A stretch of DNA of 64,000 nt from an uncultured virus (IMG/VR IMGVR_UViG_3300047458_000106) (Duplodnaviria > Heunggongvirae > Uroviricota > Caudoviricetes), in IMG/VR virus record IMGVR_UViG_3300047458_000106; one strand, given 5' to 3'. Below are positions 1 through 64,000 of the stretch, piece after piece. The translations under genes were made by a program, and so were the position numbers. Position 1 is the stretch's first letter. Each line of letters begins with the position of its first letter. The notes below the pieces were generated by a model. That model was given only the letters and a program-made list of their open reading frames with translations. It made no database searches and was not told where the DNA came from.

Positions 1-419
1 ATGGACCAGATATTCGTGAAATGTTAGCAGAAGCAGAAAATGAAAGAATGCATCTAATGTTTTTCATTGAGATAGCAAACCCTAATTGGTTTGAAAGATA
101 CTTAGTCTTATTTGCTCAAGCATTATTTTTTATCTTTTATATGTTCTTATACATGATAGATTATAAAACTGCTCACCGAATGATTGGTTACTTTGAAGAA
201 GAAGCAGTAAGAAGTTATACTGATTATCTAGCAATGGTAGAGAATGGAGAAGTAGAAAATGTACCAGCGCCAGAATTAGCAATCAAGTATTACAAGATGA
301 AAAAGTCTGCGAAACTATCTGATTTAATAGTCAAAGTTAGAGCAGATGAAATGCACCACAGTAAAGTAAATCATGGTCTCGCTGACGGCAATACATCATA
401 CAGAAGAAAAAATGGATAG
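1..419 (+). CDS. aox: Alternative oxidase (AOX), 5'-truncated by the window edge
   Basis: Diiron motifs EAENERMHL, GYFEEEAVRSYT and VRADEMHH are typical of AOX; the frame is open to the window edge. Confidence 0.92.
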   Translation, partial: GPDIREMLAEAENERMHLMFFIEIANPNWFERYLVLFAQALFFIFYMFLYMIDYKTAHRMIGYFEEEAVRSYTDYLAMVENGEVENVPAPELAIKYYKMKKSAKLSDLIVKVRADEMHHSKVNHGLADGNTSYRRKNG

Positions 420-1089
420 TAACGAAAGAGAACAATTAACACAATATTTTACACACGTCTGGCCAAAAACTCAGAAGATGTTAGATATTGCTAGACAACA
501 ACAACCAAAAGAAGATTACGAGTGGAGAATAAACTGGACTAGACCAGAAAGATTATCTACACAAATTGATAAAGATGCTAGAGTATTAGATGTCGGTTGT
601 GGTGAACAACCAATGAAGCAGTATCTTAATAATGTCTATGGTATTGACATAACAGATATTGGTGCAGATGAAGTTGTTGCAATCGAAGATTTTAAATCGA
701 ATGAAAGATTCGATGTTGCACTTTGTTTAGGTAGTATTAACTTTGGTAGTGAAGACTTGATATCAAAACAAGTAGAAAACTTAGTACTACACATGAAAGA
801 AAAGTCTAGTATATTTTGGAGACTCAATCCAGGTAATGCAGACCACTTTGGTAAACTAAAAGATGTTTATGTCAGAAGTCCTAAACTATATGAGACTGAT
901 TCACTCAGACAGTTAGGTAAAGATTTAAATGAGTCAAGAAAAAAATTAAGAAAACAAGGTTTATTAGCAATGCCAAATTTCTATCCATGGACAGTGGCAA
1001 AGTCATTTGAGTTTGCTAATAAATATAATTATAACGTCACAGAAGTCATGCCTGATGGTGCAAGACTTTATGTAAAATGGGAGCGATAA
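412..1089 (+). CDS. Class I SAM-dependent methyltransferase
   Basis: VLDVGCG motif I, YGIDI, FDVALCLGSINFG; start refined to ATG 412, overlapping the aox stop. Confidence 0.8.
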   Translation: MDSNEREQLTQYFTHVWPKTQKMLDIARQQQPKEDYEWRINWTRPERLSTQIDKDARVLDVGCGEQPMKQYLNNVYGIDITDIGADEVVAIEDFKSNERFDVALCLGSINFGSEDLISKQVENLVLHMKEKSSIFWRLNPGNADHFGKLKDVYVRSPKLYETDSLRQLGKDLNESRKKLRKQGLLAMPNFYPWTVAKSFEFANKYNYNVTEVMPDGARLYVKWER

Positions 1090-1090
1090 T

Positions 1091-1525
1091 ATGAAAGACA
1101 TATTTTTACCGATAATAATTGGAATTTTGGGTATTTCAGGATTACTATATGGTGTAATAGAAAATGCAGAAGTAAAAGGATATACAGATGTTCACAGTTG
1201 TTGGGGAGAATGTTATGAAGAATATACTGCAAAGTATGGAACATTCTCAGAACAATTAGAAGCAAAGAGAGTTGCAATGCAAATGGAAAGTCCTGCAGAT
1301 AAAGGTGCAAAGATTTATGTTAATTGTAATATGTGTCATGGACAAAATGGAGAAGGTGGTATTGGCCCTAAACTTGTGGGTAGTACTTCTATAGTTTCAA
1401 TGTTGATGCAATATAAAAATGGTGAAACTAGAGGTCCACAATCTGCTCTTATGTGGGGACAGGCCGCAAACTTATCTACAGAAGATATGGAGAATCTACA
1501 AGCATACATTGACACTATGCAATGA
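1091..1525 (+). CDS. Membrane-anchored class I c-type cytochrome (c553/c4-like)
   Basis: N-terminal hydrophobic helix, CNMCH heme motif, GxxGEGGIGPKL, distal Met in ALMWGQAANLS. Confidence 0.88.
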   Translation: MKDIFLPIIIGILGISGLLYGVIENAEVKGYTDVHSCWGECYEEYTAKYGTFSEQLEAKRVAMQMESPADKGAKIYVNCNMCHGQNGEGGIGPKLVGSTSIVSMLMQYKNGETRGPQSALMWGQAANLSTEDMENLQAYIDTMQ

Positions 1526-2295
1526 AACATTTAGCATTACGTTCTAAAAGTATGCGAAATGGTGACAGACCATTTACTACACCAGGACTTGGCGATAGAG
1601 TGCATAGTGTTTTATTAGGTCATCTGTATAGTTTATTACATGATGATAAAGTGACAATACATCTTACTGCTGATAAAAACGATAAACCAAGAAAGCAACA
1701 ATCATGGCCAGAAATCATTAGTTTGTTTCCTGATACTGTCACGTATAAAGACCATGATGTTCAAGACTTGCCAGAAAATGAGTGGTTAGCATACTTAAAA
1801 GAAAATGGTTACGATGCAGAAACTTATTATTATAAAGATACTGTAGATATGCACCCAAATGACCCACCAAAATCAATACCTTTACCATTAGATGTCTCAG
1901 AATTATTAATGAATTATCCTGTACTTGAAGCAAAACCAGAATATGCAGTATTTGTTCCTAGTAAATTCATAACTGCTCAATGGGACACAACTGACCCTGG
2001 CAGAAGCATACCTGAAGCAGAGATAAATATTATTGAAAATAGATATAAAGAACAAGGATATGAAATAGTCAGAGTTGGTGGCGAAGCAAGTATACCAGAT
2101 ATGAACGATAGCATACAAGCAATAGGTTATGCTATGGCAAAAGCAGATGGGCATATTGGTATCGATAGTGGATTTCTACATATGGCAAATCTATATCACA
2201 AACCAGAAGACATACATTTATACACAACTGGTGGATATATTTCTCACCACTTTGTTCGTGCAAAAGCAAGAGGAGTGAAAATATATAATGCCTAA
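1522..2295 (+). CDS. Glycosyltransferase, GT9-like
   Basis: GLGD near the N-terminus and IGIDSGFLHMA motif resembling heptosyltransferases. Confidence 0.6.
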   Translation: MKHLALRSKSMRNGDRPFTTPGLGDRVHSVLLGHLYSLLHDDKVTIHLTADKNDKPRKQQSWPEIISLFPDTVTYKDHDVQDLPENEWLAYLKENGYDAETYYYKDTVDMHPNDPPKSIPLPLDVSELLMNYPVLEAKPEYAVFVPSKFITAQWDTTDPGRSIPEAEINIIENRYKEQGYEIVRVGGEASIPDMNDSIQAIGYAMAKADGHIGIDSGFLHMANLYHKPEDIHLYTTGGYISHHFVRAKARGVKIYNA

Positions 2296-2647
2296 AGTTG
2301 ATGTAAGTGTAGGTGAACTCTTTGATAAACTTTCAATACTTGAAATCAAAGCATCTAAAGGATTAGATGTTGATACTGAAAAACAAAAACTTTTAGATGT
2401 CTATCAAGAATATAATAACACTCTTACTAGATATCTGTATATACATTTAAAAGAAGTAAACAGTTCACTTTGGTTGATTGAAGATAAAAAAAGAAGTTTA
2501 GAAAAAGAACAAAATTTTCATGATGACTTCATTCATTATGCAAGATTAGTTTATATACTTAATGACCACAGGGCGAGACTTAAAAAAGAAATAGATAAAG
2601 TATGCAATAGTGAAATAAGGGAGAAAAAGTCTCATGATGGCATCTAG
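2288..2647 (+). CDS. DUF6165-like protein
   Basis: VSVGELFDKLSILEIK, NxxLWxIED, NDxRARLKKEI and EKKSH pattern. Confidence 0.7.
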   Translation: MPKVDVSVGELFDKLSILEIKASKGLDVDTEKQKLLDVYQEYNNTLTRYLYIHLKEVNSSLWLIEDKKRSLEKEQNFHDDFIHYARLVYILNDHRARLKKEIDKVCNSEIREKKSHDGI

Positions 2648-3233
2648 AGTAAATAAAGACTCTATACACATATTAAAAGATATTTTACCTAATACAAAAG
2701 GTGCTGAAATAGGTGTGTGGGCAGGAAATACATCTATGCAATTTTTACGACTAGGTATTTCTGAATTACATATGATTGACCCATGGTCAGTAGAACCTTA
2801 TAAAAAATCTAAAGAGTATAAAAACTATGACGAGTATTTGGCAAAATATTCTAAGATACTTAACATAGAAAAACAAGATGTAGATTTTCAAGAATACTAC
2901 GATGCAATCTACTCAGAAGTATATTCGAAGTGTGGAATGGACCCAAGAGTGACAATACATCGTATGACCTCAGATGAATGGTTTGCAACTAAACCTGAAA
3001 AATTAGATTGGATATATGTCGATGGAGACCACAGTTATGAAGGGTGCCTTAGAGACTTAGAGAACTCTTTAAAAGTTGTCAAACCAGGTGGTATGATTAT
3101 GGGTGATGATTATTACTGGAAACATGCAAGATATGGTAAAGAAGGTGTCACTAATGCAGTTGATAGATTTTGTAAAAGATATATGTTATTTAAAGAACCA
3201 CGAGGTGAAACTCAGTTTATTCTAAGAGTGTAA
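2634..3233 (+). CDS. SAM methyltransferase (Methyltransf_24-like)
   Basis: AEIGVWAG, IDPW, DWIYVDGDHSYE, KPGGMIMGDDY. Confidence 0.85.
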   Translation: MMASRVNKDSIHILKDILPNTKGAEIGVWAGNTSMQFLRLGISELHMIDPWSVEPYKKSKEYKNYDEYLAKYSKILNIEKQDVDFQEYYDAIYSEVYSKCGMDPRVTIHRMTSDEWFATKPEKLDWIYVDGDHSYEGCLRDLENSLKVVKPGGMIMGDDYYWKHARYGKEGVTNAVDRFCKRYMLFKEPRGETQFILRV

Positions 3234-3931
3234 TGTTTGAGACTACATACCATTTTGATAAATGGAAAGAAGACAAAGAAGGCGAGTATTTTAAAATACT
3301 TGGCAAGTTTGACATTGATTTCACAGATGAAATTGAACTAGCAAGAACTACAGAAATGAAATCAAAACGATTTAACGAACAACCATATAACTATGCAAAC
3401 AACAAAGCATCTGTAGTAAATAACGTATATCATGCGATTGAAGATGCTGATAATTATGCTGGTCAACCGAATGCAGAAATGTTTGATGCATACAGATATA
3501 ATGATGATGATAGATTTATTAAGTTTAGAAAAGTCGCAGAATGGTTTGAATTAGATAAAACTAAAAATCAAACATGGAAGTTTCATGACCAAAAACCAAA
3601 TCAACAGTTAATGTTTCATATCGATAATTTACCAGGTGAACCAAGAAAAGAAAGAATTGAAAGTAAAGAATTTAAATATGCTAGAGACAAAACAAGATTT
3701 CTAGTTTTTCTTGAAGATTGGGAACCAGGGCAGATATTTCAATTTGGTAATCATATACATACACAATGGAAAGCAGGAGAAGTTGTCACTTGGGAGTGGT
3801 CAACTTTACCACATGCAACATGGAATGGTTCATGGAAAAAAAGACCTGCACTACAAATTACAGGTACTGCAACTGCAAAGACTTGGCAAAAAATAAAAGA
3901 AGGAGACAAAAAATGCACCCTGGTTCACTAA
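3233..3931 (+). CDS. 2OG-Fe(II)-like dioxygenase
   Basis: HID...LPHATWN...RPALQITG facial-triad pattern. Confidence 0.65.
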   Translation: MFETTYHFDKWKEDKEGEYFKILGKFDIDFTDEIELARTTEMKSKRFNEQPYNYANNKASVVNNVYHAIEDADNYAGQPNAEMFDAYRYNDDDRFIKFRKVAEWFELDKTKNQTWKFHDQKPNQQLMFHIDNLPGEPRKERIESKEFKYARDKTRFLVFLEDWEPGQIFQFGNHIHTQWKAGEVVTWEWSTLPHATWNGSWKKRPALQITGTATAKTWQKIKEGDKKCTLVH

Positions 3932-4464
3932 AAAATATGGAATGGATGGTTGAAAAACTAGCACCATACTTAGAAAAAGAAAATGACATTCTAGATGTAG
4001 GTGGTGGTGGTAAACTAGAAAGAAGTTACAAAGAAATATGGACAAAATATACTAAAGACTATTATGTTGCAGATATAGTAGATGCACCAAGTGTAACTCA
4101 TTTTATGGAACACAGATATTACATACCAGCAGAGAGTGAAACATTTGATGTCGTTGTTTCAGGACAATGTTTAGAGCATGTTGCAAATCCATTTAAGATG
4201 TTTGATGAAATGTGTCGTGTTTTAAAAACAAATGGCATCATTATTATCATAGTACCAAGTGCAGGACCTAGACACGATGTAAAAGACCATTGGAGATTTA
4301 TGGACGATGCATTTGAAGGTATTGTCGAAGATTCTAAATACGAAATAAAAGTTATTGAAGATTATATTGATACTTTTCATTCAGGTGACCAAAGGTCAGG
4401 TAAATGGAGAGACCACATATTTGTTGGACAGAAATTAGAAGACTACATAGAAGTGAAAGTATGA
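3913..4464 (+). CDS. SAM methyltransferase (type 11-like)
   Basis: ILDVGGG, FDVVVSGQCLEHV, RVLKxxG; SD AGGAG before ATG 3913. Confidence 0.85.
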   Translation: MHPGSLKNMEWMVEKLAPYLEKENDILDVGGGGKLERSYKEIWTKYTKDYYVADIVDAPSVTHFMEHRYYIPAESETFDVVVSGQCLEHVANPFKMFDEMCRVLKTNGIIIIIVPSAGPRHDVKDHWRFMDDAFEGIVEDSKYEIKVIEDYIDTFHSGDQRSGKWRDHIFVGQKLEDYIEVKV

Positions 4465-5189
4465 TAAAAGGTTATATTATAACAATGGTGAACAATCACG
4501 AATCTACGTTAGCAAGTAGACAGGTAATAGGTTCTATCAAGCAAACAAAGTCTGAAATAGACCCATTAATCTTTCCTGCGACTACACCAGATACTGTCCA
4601 ACAAGATTTAAAAAAGATAACGAGTATAGATGCACAGTGGTTAAAATATAGTTATCCACAAGTCGGTGAGAAGTATGACATAGCAACTGGACTAAGACTT
4701 CGTGCATATGAGACTGGTAATATACAAAATAGAATTGCCTGCATGGTATCACATATGAGACTTTGGCAAGAATGTATTGACTTAGGAGATAAGATTATTA
4801 TACTAGAACACGATGCACTTTTTACTCGACAGTTTATTGAAAACGATATTGATAAAAGTCACAAATGGAAAGGTGAAGTTGTTGGTCTAAATGACCCTAG
4901 GGGCATGACTCGTAAATCACAGGTGTATCACGACTTAGTATCAAAACAAGAAGGCGTACAAGACGTGCCTTATGTTGATGAATCAAAAGACTATCCCCAG
5001 GGTCTTGCAGGTAATTCTGCATACATTATGACACCAAAAACTGCAGAACAGTTATTGATTAAAACAAAAGAGATTGGTATGTGGCCAAATGATGCGATAA
5101 TGTGCAAACAATTGTTTCCATCTTTACAAGTTGTTTATCCTTATTACACTACCATACAACAAGGACTAAAGAGTACAACAACTCAATGA
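4461..5189 (+). CDS. Glycosyltransferase family 25-like
   Basis: ACMVSHMRLWQEC, IILEHDA, AYIMTP, WPND. Confidence 0.8.
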   Translation: MIKGYIITMVNNHESTLASRQVIGSIKQTKSEIDPLIFPATTPDTVQQDLKKITSIDAQWLKYSYPQVGEKYDIATGLRLRAYETGNIQNRIACMVSHMRLWQECIDLGDKIIILEHDALFTRQFIENDIDKSHKWKGEVVGLNDPRGMTRKSQVYHDLVSKQEGVQDVPYVDESKDYPQGLAGNSAYIMTPKTAEQLLIKTKEIGMWPNDAIMCKQLFPSLQVVYPYYTTIQQGLKSTTTQ

Positions 5190-5845
5190 AATATAATATG
5201 AAAGCATTTGTTATCACTATAATGAATCACCAAGGCAGTCTAGAGACTTCTTGGAGATGCATCGAATCTGGTTATAAGTATGACTTAGACATAAAAAGAT
5301 TCGAAGCAATCACACCGAGAGACGAACCACTAACGTTTTTAGAACAAGAAGGTATACCAAGAGAAGGTTTTGAAGAACAATACTCTCGTAATTTAAATTG
5401 TATATCTGCATTTTGTTCGCATTACTCTTTGTGGCAGAAGTGTGTAGAGTTAGATGAAGAGATACTTATCTTTGAACACGATGCAGTATTAACTGCACCT
5501 ATACCAAACGTACCATATACTTTTATCTGTAGTTTTGGTAAACCTAGTTATGGTAACTTTAATATACCACAAACATTAGGTCTAAATCCGTTAACTAGTA
5601 AAAGATATTTTCCTGGCGCACATGCATATGGTATCAAACCCGCAGGTGCAAAATTACTGATTGACCAAGCAAAGATAGATGCTGGACCAACTGACACGTT
5701 CTTACATCTAGATAGATTTAACTTTCTTCAAGAATACTATCCATGGCCTGCAGAAGCAAGAGATAACTTTACAACTATTCAGAACGTTAATGGTTGTCTT
5801 GCTAAACACAATTACAACGAAAACTACGAAGTGTCCGATGTCTAA
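5186..5845 (+). CDS. Glycosyltransferase family 25-like (second copy)
   Basis: SAFCSHYSLWQKC, LIFEHDA, GAHAYGIKP. Confidence 0.8.
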   Translation: MKYNMKAFVITIMNHQGSLETSWRCIESGYKYDLDIKRFEAITPRDEPLTFLEQEGIPREGFEEQYSRNLNCISAFCSHYSLWQKCVELDEEILIFEHDAVLTAPIPNVPYTFICSFGKPSYGNFNIPQTLGLNPLTSKRYFPGAHAYGIKPAGAKLLIDQAKIDAGPTDTFLHLDRFNFLQEYYPWPAEARDNFTTIQNVNGCLAKHNYNENYEVSDV

Positions 5846-6485
5846 TGTTTTTGTAACAGGGTGTGACCACAATACAGAATGGCAATTACCCTGGTTTATT
5901 AAAAACTTTAAAAAATTTAATACTACAGAATTAGTTATTGCTGACTTTGGCATGATGAATTACCCTGATGGTGATTTTACTTACATCGACATGTCACAAA
6001 ACAAAGCAGAAGGTTGGTTTAAAAAACCTTCTAGTCTTATCAAAGTCGCTGAACTAGGTTATAGCAAAGTTTGTTGGTTAGATACAGACTGTCAAGTGTT
6101 AGAAGATATCTCGGATATATTTAATTATGCTGAATCAGATAAACTTGGTATGATAGAAGACAGACCATGGAGTAAAAGAAGACCAGAAATGGGTGCATGG
6201 TATAATAGTGGTGTTATTTTGATTCAGGGCATACCATTAGTACTTCGAGACTGGGAAAAACAATGTATCGAAAACCCACAACAAGGTGACCAAGAAGTTT
6301 TATATTTAATGATGGAAGGTAATGCAATCAAAAAACTTGGTGCAATTAATCCTTTACCACATGAATACAATACGTTACGCCTAGACTACATAGATAACAT
6401 AGACGTAAAAAACCCAAAAATAATACATCATACAGGAAAGAAAGGAGACGATGTTATCAAGGAGCAAATAAATGCACGAGTATAA
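5838..6485 (+). CDS. GT-A glycosyltransferase (GT8-like)
   Basis: WFKKP, WLDTD (DxD), NSGV, GDQEVL, IIHHTG. Confidence 0.75.
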   Translation: MSNVFVTGCDHNTEWQLPWFIKNFKKFNTTELVIADFGMMNYPDGDFTYIDMSQNKAEGWFKKPSSLIKVAELGYSKVCWLDTDCQVLEDISDIFNYAESDKLGMIEDRPWSKRRPEMGAWYNSGVILIQGIPLVLRDWEKQCIENPQQGDQEVLYLMMEGNAIKKLGAINPLPHEYNTLRLDYIDNIDVKNPKIIHHTGKKGDDVIKEQINARV

Positions 6486-6894
6486 AGTAAATGTTTTAAG
6501 AGTCGTTGATGGAGATACTGTTGATGTTGATATAGACTTAGGTTTTTCTACTTGGTTAAAAAAGCAGAGAATAAGACTATATGGTATTGATACACCAGAA
6601 ACCAGAACGAGAGACTTAGACGAAAAGAAGTATGGTAAAATGGCAACTAATTTTTTATCAGATACAATCAAAGATGCAGAAGTTGTCGCATTACGTACAT
6701 ACAAAGATAAGAAAGGTAAGTATGGTAGAATACTTGGCGAAATCATTTGTGATGGAGTAAATATGAATCAAGTCATGGTTGAAACTCACCTTGCAGTTGC
6801 ATATTTTGGCCAATCAAAAGAAGATGTTGCAGAACAACACTTGCAAAACAGAGAACTTATTGACCATAAGACTTTATTCGGATATAATGAATGA
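6472..6894 (+). CDS. Thermonuclease (SNase-like)
   Basis: RVVDGDT, RIRLYGIDTPE, GKYGRILG. Confidence 0.9.
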   Translation: MHEYKVNVLRVVDGDTVDVDIDLGFSTWLKKQRIRLYGIDTPETRTRDLDEKKYGKMATNFLSDTIKDAEVVALRTYKDKKGKYGRILGEIICDGVNMNQVMVETHLAVAYFGQSKEDVAEQHLQNRELIDHKTLFGYNE

Positions 6895-7523
6895 CAAAAA
6901 GAATTAACATTCTGGGTAATGGCAATCATGCTGGTCTTTTTCAGAGAGGTTCGCCTGGGACTTTACTTATTTGTAACATGCCTCCCATGGAAATACCACC
7001 AGAAGAAGTATATGCAACATGCATGGTAGATTACAAAATGATGAAAGCACTTCAAGAAGGTAAGTTTGCTCTTGACCAATATGACTGGATTCTTGGCACT
7101 AGACCAAGACATTGGATGGAGATGCAAGGTAGTTTCTATTTAAAGTATTCTCATAAAGTAAGAGGTTTCTATCCACACGTTCCTAAGTATGCTGGTAATG
7201 CCACAAACTTTAACTGTGGACATTTTGCAGTTCATTATGCATGTAATAAAATGAATGCAGATGAAGTTCATATTTATGGGTTTGATTCTATCTTTGAAAT
7301 GGACATTACATCTTGGACAGACACAATTCTAGAGTCTGATAGAAGCACAGAAAATACTGTCAGACTCGCCAACAATTGGCGTCCAATATGGACCGAAATG
7401 TTCAAAGAATTTCCAGATACTACTTTCTTCTTGTATCATACTCACAATAATATAAAGATTCCGATACAATCAGATAATGTAGAAATTGTTGTCACAACAA
7501 GTAAAGAATCAAAGCAAGTTTAA
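6891..7523 (+). CDS. Hypothetical Rossmann-like protein (Maf/GT29-like motifs)
   Basis: ILGNG, ICN, NCGHFA and HIYGFD resemble DUF115/sialyltransferase-like proteins. Confidence 0.45.
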   Translation: MTKRINILGNGNHAGLFQRGSPGTLLICNMPPMEIPPEEVYATCMVDYKMMKALQEGKFALDQYDWILGTRPRHWMEMQGSFYLKYSHKVRGFYPHVPKYAGNATNFNCGHFAVHYACNKMNADEVHIYGFDSIFEMDITSWTDTILESDRSTENTVRLANNWRPIWTEMFKEFPDTTFFLYHTHNNIKIPIQSDNVEIVVTTSKESKQV

Positions 7524-7542
7524 TTCTTTCTTGTCCATAGTC

Positions 7543-7710
7543 CTAGTACATCGAAAGATGCATGATAACAAACGGTATAGAAATAGGTGCGGTTAAGAAT
7601 GCTACGAATTTACAGACTTCACAGACATGGCACACGGTGTCATTATCTTTTAGGTTTTCAATTTTTTGCACTACAATCTTCGCACCAACTCTTAGTTGTG
7701 CAGTAGTCAT
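7543..7710 (-). CDS. Small 55-aa membrane protein with CxxCxxC (not in the ORF track)
   Basis: MTTAQLRVGAKIVVQKIENLKDNDTVCHVCEVCKFVAFLTAPISIPFVIMHLSMY; SD GAGG and late promoter TATAAATA (7753-7760, minus) upstream. Confidence 0.7.
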   Translation of the reverse strand: MTTAQLRVGAKIVVQKIENLKDNDTVCHVCEVCKFVAFLTAPISIPFVIMHLSMY

Positions 7711-7752
7711 AGTGACTTTCCTCTTATTACTTTACGTTATAAAAAACACGAA

Positions 7753-7769
7753 TATTTATAATATAAATA
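7753..7769. promoter_or_regulatory. Back-to-back T4-type late promoter motifs (TATAAATA on both strands)
   Basis: tatttata-a-tataaata. Confidence 0.5.
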
Positions 7770-7803
7770 TCGTTGACATTAGTATATATAAGAATCTTAT
7801 TTT

Positions 7804-8898
7804 CTACCAGATTTTGATTATATCTGACCAATCATTTTTGTTTACCATATCAGATAAGTTTTTGTGTTGAAGTTTAAATGTCTCTTCTATACCAACTTTA
7901 TCAAATAAATCATGAACACTTACCTTCTCGCCATTTGAATCAACTGTGTCCCAAACAATTGGATTTATTACTCCTCTTCTGATTCTATGAGGAGTGTGAT
8001 TTCCTTCAGGGTCTGCATCTGTATCAAATACTCTTCTTCCTTTATTTAAAGTACTTAAAGATACTGCGCCGTCACCTTTTCTACTTACTAAACTAGACTG
8101 AATTACTTTTTCAAAGTTTGTTATTCCTTCTGGATTTTCTGGTATATCGCTAGTAATACCTCGATAAGTCATTAAACCTTGCTCTAAAGACCTATTCATC
8201 GGTCCACGAGGAGTATAAACATCTTGAAGAACAAAGTCAGGTTTACAATAATGTGCAAAGTCTCGTTTAATATCAGATGCTTTATATGTCATACCTTCTT
8301 CGGGTCTATCGTGATTAAGTAATACAACTGCATCAAATTTAATATCTGAAGGAACATTAATACTATAACCACTAAAAACATTTTCGCCAAGAGTATATGG
8401 TTTTGATGAACTAAGCATTTTTACTTTATATCGTGAGTACAAATAGTGAAATAGACTATCACCAGGAGGCATTGCCACATGTAAATTTAAAGGACAATTT
8501 AACAGTTTTTGCCAAACAAGACTAAAGTGCTGAACTAAAGTGTGTGTTGGACAGAAACTATCTGTTCTTGTATCTAAAAATGGTATTGTTGTAAAGTCTC
8601 TATCGTATAAATGATTGTGTTTTCTATCATTCCAGTTTGGTATGACTAAGATATTATTTCCACCAATAGTGTTTGCTAAAGATAATAACATGTAATGTGG
8701 AATTTGACCACCTCTAAACATAACTCTAGCAACTATCTGATTTGGTATAACTTGTGGGTCTAACCAAGATGCATTATGTTTACAGTAATATTCTAAATGT
8801 GTATTTAATATATCTGTTTCAAAACTTATGGCATCTAATGAAAGATATTGGAAACTGAACTCGTCTCCATCAAAGTTATTCATTACCGATATTTTCAT
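7804..8898 (-). CDS. Hypothetical protein
   Basis: Long ORF; probable start ATG 8898 just after the upstream stop. Confidence 0.7.
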   Translation of the reverse strand: MKISVMNNFDGDEFSFQYLSLDAISFETDILNTHLEYYCKHNASWLDPQVIPNQIVARVMFRGGQIPHYMLLSLANTIGGNNILVIPNWNDRKHNHLYDRDFTTIPFLDTRTDSFCPTHTLVQHFSLVWQKLLNCPLNLHVAMPPGDSLFHYLYSRYKVKMLSSSKPYTLGENVFSGYSINVPSDIKFDAVVLLNHDRPEEGMTYKASDIKRDFAHYCKPDFVLQDVYTPRGPMNRSLEQGLMTYRGITSDIPENPEGITNFEKVIQSSLVSRKGDGAVSLSTLNKGRRVFDTDADPEGNHTPHRIRRGVINPIVWDTVDSNGEKVSVHDLFDKVGIEETFKLQHKNLSDMVNKNDWSDIIKIW

Positions 8899-8899
8899 A

Positions 8900-9163
8900 T
8901 TAACCTTTGTATATTTTTTGAATATGGTCCTCAAATGCCTCAATCTTTTCTAAACGATTTGGCCATTTAATTAATTCTTTTTCAGGGTTTGCTTTTAAAT
9001 TATTAAGTAATGGTTGTATTGCACCAAATAGTTTATCAAGTTTTTCTTGAGTTGCTTCTACACTCGATGAGGTTTCAGATACTTTTTTTTCAATCTCTTG
9101 TACTGTATCGAGTTCGTCTTCATCTACTAACGTAAATCCAAAATCAAATATTTCGTCTGCCAT
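8900..9163 (-). CDS. Hypothetical protein of T4-like phages
   Basis: DFGFTLVDEDEL...PLLNNLKANPEKELIKWPNR; AGG SD. Confidence 0.75.
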   Translation of the reverse strand: MADEIFDFGFTLVDEDELDTVQEIEKKVSETSSSVEATQEKLDKLFGAIQPLLNNLKANPEKELIKWPNRLEKIEAFEDHIQKIYKG

Positions 9164-9167
9164 AATA

Positions 9168-9296
9168 TTACCTTGTCCATTTATTTATATATCGGATTAT
9201 TGTATATACAATCAATCCACCTACCACATAAATTATACCTTCAACCCAACCAGTGTTAGTTAATAGTTGTTCTAATGCACTAAAATCTATGTCCAT
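9168..9296 (-). CDS. Small 42-aa single-TM protein (not in the ORF track)
   Basis: MDIDFSALEQLLTNTGWVEGIIYVVGGLIVYTIIRYINKWTR; SD GGAG; late promoter at 9318-9325. Confidence 0.7.
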   Translation of the reverse strand: MDIDFSALEQLLTNTGWVEGIIYVVGGLIVYTIIRYINKWTR

Positions 9297-9317
9297 GTTT
9301 CTCTCCTTTGATGTATC

Positions 9318-9325
9318 TATTTATA
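9318..9325 (-). promoter_or_regulatory. T4-type late promoter
   Basis: TATAAATA on the minus strand heading the 9296-7804 gene run. Confidence 0.7.
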
Positions 9326-9326
9326 C

Positions 9327-9355
9327 TTGACATTATCTGTATGACCATGTATAAT
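9327..9355 (+). promoter_or_regulatory. Sigma70-type early promoter
   Basis: TTGACA-N17-TATAAT. Confidence 0.85.
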
Positions 9356-9363
9356 TATGAACA

Positions 9364-9720
9364 ATGACTCAAATATTTAATAGAGGTGGTTCTCTACGAT
9401 ACGACATGAAGGGTAAAAAACGTAAGAATCATCTAGCAAATCCAGTCAAAAAACCCACTAGAGTACTCGCAAAACAGAAAGAAGTATCTCCAGAAGTATT
9501 AAAAGAAGTCAAAAGAAAACAAGAAGAACGAGAACTTGCAAAGCAAGATTTCTTTGAAAGACTTAAAAAGTCAGTAGGTAATACTGCTAAACAAGAAACA
9601 AAAGTATATTCTGGTGAGAGAAAACTTATGGGCATCGCAACGATGCATAAGTCTAATGCAGTACCAGTATTCGAAGATGATAAAAAACTTGCAAAAGATA
9701 TCGCAAAAATGCGAAGATAA
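9364..9720 (+). CDS. Basic hypothetical early protein
   Basis: C-terminal GIATMHKSNAVPVF motif recalled from T4-like phage hypotheticals. Confidence 0.75.
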   Translation: MTQIFNRGGSLRYDMKGKKRKNHLANPVKKPTRVLAKQKEVSPEVLKEVKRKQEERELAKQDFFERLKKSVGNTAKQETKVYSGERKLMGIATMHKSNAVPVFEDDKKLAKDIAKMRR

Positions 9721-9723
9721 GGG

Positions 9724-9752
9724 TTGACAAATGTTGTTAGTCTTGTTATAAT
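9724..9752 (+). promoter_or_regulatory. Sigma70-type early promoter
   Basis: TTGACA-N17-TATAAT. Confidence 0.85.
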
Positions 9753-9777
9753 AACAACATAAATTAGAGAGGTAAAA

Positions 9778-9969
9778 ATGTCAAATCAATTTAACGAAGC
9801 AATCAAAGACAACATTGAAATGCAAGTCTTGAGTGCAAATTATACAATCGAAGAATTATTAGATGAACTTCAAATGACTTATCAAGAAGCAATTGAAGAA
9901 GGGTTTGATTACGATAAGTTATTAGATTTATTAATTGAAAAGAGATTCGATGAATCTCCACAACTTTAA
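9778..9969 (+). CDS. Small acidic hypothetical protein
   Basis: SD GAGAGG directly after the promoter. Confidence 0.7.
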   Translation: MSNQFNEAIKDNIEMQVLSANYTIEELLDELQMTYQEAIEEGFDYDKLLDLLIEKRFDESPQL

Positions 9970-9988
9970 CAGAGATAGAGAGGTAAAT

Positions 9989-10408
9989 ATGTCAGTTAGT
10001 TATAGAGAAAGAAAGTTATCAAAAGTACTTAATCTTTTGAAAGGCGAAAAAGAGAAAGAATATTTTCTTTCACTTTATAATAGTCTACCAGCAATATCTA
10101 AAACATATATGAAAGATGCTTTAGCATTTCAAGTATATGAAAGATTTCAAAACGAAGAACTTGACTCTTTGGGTTATGGTATTCTTAGTGATTTTTCTCC
10201 ACAAACAGATATCATTGAATCATTTTATTACGAATGCAGAGATAAAACTGATTTTGTAAAATCATTTCATTCTGCAATCACTAGATTAATTTGGAGAGAA
10301 AGACTTGAGAATCATAAAGCATTTTATCTTTATGATAGTAATTCTCCAATGTTGTTTCAAGAACGACATGGTTTACATGCTAAATCTGTAAAAGAAGGTG
10401 CATCATGA
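9989..10408 (+). CDS. Hypothetical protein
   Basis: SD GAGAGG before ATG 9989. Confidence 0.7.
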   Translation: MSVSYRERKLSKVLNLLKGEKEKEYFLSLYNSLPAISKTYMKDALAFQVYERFQNEELDSLGYGILSDFSPQTDIIESFYYECRDKTDFVKSFHSAITRLIWRERLENHKAFYLYDSNSPMLFQERHGLHAKSVKEGAS

Positions 10409-10971
10409 TTGACGGTGTAAATTTGACAGATTGTAAAACATTAGAAGAATACTGCGAAAAGAAAACTGCAGAATACAAAGCAAATGGTTGGTCAACAGTC
10501 AGTTGTCAAATAGAATTTTACAACGATGCTGGTGTGTATACTCTTGAAGATGCCATCAAATGGGAACTTTATGGTACGTATTCAGACATACATAAAGATG
10601 CTCGTGGGTTTAGACCTAGATTTAACTTTTTAGAGTATACTGTAAACGAACTTGAAGAAATGATTGACGATGTTTCAGAAGAAGCAAAAGAAATTGCAGA
10701 AATGGAACGAAGAGAAGAAAGACGTGCATGGGTAAATCTTAGAAAAGAAATTATTGACCATGCAGAGTATTTTAATATTTCTTTGAAAAAATCATTAGAA
10801 GAAAATATCATAAAAGCAGATGTTATGTATGGTGACACTGGTCAAGTAGATTTAGGGTATTACTGTTATAAAAGAGGTATACCTTTTTCAAAGTACAAGA
10901 TTATTACTAAAGTCTTAGAGCAAAAAGTCGAAGAGAAATATGGTGATAAAATAGTAAACATAGAGGTGTGA
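10405..10971 (+). CDS. Hypothetical phage protein
   Basis: YSDIHKDARGFRPR motif; ATGA overlap with the upstream gene. Confidence 0.7.
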   Translation: MIDGVNLTDCKTLEEYCEKKTAEYKANGWSTVSCQIEFYNDAGVYTLEDAIKWELYGTYSDIHKDARGFRPRFNFLEYTVNELEEMIDDVSEEAKEIAEMERREERRAWVNLRKEIIDHAEYFNISLKKSLEENIIKADVMYGDTGQVDLGYYCYKRGIPFSKYKIITKVLEQKVEEKYGDKIVNIEV

Positions 10972-10975
10972 TAAT

Positions 10976-11161
10976 ATGAAACTTGTTTTAAAAACATACA
11001 AAGGTGATATCTTATCAAGGGTTGAACAAAAAGAACCCTTGTCAAAAAGATATTTAATTGAAAGAGAAAGTGGCGAAGTGATTCAGTTAAACTGTTATCA
11101 TTATGGACCACATCAAGCAGAAGCAATATTGAGAGGTGAACCATGGGTTATACACAAGTAG
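10976..11161 (+). CDS. Small hypothetical protein
   Basis: SD GAGGTG; fills the gap in the operon. Confidence 0.6.
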   Translation: MKLVLKTYKGDILSRVEQKEPLSKRYLIERESGEVIQLNCYHYGPHQAEAILRGEPWVIHK

Positions 11162-11163
11162 TC

Positions 11164-11192
11164 TTGACAATTTTTGTTTCATTGTATATAAT
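11164..11192 (+). promoter_or_regulatory. Sigma70-type early promoter
   Basis: TTGACA-N17-TATAAT. Confidence 0.85.
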
Positions 11193-11222
11193 ACTACTTT
11201 TAACATATATGGGTATAGTATA

Positions 11223-11456
11223 ATGATTATAATTGATTTATTAATAATTGGTGGTTTTATTGGTATTGGCATCATCATAGCATCTTTGATAGTTAAAGAT
11301 GTACGAAAAAGTCTTAAAGTGAAAAAACATATTGATAATCTACCAGAAAAAAGAGAAGATAGACCAGGTGTTGCAATAAGTAATAAACCACCACTTACTG
11401 GTAAAGGTCAATTTGATAAACAAAGAACTACGTATACAGAAGGTGACAATACATGA
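11223..11456 (+). CDS. Small protein with N-terminal TM helix
   Basis: MIIIDLLIIGGFIGIGIIIASLIV; start placed downstream of the promoter. Confidence 0.6.
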   Translation: MIIIDLLIIGGFIGIGIIIASLIVKDVRKSLKVKKHIDNLPEKREDRPGVAISNKPPLTGKGQFDKQRTTYTEGDNT

Positions 11457-12037
11457 ATGTTTTTTATTTAGACCACCACACACAGAGGTGTGCAAAGCAA
11501 CATGTAGATAAACATGTTGTCAAAATGATAGTTGAGTATGCTCAGTTATTATCAACTGCTCACAGAGTTTTAGATGGTGAAGAATATGAAGGCAGAACTG
11601 CAAACAATCGCAGAATTCGTAGATTTAAAATGGCAGATTCAAACATAGAAAATACATTGTATAAAGCAAGTCATATTAATCACCCAAGTGCAATATGGGT
11701 CAGACAGAGTTCTCAACATTATCGATGGTTGTATCGTTTGTTTATGTGGTTGTGTGTTGAATATACGTATCGATATGGTAAAATTCATTCTACAGAGAGA
11801 TTACTAGGTAAATTACTAGGTAATATTCCTAAGAATATAAAAGACAATGGGTTCGTAGAACCTCCACAAGCAATGCCAGATTATTGTAAAATACCTGGTG
11901 ATTCAATCAAAGCATATCAAAAATATTATGTTGAAGAAAAGATTGGGTTTGCAAAGTGGACTAAACGTGATATACCAAATTGGTTTGTCGCAGAAGCATA
12001 TGCAGGATTTGGTGAACCCGCTGGTTATGCCAGTTAG
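11453..12037 (+). CDS. Pyrimidine-dimer DNA glycosylase-like (DenV-related) family protein
   Basis: MNVFYLD...DKHVVKMIVEYAQLLSTAH...HINHPSAIW...PPQAMPD signature. Confidence 0.7.
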   Translation: MNVFYLDHHTQRCAKQHVDKHVVKMIVEYAQLLSTAHRVLDGEEYEGRTANNRRIRRFKMADSNIENTLYKASHINHPSAIWVRQSSQHYRWLYRLFMWLCVEYTYRYGKIHSTERLLGKLLGNIPKNIKDNGFVEPPQAMPDYCKIPGDSIKAYQKYYVEEKIGFAKWTKRDIPNWFVAEAYAGFGEPAGYAS

Positions 12038-12074
12038 GTTTTAATTTAAATGTCAAACATACGAGAGGTATAAA

Positions 12075-12770
12075 ATGGCGAGACAAATAGGTAAAGAAGC
12101 ACTTCCATCAATGATGAAGTATGCTTTTAATGATGGTAAGATACCAGAGAAAGAAAAACAGTATATCAAAATGATATTGACTGGTGGTAGTTCATCTGGT
12201 GTATATAAAGAAGAACTAGTTCTTCATAAGTTAGGTTATGAGTTAAATGAAAATACTCATGATTATGATGGGTATGTAGACGGCAGACCAGTAGAAGTAA
12301 AATCTGAGTCTTATATTCCTTTATCAGAAACAAATAAGACAAAAAAAGCATGTAGTGGTGCTATTGCATTTGGTTCTCCAGCAAATCCAAAACAAAAAGC
12401 AAATCAGTTTAGTAAAGATGACATGTTATGTGTAGTAACTAGTTGGACATCTAATGGTAAATGTATTGCTATATTTGAGTTTGATTGGAAAGATTCTGAA
12501 CTTCACAGTAAAATGAAAACATACAAACCAAATTCATCTTCTGCATTTAAAGGAACTGCAAACGATTTTAAAGATTGTAAAAGTTTGACAGTTAGTTATG
12601 CAAATCCTAAATATTTTAAATATTTAAGTTCAACAATGCAAGAAATTGTAAAACCTAGTATCATGGCAGATATAGATGCTTTATCTAAAGAAGAAATTCT
12701 AGCAGAAGTTTGTAAAGGTAAAGGTGAACAACTTAAGGAAATGTATTTCGAATGTCTCATATCTTCTTAG
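12075..12770 (+). CDS. Putative PD-(D/E)xK endonuclease
   Basis: E...YDGYVDGRPVEVKSE catalytic-like motif; SD GAGAGG. Confidence 0.5.
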   Translation: MARQIGKEALPSMMKYAFNDGKIPEKEKQYIKMILTGGSSSGVYKEELVLHKLGYELNENTHDYDGYVDGRPVEVKSESYIPLSETNKTKKACSGAIAFGSPANPKQKANQFSKDDMLCVVTSWTSNGKCIAIFEFDWKDSELHSKMKTYKPNSSSAFKGTANDFKDCKSLTVSYANPKYFKYLSSTMQEIVKPSIMADIDALSKEEILAEVCKGKGEQLKEMYFECLISS

Positions 12771-13033
12771 AGTTAGAAAGAACTACAGTAGTTAAAACTC
12801 TTATAAATAACATTGTAGATATCAAATTTCTTAAAGAGAAAGATGGTGGTACAAGAGACATGAAATGTACTCTTATGGAATCTGAAATACCAGATGATAA
12901 AATGCCAAAGTCAGAAATGCTTTGGCACTATCAAGATACAGATAGAGTTATCAAAGTATTTGATTTAGATGTTCAACAGTGGAGAGCATTTCGTCTAGAG
13001 AATTTAATAAAGTTTGATATTGACTTTACTTGA
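12752..13033 (+). CDS. SH3/WYL_2-like beta-barrel protein
   Basis: FLKEKDGGTRDMKCTL...VFDLDVQQWRAFR. Confidence 0.7.
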   Translation: MSHIFLELERTTVVKTLINNIVDIKFLKEKDGGTRDMKCTLMESEIPDDKMPKSEMLWHYQDTDRVIKVFDLDVQQWRAFRLENLIKFDIDFT

Positions 13034-13048
13034 TTCTCCTGATATAAT
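13020..13048 (+). promoter_or_regulatory. Sigma70-type promoter
   Basis: TTGACT-N17-TATAAT. Confidence 0.75.
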
Positions 13049-13078
13049 ACAACGAATACAAATAATACGTGAGAATAC

Positions 13079-14611
13079 ATGGAAGAAGTAAAAGAAAGTG
13101 CATCGTATGATAATTATCTAGATACAGATAATAGAATTCAAGATGACTACAAAGCAACATTAGATAAGTATGTCGGCGAAGAACTGACTACTGCCCTCCC
13201 CGATAAAGTTTTAACAAGAGAAGAAAAAGCAGGTGTGCATAAAGTTTTGTATGTGCATTTTCGTAATGTCGATGACATGGTAGAATACTGCTCTTTGATT
13301 GGTCAATGTATAGACTACAAAACTAAAGTTGCATTTTATCCACAAGCAGACCCTGAGACTTCACTATTTGGTGAAGAAGAAGAACCTACTGGTATTAAGA
13401 TTGATAAAAACTTATTACTTCCTCGTTCTAAAAACAAGAGTGAGTCTGCATTAGATATTGAAGTCAATGAAGGTGTGACAGATGTAAATGCAAAATGGAA
13501 AGAACATTGGGTTGACATGCCAGAATATGTGCAAGAAGATAACCCATCGTTTCGTACAATACATATGCATTTTCGTACAGAAAAACATTATCAAGACTTT
13601 GCTAAACGTATTGGTCAAGAACTTACAGAAAAAACAAATGCTATCTGGCACCCTAAGTTAGATATTACAAAGAATAGATTTCTTCGATGGGTAGATGACG
13701 GGTTTACTTTTCCACTCAGACACCCAATGTATATTGTCTCGAAAGGTCGTGCAGATTCAATGATTACATCTAGGTCTTTATCACGTATGAAGATACCACA
13801 TTATATCGTAGTCGAACCACAAGACATGCAAGACTATGACAAAGCACTTGACACGTTTGATATTCGTGAATATGTGACATTATTAGAAGCACCATTTTCA
13901 AATCATGGTGATGGACCAGGTCGTGCAAGAAACTGGGCATGGGACCACTCAATTAGTATTGGTGCAACAAGTCATTGGGTACTAGATGATAATCTAGCAG
14001 ACTTCTACAGATTACATAACAATGAAAGAATACGATTCGAAAGTTCTACAGGTTTTCGTGTCATGGAAGATTTCGTTGACAGATACGATAATGTTTATAT
14101 TGCTGGTCCTCAGTATCGATTCTTTATCGCACCAAATCAAAAGTATCCACCATATGTTGCAAATACTAGAATCTATTCTTGTTTGTTAATACGTAACGAT
14201 TGTAAACACAGATGGCGTGGTAGATACAACGAAGATACAGATATTTGTTTAAGAGTTATGAAAGATGGCGATGTTTGTTTGCAGTTCAATGCATTCATGC
14301 AGGGTAAGATGGCAACTCAAACAGTTAGTGGTGGTAATACTGCAGAATTCTATCATGCAGAAAATACAGATGCAATGAAAGAAGGTTACAATACTGATGG
14401 TACTATTAATAAGTCTCAGATGCTGGCAGACATGCACCCAGACGTTGCCACGGTCGTCTGGCGATACGGAAGATGGCATCACCATGTAAACTATAATCCA
14501 TTTAAGAAAAACAAACTTAAATTCAAAGACAACATACATCTATCTACAGGTGTGAATAATTACAATATGATTCTCGATAGAAACTTTCAAGACCCGAGAT
14601 TCAGTAAGTGA
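13079..14611 (+). CDS. TET-associated/GREB1-like (TAGT) glycosyltransferase with a duplicated N-terminal domain
   Basis: YIVSKGR, YIVVEPQD, GPGRARNWAWDHS, HWVLDDN, RYNEDTD, GGNT; two HFR...IGQ...KT...(F/W)xP repeats. Confidence 0.75.
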   Translation: MEEVKESASYDNYLDTDNRIQDDYKATLDKYVGEELTTALPDKVLTREEKAGVHKVLYVHFRNVDDMVEYCSLIGQCIDYKTKVAFYPQADPETSLFGEEEEPTGIKIDKNLLLPRSKNKSESALDIEVNEGVTDVNAKWKEHWVDMPEYVQEDNPSFRTIHMHFRTEKHYQDFAKRIGQELTEKTNAIWHPKLDITKNRFLRWVDDGFTFPLRHPMYIVSKGRADSMITSRSLSRMKIPHYIVVEPQDMQDYDKALDTFDIREYVTLLEAPFSNHGDGPGRARNWAWDHSISIGATSHWVLDDNLADFYRLHNNERIRFESSTGFRVMEDFVDRYDNVYIAGPQYRFFIAPNQKYPPYVANTRIYSCLLIRNDCKHRWRGRYNEDTDICLRVMKDGDVCLQFNAFMQGKMATQTVSGGNTAEFYHAENTDAMKEGYNTDGTINKSQMLADMHPDVATVVWRYGRWHHHVNYNPFKKNKLKFKDNIHLSTGVNNYNMILDRNFQDPRFSK

Positions 14612-15666
14612 AAATAGTTTTACCCTACTCAGCACATAAAGGTTTTGATGTCAATTCAACCAAGATGGTTGGTGGCATAGAAAAGTTTATTAAAGATGTC
14701 GCAGATAATTTTGATGTCTTACCTGTTCGTGTGACAGAAGAAGATAAGAAAGCAAACAAGATAAGACAGATAATTGAATCAGCAATTGGTCGACACGAAC
14801 CAGATATGCTTATGTTAAATCAATTGGGTATGGGTAATTATCTTTCGAAACTAGGCATACCAATCGTTGCAATCTGGCATGAACCACTGATTAGAACTAT
14901 TGCACTTGAAAACAAATGCAACTATTTAAAACAATTGCAATCGTTAAATGCTCATGTTTATATGGTAAGTGAATATCAAGAAGAATGGTTTAGAGAGCAA
15001 TCAATTAGAACTACTGGGTCAGACTTCGATGAAATACATGGTCACATTCACCCGTCTTATTTAAAAGGTGATGAAGTAGTTTATGCTAAAAAACCTTATG
15101 ACGTTGGCACGATTGGGTCTGCATATGAAAGCAAGAATCCATTCTACGTTCACAAACAATCTGTTAACGAACTAGACAGTTTAGTGTTAACAAATGATAT
15201 TGCATATAAAAGTAATGCAGAATATTTAGATAAGAATAGACATTGGCAAGAACCACAGACAACTTTGTTTGACTTAGACCATAATGTTGTTCTTGAAACA
15301 ATAGCAAAATGTAAAGTATTCTGTTCAACATGTCCAGAAGAATCATATGGTATTACTGCTCAAGAGGCATTGGGTCATGGATTACCTGCAATATTAATTA
15401 CAGATAAATCTAATAAACATGCAAGTGAATCAATAGCAGTACATAAAACTCACTATCGTAAACTACCGAAGAGTTGTAGTAAAGCAGACTTCGTTGCAAC
15501 AGTAAAAGAGTTAAGTAAATTACCACATACAACTAGACTAGACATTTCAGAAAAAACTAAAGAAAAACATAGTCTACAAAATTGGAAACAACAACTGAAA
15601 AATATCTTCGATAAACGTCTCGCAGACAAGAATGTAAAAAATTCACTGGTTGACTTTTTCGTTTAA
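14608..15666 (+). CDS. GT-B fold glycosyltransferase (GT4-like)
   Basis: GGIEKF, VSEYQ, ESYGITAQEALGHGLP (ExFG-x4-EA motif); GTGA overlap with the upstream gene. Confidence 0.8.
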   Translation: MKIVLPYSAHKGFDVNSTKMVGGIEKFIKDVADNFDVLPVRVTEEDKKANKIRQIIESAIGRHEPDMLMLNQLGMGNYLSKLGIPIVAIWHEPLIRTIALENKCNYLKQLQSLNAHVYMVSEYQEEWFREQSIRTTGSDFDEIHGHIHPSYLKGDEVVYAKKPYDVGTIGSAYESKNPFYVHKQSVNELDSLVLTNDIAYKSNAEYLDKNRHWQEPQTTLFDLDHNVVLETIAKCKVFCSTCPEESYGITAQEALGHGLPAILITDKSNKHASESIAVHKTHYRKLPKSCSKADFVATVKELSKLPHTTRLDISEKTKEKHSLQNWKQQLKNIFDKRLADKNVKNSLVDFFV

Positions 15667-15678
15667 ATATGTTATAAT
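15650..15678 (+). promoter_or_regulatory. Sigma70-type promoter
   Basis: TTGACT-N17-TATAAT. Confidence 0.75.
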
Positions 15679-15705
15679 AGCATTTTAGACGAGAGGTATA
15701 TAAAT

Positions 15706-16095
15706 ATGAATAGAGAACTATTTGTGAAAAAAAGAAAAGTATATAAACAAAACCCGAAACCATTTGAATGGGAACATGGTAGTTATAATGCTGGTGAAAT
15801 AATAAATGGCAGTTGGGTATACTACGACTACTATGGCAAAGACGTTGACAATCCAGAAAATAATAGATACGAAGAAAATCCCCATACTTTTAAATGGGCA
15901 TTTACAGACGATAAGTATAATAATTATACAAGTCTTATCATAACTTGGAAACACATAAAGATAATCGAGAACAATGCACCTGTCACACCCTATGGTTTGA
16001 AAAGGTGGATATGTGACGTAATCTTAAAGGAACAAAATGACGAAACAAGAGAAAGAAACAACAAAAAAGCAAGAGAAAGAAGAAGCAGTAAATAA
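15706..16095 (+). CDS. Hypothetical protein
   Basis: SD GAGAGG; follows a promoter. Confidence 0.65.
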   Translation: MNRELFVKKRKVYKQNPKPFEWEHGSYNAGEIINGSWVYYDYYGKDVDNPENNRYEENPHTFKWAFTDDKYNNYTSLIITWKHIKIIENNAPVTPYGLKRWICDVILKEQNDETRERNNKKARERRSSK

Positions 16096-16309
16096 TAATT
16101 TTCTGACAAAGAAAAAGTTTACTGAAATGATTCTTGAATCTGTTAAGAATGATGGACATGGATACATTGATGCTATTGTCCATATATGTGAAAAGAACAA
16201 CATAGAATTAGAAGACATAAAAAAATATATATCTCCAGCAATCAAAGACCAAGTTGAAGCAGAAGGTATGGATTTGCATATGTTACCTAAAGGGAATACA
16301 TTGTTTTAA
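16037..16309 (+). CDS. gp33: Late-transcription coactivator gp33
   Basis: YIDAIVHICEKNNIELEDIKKYISPAIKDQVEAEGMDLHMLPK; next to gp32. Confidence 0.85.
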   Translation: MTKQEKETTKKQEKEEAVNNNFLTKKKFTEMILESVKNDGHGYIDAIVHICEKNNIELEDIKKYISPAIKDQVEAEGMDLHMLPKGNTLF

Positions 16310-16326
16310 ACAATGTTAAATAATGC

Positions 16327-16355
16327 TTGACTTTATTTGTGCAAACAAGTATAAT
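16327..16355 (+). promoter_or_regulatory. Sigma70-type promoter of gp32
   Basis: TTGACT-N17-TATAAT. Confidence 0.8.
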
Positions 16356-16419
16356 GACAGCAATTTTATATTATGTGTAAGTGGACAAAAATAATACAAC
16401 GAATACAAAGGAGAAATAC

Positions 16420-17346
16420 ATGTCATTCGCAAACTTAAAGACCAATAGAACAGATGTCTCAAAACTCGTTTCAGCGGTGCAAGAAGCATCGGGTGCCACA
16501 ACTCAGAAGAAATCGTATGAAGACGAAAGATTCTGGAAACCAACTGTCGATGAATCAGGTAATGGGTATGCCGTTATTAGATTCTTACCAGCAGGTGAAG
16601 GTCAAGAATTACCATGGGTAAGATACTTTGACCACTTCTTCAAGGGCCCTACAGGTCAATGGTATGTAGAGAAGTCTCTTACATCTATTGGTCAAAAAGA
16701 CCCATTGGGTGAATTGAATTCTAGATTATGGAATTCTGGTATAGATGCAGATAAAGAAACTGCAAGAAATCAAAAACGTAGACTACACCATGTAGTAAAC
16801 ATTCTTGTTGTCTCAGACCCTGCAAACCGTGCCAATGAAGGTAAAGTCTTTTTATATGACTTTGGTAAAAAAATCATGGACAAGATTATGGACGTGATGC
16901 AACCTCAATTCCCTGGTGAAGAACCTGTCAATCCGTTTGACTTTTGGAATGGTGCAGACTTTGAACTAAAGATTACTAATGTTGCTGGTTACAGAAACTA
17001 CGATAAATCTTCATTCAAACCTACTACATCATTATACGATGCAGACGAAACAAAACTAGAAGCAACATATAATGCTATGTTTGATGTTGCTGAGTTCGTT
17101 GAACCTACCAACTATAAAACATATGATGAACTAAAACAGAGATTATCTGTAGTTCTGGGTGAAGCAGTTGGTGAAGGTATGACTCAAAAAAGTGAGGACT
17201 TAACTAAGACCGCAGAAGCAGTTGAACCATCTTCGATGGAAACACCTGTCGTATCTGCAAGTGCGCCAGCACCAGAAGTTAATGCTACTGAATCAGATGA
17301 TGAAACTTTGAGTTATTTTGCTAAACTGGCAAATGACGAATCGTAA
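16420..17346 (+). CDS. gp32: Single-stranded DNA-binding protein gp32
   Basis: DERFWKP, GNGYAVIRFLP, GKKIMDKI, NPFDFWNGADF, acidic tail ending LSYFAKLA; SD AGGAG. Confidence 0.97.
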   Translation: MSFANLKTNRTDVSKLVSAVQEASGATTQKKSYEDERFWKPTVDESGNGYAVIRFLPAGEGQELPWVRYFDHFFKGPTGQWYVEKSLTSIGQKDPLGELNSRLWNSGIDADKETARNQKRRLHHVVNILVVSDPANRANEGKVFLYDFGKKIMDKIMDVMQPQFPGEEPVNPFDFWNGADFELKITNVAGYRNYDKSSFKPTTSLYDADETKLEATYNAMFDVAEFVEPTNYKTYDELKQRLSVVLGEAVGEGMTQKSEDLTKTAEAVEPSSMETPVVSASAPAPEVNATESDDETLSYFAKLANDES

Positions 17347-17373
17347 AACTTGTTAATATAAAAACAAGTTTTT

Positions 17374-17413
17374 AAGGGCGATACTAATTACCTCTCAGTA
17401 TCGCCCTTTTTTT
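17374..17413 (+). terminator. Intrinsic terminator between convergent transcription units
   Basis: 12-bp stem aagggcgatact/agtatcgccctt plus T-tract; a second AT-rich hairpin at about 17345-17372. Confidence 0.85.
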
Positions 17414-18971
17414 ATCCCCTACTTTTTTTTCTAGGATTTACTGCTGGTTCTGGTGGGCCACTCATTGCTAGTGTGTCACCACTTGTAGATGTATTAGTAT
17501 TTGTCGATGCATCTATTACTGTTGTGCCACCACCTCTAGATGCTTTTCTACTTGCCGCGGCCTGAATAGATTTTTGTCTTTCTTCTGGTGTTACTTTGTT
17601 TAAATCAGTTTCGTCTAAGTCTGCACCACCTGTACCACTTCCTCTATCTGCTCTTGTAACGTTACCACTTCCACCTGCCATGACTTCTTTATATTTTCTA
17701 GTAAATGCTTCGCCTGGTGATTCGCCACCTGGTAATATTGCACCTAAGGCCGCTAAACCACCCGCTATAACTGCCAGAAAAAATTTACCTACACCTGCAA
17801 TAATTTTTCCAATACCACCTAGACCTTTTTTAATTGTCTCTCCATCAAATGTAAATATACCTACTATGATATCTTTTATACCTGTTACAAAACCTGTGAT
17901 GCCATCAAATATAGTACTAAACAAACCAGCAAAAGAAAAACTATCTAACAGTTCTGCAAAATTTTCAAACCCAAGTTTACCTGCTATGAAAGATACACCT
18001 TTTTTCAATAAATCTAATGGCATACTAATTAATGCATTAAAGGCACCTTTTACAAATCCACCTAATCCTGCAATTAATTTATCTCCAATAGTTCCTTCTG
18101 TGTTTGTAAAATCTTTAATTGCCTGTGTGATACCACTAAAAAGACCAATAACTACTTGTAATGGTATTAATAACTTACTACCAATTAATGCAAAACCACG
18201 AAAAAAACTACCAATAGTACCAAAGAATTTTGATAAAACACCACCACCTTTTGCAACTTTACTAACAATACCAAAAACACTTCGTATAGTTTTATTTAAA
18301 TCAGCAAATGCTTTTATTATAAATCTAAAAGGTTTAAGGAGTGTGTTAAAAAAACTACCCATTCTACCAAAAAATCCTAACTTCGTAAACTGTCCGACAG
18401 AATTTCTTGCAACTTTTAAACTATTAAAACCTGCTTTAAATTGTTTTGTTATATTAGCAAAAGTGTTACTAATTGCTCTAAAAAATTTACCTACTTCTGG
18501 ATTCAATCGATTAAATTTTCCAACAAATGCTTTTGATAAGTTTCGTATTCCAGCAAGTGCTTTGTCAAGTCTAAATAATTTACCAATTGCTCCTGTAACT
18601 AATGCAATTTGACCTGCTATAGCACCAACTAAACCTGTTGCCAGACCAGCAATTGCACCAGCAATCATGGCAAAATAATTACCACCAAAATCTAGTGGTT
18701 CTATATCACTACCAGTTGCGGCACCCATTGCGCCTTCTTTCGTGACTTGACCTTGTTGTTCTCTAGATGCTTCTAACTTATCACTTTCTTTATCTCGTCT
18801 TTCTGCTTTAAAAAATTGCTTGAAAGTTTCAGTTAATTGGTCAACTGCCAATGCAGTATCAAGTTGCGCCGTAAGTGTTGCACCCGCAATTTCGTCTTGT
18901 TTTGCTAAGTCGGTAATAAATTTTGAGTTTTGTACTCTCAATTCTTGAATTTCGTCAGTTAAATCTGCCAT
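17412..18971 (-). CDS. Tape-measure-like / gp29-position baseplate hub protein
   Basis: Gly/Ala/Phe-rich amphipathic helical repeats; downstream of gp26/gp51. Confidence 0.6.
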   Translation of the reverse strand: MADLTDEIQELRVQNSKFITDLAKQDEIAGATLTAQLDTALAVDQLTETFKQFFKAERRDKESDKLEASREQQGQVTKEGAMGAATGSDIEPLDFGGNYFAMIAGAIAGLATGLVGAIAGQIALVTGAIGKLFRLDKALAGIRNLSKAFVGKFNRLNPEVGKFFRAISNTFANITKQFKAGFNSLKVARNSVGQFTKLGFFGRMGSFFNTLLKPFRFIIKAFADLNKTIRSVFGIVSKVAKGGGVLSKFFGTIGSFFRGFALIGSKLLIPLQVVIGLFSGITQAIKDFTNTEGTIGDKLIAGLGGFVKGAFNALISMPLDLLKKGVSFIAGKLGFENFAELLDSFSFAGLFSTIFDGITGFVTGIKDIIVGIFTFDGETIKKGLGGIGKIIAGVGKFFLAVIAGGLAALGAILPGGESPGEAFTRKYKEVMAGGSGNVTRADRGSGTGGADLDETDLNKVTPEERQKSIQAAASRKASRGGGTTVIDASTNTNTSTSGDTLAMSGPPEPAVNPRKKSRG

Positions 18972-18975
18972 ACTT

Positions 18976-19176
18976 CTATTTATACTTTGACTCTTCTTTT
19001 TTCTGTCTTTCTTCTTCTTTTTTTATCCAGTCTAATAATAATGTAATGTAAATTTCCCTTTCCCATGGTATCATATTTTCTAGTTCTGTCAAACTGTACT
19101 TATGATGTTGCATCATTGCAAAATTAGTCTGATAATAATTTGTCAGACTATCATGCGAAAGGTTTAGGAGAAAAAA
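18976..19176 (-). CDS. gp51: gp51 baseplate hub assembly chaperone; the frame opens at a slippery site, first ATG at 19116
   Basis: LSHDSLTNYYQTNFAMMQHHKYSLTELENMIPWEREIYITLL; absent from the ORF track. Confidence 0.85.
   Translation of the reverse strand, partial: FFLLNLSHDSLTNYYQTNFAMMQHHKYSLTELENMIPWEREIYITLLLDWIKKEEERQKKEESKYK
18977..18984 (-). promoter_or_regulatory. Late promoter 5 nt upstream of the ATG
   Basis: TATAAATA-GAAGT-ATG. Confidence 0.75.
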
Positions 19177-19877
19177 TCAGAAATACCTTTAAGTTTTCTG
19201 TTGTTTTCATGCCCACAGTTAGAACAAGTAAAGTTAACAGTATCTTCTAATTGTGGCATATTTTGTACATAGTCTGCAATAGATTGAAATTGTTGAGAAC
19301 TCATTGACTCAATAAATTCACTTAACTCTTTTACTGAGACTTCATCTGCACTAATTCTAGTTTCTCCATTAATTACTGCATCAATACAATTATTAATTAC
19401 CATATAACTAAACTCAGTTTCAGTTTGGTCTTTACCATAGTTTTTGATAAATGCCTCAAAAGATGGATACTTTAATTCTACAGAGATATTATCTGTTAAT
19501 TCAATAACATTGTTTATCTCTGGAACTTCAACTTTAAGTTCTGCTAAATTAATTGTTTGCTCATTATTTGTTCCACACTCAGAACATGCAACATTAATTT
19601 TAGTTGTTTCACCTACAGATTTACTACGTATTTGTGTAAACATATATTCTACATCAAATGAAGTAAATGTTTTAGGATTTAGTTTTTCGTTAACACATGC
19701 AATAATTGTATCTACCATTGCCTGCATCGCCTGTTTTTCATCTTGAGACTCAAATGCAAGAAGAAGTATTTTTTCTTCTTTCACTAAGTAAGGACGATAA
19801 CTCACTTTTTGCCCCGATGACGGAATTGTCAACTCGTGAGTTGGGGTTGCATTTAATTTTGGTAATGCTCCACTCAT
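19164..19877 (-). CDS. gp26: Baseplate hub assembly protein gp26
   Basis: ALPKL, YRPYLVKEEKILL, FDVEYMFTQIRSKSVGE, two CxxC, C-terminal DFFS. Confidence 0.9.
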   Translation of the reverse strand: MSGALPKLNATPTHELTIPSSGQKVSYRPYLVKEEKILLLAFESQDEKQAMQAMVDTIIACVNEKLNPKTFTSFDVEYMFTQIRSKSVGETTKINVACSECGTNNEQTINLAELKVEVPEINNVIELTDNISVELKYPSFEAFIKNYGKDQTETEFSYMVINNCIDAVINGETRISADEVSVKELSEFIESMSSQQFQSIADYVQNMPQLEDTVNFTCSNCGHENNRKLKGISDFFS

Positions 19878-19891
19878 AATATTCTCCTATA

Positions 19892-20677
19892 TTATAATCT
19901 ATCTATAAGTGTACTTGTAAACCCACCAAGCATTTTATCTTTGAGTTTATCTTTCACTTTTTCACCGACAACATCAATTGCTTTATCGATAATTCTATCT
20001 TTCAAATTACCTTCAACTATTCTAAAGTTTTTGTATGATAATTGAACGTTCACTTCTAATAAACCATCTAGTTCATTATTCATTTCGAAACTATTTATAG
20101 TAGTAGGATATGCTTTGTCTAGTCGACAAGAATATGTCACACCTTCTGCCATATACCTCAAACCTGTATCACCTAATAAACCTAAATCAAAAGTACCATT
20201 TGCTAAGTCAAGTGGACCGATTGGCGGTATTATATCTTTTAGTGCATCTGGTAGTTTATTGTCAAATAACTTTTTAGGTTGTAACAGTGGATTTTCTGCA
20301 CCTTTTTTAAGTGCTTGAATGATTACTGGATATGTATAATCATTTAAATAACCGACTTCTTGTTCTTCTTGATTGACTGCTTTTGATTGCCAAGCATGAA
20401 AGTAATCTATGATTCTCATGTCATTTAAACAATAAAAAGTTAAAGTCACGTCATCACTAGCATAACCATTTGCAACTTTCATGGTTGACATACCCATAAA
20501 TCTTTCTGTTGATAGTATTTGCCTACCTGGTATTTGTGCGGCCTTACAGAGAATATCCATGTCTTGTGTTCTTACACCAATAATTGGTGGCAAAAAGACA
20601 CGATAAAGGTTGGCCATCGCAAGACCGCCACCTTCTGTTATTCTACTCTTGAACGTATCTATCATGTTAGTTGTCAT
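19892..20677 (-). CDS. gp54: Tail tube initiator (gp54/gp19-fold)
   Basis: GGLAMANLY, LCKAAQIPG, AYPTTI; synteny. Confidence 0.65.
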   Translation of the reverse strand: MTTNMIDTFKSRITEGGGLAMANLYRVFLPPIIGVRTQDMDILCKAAQIPGRQILSTERFMGMSTMKVANGYASDDVTLTFYCLNDMRIIDYFHAWQSKAVNQEEQEVGYLNDYTYPVIIQALKKGAENPLLQPKKLFDNKLPDALKDIIPPIGPLDLANGTFDLGLLGDTGLRYMAEGVTYSCRLDKAYPTTINSFEMNNELDGLLEVNVQLSYKNFRIVEGNLKDRIIDKAIDVVGEKVKDKLKDKMLGGFTSTLIDRL

Positions 20678-21255
20678 AGCATTTTCCTACTGTCTGCATA
20701 TATTTTTTGTTTTGTTGCTTTTTCAAATTGTGCAAGTGGTAAAAACGTAGCAATCTCCCATTCTGGTGCCTTGACTTCTGCGAATTTAGTTGCAACTTTT
20801 TCACTTAAATAATGTTTAATACATGGTTCGTAATACTTTAGTTTGCTTGTACTTGCTAATAATCTTACTGTTAAGTCAAACTTTGCATTATCACTTTTCT
20901 TACTTGTAACGTTGTCCATCAATGCATCAAGAAACTTTGCACGAAGTATTGGTGGTAAGTAATGTAAATTCAAACCTAGAAACCCACCTTTTGCAGGTTT
21001 TACAATGATTGCTAAAGGAAATCTATCGTAATATGGTAAAGTATCTTTGTGTTTTGGGTCATAACCAAACATTTGCATTGACCCAATAATTCTTCTACCA
21101 CTTCTACTGAGTGGTTCTTCTTTCATGAGTTCTTCTCTATTAATACCTCGCATAGTTTTTGCTTTGTTCATAAACCATGCTCTACTCTCGTCTGTTCTTG
21201 GAGTAATTTGATTACGAAATGCCGCAAGTTCTAGTTTCTGAAAGATATTTGACAT
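20674..21255 (-). CDS. gp2: DNA end protector gp2
   Basis: YDPKHKDTLPYYDRFPL, GLNLHYLP, CIKHYL. Confidence 0.92.
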   Translation of the reverse strand: MSNIFQKLELAAFRNQITPRTDESRAWFMNKAKTMRGINREELMKEEPLSRSGRRIIGSMQMFGYDPKHKDTLPYYDRFPLAIIVKPAKGGFLGLNLHYLPPILRAKFLDALMDNVTSKKSDNAKFDLTVRLLASTSKLKYYEPCIKHYLSEKVATKFAEVKAPEWEIATFLPLAQFEKATKQKIYADSRKML

Positions 21256-21260
21256 ACTTC

Positions 21261-21268
21261 TATTTATA
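21261..21268 (-). promoter_or_regulatory. Late promoter 5 nt upstream of the gp2 ATG
   Basis: TATAAATA-GAAGT-ATG; 18 nt identical to the site at 18969-18986. Confidence 0.75.
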
Positions 21269-21269
21269 C

Positions 21270-21749
21270 TTATTTCTTACGTCCTGTAAAAGGTTTTAAA
21301 GGTTTTGTAGATTTAGGCAGAATACCCATAGAATTAAGTGTCTTTTCTGTCCAGACTTGAAACTCATAACCATTGTCTTTTGCATATTCATCTGCCGCTT
21401 CCCACTTATTCATGTTTTTCACATATGTCGTTGCTTCGGTAATATATCGTCTAGTTCTTCTATTACCTGTAGGTGGTTTAGTTTCTTTCTCTGGTTTTAT
21501 CTCAACAAGTATTGTTTTACCTTCTTTAAATGTTATTTTCAAATCAAGATAATACTTATGATATCTTTTGTCTATCTCATAGTAATATGGAACAACAGTT
21601 TCTTCTGAACTCCAGTACTGGACTTTAGGGTTTTCATCACACCACCGAAAGCAATGCCTTTCCCACAAAGACCTATAGATGACACTCTCATAGTCACCTT
21701 TATACTTTTTTGTATTTTTTACTCGATATCTTCCTTTGTATGTCTTCAT
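21270..21749 (-). CDS. gp4: Head completion protein gp4 (TnsA-like nuclease fold)
   Basis: KYKGD, YRSLWE, WSSEE, VEIKP, NMNKWEAA. Confidence 0.93.
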   Translation of the reverse strand: MKTYKGRYRVKNTKKYKGDYESVIYRSLWERHCFRWCDENPKVQYWSSEETVVPYYYEIDKRYHKYYLDLKITFKEGKTILVEIKPEKETKPPTGNRRTRRYITEATTYVKNMNKWEAADEYAKDNGYEFQVWTEKTLNSMGILPKSTKPLKPFTGRKK

Positions 21750-21754
21750 TTCAG

Positions 21755-21762
21755 TATAAATA
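21755..21762 (+). promoter_or_regulatory. Late promoter of the baseplate operon
   Basis: TATAAATA; a divergent ATAAATA variant near 21778-21785 probably serves gp4. Confidence 0.75.
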
Positions 21763-21794
21763 GAACTATAATAAACTATTTATTAGAGTAACAT

Positions 21795-22808
21795 ATGGCA
21801 GATTTCGGTAAAACATTGGTAAATTTTGGAAAAGAAGTTCTTTTCGATTCACTTCCAGAAGCAGTACCAGTTCTAAAAGGTAGAAAAGATTTAGAATATC
21901 CACTTAATAACCCAGACGATTACAAAGGTAGACTCATGTTTAGTATCTTCGAAGAAGAACCTTTAGACATGGCCGCACTTGTAGGTTTATCTGGCATATT
22001 CGCTAAAGATTCAGATACAAGTGAAATTACAAATGATGGAGAACAAACAGAAGAGTTTAAGGGTGAAGGTGTAGCATATCAAACTAAAGAAGGTTCTGGT
22101 TCTAAATTATCGCAAATAGATAAATCAGTAAAACTCTTTACACCTGTTGCATTGCAGTTTAGAGATAACGTTGCATATGATAACGCAGATTTAGGTTTTG
22201 GTGGTGGTATAGGTGAGGCCGCAGGTAAAAGTGGTAAAAATATTTTAAGTTCACTTCTTGGTGGTGTAGGGTCAACACTTTCTGCTGGTCTTCAAGGTAA
22301 TGCTGGTGGTGATTTAGGTAAACTTGCAATGACACAAGTGAGTGTAGCAAAAGTGGCAGGTGAAGGTGCCAATCTAGCAGTAAAACAGGCCGCTGGTGTA
22401 ACAATGAATCCAAATACTCGTGCATTATTTAAGTCAGTAGCACTTCGAGAGTTTGCATTTACATTTAAATTTATTGCAACATCTGAACGAGAAGCAGACG
22501 AAATAGATGAAATCATTAAGTTTTTTAGAACAGAATTATATCCAGAAGATATTCTTGTTGATATTGGTGGTGTCGATGCATCTATTGGTTATCGTTTTCC
22601 AAACAAATTCAATATAGCAGTAGTATATGATGGCAAAGAAATAGCAACAAAGATTCAACCTTGTTTTCTTCGTGACATTAGTATTGTATATAATCCAACA
22701 AACTCAGCAATGCATAGTGGTGGTAAATTTACTGAAATAGATATGACTTTAGCATTTACTGAAACATCGACATTGAGTAGAAAGAAAGTTGAAGAAGAAG
22801 GTTATTAA
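21795..22808 (+). CDS. gp48: Baseplate tail-tube cap gp48
   Basis: NPNTRALFKSVALREFAFTFKF, IIKFFRTELYP, FTE. Confidence 0.8.
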   Translation: MADFGKTLVNFGKEVLFDSLPEAVPVLKGRKDLEYPLNNPDDYKGRLMFSIFEEEPLDMAALVGLSGIFAKDSDTSEITNDGEQTEEFKGEGVAYQTKEGSGSKLSQIDKSVKLFTPVALQFRDNVAYDNADLGFGGGIGEAAGKSGKNILSSLLGGVGSTLSAGLQGNAGGDLGKLAMTQVSVAKVAGEGANLAVKQAAGVTMNPNTRALFKSVALREFAFTFKFIATSEREADEIDEIIKFFRTELYPEDILVDIGGVDASIGYRFPNKFNIAVVYDGKEIATKIQPCFLRDISIVYNPTNSAMHSGGKFTEIDMTLAFTETSTLSRKKVEEEGY

Positions 22809-22810
22809 AC

Positions 22811-23587
22811 ATGACAACAAAATATTTTAAAAACTTTGAATCATTAGCATATAGATTTGGAAATTTAGAAGACCCAGTACTGTTTAATAATCTAACTCAA
22901 TATGTAGATTTAATTGATGAAATAAAATCAAACGTAGCATTTTTAAACAAATACACAATACTTTCTGGTGATAGAGCAGACTCATTATCACACAAGTTAT
23001 ATGGCACGACAGATTATTATTGGACATTTTATTTGATGAATGACCACTTAAGACTTAGTGGTTGGCCAGTAGACACAGGTGATTTATTAGCAACCGCGGC
23101 ATCAAAGTATCCAAACAGATTTATCACGTTTACTAATAGAACTACAATTGGTGGTGCAAATGAGGATATTGCAGTAACATTTCCTGTTGGACAATCTGTT
23201 ACTGGTGCATCATCGACAACTGTTGGAACAATTGTAAAAAGAAATTTAGATTTAGGACAATTGTTTATAAAGATTACAAGTGGGACCAAGTTTTCTGTTG
23301 GTGAACAATTGCAGTTTACTAACACAAGTGGCGATGTAATTTCTCTTGTAATAGTAAGTGAAGGTGAACAATACAATGCAGTACATCATTATAAAAATAC
23401 AGATGGTAAACAAGTTGATATTGACCCTTATCCAGAATCTGGAACAGTAAATACATCTGGTTTAATACCTGTTACTTATCGTGATAGACTTGAAAGTAGA
23501 AACGATGAACTAAAAACAATTATTGTTATTAGACCAGACAGTATAGACAAAGTAGTATCAGATTTTAATAAAGCATTGAAGTCATAA
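22811..23587 (+). CDS. gp53: Baseplate wedge gp53
   Basis: YFKNF, GDRADSLSHKLYGTTDYYW, HHY, NDELKTI. Confidence 0.85.
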   Translation: MTTKYFKNFESLAYRFGNLEDPVLFNNLTQYVDLIDEIKSNVAFLNKYTILSGDRADSLSHKLYGTTDYYWTFYLMNDHLRLSGWPVDTGDLLATAASKYPNRFITFTNRTTIGGANEDIAVTFPVGQSVTGASSTTVGTIVKRNLDLGQLFIKITSGTKFSVGEQLQFTNTSGDVISLVIVSEGEQYNAVHHYKNTDGKQVDIDPYPESGTVNTSGLIPVTYRDRLESRNDELKTIIVIRPDSIDKVVSDFNKALKS

Positions 23588-23588
23588 C

Positions 23589-24950
23589 ATGGCAAACTCA
23601 AAGAGTCAACAATTTAAGTTAACTAAGGCGCATATTACGGCAGATAGATTTGGTGGTTTTGAGAATAAATTTTTTGATGTTAAAAATCAAGTTGCAGAAA
23701 TAAACATCTACGAAAGTATTGAAGAACCATCTTTATCTGGTACGATTGCGATTGTAGATGATAAGTCTTTGTATGAATTAATTAATTTTAATGGTACAGA
23801 ACGTATTAGATTAGAAATGGCAGGACTAGGTAAAGAAACTGACCCTGTGTTTGAAAAGACTTTCATCATGACAAATATAGTCAGACAACTAAAAGGTAAT
23901 GATAAGTCTAGTATATATGTGTTTGATATTATCGATGAACATGGTTTTATTTCATCGGCACAAAGACTTCGTAGTGCTTATCGTGGACGTATTGATGATA
24001 TTGTCAAAGGAATTTGTTTGACACGATTAAATAAAAGTGTTGATATCTCATATCAACTTTTGTTTGGATTTAGAAGTAAAAAAGTTGATGCGATTCAAGA
24101 TGATATACGTGTAATTATACCTAATCTTTCACCTATAAATGCAATTAAATGGTTATTGTCAAGAGCAACAACACAGACAGGTTCTCCTTTTTATTTATGG
24201 GCAACAATACATGATGAAAATTTAAGAATGGGTAATCTAGATGTTATGTATCGTCAAGTGCCATTTAATGATAAATTACCTTATACTTATAATCCATCAA
24301 ACGTAAACGTTGCAGAAGATAAAAGTGAATTCGAACAAGGATTTACTATTAAAGCATTAGGTTTAGGTGAAATGGGTGATACTCTTCATATGGTAACAAA
24401 TGGAACTGTCGGCGCATCACAAGGTATAACTAATTTAAATACTGGTCAAATAACACAACAACACTATGACGTACAAAGAACAATTGATAATTTAGACAAA
24501 CAAGATATAATTATAAGAAGAAATCAAAATGTTTTTGATAATAAATTAAAATTAAAAGATAAATTTATTGGTGATTATGAAGCACAACATATTCATCAAG
24601 TAGTTTCTACAGGAACTTACGGTAAGTTTAAATCATATCACGATGAATTTGAAGAAGCAAAACATCTTAAAAAATTAGAGTCTAATTCAATTAGAGATTT
24701 ACTAGTTAAAAACATGATGTCTATTACAGTTCCTGGTACTGCATTCTTTCTTGGTAAAGCGGCAGTAGGCGATACAGTAAATTTAAATGTTGTCAATGAT
24801 AATTTAGAAGTTGGTAAACAATCAAATGCAGATGATATGCTTGATAAAAATAAATCTGGTAAGCATTTAATTTATGACTTACGACACACATTTAGAGGCA
24901 CACAACATGACGTTACAATGAACGTTTGTAAATTAGAAAGAGAACCATGA
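23589..24950 (+). CDS. Baseplate hub protein (gp27-like)
   Basis: INIYESI...SGTIAIVD; VPG...VGD...SGKHLIYDLRHTF; synteny. Confidence 0.65.
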   Translation: MANSKSQQFKLTKAHITADRFGGFENKFFDVKNQVAEINIYESIEEPSLSGTIAIVDDKSLYELINFNGTERIRLEMAGLGKETDPVFEKTFIMTNIVRQLKGNDKSSIYVFDIIDEHGFISSAQRLRSAYRGRIDDIVKGICLTRLNKSVDISYQLLFGFRSKKVDAIQDDIRVIIPNLSPINAIKWLLSRATTQTGSPFYLWATIHDENLRMGNLDVMYRQVPFNDKLPYTYNPSNVNVAEDKSEFEQGFTIKALGLGEMGDTLHMVTNGTVGASQGITNLNTGQITQQHYDVQRTIDNLDKQDIIIRRNQNVFDNKLKLKDKFIGDYEAQHIHQVVSTGTYGKFKSYHDEFEEAKHLKKLESNSIRDLLVKNMMSITVPGTAFFLGKAAVGDTVNLNVVNDNLEVGKQSNADDMLDKNKSGKHLIYDLRHTFRGTQHDVTMNVCKLEREP

Positions 24951-25831
24951 ACGAGAAATTTTTAAATCCAGTGCCTTATGAATATTATGGAGATAATGTT
25001 CGTTGGTTTATTGCGACAGTTATTGATGCATCACCACCATTTGGATTTGAAGGTCGTGTAAAGATAAGAATTCATGGTTTACACTCAGACGAAATATACG
25101 AATTGCCACAACAAGACTTACCCTGGGCGCAATGTGTTCTTCCAACAACAGAAGGTGGTATTTCTGGTATAGGTAAATCACCAAAGTTGCAACCAAATTC
25201 ATTAGTCTTTGGTTTTTTTATGGATGGTAATCACTCACAAACTCCAATTGTTTTAGGTTCTTTGCCACATTTAGAGTTTGCGACATTAACTCAAAACAAT
25301 CAAAGATTAGAAGACATTGGTGATGACAGTAAACCAGAAGGTTTGTTTTCGATACTGTCAAACATAGTTACACCAATAGATAAAGGCATAGAAAATGATA
25401 ATACACAAAGTAATCCACGAAAGTTTTCTAAAACAACCAGAGATAAAAGAGTAAAACACTCAGTACAATTTTTATTAAATTTAGGTTATACAGAAAATCA
25501 AGCAATTGCAATTACTTCTGGTTTATTTATTTCATCTAGAATGGTCACTGGTAAAACTGGACTTGCAGATTTTTCTAAACAAAGATTTTCAAACTTAATT
25601 GCATTTAGTTCGGCATTTAAAAAGTTTACAACACAATTAGAGTTTGTTGTTTTTGAACTAAGAGGTGAAAAACAAAATGCTAATATAAAAATATTACAAA
25701 CTGACAGTTTAGAAGGTAAAAATTCTTTACCAGAAATTGTGACTAAATACTATTTAGAAAACAATGCATCTGGTTTTAAAGATGAAGTAGAAGCAAAGGC
25801 ACTAGAAATCAAGGAGAGTATTGGTGGGTAG
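24947..25831 (+). CDS. gp5 N-terminal OB-fold plus a degenerate tail-lysozyme-like domain
   Basis: GRVKIRIHGLH, LPWAQ, VFGFFMDG...QTPIVLG; C-terminal QLEFVVFEL. Confidence 0.8.
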   Translation: MNEKFLNPVPYEYYGDNVRWFIATVIDASPPFGFEGRVKIRIHGLHSDEIYELPQQDLPWAQCVLPTTEGGISGIGKSPKLQPNSLVFGFFMDGNHSQTPIVLGSLPHLEFATLTQNNQRLEDIGDDSKPEGLFSILSNIVTPIDKGIENDNTQSNPRKFSKTTRDKRVKHSVQFLLNLGYTENQAIAITSGLFISSRMVTGKTGLADFSKQRFSNLIAFSSAFKKFTTQLEFVVFELRGEKQNANIKILQTDSLEGKNSLPEIVTKYYLENNASGFKDEVEAKALEIKESIGG

Positions 25832-27776
25832 AGAAATTAAATCACGAATTAATTCTCAATTAAAAAGATTAAAAAGAGAAGATATAGAGCAAGAGTACAT
25901 TAAAGTAAACTTGCCAAAAGCAAGTGACCAACTTCGTGCTAAATTAGATACAACTATTGGTAGAGATTTAACAGAAATTGGTGGTATAAAACCTTTAGAT
26001 ATAGTACAAAATGCAAAAGGTGATGTCATACAAGGTGAAGGCGTTGCTCTTATTACTGAAAACTTACCTAGTATTACTGGCATTAATGACCCTGGAACAA
26101 TCACATTGCCATATTCTGCTGGTAGTTTGACAACTAATTTTGGTGGTTCTGATTCTGGTTTTAATTCATCGTTTAATGTTAGTGCAACGAAAACTGGTGG
26201 AACAACTGCTCAACCTATTTCTACAATATTAGGTGACATAACAGGTGCTCCTGCTTTAAAATTATCTCTACCTAAACTTAATTTAAATATTGCAGGTGGT
26301 GGTAGTCCAACAAGTATAGCAGAAGGTATTGATGGTGCAGTTGCAAAAGCAAGTGCTAAAGCATCATCAATTGCAGATGCTGCCAGTGGTATTGCATCTT
26401 CTCAAGAACTAAGTGAAATAGCAAGTGTTACTCAAAATCTTGATGCTGGTACTGCGGTAGAGGCAGTAACTAAATTAATATCTGGCATACCTGATTTAAA
26501 AACTACAACTAATCCAGAAGACGTTTTGGGTAACGTTCAAAATCAAACAGGTGTAGAGGCACTTCAAGCAAAGGCAAAAGTTACTAAACTTAAACTTGCA
26601 TCTTTTCCTAGTGTTGCAGGTTTTGTTGGTAAAATTAAAGACTTAGCAGGAGATATAGGTGAACTTGTTGATAAAGCAACAGATGCCATAGCAACTGTAA
26701 TAGCAACAATTGCCACAGGTTTAGATGGTGTATTACAAAACATTACAGAAAAAATAACATTAAACACAGAAAATAAAGTAAAAGGTATTACTGGTGGTGC
26801 AGTAGAAAGTGCAGTATTAAAAGATATTACAGAAGACGTAGCAAAGAAAACACCAGAAGGTGATGCAAATGCAATTAAGTCAATACTTGGAAATGCAGAT
26901 ATTGGTGGTTTTATGAAAGGTATTGTAGACAAAGTAAAATCTTTTACAAGTCCTTTAGACTTTAAAAACAAAGTAAAAGACGAAGCAGAAAAATCAGGTA
27001 TATCAAAAGATGAAATAGAAAATACAACAAACACAATTGATAGAGCAGATAAAGAAATAAAATCATTAAACACAACAATTGCTGGTCAAATGATACTAGA
27101 TGAACAATTTTATTCATTACCAAAACCCATTGGTGAAGAGATTACAAAGTGGTCAGGTAGAAACAGTGGAGATGAAGTGTTTACTTTCGTATCTTCTGTT
27201 GAAGAATTAAATTCAGAAATACACGCAATTACAAGACCACTATCAGAAGTGGTAATTCATGCGACTGAAACTGCAACTGATAAAGACATAGGCGCAATAG
27301 AAATAAATAATATACAATCAAAATTAGGACATGATGGTATTGGTTATCATTATGTTATACGAAGAGACGGAAGATTGCAAAGAGGTAGACCACCAGATAG
27401 AGTTGGTGACCATACGTCTGCAAATGGTCATAATAATCATTCTCTTGGTATTGTACTTGTTGGTGGTATAAATGTTGCTACTGGTGATGTAGATGCACTT
27501 GGTAATAGGTCATCATCTTCATTTACAAGAGAACAGTATACAACACTTGAAAGATTTTTAGAAGCATTTTACATTAAATATCCAGGTGGTAATGTTTTCG
27601 GGCACAACGACTTAGATGCAGAAGAAACAGACCCTTACTTTGACGTGCAAGAATATGTCGAGACAGTATTTAGAAAACAATTAAATGGTATAGGAGACCC
27701 ACTAAACGAAGGACCAGTTGACCCAACAAAAGACCTTCTTAATATAGTATTAAAAATATTACAGGTACCAAAATGA
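25821..27776 (+). CDS. Baseplate protein with a C-terminal N-acetylmuramoyl-L-alanine amidase (Amidase_2)
   Basis: VVIHAT, GIGYHYVIRRDG, GIVLVGG, FGHND; long helical Ala/Thr/Ile-rich N-terminus. Confidence 0.8.
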   Translation: MVGREIKSRINSQLKRLKREDIEQEYIKVNLPKASDQLRAKLDTTIGRDLTEIGGIKPLDIVQNAKGDVIQGEGVALITENLPSITGINDPGTITLPYSAGSLTTNFGGSDSGFNSSFNVSATKTGGTTAQPISTILGDITGAPALKLSLPKLNLNIAGGGSPTSIAEGIDGAVAKASAKASSIADAASGIASSQELSEIASVTQNLDAGTAVEAVTKLISGIPDLKTTTNPEDVLGNVQNQTGVEALQAKAKVTKLKLASFPSVAGFVGKIKDLAGDIGELVDKATDAIATVIATIATGLDGVLQNITEKITLNTENKVKGITGGAVESAVLKDITEDVAKKTPEGDANAIKSILGNADIGGFMKGIVDKVKSFTSPLDFKNKVKDEAEKSGISKDEIENTTNTIDRADKEIKSLNTTIAGQMILDEQFYSLPKPIGEEITKWSGRNSGDEVFTFVSSVEELNSEIHAITRPLSEVVIHATETATDKDIGAIEINNIQSKLGHDGIGYHYVIRRDGRLQRGRPPDRVGDHTSANGHNNHSLGIVLVGGINVATGDVDALGNRSSSSFTREQYTTLERFLEAFYIKYPGGNVFGHNDLDAEETDPYFDVQEYVETVFRKQLNGIGDPLNEGPVDPTKDLLNIVLKILQVPK

Positions 27777-28477
27777 TTTATGCAAATGAATATGGCACAG
27801 TAGACTTGTTATCAGAACAATTTTTACAATCATTAAAAAGTGATAAAGGCACTATTGGTGTAAAACTATCAGGTGGTGCTGACACGGCATTATTGTTACA
27901 TTTACTTGCAAAAGAAATATCAGAAAGAAATTTAAACTTTAGTATTGTACCATACACTTTTAATGATAAACCAGATAGATTTATTGTTGCTCAAAACATT
28001 ATTCACGAAGTTGCAAAAACGTTTCCAAAAGTTAAGTTTGAAAAACACCAGTATGATGAAATATCACCACCATATAGAAAAGTATTTGATAAATGGGCAC
28101 TTAAATTAACAAGACAATATGACATTGTTTTCTTTACAAATGGTGTAAATTTACCAGCACCAGAAGAAGCAATCACTATAAACAAAGAGTTAGCAAAGTT
28201 TGTTGGAACACGAGAAGCACCAAGAAACTATGATACTCAAGACTTAGAACGAATTGGAATACAAGACATACCAGAGTATTCACCATTCAAAGATGTTGAT
28301 AAAAGATTTACTGCTCAATTATATGAGGATGAATTTTTGCTAGAGACATTGTTTCCATTGACTAGGTCATGTTTAGGAAGTGCAGAAGTTACTGACTATC
28401 ATGAGAAACCATGCAAGATATGTTACTGGTGTGAAGAAAAATATTGGGCATTTGGTCAATACGATGCAATAGGGTAA
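27773..28477 (+). CDS. PP-loop (QueC-like) adenine nucleotide alpha-hydrolase family protein
   Basis: LSGGADTALL; TRSC...PCKICYWCEEKYWAF Cys cluster. Confidence 0.65.
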   Translation: MIYANEYGTVDLLSEQFLQSLKSDKGTIGVKLSGGADTALLLHLLAKEISERNLNFSIVPYTFNDKPDRFIVAQNIIHEVAKTFPKVKFEKHQYDEISPPYRKVFDKWALKLTRQYDIVFFTNGVNLPAPEEAITINKELAKFVGTREAPRNYDTQDLERIGIQDIPEYSPFKDVDKRFTAQLYEDEFLLETLFPLTRSCLGSAEVTDYHEKPCKICYWCEEKYWAFGQYDAIG

Positions 28478-28481
28478 TTAA

Positions 28482-29975
28482 ATGACAACTAAAAAAGATA
28501 ATTTTAAATTAAGAACTCAAAAACTAGGCACTGGTTTAGAAGAAAGTCTTGGAGTACCACAGAAAGGTTTTCAAGACCCAACTGGTGAGTTTCCAAAAAG
28601 AGAATACAATTTTGGGTCATCAATAAATCATGCGGCAAGAGGAATTAAAATCAATAATCTCTATACGAGTGGTGGAGATATTGGTGTATCACTTAACATT
28701 GCAGACCAAAGACCTTCAGAGTTTCCTTTTAATCAAGTAGACGAGACTACATCTGGTCATGTTGTTGAATACGATGACACACCAGGTGGTGAAAGAATTT
28801 TAATTAAACATCGAACTGGCGCTGGTGTGGAAATGAGAGCAGACGGGAGTGTTGTCGTTTCTTCAACAAATAACAGAATCGAAGTCACAGGTGGTGACCA
28901 AACAACTATAGTCGAAGGTGCTGGTAATCTAGTCTACAAAGGTAATCTTAATTTAGTAGTCACAGGTGACTATAACGTTGATGTTGGTGGTAATTATAAT
29001 GTACAAGTTGCTGGTAATATGATTGAAGGTATTTCGGAGAATCATCGTACTTTTGTTACAAAAAACTCAGAGTATGTCACAAAAGGTACTAAATCCACTA
29101 AGACTATTGGTAATCATACTGACATTATGTTAGCAGATAATCATCAATATGTCAAGGGTAATCAAAACAATTGGGTACAGGGTGACATTGAAATCGCAAC
29201 AGAACAAGATATGTTTGTATCTGCAAAATCTTCACTAGCAATGACAAGTGAAGTCTTTAATGCGACAGGTGTTAAACAAGTATCAATCTTTGGTATGAAA
29301 GGTTCTATTGGTGGTAAACAAGTTGACTTTACAGGTCAAGTATTTCAGGGTAATGAAGGTCCAGCACCATTTACTAGTGGTGCCGCATTCTATGGTTCGT
29401 TTCATGGTCAAGCAACTGAGGCGATGTTCTCAAGAACTGCATGGACGGCAGAAAAATCTAAGTTTGCAGAAACTTCTGGTGTAACAGAATCGCAAAACTA
29501 TGCAGAAAATGTAACAAGTAGTGGAGGTAGTGTCCCACCTGGTGGTGCACCAGAAATTGTTCTGAATCAAGAAATCAAAACACCAATTGGACCACCACCA
29601 ATTCCAAGTATTGTTGCCGCATACGGTAGTATGGGTGATTTTGCAATACGTGACGTAGTAATCGATGAAGGTGATAAACTAAAAAACAGATTAGACTTAT
29701 CAGATGACTATAAAGGTATTTTTGATAAACACCCAACAACACAAGAAATACGTTCAAGATTGAGAGGCACTCTTAGAGAAAGATTAACTAGAAGAGGTAC
29801 TAGAGAAAACTTACTTGGACAATTAATCGCAGAAGGACGAGTAAGTGATACTGCATATAGAACAACACCAGATAAAATAGGTAGAACTGTTGGTAAAGAA
29901 CCAACTTCTAGATTTGGTTATACACCAATTGGTAATGCAATAGAGAATAGAGGTAAGAGGTTTACACCAAAATGA
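28482..29975 (+). CDS. gp5 C-terminal beta-helix spike portion
   Basis: FQDPTGEFP, TTSGHVVEYDDTPGGERILIKHRTG, VxGN/GD repeats. Confidence 0.82.
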   Translation: MTTKKDNFKLRTQKLGTGLEESLGVPQKGFQDPTGEFPKREYNFGSSINHAARGIKINNLYTSGGDIGVSLNIADQRPSEFPFNQVDETTSGHVVEYDDTPGGERILIKHRTGAGVEMRADGSVVVSSTNNRIEVTGGDQTTIVEGAGNLVYKGNLNLVVTGDYNVDVGGNYNVQVAGNMIEGISENHRTFVTKNSEYVTKGTKSTKTIGNHTDIMLADNHQYVKGNQNNWVQGDIEIATEQDMFVSAKSSLAMTSEVFNATGVKQVSIFGMKGSIGGKQVDFTGQVFQGNEGPAPFTSGAAFYGSFHGQATEAMFSRTAWTAEKSKFAETSGVTESQNYAENVTSSGGSVPPGGAPEIVLNQEIKTPIGPPPIPSIVAAYGSMGDFAIRDVVIDEGDKLKNRLDLSDDYKGIFDKHPTTQEIRSRLRGTLRERLTRRGTRENLLGQLIAEGRVSDTAYRTTPDKIGRTVGKEPTSRFGYTPIGNAIENRGKRFTPK

Positions 29976-30571
29976 TAGTAGTAGTTGACCCAGTATTTAA
30001 TCCTAACGGAGTAGACAATGTTAGTTCTGCAACTAAACTAGGACCAGGAGTAACAATTGCTAAGTTTCTTGGTGCATATGGAGATAGAACTGCATTTAAT
30101 CATGTCGGTAGCAATGATGAAAGAAAACAAATTGCAAGACAATTGTATTTACAAGCAGAAATGATGCGAGTAATTCAAGGTAATACTGAACTATTTAATG
30201 ATGTTCGTTTAATCGTAAGTGAAGGTATCTATCGTGCAGGTCCATCAGAAACACTTGTTGACGATACTCTTGCAAAAAGTAAAGGTGAATTGGTATACTA
30301 TCAAGTGATTGGTAAAGATGGAATAATAGATTTTGAAAAAACATTTGACATAGCAGAATATTGGAAAGATTATACAAACTATGATGAATTACGTTTAGAT
30401 TACGATACTTATAATCCAGATGGAACTCTTACTGCATCAATAGGTGTATTGATGCCAGTAGTAGACCAAACGTTTGAAGTAAACTTTAAAAATGATGTAA
30501 AAACGTTTTTTAACAATTCATTACAGTCTAGAGACGAATTAGTAGAAATAAAACAAGAATTTCTAACATAA
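29972..30571 (+). CDS. Hypothetical baseplate-region protein
   Basis: ORF overlapping the gp5C stop. Confidence 0.65.
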   Translation: MIVVVDPVFNPNGVDNVSSATKLGPGVTIAKFLGAYGDRTAFNHVGSNDERKQIARQLYLQAEMMRVIQGNTELFNDVRLIVSEGIYRAGPSETLVDDTLAKSKGELVYYQVIGKDGIIDFEKTFDIAEYWKDYTNYDELRLDYDTYNPDGTLTASIGVLMPVVDQTFEVNFKNDVKTFFNNSLQSRDELVEIKQEFLT

Positions 30572-30596
30572 GTTATTAAAAATTAAACAAGATTAG

Positions 30597-30604
30597 TATA
30601 AATA
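30597..30604 (+). promoter_or_regulatory. Late promoter 5 nt upstream of the gp25 ATG
   Basis: TATAAATA-GACAT-ATG. Confidence 0.75.
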
Positions 30605-30609
30605 GACAT

Positions 30610-31062
30610 ATGGCAACAAGAAGAGCATACTCTAGAGAAGACCAGGGTGATTTAAACACCACTAGTATTGCTACGAGTAGGAATGTTGACTTTAAAGATA
30701 TTGATTTATCTTTTAAAGTAACAACAACTTCTGGTGATATATTTAAAAAACAATCAACTGCCGCAGTAAAACAAGCAATCAAAACTTTATTACTTACAAA
30801 TAGATTAGAAAAACCTTTTCTTGCAACTTTTGGAGGAGACTTACAAGGTCAACTATTCGAATTAGCAGACAGAGACGGTTCTACTATTATTCGCAATAAC
30901 ATTATAGCAACAATTGAAAGATTTGAACCAAGAGTTAAAGTTTTGAATGTTATAGTTGCTCTAGAACCAGATAGAAATAGATTGGGTGTGACAGTAGAAT
31001 TTAAAGTAATTAATACACAAGAAACAGTTGTTTTCGAAACAACAATAAACAGGTTAAGATAA
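30610..31062 (+). CDS. gp25: Baseplate wedge gp25
   Basis: FKDIDLSF, AVKQAIKTLLLT...EKPF...FG, FEPRV. Confidence 0.92.
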   Translation: MATRRAYSREDQGDLNTTSIATSRNVDFKDIDLSFKVTTTSGDIFKKQSTAAVKQAIKTLLLTNRLEKPFLATFGGDLQGQLFELADRDGSTIIRNNIIATIERFEPRVKVLNVIVALEPDRNRLGVTVEFKVINTQETVVFETTINRLR

Positions 31063-31063
31063 C

Positions 31064-32911
31064 ATGGGACAAACAACAATTAAATCAACTGCATTAGACT
31101 TTACTGCAATAAAAAATAATTTAAAAGTCTTTCTTTCACAACAAGACGAATTTACAGATTATAACTTTGAAGCATCTGGTTTGTCAAGTGTTTTAGATGT
31201 TCTTGCATACAATACACACTATAATGGACTAATTGCCAACTTTGCACTAAATGAATCATATTTAGGAACTGCTCAACTTCGTAGTTCACTTGTATCACTT
31301 GCAGAAGGTATTGGTTATATACCAGATTCAATGAATGCATCACAAGGTATTGTTAATTTATCTTTAAATTTAGAAAGTTTGACAAACAGACCAACTACAG
31401 TTTCATTGGCGAGTGGTGTGAAATTTAATGCAGTAGTAGATGGTACAACATATGTTTTTCAAACTCAAGAAGAAATAGTTGCAACAGATGACGGTGCTGG
31501 TAGTTACTCATTTACAACTGCAGACAATGTTGCGGATATAAAAATCTTTGAAGGTACATCAACAACAAAAACATTTAATATCACGGCGCAAACAGAAAAT
31601 GCCGCATATATTATTCCAGACCAAACTATTGATATTGATACTGCTATTGTTCGAAGTTTTGAAACTCCATCAAGTTCTTCGTTTACAACATTTACTGATT
31701 TAAGAAAAGCAACATCGTTAACATCTAACTCAACAGTTTATATATTAAAAGAAACACCTAAAGGTGACTATGAAATTACTTTTGGTAACAAAACAGTTCT
31801 TGGTAGGTCACCTGTTGCTGGTAACAAAGTTACAGTTGAATACTTATCTGTTGCTGGTGCAGATGCAAATGGTGCCAAAGTATTTACACCTCAAAGTCAA
31901 GTGACAGTAAACAATGAGAATTTTGCACTACAAGTATCAACAGTATCTAATTCATTCGGTGGTTCTGAAAAAGAAACAGAAGAATCTATCAGAACGACTG
32001 CACCATTTCAATATGCAACTCAAAATAGAGCAGTTACCGCAGAAGATTATGCAACTCTAGTACAAAGAAACTTTGGTTCATTATTAAATGATATTTCATC
32101 ATTTGGTGGTGAAGATGCACTTGAACCAGAATTTGGCGTAATATTTTTGTCATTGCTGTTTAGTAGTGCAATAGAAAATGATACTGTCTCAGGTGAAGCA
32201 ATCAAACAAGCAACAAAAGACAGTATTGTAAGTTTATTTAAAGATTTATCTGTTGCATCTTTTGATATAAAATATACTGACCCAGTTATTTCATTTATTG
32301 AAACAAACGTTTTCTTTCAATTTAACCCGAACTTAACAACTCTTACAGAAAACACAATTAAAAATAATGTACAAAGTACAGTATCACAATACTTTGCAGA
32401 TAACACTGGTAAATTTAAACAATCATTTAGACGAAGTAATCTATTAACATTAATTGATGCAGTAAGTCCTGCTATTCTATCATCTAGAATGGATGTAAAA
32501 ATGCAAAGACGATTTACACCAACATTAACTGCAATTCAAAACCATACATTAAGATATCCACAAAGTATTGCACGAGCAGATGATGAAAACTTTAGAGTAA
32601 CTTCAACACCTTTTACTTTTAATGGTAAGACATGTATTATTAGAAATCGATTAAGTTCAAATATACTTGAGGTATTTGACACAGTAAATACAGAAGTTGA
32701 AGTAGATAATGTTGGTTCTTATGCAGAAGATATTGTCTCAATCGTAGGTTTGCAAATAGATGCAATACCTAGTGGTGATTCATTTATAAAAGTTTCTGTA
32801 GTGCCAGATAATCAATCATTTGTTACGCCTTTAAGACAAGATGTGCTTAATCATGACATAGGTAAATCACTTGTAGAAGTAGTAGAAGTAGATACAAACG
32901 TATTAAACTAA
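31064..32911 (+). CDS. gp6: Baseplate wedge gp6
   Basis: LDFTAIKNNL, DYNFEASGLSSVLDVLAYNTHYN, QNRAVTAEDY. Confidence 0.95.
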   Translation: MGQTTIKSTALDFTAIKNNLKVFLSQQDEFTDYNFEASGLSSVLDVLAYNTHYNGLIANFALNESYLGTAQLRSSLVSLAEGIGYIPDSMNASQGIVNLSLNLESLTNRPTTVSLASGVKFNAVVDGTTYVFQTQEEIVATDDGAGSYSFTTADNVADIKIFEGTSTTKTFNITAQTENAAYIIPDQTIDIDTAIVRSFETPSSSSFTTFTDLRKATSLTSNSTVYILKETPKGDYEITFGNKTVLGRSPVAGNKVTVEYLSVAGADANGAKVFTPQSQVTVNNENFALQVSTVSNSFGGSEKETEESIRTTAPFQYATQNRAVTAEDYATLVQRNFGSLLNDISSFGGEDALEPEFGVIFLSLLFSSAIENDTVSGEAIKQATKDSIVSLFKDLSVASFDIKYTDPVISFIETNVFFQFNPNLTTLTENTIKNNVQSTVSQYFADNTGKFKQSFRRSNLLTLIDAVSPAILSSRMDVKMQRRFTPTLTAIQNHTLRYPQSIARADDENFRVTSTPFTFNGKTCIIRNRLSSNILEVFDTVNTEVEVDNVGSYAEDIVSIVGLQIDAIPSGDSFIKVSVVPDNQSFVTPLRQDVLNHDIGKSLVEVVEVDTNVLN

Positions 32912-32912
32912 G

Positions 32913-33950
32913 ATGACACATAAAGTAGACGATACACTAAGAGACGATGGTAGAAGAGAAATATCTCAAGTTACTGGACGAGAGGTTGATAAAGTTGTTC
33001 CAGAACATTTTAAAACAGACTATCCAAAGTTAGTCTCGTTTTTAGAACAATACTATCATTTTGAAGATAGTGATGGTTCACCAAGTAGATTAGTAAATGA
33101 TTTATTTTACACAAGAGATATTAATCAGGTAGATGAATCTTTATTAACTTATATTGAAGACGAGTTATTATTAGGACAATCTTACTTTGAAGGATTTGCA
33201 GATAAAAGAACTGCCGCAAAATTTTCTAATAACTTGTATCGTGCAAAAGGTACAAAGTTTTCAATCGAACAATTTTTTCGTATGTTCTTTGAAGTTGATA
33301 TAGACTTAGAATATACAAAAGAACAAGTTTTTAGAGTTGGTGTAGCAGGTCATGATATTGGTGCAGAATCAAGAAAATTTATCACAAATGCTGAATTGTT
33401 TCAACAGTTCGCATTACGTATTACAAGTGAATTACCATTTAAAAGATGGCAAAGACCATACAAATTATTTGTTCACCCTGCAGGAATGTTTGTCGGGTCT
33501 GCGGTAAGATTAGAAGGAGTCGTACAGAATGACATACTTGCACCAATTAGTTTTGTTGACTCAGACTTAGGACAGATTGATGTGGTAGGTGCAACTGCAT
33601 TTGGTTTTGATGAAGTAACACAATTTTTACCTGAGGTAACTGGTATCGCAAGAGATAGTGGAGATAGTGACGGTATATTTAAAAGAGTTATTATTGATGA
33701 TGGTTTACTTACATCTATTGGTAGCACAAGTATTGTTGATATTCAAAAACAATATGAAACACTACGTGCCGCAGAATTAAGAACATCACCAACATTTGAT
33801 GCAGATTCTACTGGTCTTGCGAATAGTGTAAACATAGACTTTAGTAATGCATTTACTTCTGAAACTATGGACCAAGATAGATTTGAGTTTTTTAGTGCAG
33901 ATAGTGATGTATATTATTCAAAATTAAGTAATCCTGCACACATAAGTTAG
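32913..33950 (+). CDS. gp7: Baseplate wedge gp7-like (short)
   Basis: FLEQYY, YRAKGT...FFRMFF, VHPAGM. Confidence 0.75.
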   Translation: MTHKVDDTLRDDGRREISQVTGREVDKVVPEHFKTDYPKLVSFLEQYYHFEDSDGSPSRLVNDLFYTRDINQVDESLLTYIEDELLLGQSYFEGFADKRTAAKFSNNLYRAKGTKFSIEQFFRMFFEVDIDLEYTKEQVFRVGVAGHDIGAESRKFITNAELFQQFALRITSELPFKRWQRPYKLFVHPAGMFVGSAVRLEGVVQNDILAPISFVDSDLGQIDVVGATAFGFDEVTQFLPEVTGIARDSGDSDGIFKRVIIDDGLLTSIGSTSIVDIQKQYETLRAAELRTSPTFDADSTGLANSVNIDFSNAFTSETMDQDRFEFFSADSDVYYSKLSNPAHIS

Positions 33951-33960
33951 GAATAATTTG

Positions 33961-33968
33961 TATAAATA
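33961..33968 (+). promoter_or_regulatory. Late promoter
   Basis: Intergenic TATAAATA. Confidence 0.75.
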
Positions 33969-33989
33969 GAGACATAGGAAAAAGAAATT

Positions 33990-34994
33990 ATGGCAAAATT
34001 AGTAATCGCAAATGGAACGACTGCAAACGATGGTACGGGTGATACTCTTCGTTCTGCCGCTACCAAGATAAATTCAAACTTTTCTGAGATTTATACAATC
34101 TTAGGTGGTGATTCAACTGCATTAACTTCTAAAATTACATTTGGTGATGGCACAATCATCTTTGAAGGTACAACTGCAGATGCAAATGAAACTACAATAA
34201 TAGCAGACGACCCTGGCGCTGACAGACAAATAGTATTTCCAAATGCTAGTGGTCATGTATTACTAGATTCAAGTACTGCTACATTAACAAACAAAACACT
34301 TACAAGTCCTGTTTTAACAACACCACAAATTAATGATACAAGTGCGAATCACCAGTATGTTGTTGGAGTATCAGAATTGGCCGCAGACAGAACAATTACA
34401 TTACCTTTACTAACTGGTGATGATGAAGTGACATTTAATGCACATACACAAACACTAACCAATAAGTCACTTACAACACCAACATTAAATGCTTCCACAG
34501 TAACAGGATTAAGCGGAGCGGGTGTATTTAATGATTCTGCAGGTAACGAAGCATTGGTTTTAACAAAGACTTCAAGTGCAGTAAACCACATAGGTATTAA
34601 AAATAATGCAACTAATAATGGTCCTATTGTTGAAGCACTTGGTACAGATACAAATATTGATGTTCAATTAACTGCAAAAGGTACAGGTGGTGTTAAATTA
34701 AATAGTCCACAAATATTAACTCAAGAAACTAAAAGTACTACTGGTGCAATATCAAATACAGTTCCATTTACAGAATTTACATCGGGAACTGCTAAAGCAA
34801 ATTCATTGGCAGATGGTGCCTCAGTCGGACAAATGAAAACACTTGTAGTTTCAGGAGCAGGTACAGTAACACTTACACCTGCAAACTTTGGACCAGGAAC
34901 AACATTAACATTAGAACAAAACGAATCTGCAGTTTTAATCTGGGAAGGTACAAACTGGCAAATACTTAGCACATATGGTGGCGCAGTAGCATAA
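33990..34994 (+). CDS. Baseplate/fibre protein with a gp9/gp10-type N-terminus
   Basis: GTTANDGTGDTLRSAATKINSNFSEIY; TLTNKTLT repeats. Confidence 0.75.
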   Translation: MAKLVIANGTTANDGTGDTLRSAATKINSNFSEIYTILGGDSTALTSKITFGDGTIIFEGTTADANETTIIADDPGADRQIVFPNASGHVLLDSSTATLTNKTLTSPVLTTPQINDTSANHQYVVGVSELAADRTITLPLLTGDDEVTFNAHTQTLTNKSLTTPTLNASTVTGLSGAGVFNDSAGNEALVLTKTSSAVNHIGIKNNATNNGPIVEALGTDTNIDVQLTAKGTGGVKLNSPQILTQETKSTTGAISNTVPFTEFTSGTAKANSLADGASVGQMKTLVVSGAGTVTLTPANFGPGTTLTLEQNESAVLIWEGTNWQILSTYGGAVA

Positions 34995-35006
34995 GGAGAA
35001 TAAAAA

Positions 35007-36473
35007 ATGGTAGCAATAGTAACAGACCCGCTAAAACAATTAGTTGCGGATTTGATTAAAATAAACGATAGTGATGCAAATAATAATTACTATGCGGCGA
35101 TTGGTCGTTCTGAACAGTGGAATACGACAGATACACCACCAACTCCACTAAGAAATTTAGCGGACGAAATAAAGTTTAGAAATTCTATGCAATCAGTAAA
35201 ATTAATTGGTGATGTTTCAAGAGTTGTTCCTAGAGCAAACTGGACATCTGGTTCAGTATACGATGCATACGATGATGCATCAATAGGATATCCAACAAAT
35301 ACTTATTACGTACTAAACAATAATCAACAAGTATACATGTGTCTTCGTCAAGGTAAAAGTGCGACTGGTGTAGTGCAAGTATCAACAGTAGAACCTAGTG
35401 GTGGTACAAATGGTACTCCATTTAGAGGAACTGATGGATATGTATGGAAGTTTTTGTATTCAATTAGTTCATTAGATGCAAGTAAGTTTCAATCTGCAAA
35501 CTTTATACCTGTAAAATTAGTTGAAGGAATAGATACAAACTCTCCTGTTTCTGACCAAGAACAAAAAGGTGTGCAAGATGCGGCGATTAAAGGTCAAGTT
35601 GTAGGTTATGATATTATTACACCGGGTAATTACACTAGTACACCAACATTAACAATTGAAGGTGATGGTACTGGCGCACAAGCAACTGCGGTTTTGAGTA
35701 ACAATCAAATTGTTGATGTAAAAGTTACAGATAGTTCAGACAACACTTTTAAACTTGCAAACATGGGACAAAATTATAACTATGCAAGTGTTAAAATTAC
35801 TGGTGGTGGTACTGTATCTGCAAAAGCACAGATTAGACCAATACTTTCACCTCCATTGGGACTTGGACATGACCCAACAGACGATTTAAAATCATCATCA
35901 TTGATGTTTAATGCTAAACCGACAGGTGAAGAAAGTCTTGACTTTATTATTGGACAAGATTTTAGACAAGTAGGATTATTAAAGAATCCAAAAGTTGATT
36001 CATCAGGAAATGTATTTAGACAGTTAATGGTTCAAGGTAGACATTATTCTGGTGATTCAGATTCTGGTGGTGGTACACTCTTTACTGCATCTACAGGTAG
36101 AGCAGTAAGAGGATTACAGTTAGCATCGCTTTCTAATAATTTTACAGAAGATAAAACAATTGTTGGTGGCACATCAGGCGCAAGAGCAATCGTAGATAAA
36201 GATTCGGGTTCAGGTAGTGGAACTGCATTGTTCTATCATCAAAATGACTCAACAGGATTTGCAAACTTTATTGCTGGTGAGGCATTAACAGAATCAGATG
36301 GAACAGGTGGCGGTAACATAGAAGCATCATCTGGATATGATAGTGGTACTGCCGCATTTATAAAAGCAGAAGTGAATCCATTTACTGGTGATTTACTGTA
36401 TATTGATAATCGTGCGGCGATTACAAGGTCTGCAGAACAAACAGAAGATATTAAAATCGTAATACAGGTATAA
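35007..36473 (+). CDS. gp8: Baseplate wedge gp8
   Basis: VVPRANWTSG, VYMCL, DGYVWKFLY, FRQVGLLKNP, YIDNRAAITRS..QTEDIKIV. Confidence 0.9.
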   Translation: MVAIVTDPLKQLVADLIKINDSDANNNYYAAIGRSEQWNTTDTPPTPLRNLADEIKFRNSMQSVKLIGDVSRVVPRANWTSGSVYDAYDDASIGYPTNTYYVLNNNQQVYMCLRQGKSATGVVQVSTVEPSGGTNGTPFRGTDGYVWKFLYSISSLDASKFQSANFIPVKLVEGIDTNSPVSDQEQKGVQDAAIKGQVVGYDIITPGNYTSTPTLTIEGDGTGAQATAVLSNNQIVDVKVTDSSDNTFKLANMGQNYNYASVKITGGGTVSAKAQIRPILSPPLGLGHDPTDDLKSSSLMFNAKPTGEESLDFIIGQDFRQVGLLKNPKVDSSGNVFRQLMVQGRHYSGDSDSGGGTLFTASTGRAVRGLQLASLSNNFTEDKTIVGGTSGARAIVDKDSGSGSGTALFYHQNDSTGFANFIAGEALTESDGTGGGNIEASSGYDSGTAAFIKAEVNPFTGDLLYIDNRAAITRSAEQTEDIKIVIQV

Positions 36474-36477
36474 TACT

Positions 36478-39400
36478 ATGGCAACAACATTTACTAAAAA
36501 TACATTCGGAGTTACCTATAAAGATGACTTCGCAGATAGTGATAATTATCATAGAATATTATTCAATTCTGGTAGGGCAGTCCAAGCAAGAGAACTTACA
36601 CAAGCACAAACTATAACTCAAGAAGAACTTGCAAGACTTGGTAGACATGTATTTAAAGATGGTGCCGCAGTTAACCCTGGTGGTCCAACAATTGATAACT
36701 CATATGAATTTGTTAAATTATCAAGCACTATTACAGATGACCAAGTTACTTCACTTGTTGGATTAGAATTTACTGGTGCTACATCAAGTATTAAAGCACG
36801 AGTTGTTCGAGTTGCACAAGCAGTTACAGACACTTCTTTAGCAGAATTATCTGCAAGTGTATCGGCAACTGGTGACCCTGCAACTCTTTTTGTGCAATAT
36901 ACCGAAAGTCCTAGTAATTTATCAGGTACTACACCTGTAAGATTTACTCCAGGAGAAAACATTACTTCTGGTGCAACAACTCTAACAGTTCAGTCAACAA
37001 ACACTACTGCTAACCCGTCAACAGGACAAGGTACATTAGTCAGTAATGGTGCTGGTGATTTCTTTGTAAGAGGACATTTTGTTTTTGCTAAAAACCAATC
37101 TATTTTATTAAGAAAGTATTCTAAGTTTCCAACAGAAGTAGTTGGTTTTGTAGTTACAGAAGATATAGTCACGTTTGCAGACGATGCCGCATTGTATGAT
37201 AATCAAGGTGCAGTACCAAATACCACTGCCCCAGGTGCAGACCGATATAGAATTAATTTAACACTTACAAGAAGTTCAGATGTTACAGGAACACAAAACT
37301 TTGTTTTCTATTGTGACGTAGTTGCTGGTGAGATAGTAGAACAAGTAACAGGTACAGATGACTATAATAAAATAGGTGATGTTCTTGCTTTGAGAACAAG
37401 AGAAGAGTCAGGTAATTACATTGTTAATCCATTTAGATTGAGTTTAGAAGCAGATTCGGCAGGAGCATCTACAAATTTAATTGCAAACGTATCTTCAGGA
37501 ACTGCATACATAAATGGATATCGTTGCAATAAAGAAAAACCAACAAAACTTGTTGTACCAAAACCAAGAACAACAACTACAATTAATAATGAAACTGTTG
37601 GTGTAAATTATGGTTCATTTGTTACTTGTGATACTATTGAAGGTCTTATTCCTGTTGATGGTTCACGAGTAAATTTATCAACATCAACAACTAATCCAGG
37701 TGCTAGTATTATTGGTACCGTAAGAGTTCGTTCAATAACAAAAGATGGTGCTAATTTCAGAGCATATCTTTACGATATAAAAATGAACTCTGGAGAAAAC
37801 TTTAGAAGCACAAGAACAATTGGTACAGGCACGACAGACTTTTTGAAAATATTACTGACAGGTTCTCAAGCAGTATTAAAAGAAGGTAATAATAGTGCAA
37901 TAGTATTCCCTACACCTAGAGTAAGGCCAAAAACTTTATCTGATATTAACTTTGAGGTACAGAGAGTCTTCGCTGGTACAGTAAGTTCAGGAACTGTTAC
38001 GTTAACTGCATTAAGTGGAGAGACTTTTGTAAATACTGCTGATTGGATTGTTACTACAGATTCAAGTGGTGACAGAGTTGCTAATCCAACTTTTGGGTCA
38101 GTAGGGTCACAGTCATTAACTATTTCTGCATTGCCAGATGGAGCACACACAATTTATGCAAAAGTAAACAAAAGCAATGGTTCATCAAGAACAAAAACAC
38201 TTGCAGAATCAACTGTCACTAGAGCGCCTATTACAAATGGTATTGCTGATGGAACTGCAGGACAATTAGTTTATGTAAAACTAGACCACCCAGACATTTA
38301 CACAATTGAAGAAATAAAAGATGGTAGTTCAAGTGGTGCTGATATAAGTGCAAACTTTGATTTAGATAATGGACAAAGACCAGCATTTTATCAAACTGGT
38401 AGAATTATTTTAAAATCAAGTGCAACTGCACCAAGTGGTAATGTTTATGTTAAATACAAACACTTTACACATGGTGCAACAGGTGACTTCTTCTCAGTAA
38501 ATTCATATACTGGTCAAGTAGAATATGAAGACATTCCTGATTACAGACCAGACCAAAGAACAATTGTAAATTTAAGAGACGTAGTTGACTTTAGAGGTAT
38601 AAAAGCATCTGATAGTGGTTCGTCTGCAGGTGCATTTACTCATACTCACGATTTACCTTCAACAGGTGACATTGTAAATACAGATATTGAATACTATTTA
38701 CCAAGAGCAGATAGAGTTGTTGCAAGTACTGATGGAACATTACAACTTATTTCGGGTCAGGCAGGTTTTGCTAGACAACTGCCACCTGTACCTGAAAATA
38801 CTTTAAATTTATTTGAAGTAAATATGAATGGTTATGGTATATCAGATTCAGATGCTAGTGTAAAAACACTTAAGTATAAAAGATTTAGAATGCAAGACAT
38901 TGCTAGACTTGAAGAAAGAATTGATGGATTAGAAGAAACAACTGCACTATCATTTTTAGAAGCACAAACAGAAAACTTATTAATTACTGATTCTGGTGGT
39001 ACTGCCAGAACTAAGTCTGGTTTCTTAGTAGATAACTTTAACGATAGAGGTTTATCTGATGCTCAAGACCCAGATTATCGTGCATCTGTTGACCCTAGTA
39101 CAAACACTTTACACCCACACGTTTCAACACAAAACATACCTTTAATATATGATTCTGGTAAATCTACAAATACTATATTAAAGGGTGATAATGTTTACTT
39201 GACACATACGGAAACTGATGCTATAGTACAAACACAAATTTCTGGCACAGAAAATATTAACCCATTTGCAGTAATAAGTAATGAAGGTCAAATCAGACTT
39301 TCTCCTGCATCTGATACATGGACAGATACTAAATATGACCCTGCAAAAGTTGTTAATCAAGAAGCAACTATTGACATTGGTGATGTTAATGGTCAAGGAA

Positions 39401-41721
39401 ATCAAAATGCTCAAGCATTGAGAATGATATGGAATAGTGTTAGACTTAATGGTATTGTCGGTGGTGTTGGTAATTTAGACACAACTCCTTGGTTTGGTAA
39501 CTGGGTATGGAACTGGGCAGGTATTGAAACTGCGACAACTACAAGTGTAACTGAAAGATTTACTTCTCAACAATCTCAAAATTTAGGTGGTGGTGGAGCA
39601 TTACTTAGAACTACAGAAACTTTCTCACAAAGACAAGTTGTTGGTTCAGGAACAATAAATGAAATAATAGGTGACAGAACTGTATCGTTAACATTTATAC
39701 CTTTCATGAGACCAAGATTAGTGTTCTTTAGAGCAGAAGGTTTAAGACCTGCAACTAGATACTATCCATTCTTTGATGGTGTGTCATTTGATAATTTTGT
39801 AAAAGCAGAAACTTTTAAAGATGTTAGTGGACAAGAGTATAGAGGTAATCAGTATCAAAATTTAAATGCTCACCCTAATACTTCATCGACTTTAGTGACT
39901 GATGCTTCAGGTAAAGTAGAAGGTTCATTCTTAATACCATCTTCTGATACAAATAAATTTAGAGTTGGTGAAAGAGAATTTAAGTTATTAGATATTTCTG
40001 TTGATGATGAACCATCTTCAACTTCTGTTGCTTCTGCAATCTTTACTGCTAAAGGCACATTAGATACTAGACAAGAAACTATACGTTCAACTAGACTAAC
40101 TGTTACTGCGACAAGACGTTGGGACACAGTCACATGGCATGACCCACTTGCACAATCATTTAGGGTAACTGCGCCAAATGGTATGTTTATAACTAAAGTA
40201 CAATGTTATTTTGCTACTAAAGACGATGCTATTCCTGTACAATTACAAATAAGACCAATGGTTAATGGTCACCCAAGTTCATCACAAATTTTCCCAGGGT
40301 CATCTGTATTTGTTAATCCTGGAAGTGTAAATACTGCGACAGGTACTCAAGCAAATGCTCTTGCGGCACCAACAGATTTTGTTTTTGACGAACCAATATT
40401 CTTAAATGCAGACACAGAATATGCAGTTGTACTGCTTTCAGATTGTACAAGTTATAATGCATATGTTGGTAGAACTTATGAATTTGAACTAGGTAGTACT
40501 GAGAAAAGAATTAACAAACAACCTTCAATGGGTAGTTTATTTAAATCACAAAATGGTACTACATGGGAACCAGACCAAACACAAGACTTGGCATTTAAAA
40601 TATCTAAAGCACAATTTACGACTGCTGGTGGTACTGCAACATTTGAAAATGCAAGTGTGCCAAAACAAAAATTAATTAATAACCCAATACTAACTACTGC
40701 AAGTAGTAAAGTCATAAATGTATTAATGCCAGACCATGGATTACATGTTAATGATACTGTCATGATTGAAGGTGTCAGTATTACTAATGGACAAAATGGT
40801 ATTGATTCTTCAGGTACTTTGAACCAAGGAAGTCTTCACGCCAAACATACTGTAACTGCAGTAGATGGTAATGGTTTTCAATTCAATGCGCCTCAGTCAG
40901 GAAATGCAAGTGCATCTGGTTATATAGGTGGTGATAATGTTACATGTACTAAAAACATAGAATTTGATATAGTTGTACCGACTATGGACACACTTTTACC
41001 AGAAGATACTACATTTAATTTAGGTGCGAAGTTTACTACAGGTAAATCTCTTGCTGGTTCAGAAACAAGATTTAGTAAAGATGATAATTTCTCAAATGAT
41101 ATTAGACTAGGTGACGAGAACTTCTTCGATGCTCCTAGAATGATAGCACACGACTCAGATGAAGATGTTGAGTTAGGTGTAGGAACAGGACACGGTAATA
41201 AGTCTGTAGAATTACGAGCAACTATTGATACAATTAGAGCAGACGTTTCGCCAGTAATTGATACACAAAGATGTTCATTGACTACAATTCATAATAGAAT
41301 TGATAAACAAGCAAGTGGTGCCACAACAGGGTTTAATGTTCCGTTGTTTTTTACTGCTGAAACAGAACCTCAAGGTGGGTCACATATCAGTAAGCATATA
41401 ACTAGACCTATTACTTTACTAGAAGATGGAGTGAATTTAAAAGTAATATTTAATTCTCGTAGACCTGCAGAAGCAGATTTTGAAGTTTACTTTAGAACTG
41501 CAAATGAAGGTGTAAATATACACGAAGAACCATATACACTTATGCCATTAGAAAGTCCTGTTGGTGCAGACGAATCTAATTTCTTAGAATACAGATATAA
41601 TGCTCACCCTAATGAAATAGAAGCATTTAATCAGTATCAAATAAAAATTGTGTTTAGGTCAACAAACTCGTCTAAACCACCTTTATTTAAAGATTTAAGA
41701 GTTATAGCAGTTTCTACATAA
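36478..41721 (+). CDS. VrlC-like / DUF4815 large virion protein
   Basis: YHRILF..GRAVQARELTQ, APGADRY, KSGFLVDNF, DPLAQSF, GSLFKSQNG. Confidence 0.85.
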   Translation: MATTFTKNTFGVTYKDDFADSDNYHRILFNSGRAVQARELTQAQTITQEELARLGRHVFKDGAAVNPGGPTIDNSYEFVKLSSTITDDQVTSLVGLEFTGATSSIKARVVRVAQAVTDTSLAELSASVSATGDPATLFVQYTESPSNLSGTTPVRFTPGENITSGATTLTVQSTNTTANPSTGQGTLVSNGAGDFFVRGHFVFAKNQSILLRKYSKFPTEVVGFVVTEDIVTFADDAALYDNQGAVPNTTAPGADRYRINLTLTRSSDVTGTQNFVFYCDVVAGEIVEQVTGTDDYNKIGDVLALRTREESGNYIVNPFRLSLEADSAGASTNLIANVSSGTAYINGYRCNKEKPTKLVVPKPRTTTTINNETVGVNYGSFVTCDTIEGLIPVDGSRVNLSTSTTNPGASIIGTVRVRSITKDGANFRAYLYDIKMNSGENFRSTRTIGTGTTDFLKILLTGSQAVLKEGNNSAIVFPTPRVRPKTLSDINFEVQRVFAGTVSSGTVTLTALSGETFVNTADWIVTTDSSGDRVANPTFGSVGSQSLTISALPDGAHTIYAKVNKSNGSSRTKTLAESTVTRAPITNGIADGTAGQLVYVKLDHPDIYTIEEIKDGSSSGADISANFDLDNGQRPAFYQTGRIILKSSATAPSGNVYVKYKHFTHGATGDFFSVNSYTGQVEYEDIPDYRPDQRTIVNLRDVVDFRGIKASDSGSSAGAFTHTHDLPSTGDIVNTDIEYYLPRADRVVASTDGTLQLISGQAGFARQLPPVPENTLNLFEVNMNGYGISDSDASVKTLKYKRFRMQDIARLEERIDGLEETTALSFLEAQTENLLITDSGGTARTKSGFLVDNFNDRGLSDAQDPDYRASVDPSTNTLHPHVSTQNIPLIYDSGKSTNTILKGDNVYLTHTETDAIVQTQISGTENINPFAVISNEGQIRLSPASDTWTDTKYDPAKVVNQEATIDIGDVNGQGNQNAQALRMIWNSVRLNGIVGGVGNLDTTPWFGNWVWNWAGIETATTTSVTERFTSQQSQNLGGGGALLRTTETFSQRQVVGSGTINEIIGDRTVSLTFIPFMRPRLVFFRAEGLRPATRYYPFFDGVSFDNFVKAETFKDVSGQEYRGNQYQNLNAHPNTSSTLVTDASGKVEGSFLIPSSDTNKFRVGEREFKLLDISVDDEPSSTSVASAIFTAKGTLDTRQETIRSTRLTVTATRRWDTVTWHDPLAQSFRVTAPNGMFITKVQCYFATKDDAIPVQLQIRPMVNGHPSSSQIFPGSSVFVNPGSVNTATGTQANALAAPTDFVFDEPIFLNADTEYAVVLLSDCTSYNAYVGRTYEFELGSTEKRINKQPSMGSLFKSQNGTTWEPDQTQDLAFKISKAQFTTAGGTATFENASVPKQKLINNPILTTASSKVINVLMPDHGLHVNDTVMIEGVSITNGQNGIDSSGTLNQGSLHAKHTVTAVDGNGFQFNAPQSGNASASGYIGGDNVTCTKNIEFDIVVPTMDTLLPEDTTFNLGAKFTTGKSLAGSETRFSKDDNFSNDIRLGDENFFDAPRMIAHDSDEDVELGVGTGHGNKSVELRATIDTIRADVSPVIDTQRCSLTTIHNRIDKQASGATTGFNVPLFFTAETEPQGGSHISKHITRPITLLEDGVNLKVIFNSRRPAEADFEVYFRTANEGVNIHEEPYTLMPLESPVGADESNFLEYRYNAHPNEIEAFNQYQIKIVFRSTNSSKPPLFKDLRVIAVST

Positions 41722-41936
41722 TGAATAGAGAAAGGTATATACAAGTTGAAGGTAATTCTGGACTTGTGAGAGACAGAACGACTGGCGCTATTTTAAATGC
41801 AAACTCAACTGAAATACAAAAAGCACGATTAAAAAAGAATAAGGAAAAACAACAAGAACAAGAAATACAAGAACTCAAAAAAGATGTTTCTGAAATTAAA
41901 GTTCTGTTAACAAAATTAATAGAAAGAAATGACTGA
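41721..41936 (+). CDS. Small coiled-coil protein
   Basis: VEGNSGLVRD..TGAILN; typical position after VrlC. Confidence 0.75.
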   Translation: MNRERYIQVEGNSGLVRDRTTGAILNANSTEIQKARLKKNKEKQQEQEIQELKKDVSEIKVLLTKLIERND

Positions 41937-43341
41937 TAGTAATTTTACAAAAACTCTTACTACTGATAACTTTACACAGTTTATTAATAATACAAACACA
42001 ATTGGTAAAGAAGTTGGTGGTCTTGCAAGATTAACAACTACAGTTGATTCTGATTTAGTTGGTGCGATTAATGAGTTAGACTCAGACATTGGTGCCAGAC
42101 CTCATACTAATTTAAATACAAACACAAAGAATATAACCGCGGCCATAAATGAAATACATACTGCTGGTAATGCCTCATTAGTCGGATTAACACCAGATAG
42201 TGCAAACAAACTTGGTGGTTTTAATGATAGTGCAGAACGAACCACTGTTGGTGGTGCATTAAACTCTTTATCTGCAGATGTTAGAACATTAGATTCTGAC
42301 GTAGGTTCTTCTCGTGCAAAAACTACACTTACAACAACATCTAAAAATATTGTTGGTGGTATAAATGAATTAGATGCAGAAATAGGTGATTCTGCATTAG
42401 ATTCTGGATTCACTGGTATGACTATAAGAAGGGCAATAAATGCACTTGACTCAAACCATGATTCTGCAGTTACACAATTGAAAACAGATATTGGTAATGT
42501 CTTTAGATATCAAACAATAAGTGGTGATACTGGAAGTGACACGGTTGATAGTGCAAATGGTTCAATCGCAATTGTTGGAGACGGTATTATTCAAACCACT
42601 ATGTCAGGTAATAGATTACTTGTTGACCATACAGTAGTTGGTGCAACAGATGTTAATAATAGTGGTAATACATTTGTTCAAGATGTCACTATGGATTCTG
42701 CGGGACATGTTACTGCAGTTTCAAGTGGTGCAGTTGCTATTACAAATACCGATGTATCTGCAGGTGCGGCGATTAATGCAGAAAAAATTCATGACGGAAC
42801 AGTATCGAATACTGAGTTTGGTCACTTAAATGGAGTGACTTCTGCGATACAAACTCAATTTAATGCGATTAGTTTTGACTCTTCGGGACTACAAACCCAA
42901 CTAAATGCATTAGATACTGCAAAAACAACTTTAACTGCAGTTTTCTCCGTGATTTATCCAGTGGGTTCAATTTATATCAATGCGGGTGTTTCTACAAGTC
43001 CAGCAACTTTAATGGGTTTTGGAACTTGGTCTCGATATGGAGAAGGTAGAGTATTAGTAAGTCAAAGCGTTTCTGATACTGAATTTGATACTTTAAACGA
43101 AACGGGTGGTTCAAAAACACATACACTAACAGTATCAGAATTACCTTCTCACACTCACACTCATACAGTAAAAACAGGTCGTAGTTATAGTTCTTCAATA
43201 GGAGGGCCGCCTATTGTCCAAGGGAGTAATAACGTACTTTTAAACAGTTCCGAAGAAACAACATCAAGTACAGGTAGTGGTTCTGCTCACAACAATTTAC
43301 AACCGTATATAGTTGTATATATGTGGAGAAGAACCGCGTAG
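41929..43341 (+). CDS. Tail fibre with AINELDSD repeats and a gp10-like C-terminal domain
   Basis: Repeats LTTxxxx(L/I)VGAINELDSD; IYPVGSIY...GTW...GRVLV...GGSKTHTL...HNNLQPYIVVYMWRRTA. Confidence 0.8.
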   Translation: MTDSNFTKTLTTDNFTQFINNTNTIGKEVGGLARLTTTVDSDLVGAINELDSDIGARPHTNLNTNTKNITAAINEIHTAGNASLVGLTPDSANKLGGFNDSAERTTVGGALNSLSADVRTLDSDVGSSRAKTTLTTTSKNIVGGINELDAEIGDSALDSGFTGMTIRRAINALDSNHDSAVTQLKTDIGNVFRYQTISGDTGSDTVDSANGSIAIVGDGIIQTTMSGNRLLVDHTVVGATDVNNSGNTFVQDVTMDSAGHVTAVSSGAVAITNTDVSAGAAINAEKIHDGTVSNTEFGHLNGVTSAIQTQFNAISFDSSGLQTQLNALDTAKTTLTAVFSVIYPVGSIYINAGVSTSPATLMGFGTWSRYGEGRVLVSQSVSDTEFDTLNETGGSKTHTLTVSELPSHTHTHTVKTGRSYSSSIGGPPIVQGSNNVLLNSSEETTSSTGSGSAHNNLQPYIVVYMWRRTA

Positions 43342-43343
43342 AA

Positions 43344-43351
43344 TATAAATA
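43344..43351 (+). promoter_or_regulatory. Late promoter 5 nt upstream of the ATG
   Basis: TATAAATA-GAGAT-ATG. Confidence 0.75.
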
Positions 43352-43356
43352 GAGAT

Positions 43357-45042
43357 ATGGGCAGAAATACATCAATTAAAACATCAACAACTGATAACTT
43401 TACTCAGTTAGTTGATAATATGAATAATCAGTCACTTGATGTAGGTGCAACTGGTAAGTTGACAACAACGGTAGATTCTGATATAGTAGGTGCAATTAAC
43501 GAACTTGATAGCAACATGGGTGCGAAAACAAGTTTGACAACTACGAATAAGACTAATATAGTAAATGCAATCAATGAACTAGATTCAGACTTAGGACAGT
43601 TATCGACACTAGCAAGTGATATTCGTGACTCTAATTTTGCAGTAAGCATAAACAAATTAAATACAAATGTTAGTCAACTTCTTGGTAGTTTATCTGGTTT
43701 AGATAGTGCTGGTGGAGATAGTGACACTAGGCGTGGTGGATTTGATGTTGCTGAACAAGTGACAGTAGTATCTGCCTTAAATGCTATTTCACAAGATATT
43801 CAAAGACTTGATTCAGATATAAATCGAGAAGCGAGAATGACAACAACTGCAACCACTCTTCGTGGTGCAATCAACGAACTTGATTCTGATATTGGTGCAA
43901 GACCGCATACAAATTTAAATACTACTGCAAAAAATCTTGTTGATGCAATTAATGAAAACAAAGCATCATTAAATGCACTTGCAGTATTTAGAAATATTGC
44001 AACAGATAGTGGTTCTGGTTCAATTAGTGTTACAGTAGATAGTGCGAATGATACTTTGTCAGTTCTTGGTGGTAGTTCATTAAAAACTCTTGGGATTGGT
44101 GGTAATAAAATACAAATAGACCACGATGTTACTGGCGCAAGTTCAGTAAATAATTCTGGCAATACTTTTATTCAAGATTTAACAATTGATGCGAATGGCC
44201 ATGTTACTGGTACTGCAAGTTCCGAGGCAGTAATCAATAATGGTACACTTACAGTTCAAGGTGGCACTAACATATCAGGAAGTGGTACTTTTACTGCAAA
44301 TCAATCTGGTAATACTACAATTACACTTAACAATGATATCACAAATAATAATCAGTTGGCAAATGGTGCTAATTACATTACATCTTCGTCTGTAGGAAAT
44401 GGTACACTTAGTATGTCTACTGGAACAAACTTAACTGGTTCTGCTTCATTTACTGCGAATCAGGGTGGTAGTTCAAGTTTTTCTGTAGGTATTTCTGCCA
44501 CTCCTACTTTTACACAAGTATTTGCTCAACAATATAATAATTCTACAGTAGGTTATCTTTCAACTTCTAATAGTACTTATGCAAATAGGGCACCAGATGT
44601 TTGGAAAGAAGATAGAATAAGTGGTAGTGCATTTTCTGTTTCTTTGACACCTAGTGGTGGTACTACTCACCCAACTGCAACTGTTATTAGGGCAGGTGCA
44701 AATGGTACTAGTCACAGTGGTAATTATATTTATATAGGGTCTGGTACTTATTGGGTTTCTGCATGGTGTACACTAGCAAGAGTGGCAAGTGATACTGCAG
44801 ATAATTGTTCTATGTGGATAGGAAAAAGTACTAACTTAAATGGTCAATATGTTGTCGGTTCTGCAAATGCAATTGGAGACTGGAGTACGTCTATCTTTAA
44901 AGCAGAAGGTATTCTCTCTGGAGCAGGTTATTATGCAATAAGATTTTATTCAAATGAAACAATTAGATATAGGTATGCTAATGCTGGATATCCAGGCCAT
45001 ACTTATTGTTTTGCAAGAATAATGGCATGGAAAATGTATTAA
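43357..45042 (+). CDS. Tail fibre paralog with a distinct C-terminal tip
   Basis: Same AINELDSD repeats and IGARPHTNLNT block as 41929-43341; FTANQ repeats. Confidence 0.8.
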   Translation: MGRNTSIKTSTTDNFTQLVDNMNNQSLDVGATGKLTTTVDSDIVGAINELDSNMGAKTSLTTTNKTNIVNAINELDSDLGQLSTLASDIRDSNFAVSINKLNTNVSQLLGSLSGLDSAGGDSDTRRGGFDVAEQVTVVSALNAISQDIQRLDSDINREARMTTTATTLRGAINELDSDIGARPHTNLNTTAKNLVDAINENKASLNALAVFRNIATDSGSGSISVTVDSANDTLSVLGGSSLKTLGIGGNKIQIDHDVTGASSVNNSGNTFIQDLTIDANGHVTGTASSEAVINNGTLTVQGGTNISGSGTFTANQSGNTTITLNNDITNNNQLANGANYITSSSVGNGTLSMSTGTNLTGSASFTANQGGSSSFSVGISATPTFTQVFAQQYNNSTVGYLSTSNSTYANRAPDVWKEDRISGSAFSVSLTPSGGTTHPTATVIRAGANGTSHSGNYIYIGSGTYWVSAWCTLARVASDTADNCSMWIGKSTNLNGQYVVGSANAIGDWSTSIFKAEGILSGAGYYAIRFYSNETIRYRYANAGYPGHTYCFARIMAWKMY

Positions 45043-45051
45043 GGAGAAATA

Positions 45052-45369
45052 ATGGCAATTAATAGAACTGGGACAAATCCAACAAATGATGTAAAATTAC
45101 CGACAATTGATATAGAACCAGAAATAATGTTTCATATGTGTTCACTTTGGGAAACTGGTGCTATTGATAGTAATGGTGCAGTTCTAGATTCAGAACAACT
45201 TGCAGATAAATCGACTTTAAATGAGAATTTAGAATTAATGTTTGAAATAACAACAAATCAAAGTGCAAGAATGATATCAGAATTTCAAGCAATGGATTCA
45301 GATGCAAAATGTATGATTATTAGACCTGCTCATTGTTCGACTTATATTATGCCTGACTCAGACGGGTAA
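45052..45369 (+). CDS. Small acidic hypothetical protein (fibre-associated)
   Basis: SD AGGAG; four DS motifs in 105 aa. Confidence 0.65.
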   Translation: MAINRTGTNPTNDVKLPTIDIEPEIMFHMCSLWETGAIDSNGAVLDSEQLADKSTLNENLELMFEITTNQSARMISEFQAMDSDAKCMIIRPAHCSTYIMPDSDG

Positions 45370-45374
45370 TGTCA

Positions 45375-45382
45375 TATAAATA
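45375..45382 (+). promoter_or_regulatory. Late promoter
   Basis: TATAAATA 7 nt before ATG 45390. Confidence 0.7.
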
Positions 45383-45389
45383 GTATATT

Positions 45390-46772
45390 ATGGGCGATGT
45401 ATCACTAAAACTAGAAGGAACAAATGGTGACTTAAAACAAGTCACTACTACCGAAGAACAATACTTTGCCTATCAAGCAGGTCTACAATTAAGTACTGCC
45501 GCAGACACAGACCCTGGGTGTTTAAAAACTGCAAGTTCTGGTAGTCCAGCAACAGTCGGTACTTTTACTGATACTCGATTCAATGAAGCAATTGGGTCAC
45601 ACGGAACTTTAACAACTTCATCAACTGCAACAACTCTTTATCAATCAGAAGGTACTGCCGCAGAAGATGGTGGTGACTTTAGATATCCTATTGAGTTTGT
45701 CAGTAATAGTGGTGCAGAACTTCACGAAATGACAGATGCAGAAGTTTCTGCTTTAGTTGATAGATTAAATTTAGTAATATTTGCAAACGATTATCCCGGT
45801 ACGTACAAACTTGCCACGTCTGCACCGAGTGGCGATTATACAGAAAAGATTGCAGGACTATTTACAGATACTAAAGTAAATTCAAGTGGTAATGCAGAAA
45901 CAGTAAATACATACAATCTTTATCGTAGAACTGCAATGACGGCACCAACTGCTATCAGACCTGTAGCATTAAAAAGAAGTAGTGGTGGTTCAGGAACATT
46001 TCAAGGTATTCAAGAAATGTCAGATGCAGAAATCAAATACACGTTTGGACAAAGAGCAAAAACAAGAATCATGAATGGTAGTCTTGGTGTAGGGACATAC
46101 TTAATCAAAAGTGCTACTCAAGGTGCGCCGACTGATACTGGCACATGGGTTGCAAAAGGTGCCGCAGTTGATACTAAAAACACTACAACAAATACAGATT
46201 ATACACAAGATTTTGTTGGTGACTTTGGTGGTAATTTTACTCAAGACTTTGTTGGTAATTTTACTGGTAACTTTGAAACAACATTTACTGGTGACTTTAC
46301 TAATACATTTACACGTAACTCAACTCAAAACTTCACACGTAACTCAACTACAACATTTACTGGTGATTTTACAGGTAATTTTGCATCAACGTTTACTGGT
46401 GATTTTACAGGTGATTTTCTTGGTAGAAATCCTAGTTTAGAAACAGGAGCATTTGATATTAATGCAAATTATAATTCTTTGAATTATACACGTAACTCAA
46501 CAACTAATTTTGTGGGTGATTTTACACGTAACTCGACAACTAACTTTGTAGGTGATTTTACAGGAGATTTTGTGGGTGATTTTACAGGTAACTTTGCAAA
46601 TAACTTTACACAAGACTTTGTTGGTACATTTACACAAGATTTTACACAAACATTTACTGGTGATTTTTCAACAAATTTTACAACAACGTTTACTGGTAAT
46701 TTTCTTGGTGCATTAATTAACAATGCGACAGAAACTATTGAAACATATACACTATATGTAAGAACTGCTTGA
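45390..46772 (+). CDS. Putative virion fibre protein with a Phe tetrapeptide repeat hairpin
   Basis: Two arms of 19 F-x-x-x repeats flanking a 19-aa loop; late promoter. Confidence 0.75.
   Translation: MGDVSLKLEGTNGDLKQVTTTEEQYFAYQAGLQLSTAADTDPGCLKTASSGSPATVGTFTDTRFNEAIGSHGTLTTSSTATTLYQSEGTAAEDGGDFRYPIEFVSNSGAELHEMTDAEVSALVDRLNLVIFANDYPGTYKLATSAPSGDYTEKIAGLFTDTKVNSSGNAETVNTYNLYRRTAMTAPTAIRPVALKRSSGGSGTFQGIQEMSDAEIKYTFGQRAKTRIMNGSLGVGTYLIKSATQGAPTDTGTWVAKGAAVDTKNTTTNTDYTQDFVGDFGGNFTQDFVGNFTGNFETTFTGDFTNTFTRNSTQNFTRNSTTTFTGDFTGNFASTFTGDFTGDFLGRNPSLETGAFDINANYNSLNYTRNSTTNFVGDFTRNSTTNFVGDFTGDFVGDFTGNFANNFTQDFVGTFTQDFTQTFTGDFSTNFTTTFTGNFLGALINNATETIETYTLYVRTA
46200..46712 (+). repeat. Degenerate 12-nt coding tandem repeat (F-T/V-G/Q/R-D/N), two arrays of 19 units
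   Basis: Arm 1 at 46200-46427, arm 2 at 46485-46712. Confidence 0.9.
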
Positions 46773-46797
46773 CATTTTTAAGTAAATGATATATAAT
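46769..46797 (+). promoter_or_regulatory. Sigma70-type promoter inside the late structural region
   Basis: TTGACA-N17-TATAAT; the -35 box overlaps the upstream TGA stop. Confidence 0.8.
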
Positions 46798-46817
46798 AGT
46801 GAGAAGGAGAATAAATA

Positions 46818-47261
46818 ATGGCAGATGTTAAAAGAACTTGGATAAAAGATGCTTTTTGGGAAACACCGAGTAAAGAGTTATTGAATTGTATATCTGAACA
46901 CAAAGAAGGTTTTAAAGATGTTCGTCAAGTTCACAAGTTAAAACGTGGTGACCCTTTGTTTGATGAATGTGTAGAAGAGTTAACAAAAGAATTTATTGAT
47001 AAAAATACAGATGAAAGAGTCAATAGAAAATTTAAAGAACAAGAACAACAAAGACAACTTGAAATAAACAAAAGAAAAGCAGAAAGATTAGAGCAACTTT
47101 TTAATTATAAACTTGAAACTTTTGAAGTAGAAGACATAAAAGAATCAAAAAATAGAATTCTTAAAAGTAGGTTAAGACGAGCAAAATCTATTCCAGAAGT
47201 TAACTTGTATGCAATTATGATAATACAAGATAAGTTAGAGAATGATAAAGAAACCGAGTAA
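46818..47261 (+). CDS. Hypothetical protein
   Basis: SD AGGAG; LFNYKLETFEV..IKESKNR.LKSRLRRAK. Confidence 0.75.
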   Translation: MADVKRTWIKDAFWETPSKELLNCISEHKEGFKDVRQVHKLKRGDPLFDECVEELTKEFIDKNTDERVNRKFKEQEQQRQLEINKRKAERLEQLFNYKLETFEVEDIKESKNRILKSRLRRAKSIPEVNLYAIMIIQDKLENDKETE

Positions 47262-47976
47262 AGGATACTTAGTAGTAGCATCAAGAAAACCTAATTTTTA
47301 TTCACTAGCAATCAATTGCATCGAATCAATCAAAGATTACTATCCTGATGCAAAGTGTTGCTTAGTTACAGAAGAAAAATTTCTAGATGGACGTGAAGAT
47401 ATTGCAGATGATTTAATTTTCTGCGATGACCATTATCGTGCCAAACTATGGGGCATGGCAAACTCTCCTTACGACATTACAATGTATATTGATGCAGATA
47501 GTGAAATAGAACACGAAGATATTGCAACTGTATTTGATGAACTTAATAATAATGATATGATGTTTCATAAACTAGATGAAAAATACAAAAAAGTTTATGC
47601 AATTACTTCTTTTACATACGAAAATGTAAGAGAATATTATACTTATTGTGGTGGTGTTTGTCTTTATGATATGAGAAATCCACTTGTTAAAGATTTTATG
47701 AATGATTGGAATGACTTGTTTCGAAAACAATATTCTAAAGAATTAATTTTACCTATGGATCCATGGCAAGAGTTATGGGATTTTGACCAAACTACATTAT
47801 GGTATTTGTTGAATAAAGTTGATAAATACAAAAACATAAAAGTTGATAGTTTTAAAGATAATTTACGTTGGAATTATTTTCCACATTATGAAAGATATTT
47901 TAATGCTTTTCCAAAAGACCCTGTTGTGATAAGACATTATTCTTCATATGCACAAAAAGATAAATCATATGCTTGA
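47242..47976 (+). CDS. GT-A glycosyltransferase (GT8-like)
   Basis: RAKLWG..SPYDITMYIDAD (DxD), CGGV, FDQTTLW, VIRHYS. Confidence 0.75.
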   Translation: MIKKPSKGYLVVASRKPNFYSLAINCIESIKDYYPDAKCCLVTEEKFLDGREDIADDLIFCDDHYRAKLWGMANSPYDITMYIDADSEIEHEDIATVFDELNNNDMMFHKLDEKYKKVYAITSFTYENVREYYTYCGGVCLYDMRNPLVKDFMNDWNDLFRKQYSKELILPMDPWQELWDFDQTTLWYLLNKVDKYKNIKVDSFKDNLRWNYFPHYERYFNAFPKDPVVIRHYSSYAQKDKSYA

Positions 47977-48616
47977 TATACCTATAAACAACACAGATGT
48001 TTTAAATTCATTAAATAATTTTTTGTGGTTTTATGAGAATAGAAACAACAAAGATTGGAAAGTGGGTGGCAGAAGTAAGCATAGAAATCATTTTGTTGGA
48101 GATTCACATAAAAACACTATTATCAACATGGGTAGAAATCATGATGGATATCCAGAAAGTGGATATTACTACAATTTTAAAGCAGATGGCAATCGTGGTA
48201 AAGATTTACCAAAAGAGATAATACAACAGTATAACATAGTTAATACAGAATTGCAAGAAAAATTGTGTACTAAACATAATGCTTTATGTGTTATGTACCC
48301 ACCTGGTGGATTTATAAGTTGGCATAACAATGCAAATGCAAGTGCATATAATTTGATTTTCACTTGGTCTGAAACTGGTAATGGATATTTTAAATATATT
48401 GACGGTGAAACAAAAGAAGAGATTGTTATTAAAGATAAACCTGGTTGGCAATGTAAAGCAAGTTATTTTGGAGCATACATAGAACCAGCATATAAATTAG
48501 TCTATCATACTGCATCTACTGACTGCTGGCGCATAACAGTATCTTATGTCTTTAATAGAGAAGAAATGTCTCTTGGTTTACAAGAAGATGTAATCGAAGA
48601 AATAAAATCTAAATAA
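47969..48616 (+). CDS. Cupin/2OG-Fe(II)-like oxygenase
   Basis: YPPGGFISWHNN...YHTA...RITVSY double-stranded beta-helix pattern. Confidence 0.55.
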   Translation: MLDIPINNTDVLNSLNNFLWFYENRNNKDWKVGGRSKHRNHFVGDSHKNTIINMGRNHDGYPESGYYYNFKADGNRGKDLPKEIIQQYNIVNTELQEKLCTKHNALCVMYPPGGFISWHNNANASAYNLIFTWSETGNGYFKYIDGETKEEIVIKDKPGWQCKASYFGAYIEPAYKLVYHTASTDCWRITVSYVFNREEMSLGLQEDVIEEIKSK

Positions 48617-48640
48617 ATACTTGTCTTAAATCTTAATTCA

Positions 48641-48648
48641 TATAAATA
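48641..48648 (+). promoter_or_regulatory. Late promoter
   Basis: Intergenic TATAAATA. Confidence 0.7.
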
Positions 48649-48686
48649 AAGCATATACAATAGACTTTACTTATATGGATTAATTC

Positions 48687-49061
48687 ATGGCGCACACACA
48701 AAATTACGAAGACATAGTTATACCACAAGGGACAGACACCGCAATAGAACTACATTTAGTTAAAGAATCTGACGGAACTGCATTTGATTTAACAAACTAT
48801 TCTGCAGAAGCAAAGATGAAACGTAGACATGGTGATAGTGCCAATGACCCAAATACTGTAACATTCAATGCAATCATACCAACACCTGCATCGTCAGGTA
48901 TTGTCACATTAAGTCTCTCTAGCGATTCATCGCAGGGTTTAAACACTCGAGGACGTTATGTATGGGATTGTGAAGTGTCTTTTGTAGATTCAGATGGTAA
49001 AACAATAGTACAAAGAGTCGCAGAAGGACAAGCAGAAATAAGTCCGTCTGTAACATATTAG
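48687..49061 (+). CDS. Small virion protein (BppU-N-like Ig fold)
   Basis: IPQGTD, FDLTNYS, GIVTLSL, GRYVWD, RVAEG...SPSVT. Confidence 0.65.
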   Translation: MAHTQNYEDIVIPQGTDTAIELHLVKESDGTAFDLTNYSAEAKMKRRHGDSANDPNTVTFNAIIPTPASSGIVTLSLSSDSSQGLNTRGRYVWDCEVSFVDSDGKTIVQRVAEGQAEISPSVTY

Positions 49062-49069
49062 GATTTTAA

Positions 49070-52000
49070 ATGGCAGTAAATAAGATTACGTTAAAAAAAG
49101 TAGTAGTCGGTACTCCGATAAAAACTGTAACTGCTGGTAGTTTTGGTATTAATAACTTGGGTGGTGTTACAACTACAGGACAAGCATCGGGTACCATACT
49201 AGCATTTAATCTTTCATCTGGTAATTACGAAGTTGCTCAGTTTACGGGCGACAGTAATATGTTTGTCACTTACGATAGTAGTGGTTCTCCAGATTCATTT
49301 AAAATTAATTTTACAAACGATTCTATCTCTGGTAATTTAGTACCAAGATTAGATTCTGCTCAAGATTTAGGGTCTGCTACAAAGAAATGGAAAGACTTAT
49401 TTTTAAGTGGCGGAACAATCAATATCGGTTCTCTTAAAGTTAAAGATGAAAATGGAAACTTTGTTGTTAGAGATAGTGATGGTGGAACAGTATTAACTAA
49501 TCCAAAATTTATCACAGTAAATGGTGATACAGATATTCTTGCATACGATAGTAATACTTCAACTTTTACTTTTAATGATTCAGACATAGCAAGAACAGAC
49601 GAAAATGAAACATTTCATAAAAACGTTATAATTGCTGGTGATTTAACTGTTCAAGGTACAACAACGACTGTTAACACAGAAGAAATTAATCTAGCAGATA
49701 ATATAATTCGAATTAACTCTAATGCTACAGGTGTTCCAACAGAAACTGGTGGTATTGCAATTGAACGTGGTGACTCTGATAATAAACTATTTGTCTGGGA
49801 CGAAACAAATGATAGATGGACAATTGTTTCAGAAACATTTTATACACTTGGTTTAATTCGTGGTGGTCAACTAGTTGGTGATTCAGGTACAATTACTAGT
49901 TTAGCATCAACAACACATACTGCTAATACAATTACTGCAAATAATACAACATCTGTAAACGTTACAAGTACAAACTTAATTACTGGTGCTAATGCAAACA
50001 TAGATTCTGCAACAATAGGTAATCTATCGATTACCAATATGTTAGCATCATCTGGTGATAGTGCCACATTTACGAACATAGCAAACACTCAGTTTACTGG
50101 TAGTCAAGCAACAATTGATTCTGCTACTATTACCAACTTAAATGCAGACAGTTCAGATATTAGGCAGTTGTCAACTGAATTTATTAATTTTGATTCGGCA
50201 TTCGGTGATAGTGCAACAATCACAAATCTAGCAAACACACAATTAACTGCAAGTCAAATAACTGTAGACTCTGCTACCATTAATACTTTAAACGTAGATA
50301 GTTCAGACGTTAGACAGATAAGTACAGAATTCATAAACTTTGACTCGGCATTTGGTGATTCTGCGACCATAACGAATATAGCAACTACACAGTTAACTGT
50401 TGCAAATGCAAACATAGACTCTGCTCATGTTACAAATTTATCTGCCGCTAATTTTTCAATGTCTTCTGGTGACTCGGCAACTATAACGAACATTGCTAAT
50501 ACACAGTTAACAGGAAGTCAAGCAACTTTAGATAGTGCAACTATTACAAAATTAAACGTAGATAGTGCAGACATAGACCATTTCTCTACTGAGAATATAA
50601 ACTTTGATAGTGCAACTGGTGACTCTGCGACTATAACAAACATAGCAAGTACAAACGTAAATGTTGACCAGTTATTTACAGATTCGGCAACAATTACAAA
50701 CATAGCAAATTCTGTTCTTACTGCAAAAGCAATTACAAATACAAGTCAAGTTGGAGATAGTGCAACTATTACAAACATTGCAAACTCAGTTTTAACTGCG
50801 AAGGCAATTACAGGTACAAGTGCAAATATAGATTCTGCAACGATAGGTAATTTAGCAACAACACAAATAACTTTATCGCAAGTTACGGCAGATAGTGCCA
50901 CAATTAATACAATTAATGCAGATAGTTCTGACATACGACAATTTAGTACAGAATTTATAAATGCAGATAGTGCCTTCATTGATTCTGCAACGATTGGTGG
51001 CATTGCTTTAGGTAATAATGATTTAGTTACAACAGGTAAACTTTACTATGCTAACGTCTTTGGTTCAGAAGGAGATTTACCAGATGCAAATTCGCATCAT
51101 GGAATGTTTGCTCACGTACATGGAACAGGTAAAGGTTACTTTGCTCATGCTGGTGCATGGCATCAATTATTAGATAAGTCTAGTGCGAATGATTCTGCAA
51201 CAATTACAAATTTAGCAAGTACTCAATTAACTGTTGATAATGCAACTTTTGATAGTTCTGCTCACAATACAATACATGCAAGTGCAGTAACAATTGATTC
51301 TGCAACAATTATAAATTTAGCAAATACACAGTTTACATCTTCACAGATTACATCTGATAGTGCAACGATTAATACTTTAAATGCAGACAGTTCTGATATC
51401 AGACAATTTTCAACTGAGTTTATTAACTTTGATTCTGCTTTTGGTGATAGTGCGACAATAACAAATATTGCAAACTCTGTATTAACTGCTAAAGTAATTA
51501 CAGGTGATTCCGCAACTGTTACAAATATAGCGAGTAGTCAATTAACAATTGACAATGCTTCATTTGATTCTGCGGCCGCTAACGTGCTTCATGCTGGCGA
51601 CTTAACTGCAGATTCGGCAACACTTAAAAATGTAGCAGTCACAACTCAATTGACTGGTAAAGATGCTACTTTTGATTCTGCCGCAACAAATAAATTACAC
51701 TCAGGTACAATTACAAGTGACTCTGCTACAGTAACAAATATAGCATCGACTAGTATCAATACCGATAATTTATTTGTAGATTCTGCGACAGTTACAAATT
51801 TAGCGAATACACAACTTACTGCGAGTCAGGCAACAATAGATTCTGCAGATATAGGTAACTTAAGAACTACAGGTGTATTACAAGCAGATTCAGTAAATGC
51901 AACTCAACTAGAATTATTAACAGGTGTTACAAACGTACCTGCACATAAAGAAGGTAGACTTTTCTACGATGATAGTAATAAAACGATAGGTTTCTATAGT

Positions 52001-54580
52001 GACGTTAGTGGTTTAGTTCACGAAGTAGGTATTGAAGAACATCAAAGAGTTTATAACAATAGTGGTGCAACAATCACAAAAGGTAAACCAGTATACTTCT
52101 CTGGTAACTACACGGGCGGTGCAGTAGATGTACCAACAGTAGCACTTGCAGATGCAACTGATACTGCAAAATACAATGCACAAGGTTTAACTGCAGTAGC
52201 AATACCAAATAATTCGTATGGATATATTCAGACTTCTGGTCAGTTATCAGGACTAGATACTTCTGGTTTAACTGCAGGTCAAAAAGTCTTTGTTGGTCTA
52301 GGTTCTGGTTTATTATCAAATTCTACACCACTATATCCAAACTATCCAATATGTTTAGGTTGGTGTGTAAGTTCGAATGCTTCAACGGGTGTAATTTTAC
52401 TTAACAGACAAGCACACACAATTGACTCATTAAGAGTTGTGACTTCGGGTCACATAGGAAGTAATTTACAGATTGACGGAAACTTAACAGTTCTAGGGTC
52501 AACAACCTCTGTATCGTCTGCAGACTTAACTGCTGGTACACCAATGTTCAGATTGAATGAAGGTAATGCAATCGGTGAGGCAGGAACAACTTTTTCGGGT
52601 ACAGGATTAGATGATGCCTTCTATTCAGGATTCTTTACTGGTACTGCGAATCAAAACTATTATGTTAGAATTGATGGTGTTGGTACAGGTGCAGGTGGCG
52701 TAGATACATTTGAAGTAGCATTTGCCGCAGATAGTACATTCTCTTCACCAGTATTAACTAAGCAACCAATTACTGGTTCTGCTCAGATGATTCATTCAAC
52801 TGATAACATTTCAATCAACTTTGCATCAACTACGGGTCACGATTCGGGCGCAAGATGGGCAGGTACTGCTGGACCAATTAATGTCGATACTGGTTTCTTC
52901 TCAAACAGAAACACTGGTTCTTCAGGTGTAGGATTTACTTATGTTGGTATTTACTATGATGTTTCAGATGATAAATGGAAACTAATAGATGAATACGATT
53001 CAAACCCAAGTGGTAGTATTAATGAAGCAGATGCTTCTTACAGTTTAGGTACATTAAAACTTGATACTCTAGAAGGTAATGTTACAGGTAATGTAACTGG
53101 TAATGTATCAGGAACTGCCGCTACTGTTACAGGTGCCGCACAGTCTAATATTACAAGTGTTGGTACTCTTACTGGGTTAACAGTTGGTGGTGATTTAACT
53201 CTTGACTCTGCGGGTGCAGTAGTTTACGATAAGTCTGAAAAAGCATTAACATTCGGTGATAAGCATTTTATAAAATTTGGAACTGGTGGTGATGCAAACA
53301 TAAGACATGACGGAAACAATACTAAATTTACACATACGGGTACGGGTGGATTATATATTGGTGCAGATACTTTTGCACTTCAAAATGGAACACACGATGA
53401 AAACTATATTGTCATGGGAGACAATAGTTCGGTAGAATTATATGAAGATAATGTTAAAAGGTTAGAAACAACCACAACTGGTGTCTCTGTCACTGGACTT
53501 ATGGCAAGTACGACTGCGACTGCAGACTCGGCCACAATAGGTAATCTTGCTTCTAGTTCAATAAACACAAATGCATTACAAGTAGATGATATCACGATAG
53601 ATGGCACAGAAATAGATTTATCTAGTGGTGACTTAACATTAGATGTTGCAGGAGATATTATCCTTGATGCTGATGGTGGAGATATAAGATTTAAAGATGG
53701 TGGTACAGAAATTGGTGTTATAGAAAATTCTAGTTCTGATTTACAAATAAAATCTGCTGTACAAGATAAGGACATAATATTTAGAGGTAATGATGGTGGT
53801 TCTGGGATTAATGCACTTACTCTTGATATGTCTGCAGGTGGTGCGGCAATATTCAGCGACCAAATAACTCTTGGTGGTAATTTAATCCATGCAGGAAACC
53901 TTACTGTAGATGTAGGTGGTGATATAACACTTGATGCAGATGGTGGAGATATTAAATTAAGCAATGGTGGTACTCAGTTTGCAAACTTTGGCGACGCCAC
54001 CGGTGCTGTACATATAGATGCTGTAATTTCAGATGATGATATTAAATTTAGAGGTGTTAGTGATGGCACTACATTTACTGCATTGACATTAGATATGTCT
54101 GATAGAGGTAATGCAACCTTTGGTGCTGGTGCTACCTTTAATAGAAGAACTGAAATATCAACTGATTCTGATTATCAACTTAGAATTGACAATGGTAGTA
54201 ATATTTGGTATAATCGAGTTCAAGGTGATGGTACTTTTGCTTTACACTTAAATGGTACTGGAAATATTCTCCATGCAACTTCAACTGGTATAGGTGTCAC
54301 GGGTAATGCAGATATATCTGGTACATTATCAGTTGGTAATTTAAATGTAGACTCTGCAGACATAATTAAGATTGCAAGAGATAATTTATCTACTGGTCAA
54401 GCAGGATTAACTTACGATAGTTCTGGTGGTCAGTTTGGACTAAATGCAAATCATGTAATGGCACTAATACAAACAGTTGACTCAAATGGTAGTGGTCTAA
54501 ATGCCGCAACGTTAGATGGCCAAGAAGGTACACACTACAGAATTAACGTATACAATAACTCAGGAACTCTATTGAATTAA
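49070..54580 (+). CDS. Long tail fibre, 1836 aa
   Basis: DLGSATKKWKDLFL, GDLTVQGTTTTVN, DSAT repeats, DADGGDI repeats, C-terminal GSGLNAATLDG. Confidence 0.85.
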   Translation: MAVNKITLKKVVVGTPIKTVTAGSFGINNLGGVTTTGQASGTILAFNLSSGNYEVAQFTGDSNMFVTYDSSGSPDSFKINFTNDSISGNLVPRLDSAQDLGSATKKWKDLFLSGGTINIGSLKVKDENGNFVVRDSDGGTVLTNPKFITVNGDTDILAYDSNTSTFTFNDSDIARTDENETFHKNVIIAGDLTVQGTTTTVNTEEINLADNIIRINSNATGVPTETGGIAIERGDSDNKLFVWDETNDRWTIVSETFYTLGLIRGGQLVGDSGTITSLASTTHTANTITANNTTSVNVTSTNLITGANANIDSATIGNLSITNMLASSGDSATFTNIANTQFTGSQATIDSATITNLNADSSDIRQLSTEFINFDSAFGDSATITNLANTQLTASQITVDSATINTLNVDSSDVRQISTEFINFDSAFGDSATITNIATTQLTVANANIDSAHVTNLSAANFSMSSGDSATITNIANTQLTGSQATLDSATITKLNVDSADIDHFSTENINFDSATGDSATITNIASTNVNVDQLFTDSATITNIANSVLTAKAITNTSQVGDSATITNIANSVLTAKAITGTSANIDSATIGNLATTQITLSQVTADSATINTINADSSDIRQFSTEFINADSAFIDSATIGGIALGNNDLVTTGKLYYANVFGSEGDLPDANSHHGMFAHVHGTGKGYFAHAGAWHQLLDKSSANDSATITNLASTQLTVDNATFDSSAHNTIHASAVTIDSATIINLANTQFTSSQITSDSATINTLNADSSDIRQFSTEFINFDSAFGDSATITNIANSVLTAKVITGDSATVTNIASSQLTIDNASFDSAAANVLHAGDLTADSATLKNVAVTTQLTGKDATFDSAATNKLHSGTITSDSATVTNIASTSINTDNLFVDSATVTNLANTQLTASQATIDSADIGNLRTTGVLQADSVNATQLELLTGVTNVPAHKEGRLFYDDSNKTIGFYSDVSGLVHEVGIEEHQRVYNNSGATITKGKPVYFSGNYTGGAVDVPTVALADATDTAKYNAQGLTAVAIPNNSYGYIQTSGQLSGLDTSGLTAGQKVFVGLGSGLLSNSTPLYPNYPICLGWCVSSNASTGVILLNRQAHTIDSLRVVTSGHIGSNLQIDGNLTVLGSTTSVSSADLTAGTPMFRLNEGNAIGEAGTTFSGTGLDDAFYSGFFTGTANQNYYVRIDGVGTGAGGVDTFEVAFAADSTFSSPVLTKQPITGSAQMIHSTDNISINFASTTGHDSGARWAGTAGPINVDTGFFSNRNTGSSGVGFTYVGIYYDVSDDKWKLIDEYDSNPSGSINEADASYSLGTLKLDTLEGNVTGNVTGNVSGTAATVTGAAQSNITSVGTLTGLTVGGDLTLDSAGAVVYDKSEKALTFGDKHFIKFGTGGDANIRHDGNNTKFTHTGTGGLYIGADTFALQNGTHDENYIVMGDNSSVELYEDNVKRLETTTTGVSVTGLMASTTATADSATIGNLASSSINTNALQVDDITIDGTEIDLSSGDLTLDVAGDIILDADGGDIRFKDGGTEIGVIENSSSDLQIKSAVQDKDIIFRGNDGGSGINALTLDMSAGGAAIFSDQITLGGNLIHAGNLTVDVGGDITLDADGGDIKLSNGGTQFANFGDATGAVHIDAVISDDDIKFRGVSDGTTFTALTLDMSDRGNATFGAGATFNRRTEISTDSDYQLRIDNGSNIWYNRVQGDGTFALHLNGTGNILHATSTGIGVTGNADISGTLSVGNLNVDSADIIKIARDNLSTGQAGLTYDSSGGQFGLNANHVMALIQTVDSNGSGLNAATLDGQEGTHYRINVYNNSGTLLN
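49870..51900 (+). repeat. Coding repeat array DSAT(I/V)TN, including four NxDSSD(I/V)RQxSTEFINxDSA units
   Basis: Visible in the translation; codon-diverged at DNA level; boundaries approximate. Confidence 0.85.
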
Positions 54581-54582
54581 TA

Positions 54583-54590
54583 GATAAATA
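54583..54590 (+). promoter_or_regulatory. Late promoter variant 5 nt upstream of the gp13 ATG
   Basis: GATAAATA-GTAAT-ATG. Confidence 0.6.
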
Positions 54591-54595
54591 GTAAT

Positions 54596-55369
54596 ATGGC
54601 AAAAATAAGTAACAGAAATGATTTTAGAGACTACGTACTACGTAGACTTGGATATCCAGTTATAGAAATAAATGTAGACGATGACCAAATCGAAGATAGA
54701 ATTGATGATGGTTTACAGTTATTTCGTGAGTATGCCGCAGATGGTCAGTTAAGAGTTTTTCAACCTGTATTAATTACTCAAGCAATGGTTGATGCTAAAA
54801 GTATTGATTTAAACACCGCTTTGCCAGCAGTTGCAAATAGAATACTAGATGTTGTAAAAGTTTTTATGATAGGTGATTCAACATCAAATGTAAACTTCTT
54901 TGATATCAAATATCAAATGCGATTAAATGACCTTGCAGATTTGGCAACAGGTGTAGGTGATTTAGCATATTACGAACACATGCAACAATATCTTTCTATG
55001 ATTGATTTAAAACTTACTGGTCAACCTCAAATACAATTTAGTAGACACAGTGGTACATTGTTTATCGCTGGTGATTTACGTGATGGTGGCGATATAAAGG
55101 TTGGCGATTACATCATGCTTGAAATGTTTGTTGAAGAAGCAGAAAGTGTTGGTGGTGTTTACAATAATTTATTCATGAAAAATTATGTAACTGCGATATT
55201 GAAAAAACAATGGGGAGAAAATATAAGTAAATTCGAAGGTATGACACTCCCTGGTGGTGTGACGTTAAATGGTAGACAATTGATTGATGATGCTAAAGAA
55301 GAAATAGAAAGAGAAATAGAAAAACTAAGAAACGAGTATGACAATCCACCTAATTTCTTTGTAGGGTAG
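54596..55369 (+). CDS. gp13: Neck protein gp13
   Basis: LRRLGYPVIEINVDDDQIEDRID, KKQWGEN..KF.G..LPGGVTLNG. Confidence 0.95.
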   Translation: MAKISNRNDFRDYVLRRLGYPVIEINVDDDQIEDRIDDGLQLFREYAADGQLRVFQPVLITQAMVDAKSIDLNTALPAVANRILDVVKVFMIGDSTSNVNFFDIKYQMRLNDLADLATGVGDLAYYEHMQQYLSMIDLKLTGQPQIQFSRHSGTLFIAGDLRDGGDIKVGDYIMLEMFVEEAESVGGVYNNLFMKNYVTAILKKQWGENISKFEGMTLPGGVTLNGRQLIDDAKEEIEREIEKLRNEYDNPPNFFVG

Positions 55370-55372
55370 GTC

Positions 55373-56245
55373 ATGGCAACAAACCAGTATTTTAAACAGA
55401 AAGTTCGTTCAGAACAACAACTCTTTGAGGATTTAGTTATAGAATCTTTACAGATGTTTGGACAAGATGTCTATTATTTACCTAGAGAAATAGTTAACAA
55501 AGATAAAATCTTTTTAGATGACGTTCCATCTAGATTTTCAGATGCATACAAAGTAGAAATGTATATTGAAAATGCAGAAGGGTTTGAAGGTGAAGGAGAT
55601 TTATTTACAAAGTTTGGTGTAGAGTTAAGGGACCAAGCAACATTTATTGTTTCAAGAAAAAGATGGGTGCAATTAGTTGGTAAACGATTAGAGGTAGCAA
55701 ACTTTAGACCAAGAGAAGGTGATTTAATATATTTACCAATGTCTGAATCTATGTTTGAAATACGTAGAGTTGAAACTGAAACACCATTTTATCAATTAAA
55801 AGATTTACCAACATTTAGATTACAATGTGAATTGTTTGAGTACAGTGGTGAAGACTTTGATACTGGCGTAGACACAATACAAGATGTTGAAACAGAAGGT
55901 TCTTTCAAATATAATTTATCACTTGATTCAGGTGGTGGTAGATTTATTCAAGGTGAAACTGTCACACAAGTATTCGATACTTATAATATGATTGGAGAAG
56001 TTGCATTTGCATCTGATTCTGGTAATACTTTACAACTAATTCACAGTGGCGCAACTGATGGATTGTTTCATGAATGGACTACAACTAGAAGTATTATTGG
56101 TAACCAAAGTCAACACGTGGCAACACCGACTTCAATAAATCAAATAAATGATATATTGAGTGATAATCAGAATAAAACTTTTGACGATTTTGAGTCAGAC
56201 TTTCTAGACTTTAGTGAAGGTAATCCATTTGGAGATATGTCGTAA
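55373..56245 (+). CDS. gp14: Neck protein gp14
   Basis: EQQLFEDLVIES, GQDVYYLPRE, RPREGDLIYLP, DFSEGNPFG. Confidence 0.95.
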   Translation: MATNQYFKQKVRSEQQLFEDLVIESLQMFGQDVYYLPREIVNKDKIFLDDVPSRFSDAYKVEMYIENAEGFEGEGDLFTKFGVELRDQATFIVSRKRWVQLVGKRLEVANFRPREGDLIYLPMSESMFEIRRVETETPFYQLKDLPTFRLQCELFEYSGEDFDTGVDTIQDVETEGSFKYNLSLDSGGGRFIQGETVTQVFDTYNMIGEVAFASDSGNTLQLIHSGATDGLFHEWTTTRSIIGNQSQHVATPTSINQINDILSDNQNKTFDDFESDFLDFSEGNPFGDMS

Positions 56246-57027
56246 TGTTTGGTACTCATTTCTATCACAAAAGAGTTCGAAGTGCAGTAAGTGTCTTTGG
56301 GTCGTTATTTAATAATCTTTATGTACTTAGACAGAACTCTGCAGGTGAAACTATTTCACAAGTTAAAGTGCCACTATCATATGCGCCAAAAAGAAACTTT
56401 CTTGCTCGAATAGAACAAATGACAAATGGCGAACAAAATGAAAGACTCGTTGCAATTAAATTACCACGTATGTCTTTTGAAATAAATGGTATAGCGTACG
56501 ATGAAACAAGACAATTAAATAAGATGAATAACTTAAATAAAGTTCTTGCTGGTTCAACAATATCAAGACAAAAGTTATTTACTGCAACACCATACAACAT
56601 TAATTTTGATTTAAATGTTTATGCTAAGTCTCAAGACGATGCACTACAAATAGTAGAACAAATATTTCCATTCTTTACGCCACAATATACTGTTTCAGTA
56701 AAACCTTTTAGTAATGTTGCATTGAGTGAAGACGTACCAATTACATTGACAAGTGTTTCTTTTACAGATGACTTTGAAGGTTCAATAGAACAAAGACGAA
56801 CAATTGTATATACACTAAGTTTTGAAATGAAAATAAACTTTCACGGACCACTTGGCACAAGTAAAATTATTCGTGAAGTTAGTAATAACTTGTTTATCAT
56901 TGATAGTGCGGCAGATAGTGGTGATTACTACAAAACACAAAATATAACACCAACACCAGCAAATGTAAGTGCAGATAGTGATTATGGATTCAATACAGTA
57001 GATTCCGATAATATAAGTAATATATGA
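56245..57027 (+). CDS. gp15: Tail terminator / sheath stabilizer gp15
   Basis: FYH, FGSLFNN, VPLSYAPK, LPRMSFE, QIVEQIFPFFTP. Confidence 0.95.
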   Translation: MFGTHFYHKRVRSAVSVFGSLFNNLYVLRQNSAGETISQVKVPLSYAPKRNFLARIEQMTNGEQNERLVAIKLPRMSFEINGIAYDETRQLNKMNNLNKVLAGSTISRQKLFTATPYNINFDLNVYAKSQDDALQIVEQIFPFFTPQYTVSVKPFSNVALSEDVPITLTSVSFTDDFEGSIEQRRTIVYTLSFEMKINFHGPLGTSKIIREVSNNLFIIDSAADSGDYYKTQNITPTPANVSADSDYGFNTVDSDNISNI

Positions 57028-57593
57028 TATATGAAAAAAAGAACACTCTAAATAAAGAGGTTTGTAATGATATGATATCTTGGTATGAAAACAAGTTAAT
57101 CGCTGGTGAAGTTGGAATCAATTGTGCGAATGTTTCTAATGAAATTAGAAAAGACGTATCTATTACTGCTTGTCATAAGTTTGAATCTTTTGAACCTTTT
57201 TATAATCAATTGAATTCTATTATTAAAAAACATATTAAAAGATGTTTTAAAAAGTGGCATATAGAAGAAGGAAATTATATCATTACTGGATATAAATTTC
57301 AAAAAAGTACAGAAGGTGGTGGTTTTACTAAATGGCATTCTGAATTAGATGTATTTAATCCAAAAACATCAAAAAGTGAAAATAGATTTGGTGTTTGGAT
57401 GGTTTATTTAAATGATACTGATACAGGATATACAGATTTTATGCATCAAGAACTATCAATAAAACCAGAAACTGGTAAATTAGTTATTTGGCCTGCATAT
57501 TTTACACATACACACCGTGCGAATCCAGATTTAAAAGAAGATAAATACATTATAACTGGGTGGTTGGAGATAGGACATGAAAGAAACAGATAA
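57024..57593 (+). CDS. 2OG-Fe(II) oxygenase (prolyl-hydroxylase-like)
   Basis: GGFTKWHSE, WMVYLND, GKLVIWPAYFTHTHR, KYIITGW. Confidence 0.85.
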   Translation: MIYEKKNTLNKEVCNDMISWYENKLIAGEVGINCANVSNEIRKDVSITACHKFESFEPFYNQLNSIIKKHIKRCFKKWHIEEGNYIITGYKFQKSTEGGGFTKWHSELDVFNPKTSKSENRFGVWMVYLNDTDTGYTDFMHQELSIKPETGKLVIWPAYFTHTHRANPDLKEDKYIITGWLEIGHERNR

Positions 57594-57921
57594 TAAAAAC
57601 GTAGATGCAGATTACGAATACAGTCGTAAAACTTACTATGAACTTATAGAAAAGAGTAAAGAGACTCTAGATTTAATGGCAGATGTTGCCAGAGAATCAG
57701 AACACCCACGTGCTTTTGAAGTATTTGGTAACATGGTAAAACAAATAGCAGATGTTAACGACAAGTTGATGGACGTTAATGCTAAATTAAAAAAAGTAAA
57801 AAATGAAGAGGATATCAAACAAATAGGACAAACGACTAATAATCTTTTTGTAGGCACAACTACAGAATTACAAAGATTAATACAAAAAGAGAATATTATA
57901 GATGTTGAACCAGAAGAATGA
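57577..57921 (+). CDS. gp16: Terminase small subunit gp16
   Basis: DYEYSR, ARESEHPRAFEV, NNLFVGTTTELQ. Confidence 0.93.
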   Translation: MKETDNKNVDADYEYSRKTYYELIEKSKETLDLMADVARESEHPRAFEVFGNMVKQIADVNDKLMDVNAKLKKVKNEEDIKQIGQTTNNLFVGTTTELQRLIQKENIIDVEPEE

Positions 57922-59521
57922 TACTTATCTCGGTAACGTAAATGTTAAACGTGATGGTGTTCAACATGACTTTACTAAGAAAGAAATCAAAGAATACGTA
58001 AAGTGTAGTAAAGACCCTGCATACTTTTGCGAAACGTATTTAAAAATTATTTCACTTGACAAAGGTCTTGTGCCTTTTAAACTATATCCATATCAACATC
58101 AAATGTTTTCTCATTTTGATAACAACAGATTTTCTATTGTATTAGCATGTCGACAATCAGGTAAATCAATTAGTTCAGTTGCATATCTATTATGGTATGC
58201 ATGTTTTCACCCCGAAAAAACGATTGCGATACTGGCAAACAAAGGTGCAGTAGCAAGAGAAATGTTAGCAAGAATAACTCTTATGTTAGAGAATCTACCT
58301 TTCTTTCTTCAACCAGGTACCAAAGCACTTAACAAAGGTTCACTAGAATTTAGTAACAACAGTCGTATTATCGCATCGGCAACTTCTGGTAGTTCGATTC
58401 GTGGTATGTCAGTCAACCTATTGTATCTTGATGAGTTTGCTTTTGTAGAACGTGCCAATGAGTTTTACACATCTACATATCCTGTTATTTCTGCTGGTAC
58501 TGATACGAAAGTAATCGTGACTTCGACTGCAAATGGAATCGGTAATACGTTTCATAAACTATGGGAAGGTGCATGTCAAAATGTAAATGAGTTTGTGCCA
58601 TTTACTGTAAATTGGAATGATGTCCCTGGACGTGACGAGAAATGGAAAGAAATGACAATCGCAAATACGTCTGCTTTACAATTCGACCAAGAGTTTGGTA
58701 ACACATTCTTTGGTACAGGTGATACTTTGATTAATGGTGAAACACTCATGGGTTTTCGTGCAAAGAATCCACGAAAGGTACGAGAGAATGGTGATTTATT
58801 AATTTATCGAGAACCTACTAAAGACCACCAATACATCATGACAGTAGATGTCTGCAAAGGAAGGGGACAGGATTATTCTACGTTTAACGTTATCGATATT
58901 AGCACTAGGCCCTTTAAACAAGTCGCTGTTTATCGCAATAATACTATTTCTCCTGTTTTGTTTCCTAATATTATATATAAGTACGCCAAATTCTATAATG
59001 ACTGTTATGTTGTTATAGAATCAAATGACCAGGGTTCTGTAGTCTGCAATGGACTATATCAAGAACTAGAATATGAAAATATTCACATGGAATCTGCAGT
59101 TAAGGCAGATAGAATTGGTATTGAAATGACACGTAAAGTAAAACGTATTGGGTGTTCATCAATTAAAGATATTCTAGAGCATCGTAAACTCCAGATATAC
59201 GATGAACAAACGATACTTGAAATATCTACATTTACTGCTCGAGGTCAATCTTACGAAGCAAGTGATGGTAATCATGACGACCTAATGATGAATCTAGTAT
59301 TATTTGGTTACTTTGTTTCTGGTACGTATTTTAGAGACTTAACTGACATTGACTTGAAAAAAATAATGTTTGAAGATAGAATGAAAGAAATAGATGAAGA
59401 TGTACCACCTGTTGGATTCATAGATGATGGAACTCAGTTTGAACAAGAACTAGAAAGAAAAGAAGAAGCGGAACGTTGGTTTGAACAACACAATGACCAA
59501 ATCATACAAGAAGAGTGGTAG
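57902..59521 (+). CDS. gp17: Terminase large subunit gp17
   Basis: RQSGKS Walker A, YLDEFAF Walker B, STANG, DVCKGRGQDYS, HDDL. Confidence 0.97.
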   Translation: MLNQKNDTYLGNVNVKRDGVQHDFTKKEIKEYVKCSKDPAYFCETYLKIISLDKGLVPFKLYPYQHQMFSHFDNNRFSIVLACRQSGKSISSVAYLLWYACFHPEKTIAILANKGAVAREMLARITLMLENLPFFLQPGTKALNKGSLEFSNNSRIIASATSGSSIRGMSVNLLYLDEFAFVERANEFYTSTYPVISAGTDTKVIVTSTANGIGNTFHKLWEGACQNVNEFVPFTVNWNDVPGRDEKWKEMTIANTSALQFDQEFGNTFFGTGDTLINGETLMGFRAKNPRKVRENGDLLIYREPTKDHQYIMTVDVCKGRGQDYSTFNVIDISTRPFKQVAVYRNNTISPVLFPNIIYKYAKFYNDCYVVIESNDQGSVVCNGLYQELEYENIHMESAVKADRIGIEMTRKVKRIGCSSIKDILEHRKLQIYDEQTILEISTFTARGQSYEASDGNHDDLMMNLVLFGYFVSGTYFRDLTDIDLKKIMFEDRMKEIDEDVPPVGFIDDGTQFEQELERKEEAERWFEQHNDQIIQEEW

Positions 59522-59534
59522 AAAACACCTTTTG

Positions 59535-59542
59535 TATAAATA
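59535..59542 (+). promoter_or_regulatory. Late promoter of gp18-gp19
   Basis: Intergenic TATAAATA. Confidence 0.75.
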
Positions 59543-59609
59543 AAAGCATATATTGAAATATAACCGTATTATGATAACTTATAATTAGACAAACGAATAG
59601 GATAGAATC

Positions 59610-61394
59610 ATGGCATTATTTACACCTTCGGCATCGCCTGCGGTAACTGTAAAAGAAATCGACTTAACGGGAGTAGTCCCTAATGTTGCAACTAATACAG
59701 GTGCTTTTGTAGGTAACTTCGGTTGGGGACCAGTAGGAGAAACTACACTTGTTTCAAACGAAGCAGGACTAGTAGAAGTTTTTTCTGCACCAACAACTGA
59801 CAATACGGTTGACTTTCACTCGGCCGCTTTCTTTTTAAAATACTCTAATGCACTACAAGTAGTACGTGAGACAGACTCAGATGCTAGAAACTCTCTAGCA
59901 GTTAACAATAAAACTGGTACTAATGCAGTAGCAACTAACCAAGCATTAAACAATTTAAATGCATTTGAGGCCGCATCAATCGACTCAAATGATGGTGCAT
60001 TTATTGGAAGATTTCCAGGGGCATTAGGTAACTCTTTATTAGTATCAGTCTGTGGAAGTTCAGACTCAGACGGTAGTGGTGCTATTAATTTTAATTCATG
60101 GACATACAAATCACAATTTGATGCCGCACCAGGGACTTCTTCATTTGTAAGTGGTCTTGGTGGTAAAAACGATGAAATACATATAGCAGTTGTTGACGAA
60201 GATGGTGAAATATCAGGAACTGCTGGTACAGTTTTAGAAACATATCCTTTCTTATCAGTTGCCTCTAATGCAAAAGCAACTGATGGTACGTCTAATTATT
60301 ACAAAGATGTTATCAAAGCACGTTCAGAATACATTTATGCTGGCGCATTTCATAGACATGGTGATTCAGATGGAATCAACGATTTCTCTGGTGCTTTATG
60401 GGATACTGCGGCAGTAAATGGTTCTCAAAACTTTGCTTCTGATGTAACTTTTGGAACAGGTCAAAACGAATGGTCATTTACTGGTGGTGCTAGTTCATCA
60501 TCATTAGGTACAGATGACATATTAAGAGGTTTTGATAAGTTTGAAGATGTTGACAATATTGAAGTCGACTTCTTAATTGCTCCAGAATCTATCGCAGATG
60601 CTAATGCAACTACAGTTGTAAATGACTTAGTTGCTACTGCATCATCATTAAGAAAAGATTGTGTAGCAGTTGCATCGCCTAGTAGAAATGCGGCAGTCAC
60701 ACTTGGTACAAATACGGCAGTATTAGCATGTAATAATACATACACTAAATCATCTTATCTAGTACAAGATAATAATTATCTGAAAGTATTTGATAAGTAT
60801 AACGACCAATTTATTAAGATTCCTGCGGCATCAAGTACTGCAGGTCTAATGGCGGCAACTGACTTAGTTGCGGCAAATTGGTTCTCACCTGCTGGACAAA
60901 GACGTGGTAGATATCTAGGTATTACAGATATCGAATTAAGTCCAAATAAATCTGAAAGAGATACACTTTATAAAGCAGGTATAAACCCAATAGCAAATAT
61001 ACCAGGTCAAGGTATTATGTTGTTCGGTGATAAAACTAACGAATCTAGACCATCTGCATTTGATAGAATCAATGTCAGACGATTATTCTTAGGTATAGAA
61101 AGAGCAATTGCGATTGCTGGTAGAAATGTAATGTTTGAATTCAACGATGAGTTTACTCGTGCTGAGTTCGTAAACATTGTCGAACCTTTCTTAAGAGAAA
61201 TTCAAGGTCGAAGGGGTATAACAGACTTTAGGGTTGTTTGTGATTCAACAAATAACACCGCGGCAGTTATAGATAGAAACGAGTTTATTGCAAGTATATT
61301 TATTAAACCTGCAAGAAGCATTAACTTTGTGACTCTTAACTTTGTAGCAGTTAGAACTGGTGTAGAGTTTGAAGAAGTCGTAGGAACAGTTTAA
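59610..61394 (+). CDS. gp18: Tail sheath gp18
   Basis: SPAVTVKEIDLT, FGWGP, WFSPAG, FGDKT, FDRINVRRLF, KPARSINF. Confidence 0.97.
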   Translation: MALFTPSASPAVTVKEIDLTGVVPNVATNTGAFVGNFGWGPVGETTLVSNEAGLVEVFSAPTTDNTVDFHSAAFFLKYSNALQVVRETDSDARNSLAVNNKTGTNAVATNQALNNLNAFEAASIDSNDGAFIGRFPGALGNSLLVSVCGSSDSDGSGAINFNSWTYKSQFDAAPGTSSFVSGLGGKNDEIHIAVVDEDGEISGTAGTVLETYPFLSVASNAKATDGTSNYYKDVIKARSEYIYAGAFHRHGDSDGINDFSGALWDTAAVNGSQNFASDVTFGTGQNEWSFTGGASSSSLGTDDILRGFDKFEDVDNIEVDFLIAPESIADANATTVVNDLVATASSLRKDCVAVASPSRNAAVTLGTNTAVLACNNTYTKSSYLVQDNNYLKVFDKYNDQFIKIPAASSTAGLMAATDLVAANWFSPAGQRRGRYLGITDIELSPNKSERDTLYKAGINPIANIPGQGIMLFGDKTNESRPSAFDRINVRRLFLGIERAIAIAGRNVMFEFNDEFTRAEFVNIVEPFLREIQGRRGITDFRVVCDSTNNTAAVIDRNEFIASIFIKPARSINFVTLNFVAVRTGVEFEEVVGTV

Positions 61395-61405
61395 GGAGAT
61401 AAGTA

Positions 61406-61933
61406 ATGGCAATAATGGGCGTAGATGATTTTAAATCCAAGATAAGAGGTGGTGGTGCTAGACCTAATCTCTTTAAAGCGACTATTAACTTTCCTGCATA
61501 TGCAGAAGCAGACGTTGAATTGACTTCATTTTTATGTAAGGCCGCTCAATTACCTGCGGCAGTTATGAATGAGTTAATTGTACCTTTTAGAGGTCGTCAA
61601 CTTAAAGTAGCAGGTGATAGAACGTTTGAATCTTGGACTGCAACAATAATTAACGATACTGATTTTAATGTTAGAAATGCTATGGAAAGATGGCAGAATG
61701 GTATTAACAATCATAAAGCAAATACTGGTCTAACAAACCCTGTTGATTATCAAGCAGATTTAATCGTAGAACAGTTAGACCGAGACGAATCGGTCATCAA
61801 GACTTATAATTTTAGAGGTGCATTCCCTATAAATATTAGTGCAATTGACTTAAACTATGAAACAGTAGACACTATTGAAGAGTTTACAGTTGAGTTTGCA
61901 ATACAATATTGGGAAAGTAACACTACATCGTAG
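61406..61933 (+). CDS. gp19: Tail tube gp19
   Basis: GGARPNLF, FRGRQLKVAGDRTFESW, IEEFTVEF. Confidence 0.97.
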   Translation: MAIMGVDDFKSKIRGGGARPNLFKATINFPAYAEADVELTSFLCKAAQLPAAVMNELIVPFRGRQLKVAGDRTFESWTATIINDTDFNVRNAMERWQNGINNHKANTGLTNPVDYQADLIVEQLDRDESVIKTYNFRGAFPINISAIDLNYETVDTIEEFTVEFAIQYWESNTTS

Positions 61934-61945
61934 TCTTAAAACATA

Positions 61946-61953
61946 TATAAATA
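61946..61953 (+). promoter_or_regulatory. Late promoter of gp20
   Basis: TATAAATA. Confidence 0.7.
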
Positions 61954-61982
61954 AAGAGTAAGAATAAAACTTGCTCTTTATT
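61950..61982 (+). terminator. 13-bp hairpin after gp19 (possible terminator)
   Basis: aataaagagtaag / cttgctctttatt with one G-U pair. Confidence 0.55.
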
Positions 61983-62015
61983 ATGGGCGAATTGAATATA
62001 ATATGAGAAATATAT

Positions 62016-63551
62016 ATGGCAGAACAAGACAATAGTATTCTGAAACTTTTTGGTTTTGAACTAAAAAGAGCAGAAGATAAACAAAAAGAAGAGAAAAAGA
62101 AAAAACTTCAATCAGTGGTCACACCCACAGACCCTGATGGTGCTGGATATGTAACTGCAAGTGGGTCTCACTATGGCCAGTTCATTGACATGGACGGCAA
62201 TCAAGCAAAAGATAATAGACAACTAGTACTTAAATATCGTGGTGTTGCAGTTCACCCAGAAGTCGATGCGGCGATAGAAGATATTGTTAATGAAGCAATC
62301 GTAGGGTCTGAAAATGAAGCACCAGTCGAATTAAATCTTGATAACGTAGATGCACCAGACAATATCAAGAAAACAATGATAGAAGAATTCAATAAAGTTA
62401 TTGGTATGATGAAGTTTACTGAAATGGGTACAGATATCTTTAGGTCTTATTACATTGATGGTAGACTATATCATCACTTAATAGTCAACGAATCACAACC
62501 TAAACTTGGTATACAAGACATTCGAAACATTGATGCTACTAAAATAAGAAAAGTTAAGAATGTCAAATACAAGAAAGACCCTGCAACTGGTGCCAAGATT
62601 GTAGATAAAGTAGAAGAGTTTTACATCTTTCAAGAAAAGACTGGTAGTAATCAGGGTGTGAGATTATCACCTGATTCAGTATCATATGTTACATCTGGTC
62701 TTATGGACCCAACAAAGAAAACTGTTGTATCTTATTTACACAAAGCATTAAAACCAATCAATCAATTAAGAATGATGGAAGACTCTCTTGTAATCTATCG
62801 ATTAGCAAGAGCGCCAGAAAGAAGAATATTCTACATCGATGTTGGTAATATGCCAAGAGGTAAATCAGAAGCATATATGAAAGACATTATGACTCGTTAT
62901 CGAAACAAGTTAGTTTATGATGCAAGTACTGGTGAATTAAAAGATGATAGAAAGCACATGTCAATGCTTGAGGACTTTTGGTTACCTAGACGTGAAGGTG
63001 GTAGAGGAACAGAAATTACTACATTACCTGGTGGTGAAAACTTAGGTCAAATAGATGATATTGTTTACTTTCAGAAAAGATTGTATCGTTCATTGAACGT
63101 ACCACTTAGCAGATTAGAACAAGAAGCACAATTTAGTCTTGGTAGAAGTACTGAGATTAATCGTGATGAAGTCAAGTTTCAAAAGTTTATTGACAAAGTA
63201 AGAAAAAGATTTTCAAAACTCTTTACTGAGATATTAAGAAAGCAACTAATCCTCAAAGGTATTATTACTGATGGAGATTGGAATCTCTGGAAGAACGACA
63301 TTACTGTTGACTTCTTAAGAGATAATCACTTTGCAGAGTTGAAAGACTCCGAGATATTACAGAATAGATTAAATACTATGGACCAAATATCTCAATACGT
63401 AGGTGAATATTTCTCACGTGAGTGGGTAATGAAAAACGTCATGCAAATGTCCGAAGAAGACATTGACGAAATGAAGGCGCAAGTTGAAGGTGAAAATGCC
63501 GCTAGTGGTGGCGATGAAGAATCAGATGCTGGCGGTGATGATAACTTTTAA
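62016..63551 (+). CDS. gp20: Portal protein gp20
   Basis: SYLHKALKPINQLRMMEDSLVIYRLARAPERRIFYIDVGN, EDFWLPRREGGRGTEI. Confidence 0.98.
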   Translation: MAEQDNSILKLFGFELKRAEDKQKEEKKKKLQSVVTPTDPDGAGYVTASGSHYGQFIDMDGNQAKDNRQLVLKYRGVAVHPEVDAAIEDIVNEAIVGSENEAPVELNLDNVDAPDNIKKTMIEEFNKVIGMMKFTEMGTDIFRSYYIDGRLYHHLIVNESQPKLGIQDIRNIDATKIRKVKNVKYKKDPATGAKIVDKVEEFYIFQEKTGSNQGVRLSPDSVSYVTSGLMDPTKKTVVSYLHKALKPINQLRMMEDSLVIYRLARAPERRIFYIDVGNMPRGKSEAYMKDIMTRYRNKLVYDASTGELKDDRKHMSMLEDFWLPRREGGRGTEITTLPGGENLGQIDDIVYFQKRLYRSLNVPLSRLEQEAQFSLGRSTEINRDEVKFQKFIDKVRKRFSKLFTEILRKQLILKGIITDGDWNLWKNDITVDFLRDNHFAELKDSEILQNRLNTMDQISQYVGEYFSREWVMKNVMQMSEEDIDEMKAQVEGENAASGGDEESDAGGDDNF

Positions 63552-63565
63552 TCTAGGAGAATAGA

Positions 63566-63769
63566 ATGGATTATATAAAAGACTTGTATGCAAAAATTAA
63601 AGCATGGTTTATCGGTGTTGCTGACCAAGACGGTGACGGTGATGTAGATAAAGAAGATGCTAAGATTGTTGCTAAGAAGGCCAAAACTGCAGTAAAAAAG
63701 ACTGCAACTAAGGCAAAAACTGCAGTTAAGAAAGCAACTGCTAAAAAGAAAACAACTAAAAAGGCGTAA
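63566..63769 (+). CDS. Small EF-hand-like protein with a histone H1-like K/A/T tail
   Basis: DQDGDGDVDKED loop, then AKKAKTAVKK repeats; SD AGGAG. Confidence 0.7.
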   Translation: MDYIKDLYAKIKAWFIGVADQDGDGDVDKEDAKIVAKKAKTAVKKTATKAKTAVKKATAKKKTTKKA

Positions 63770-63771
63770 TT

Positions 63772-64000
63772 ATGATTAACGAAAACGAAGAACAACAAGA
63801 ATTAGAACTTGATGACAACGTTTCTGACCAAGAAGTTGAAGCAGAATTAGACCAACCTACAGAAGTAGAGTATCATGACCAAGATGATATGCCATCTGCG
63901 GTTGATGATGCCGCAGAGGTTATGTCTAATCCTCAAGCAGATATGATTGACCAGATATTAGATGGCGACTTAACTAATGCTGAAGGTTCTTTTAAAGATA
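63772..64000 (+). CDS. Acidic prohead core protein (gp67-like), 3'-truncated by the window edge
   Basis: MINENEEQQELELDD...DMIDQILDGDLTNAEGSFKD; position after the portal gene. Confidence 0.55.
   Translation, partial: MINENEEQQELELDDNVSDQEVEAELDQPTEVEYHDQDDMPSAVDDAAEVMSNPQADMIDQILDGDLTNAEGSFKD

Follow-up and report, generated by a model that had tools for sequence, protein, structure and literature searches.

Asp-Ser-(Asp/Ala) in the outer virion proteins of an uncultured marine T4-like phage clade: a candidate address for phage-encoded O-glycosylation

The motif D-S-(D/A) is in excess in the outer virion proteins of an uncultured T4-like phage, and this excess is restricted to a clade in which a glycosyltransferase operon (4461-7523) is conserved. 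As the window we denote the whole analysed stretch of 64,000 nucleotides (IMG/VR record IMGVR_UViG_3300047458_000106). Judged from its genes, the motif may represent the address for a predicted phage-encoded O-glycosylation of virion-surface serines, a reading to which we give somewhat more credence than doubt. The comparison comprised 14 virion proteins encoded within 32913-61394, and the expectation was obtained from 2000 shuffles within each protein. Asp-Ser (DS) was found 127 times versus a shuffle mean of 52.6 (maximum 75), and 127 was reached in none of the 2000 shuffles. DS followed by a small +1 residue (DS-small), a class defined post hoc on the present genome, amounts to 122 compared with 27.8 expected. 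The inverse dipeptide SD, with which an earlier note on this DNA had proposed to compare DS, occurs 66 times, 37 of them outside DSD. The enrichment seen by that note is confirmed. The sites are distributed over the following proteins:

32913..33950 (+), gp7-like baseplate wedge protein: 6 DS, small +1 in all; 1.1 expected
33990..34994 (+), gp9-like fibre connector: 3 DS-small; 0.8 expected
35007..36473 (+), gp8 baseplate wedge: 8 DS-small; 1.8 expected
36478..41721 (+), VrlC-like protein (DUF4815): 9 DS, small +1 in all; 4.7 expected
41929..43341 (+), Gp10_C-tipped fibre: 13 DS-small; 2.0 expected
43357..45042 (+), fibre: 10 DS-small in the N-terminal half; 2.5 expected
45052..45369 (+), 105-aa protein: 4 DS
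48687..49061 (+), 124-aa fibre-assembly-type protein: 3 DS-small
49070..54580 (+), 1836-aa fibre: 59 DS
55373..57027 (+), neck gp14 and gp15: 2 DS-small in gp14, 4 DS-small in gp15
59610..61394 (+), tail sheath gp18: 5 DS-small; 1.8 expected

The hand counts of DS in the earlier note were right for the three fibres, gp8, gp7, gp15 and the 105-aa and 124-aa proteins. It had also placed DS in loops of VrlC, gp14 and gp18, where the dipeptide itself is not enriched (9 vs 9.7, 2 vs 1.8 and 5 vs 3.6, respectively), but every DS site has a small +1 residue, which constitutes the signal. As the note asserted, gp19, gp32 and the gp27-like hub lack DS, but this is hardly informative, because no more than 0.5, 1.6 and 2.1 occurrences are expected. 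Seven of the eight DS serines of gp8 are located in coil and one at a helix end of the predicted model, and all four gp15 sites lie within the C-terminal 41 residues. The longest DS run is the DSDS of gp8, and the sites are otherwise dispersed.

A trivial origin of the excess, from expanding repeats, from composition or from a GANTC DNA motif inherited by one clade, is very improbable and already largely refuted. The repeat fibres do hold the highest counts, and related genomes are not independent; residues ~291-1000 of the 1836-aa fibre consist of 5-residue repeats with D in position 1 and S in position 2, and Ser directly follows 39 of the 58 Asp in this region. Outside the repeats, however, the same fibre still contains 20 DS versus 8.7 expected. 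Without the three fibres, the set retains 45 DS versus 29.0 expected (4/2000 shuffles) and 44 DS followed by A, D, G, S, N or T versus 13.8 (0/2000 shuffles), which counts against this origin. GAYTC encodes 84 of 130 DS, but GANTC is not raised in the two remaining frames (9 and 9) and 46 sites use AGY, so that the DNA motif was rejected as cause. This ratio of 46 AGY to 84 TCN resembles the background, and 21 of the 28 sites common to at least five genomes are encoded with both Ser codon families, which locates the signal at the protein level. The switching between codon families at common sites and the turnover of sites described below argue for selection on the protein.

The consensus was refined on 14 other genomes, whose outer core proteins contain 419 DS sites. 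Asp (5.0-fold) and Ala (3.2-fold) are favoured at +1, followed by Ser (1.2-fold) and Gly (0.9-fold), with at most 0.6-fold for all others (L 0.35, I 0.27, V 0.48, M 0.18, T 0.36); the clade motif is therefore D-S-(D/A), and DSD is the most frequent form of DS among the relatives. Enrichment of DT, ES and NS was sought in the virion proteins and not seen, thus indicating that the residue pair Asp-Ser is specific; DT-small does not exceed an observed/expected ratio (O/E) of 1.08 across all clade genomes. The phosphopantetheinylation motif is DSL, and this reading was rejected given the depletion of Leu at +1. The Bacteroidota general O-glycosylation sequon D-(S/T)-(A/L/V/I/M/T), which does not accept Glu (PMC12871550), had been invoked as a precedent. 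Both share an Asp immediately ahead of the hydroxyl residue, and in the phage DS is enriched while ES and NS are not. The comparison nevertheless fails: according to that source, the bacterial system uses Ser or Thr and prefers a hydrophobic +1 residue, whereas in the phage Thr is unenriched (45 DT vs 63.3 expected in the present virion set), Leu, Ile, Val and Met are depleted and Asp is preferred at +1. The bacterial targets are non-cytoplasmic; virion assembly is cytoplasmic.

The operon contains these four glycosyltransferase-like genes:

4461..5189 (+), GT25-like glycosyltransferase "a" (GT25a): genomes that carry it have the baseplate motif, those that lack it do not
5186..5845 (+), GT25-like glycosyltransferase "b" (GT25b), assigned by profile matches
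5790..6485 (+), GT8/nucleotide-diphospho-sugar transferase-like protein
6891..7523 (+), CstII/GT42-like protein with sialyltransferase fold (6891): kept in all clade genomes examined

The order GT25a-GT25b-GT8-(nuclease)-CstII-like is syntenic in all eight genomes that were read completely or for the most part. The earlier note had proposed glycosyltransferases at 1.5-7.5 kb as candidates, and it is this operon within that cluster that tracks the motif. Both GT25 proteins match GT25 structures by profile (GT25a E 7e-6, GT25b E 6e-8) and, more weakly, procollagen galactosyltransferase (E 4e-4 for GT25b, 0.13 for GT25a). The 6891 protein matches CstII (E 0.006); the top three Foldseek matches of its model (pLDDT 94.9) are sialyltransferases, although weak ones (TM 0.35-0.43), and its fold is also common to pyrophosphokinases. 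It combines the GNG...N...G...GxD motifs of GT42/GT29/Maf-like proteins with a Rossmann-like fold, and N10, G11, N29, G130 and D132 are invariant. Apparent cellular homologues of 6891 were 12 matches in bacterial MAG contigs, which are probably misbinned phage DNA because 10 of the 12 adjoin other genes of the present phage.

The distribution of the motif was scored as the O/E of DS followed by D or A, pooled over gp7, gp8 and VrlC. It ranges from 4.1 to 8.4 in all 19 genomes with GT25a, from 0 to 0.81 in all nine GT25a-negative relatives and from 0.48 to 0.89 in all five cultured outgroups. The earlier note had asked whether orthologues from phages lacking the glycosyltransferases lack DS; in this comparison the motif follows GT25a, but not the second proposed gene, 47242. 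The contrast represents a single evolutionary event, because the nine GT25a-negative relatives form one clade; the seven placed in the gp6 tree group together. In the 6891 tree the GT25a state changes only twice, the second time on a contig without virion genes. A second independent contrast was sought via L271, a GT25a-positive member of the sister clade, and via G019/G038; the L271 contig stops short of the virion genes, and G019/G038 supply only gp7 and gp9. GT25a-positive genomes contain 18 sites in the major capsid protein versus 6.7 expected (eight genomes), and 3 versus 24.9 in the inner ring protein gp6 (15 genomes). Three capsid sites are located in the variable segment that fails to align with T4 gp23 residues 134-224, which we take to be T4's outward insertion domain. 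The fibres of genomes without both GT25 genes exhibit a mild excess (O/E 1.16-1.69 vs 0.82-1.27 in the outgroups), and those of the GT25a-positive G001 show none (0.81). The effect of GT25b in three sister-clade pairs is inconsistent (one agrees, one ties, one is opposite). Avoidance of the motif in non-virion proteins was discarded as a clade-specific trait (0.71 vs 0.72 and 0.60 in controls).

The gene 47242 belongs to a fixed trio near the fibres:

46818..48616 (+), 147-aa protein, GT-A-like 47242 (DxD motif) and 2OG-Fe(II)-oxygenase-like 47948

The GT-A assignment of 47242 is based on the DxD motif, Glycos_transf_2 matches in 33 of 116 homologues and one atlas neighbour. Its proposed role as writer was rejected on gene content, since it is present in seven relatives without the baseplate motif and missing from two near-complete genomes that are rich in the motif; its companion in distribution is the 45390 repeat protein, which is poor in DS. 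The nearest named atlas match of 47948 is an aspartyl beta-hydroxylase-like cluster (0.92), and Pfam and PDB profile searches gave no match. A role as hydroxylase of the DS-linked Asp was also rejected, as the distribution of the trio does not follow the motif.

The motif recurs on unrelated outer virion folds, as the earlier note held, and its sites are gained and lost at variable loops. Across seven core proteins, an indel is close to 310 of the 377 DS-small sites compared with 1544 of 3283 other Asp, and the majority of the DS-small columns are lineage-specific. This pattern bears on a structural or ion-binding role, which we regard as unlikely but far from negligible: Asp-Ser turns or DSD loops would bind seawater Ca2+/Mg2+ or cap beta-helix rungs and coiled coils, the Asp possibly being hydroxylated by a 2OG oxygenase for iron binding, while the operon would modify the host envelope and co-occur by shared ancestry only. 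GT25, GT8 and GT42 together are classic lipooligosaccharide enzymes, the gene-motif association amounts to one contrast, and the predominance of DSD and the 47948 match would suit such a role. Moreover, position 3 of the 5-residue fibre repeat is often small with or without DS, and the long fibre weakly matches designed repeat solenoids (E 0.014). A structural constraint is difficult to reconcile with a motif that shifts between loops of unrelated folds, with sister-clade orthologues that have varied residues or gaps in the corresponding columns, and with a Ser for which neither Thr nor Asn substitutes in the clade comparison. The hydroxylation variant is further opposed by the distribution of the trio and by the plentiful 2OG oxygenases of the motif-free HTVC008M. 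In a tblastn search of cultured phages for a motif-free homologue of the fibre repeat, only a short tip-like segment or low-complexity sequence matched.

A modification other than an operon-derived sugar, i.e. phosphorylation, a phospho-linked group or a host enzyme mark, appears distinctly improbable. Strict Asp-Ser with an acidic or small +1 residue would suit any sequon-reading enzyme, pyrophosphokinases share the 6891 fold, and the genome encodes a P-loop kinase-like domain protein (genome 107430). The latter, however, has no match in G007, a motif-rich genome of 91% completeness, and occurs in the motif-poor C48C1, the nearest named relative; a Pfam scan of 75 ORFs detected no protein kinase family, and the genes that follow the motif are glycosyltransferases.

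T4-like virion proteins are assembled in the cytoplasm. For the favoured O-glycosylation, a phage glycosyltransferase would modify the Ser of D-S-(D/A) on outer virion proteins in the host cytoplasm during assembly, so that fibres, outer baseplate, neck, sheath and capsid would be coated with sugar. The first sugar would be added by GT25a, which fits the baseplate and capsid pattern, or by the 6891 protein, which fits the weaker fibre-only excess of the sister lineage; other enzymes would extend or cap the glycan, and variable upstream methyltransferases and glycosyltransferases would decorate it. Such a coat would protect the virion or modulate its adsorption. A bolder scenario, plausible but rather less than probable to us, is that this widespread clade of uncultured marine phages has its own sequon-directed system, in which a cytoplasmic enzyme recognises D-S-(D/A) on whichever virion protein carries it, that after the gain of GT25a the tag spread from the fibres outward to baseplate, neck, sheath and capsid, and that the coat is readable from the genome.

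The closest parallel in principle is the cytoplasmic SdgB, which glycosylates even the bare tripeptide DSD (PMC8561734). In that system, a nucleotide-sugar glycosyltransferase modifies Ser in Asp-Ser-Asp, the second enzyme SdgA extends the glycan, and the product shields a surface protein; the phage counterpart is predicted from genes. SdgB and SdgA are of the GT-B type and have long tandem SD repeats as substrate, whereas the phage has dispersed single motifs on many folds and GT25, GT8 and GT42-like candidates. Long tandem SD repeats and a GT-B writer following its substrate were not found, and the sole GT-B-type (Glycos_transf_1) match, 14608, has no homologue in eight compared genomes. Virion glycosylation by phage-encoded glycosyltransferases that provides a glycan shield has been reported for mycobacteriophage Che8 (Freeman et al. 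2023, cited in PMC11256854, PMC12619734). The present genome likewise encodes its own glycosyltransferases, but the Che8 glycans reside, as cited there, on capsid and tail-tube subunits at their C-termini, in contrast to the dispersed three-residue sequon predicted here for unrelated virion proteins. Maf is probably the enzyme that glycosylates flagellin, a filament protein, at Ser/Thr in the cytoplasm (PMC3426422), and a sequon is not reported in the available part of that source. The 6891 protein shares the GNG...CN...G...GxD pattern and the fold with Maf and CstII (PDB 2x61, 1ro7), but it is a 210-aa single domain, and CstII caps glycans rather than protein. The glycosylated Ser of the CryoSeek glycofibril TLP-12, a triple beta-helix assigned to alveolates (bioRxiv 10.1101/2025.09.30.679562), was set aside as a parallel, because its G-S-x-x-S dodecapeptide differs from D-S-(D/A).

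Phage virion glycosylation is known from few cases. If the proposed reading is true, a genome-visible sequon would reveal it in an abundant ocean lineage, a small cytoplasmic enzyme would glycosylate a three-residue tag, and glycosyltransferase clusters that are usually read as host-surface or DNA modifiers would obtain a testable role. The glycosyltransferases in the host-recognition island of SAR11 myophages (pelagimyophages), for instance, were proposed to modify the host surface or O-chain (PMC7029224). These phages resemble the present one, as far as described there, in being marine and T4-like and in encoding curli CsgF/G, an epimerase, a UDP-glucose dehydrogenase and, near the fibres, glycosyltransferases, but the pelagimyophage HTVC008M has neither a DS excess nor a match to 6891. 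The IscU of the present phage is nearest to SAR86 among the named cell matches of a partial scan.

Our recount of the 14 virion proteins encoded between 32913 and 61394 documents a strong excess of the dipeptide Asp-Ser (DS), which occurs 127 times against 52.6 expected from within-protein shuffles (0 of 2000 reach 127). The set excludes enzyme and terminase genes (46818, 47242, 47948, 57024, gp16 and gp17; numbers denote window start coordinates) and a 71-aa ORF. DS followed by Ala, Asp, Gly, Ser, Asn or Thr (DS-small) reaches 122 versus 27.8, and the reverse dipeptide SD, proposed earlier as a yardstick, is present 66 times, including 37 copies outside DSD. Removal of the three fibres leaves 45 DS versus 29.0 expected (4 of 2000 shuffles) and 44 DS-small versus 13.8 (0 of 2000), and the 1836-aa fibre still harbors 20 DS outside its repeat region where 8.7 are expected. 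In a similar 14-protein set, DS tops the over-representation of all 400 dipeptides, and DT (45 vs. 63.3), ES (20 vs. 28.7) and NS (37 vs. 57.5) show no increase. The hand counts per protein in the earlier note were all correct, but the plain dipeptide is at chance level in VrlC, gp14 and gp18, and the reported absence of DS from gp19, gp32 and the gp27-like hub is uninformative.

GAY-TCN spells GANTC, a methylation site, and the Ser codons were therefore examined. A DNA motif as the source of DS was rejected, because the codon usage (AGY 46 of 130, TCN 84 of 130) matches the background and GANTC is scarce in the remaining two reading frames. Both codon families are used at 21 of the 28 alignment columns common to at least five of 15 genomes, a count in which two p48687 (124-aa protein) and gp8 columns fall in gappy regions.

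DS is a real, selected, clade-wide protein motif, found throughout a broad uncultured clade whose loci were located via gp8 and the 47242 family. It is best written D-S-(D/A), since the residue after Ser (+1) in 14 other genomes is enriched 5.0-fold for Asp and 3.2-fold for Ala. The alignment of gp8 places the sites in variable loops that differ between lineages (98 sites over 35 columns, 18 of them single-genome). Across seven core proteins, an indel is close to 310 of 377 DS-small sites, versus 1544 of 3283 other Asp; the P value of this comparison overstates the case owing to the relatedness of the genomes. In the predicted gp8 model (pLDDT 83.5), seven of the eight DS serines are in coil and the eighth lies at the end of a helix, which is consistent with loop placement but not decisive, as about half of modelled gp8 is coil. 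gp6 is depleted (3 vs. 24.9 expected in 15 genomes; comparison sets 10 vs. 12.3 and 7 vs. 7.1). Non-virion proteins are also below expectation (0.71), but this avoidance is not evidence because C48C1, the closest named record (identity 57% for gp15 and 34% for gp8), and the cultured phage HTVC008M are likewise low (0.72 and 0.60). Beyond the window, the motif extends to the capsid:

Genome 66255-67559 (locus L001:3255-4559): major capsid protein, DS-small at residues 130, 136 and 147

These residues (130-147) are located in a segment unaligned between T4 gp23 residues 133 and 225.

A syntenic cluster at 4461-7523, comprising GT25a (4461), GT25b (5186), a GT8-like gene and 6891, is present in all eight genomes that were read completely or for the most part, two of which hold a diverged gene in the GT8-like slot. 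Cultured phages provided no close match to GT25a or GT25b, and among 50,697 phage records 6891 matches C48C1 only. A profile of distant 6891 relatives, one of which is fused to a GT8 domain, matches CstII (E 0.006), and the top three Foldseek matches of the predicted 6891 model are sialyltransferases with low TM scores. Matches of the 6891 family in bacterial MAGs of scattered taxa (L352-L363) mostly adjoin genes of this phage and seem to be phage contigs that were misbinned.

Scanning with the 6891 copy of C48C1 retrieved relatives with both GT25 genes, GT25b only, or neither; gp8 was present in 21 of 31 long contigs searched, and 19 of those were added to C48C1 and the eight genomes compared before. 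The observed/expected ratio (O/E) of DS[DA] in gp7, gp8 and VrlC is 4.1-8.4 in 19 of 19 GT25a-positive genomes (several near-duplicates) and 0-0.81 in 9 of 9 relatives without GT25a, its absence in partial contigs being judged from 8 kb upstream of 6891 and whole-contig searches. For HTVC008M, Melnitz and three cyanophages it is 0.48-0.89 (gp8 and VrlC only). The separation is complete, but it represents one event, because the seven placeable GT25a-negative genomes form a single clade, sister to the rest, in a gp6 tree (quick method); on the 6891 tree GT25a changes twice. The fibres separate less sharply, with a DS-small O/E of 1.16-1.69 in genomes lacking GT25, 1.10-2.60 where GT25b alone is present, 0.81-5.75 where both genes are, and 0.82-1.27 for four outgroups. 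Thus 6891 is a marker of the clade but no guarantee of a strong motif, and the extension of the motif to baseplate and capsid goes with GT25a. A sister lineage has kept 6891 and lacks the baseplate motif.

The expectation that orthologs from phages without the glycosyltransferases lack DS holds for GT25a and the baseplate excess within that one event, but it fails for 47242, which the earlier note had proposed, along with the genes at 1.5-7.5 kb, as a DS modifier. This gene belongs to a fixed trio that is nearly always located downstream of a DS-poor repeat protein:

Window 45390-48616: 45390-type repeat protein (Phe/Thr/Gly/Asn repeats, no DS) and the trio 46818, the GT-A-like 47242 and a 2OG-oxygenase-like member with H-x-N...H

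Y-x-D-x-D is invariant in the 47242 protein, whose connections to GT2/GT8-type enzymes are weak. C48C1, G011, G012, G013, G014, G027 and G036, all with motif-less baseplates, carry the trio, and the motif-bearing relatives G006 (complete) and G007 (91%) lack it, a mismatch indicating that it is not the writer. The repeat protein harbors 14 N-x-S/T, its length in relatives goes up to more than 3000 aa, and together with the trio it possibly represents a second, separate modification system.

Phage-encoded virion O-glycosylation is, on balance, the probable function of the DS motif. The most economical reading is that the conserved operon would glycosylate Ser in D-S-(D/A) in the cytoplasm, and that new sites would be selected at exposed loops; every link between motif and sugar is our inference. 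In line with this reading, procollagen galactosyltransferase is among the GT25 members. Speaking against it, the GT25, GT8 and GT42-type families also build lipooligosaccharide. Modification of the host surface is the reading published for such genes in SAR11 myophages (PMC7029224), which likewise weighs against virion glycosylation, and a structural or ion-binding role is a conceivable alternative. Virion O-glycosylation may resemble in its mode of action SdgB, which glycosylates the tripeptide DSD (PMC8561734), and Maf proteins with a CstII-related fold are probable flagellin glycosyltransferases (PMC3426422). The suggested parallel with the Bacteroidota sequon is limited to the Asp-Ser core, as the phage motif fails the Thr and +1 tests (PMC12871550). 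Virion glycosylation is known from mycobacteriophages, as cited in PMC11256854 and PMC12619734; our literature search, largely outside subscription journals and without supplements, found no description of a D-S-(D/A) motif in phages.

The window is the opening 64 kb of a 130,252-base virus record (G+C 34%), whose virion module is T4-like from gp25 to the portal (PHROG and Pfam scans). Further genes are:

Window 21-419: what we take to be a possible alternative-oxidase-like fragment, start of the methyltransferase/glycosyltransferase cluster
Window 1091-1525: cytochrome c gene (PF00034), start of the same cluster
Window 13079-15666: TET-associated glycosyltransferase (PF20691) and Glycos_transf_1 genes, likely a DNA hypermodification pair (homologues in two and none of eight compared genomes, respectively)
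Genome 74384-75469 (L001): AurF/ferritin-like di-iron protein (homologues in none of the eight)
Genome 95201-101222 (locus L002): pelagimyophage-like cluster of CsgF/CsgG curli, FecR and CHASE2-adenylate cyclase genes

Besides CsgF/G, IscU/IscA, an epimerase and UDP-glucose dehydrogenase are encoded elsewhere in the genome. In a scan covering 5 of the collection's 64 parts, the phage IscU was 70-71% identical to SAR86 proteins, no more than a hint that SAR86 is the host. GATC occurs once in the 130 kb of the genome; loci of relatives have none in some cases and about 100 per 20 kb in others, a pattern suggesting that these phages avoid a site of host restriction or methylation, which differs between lineages.
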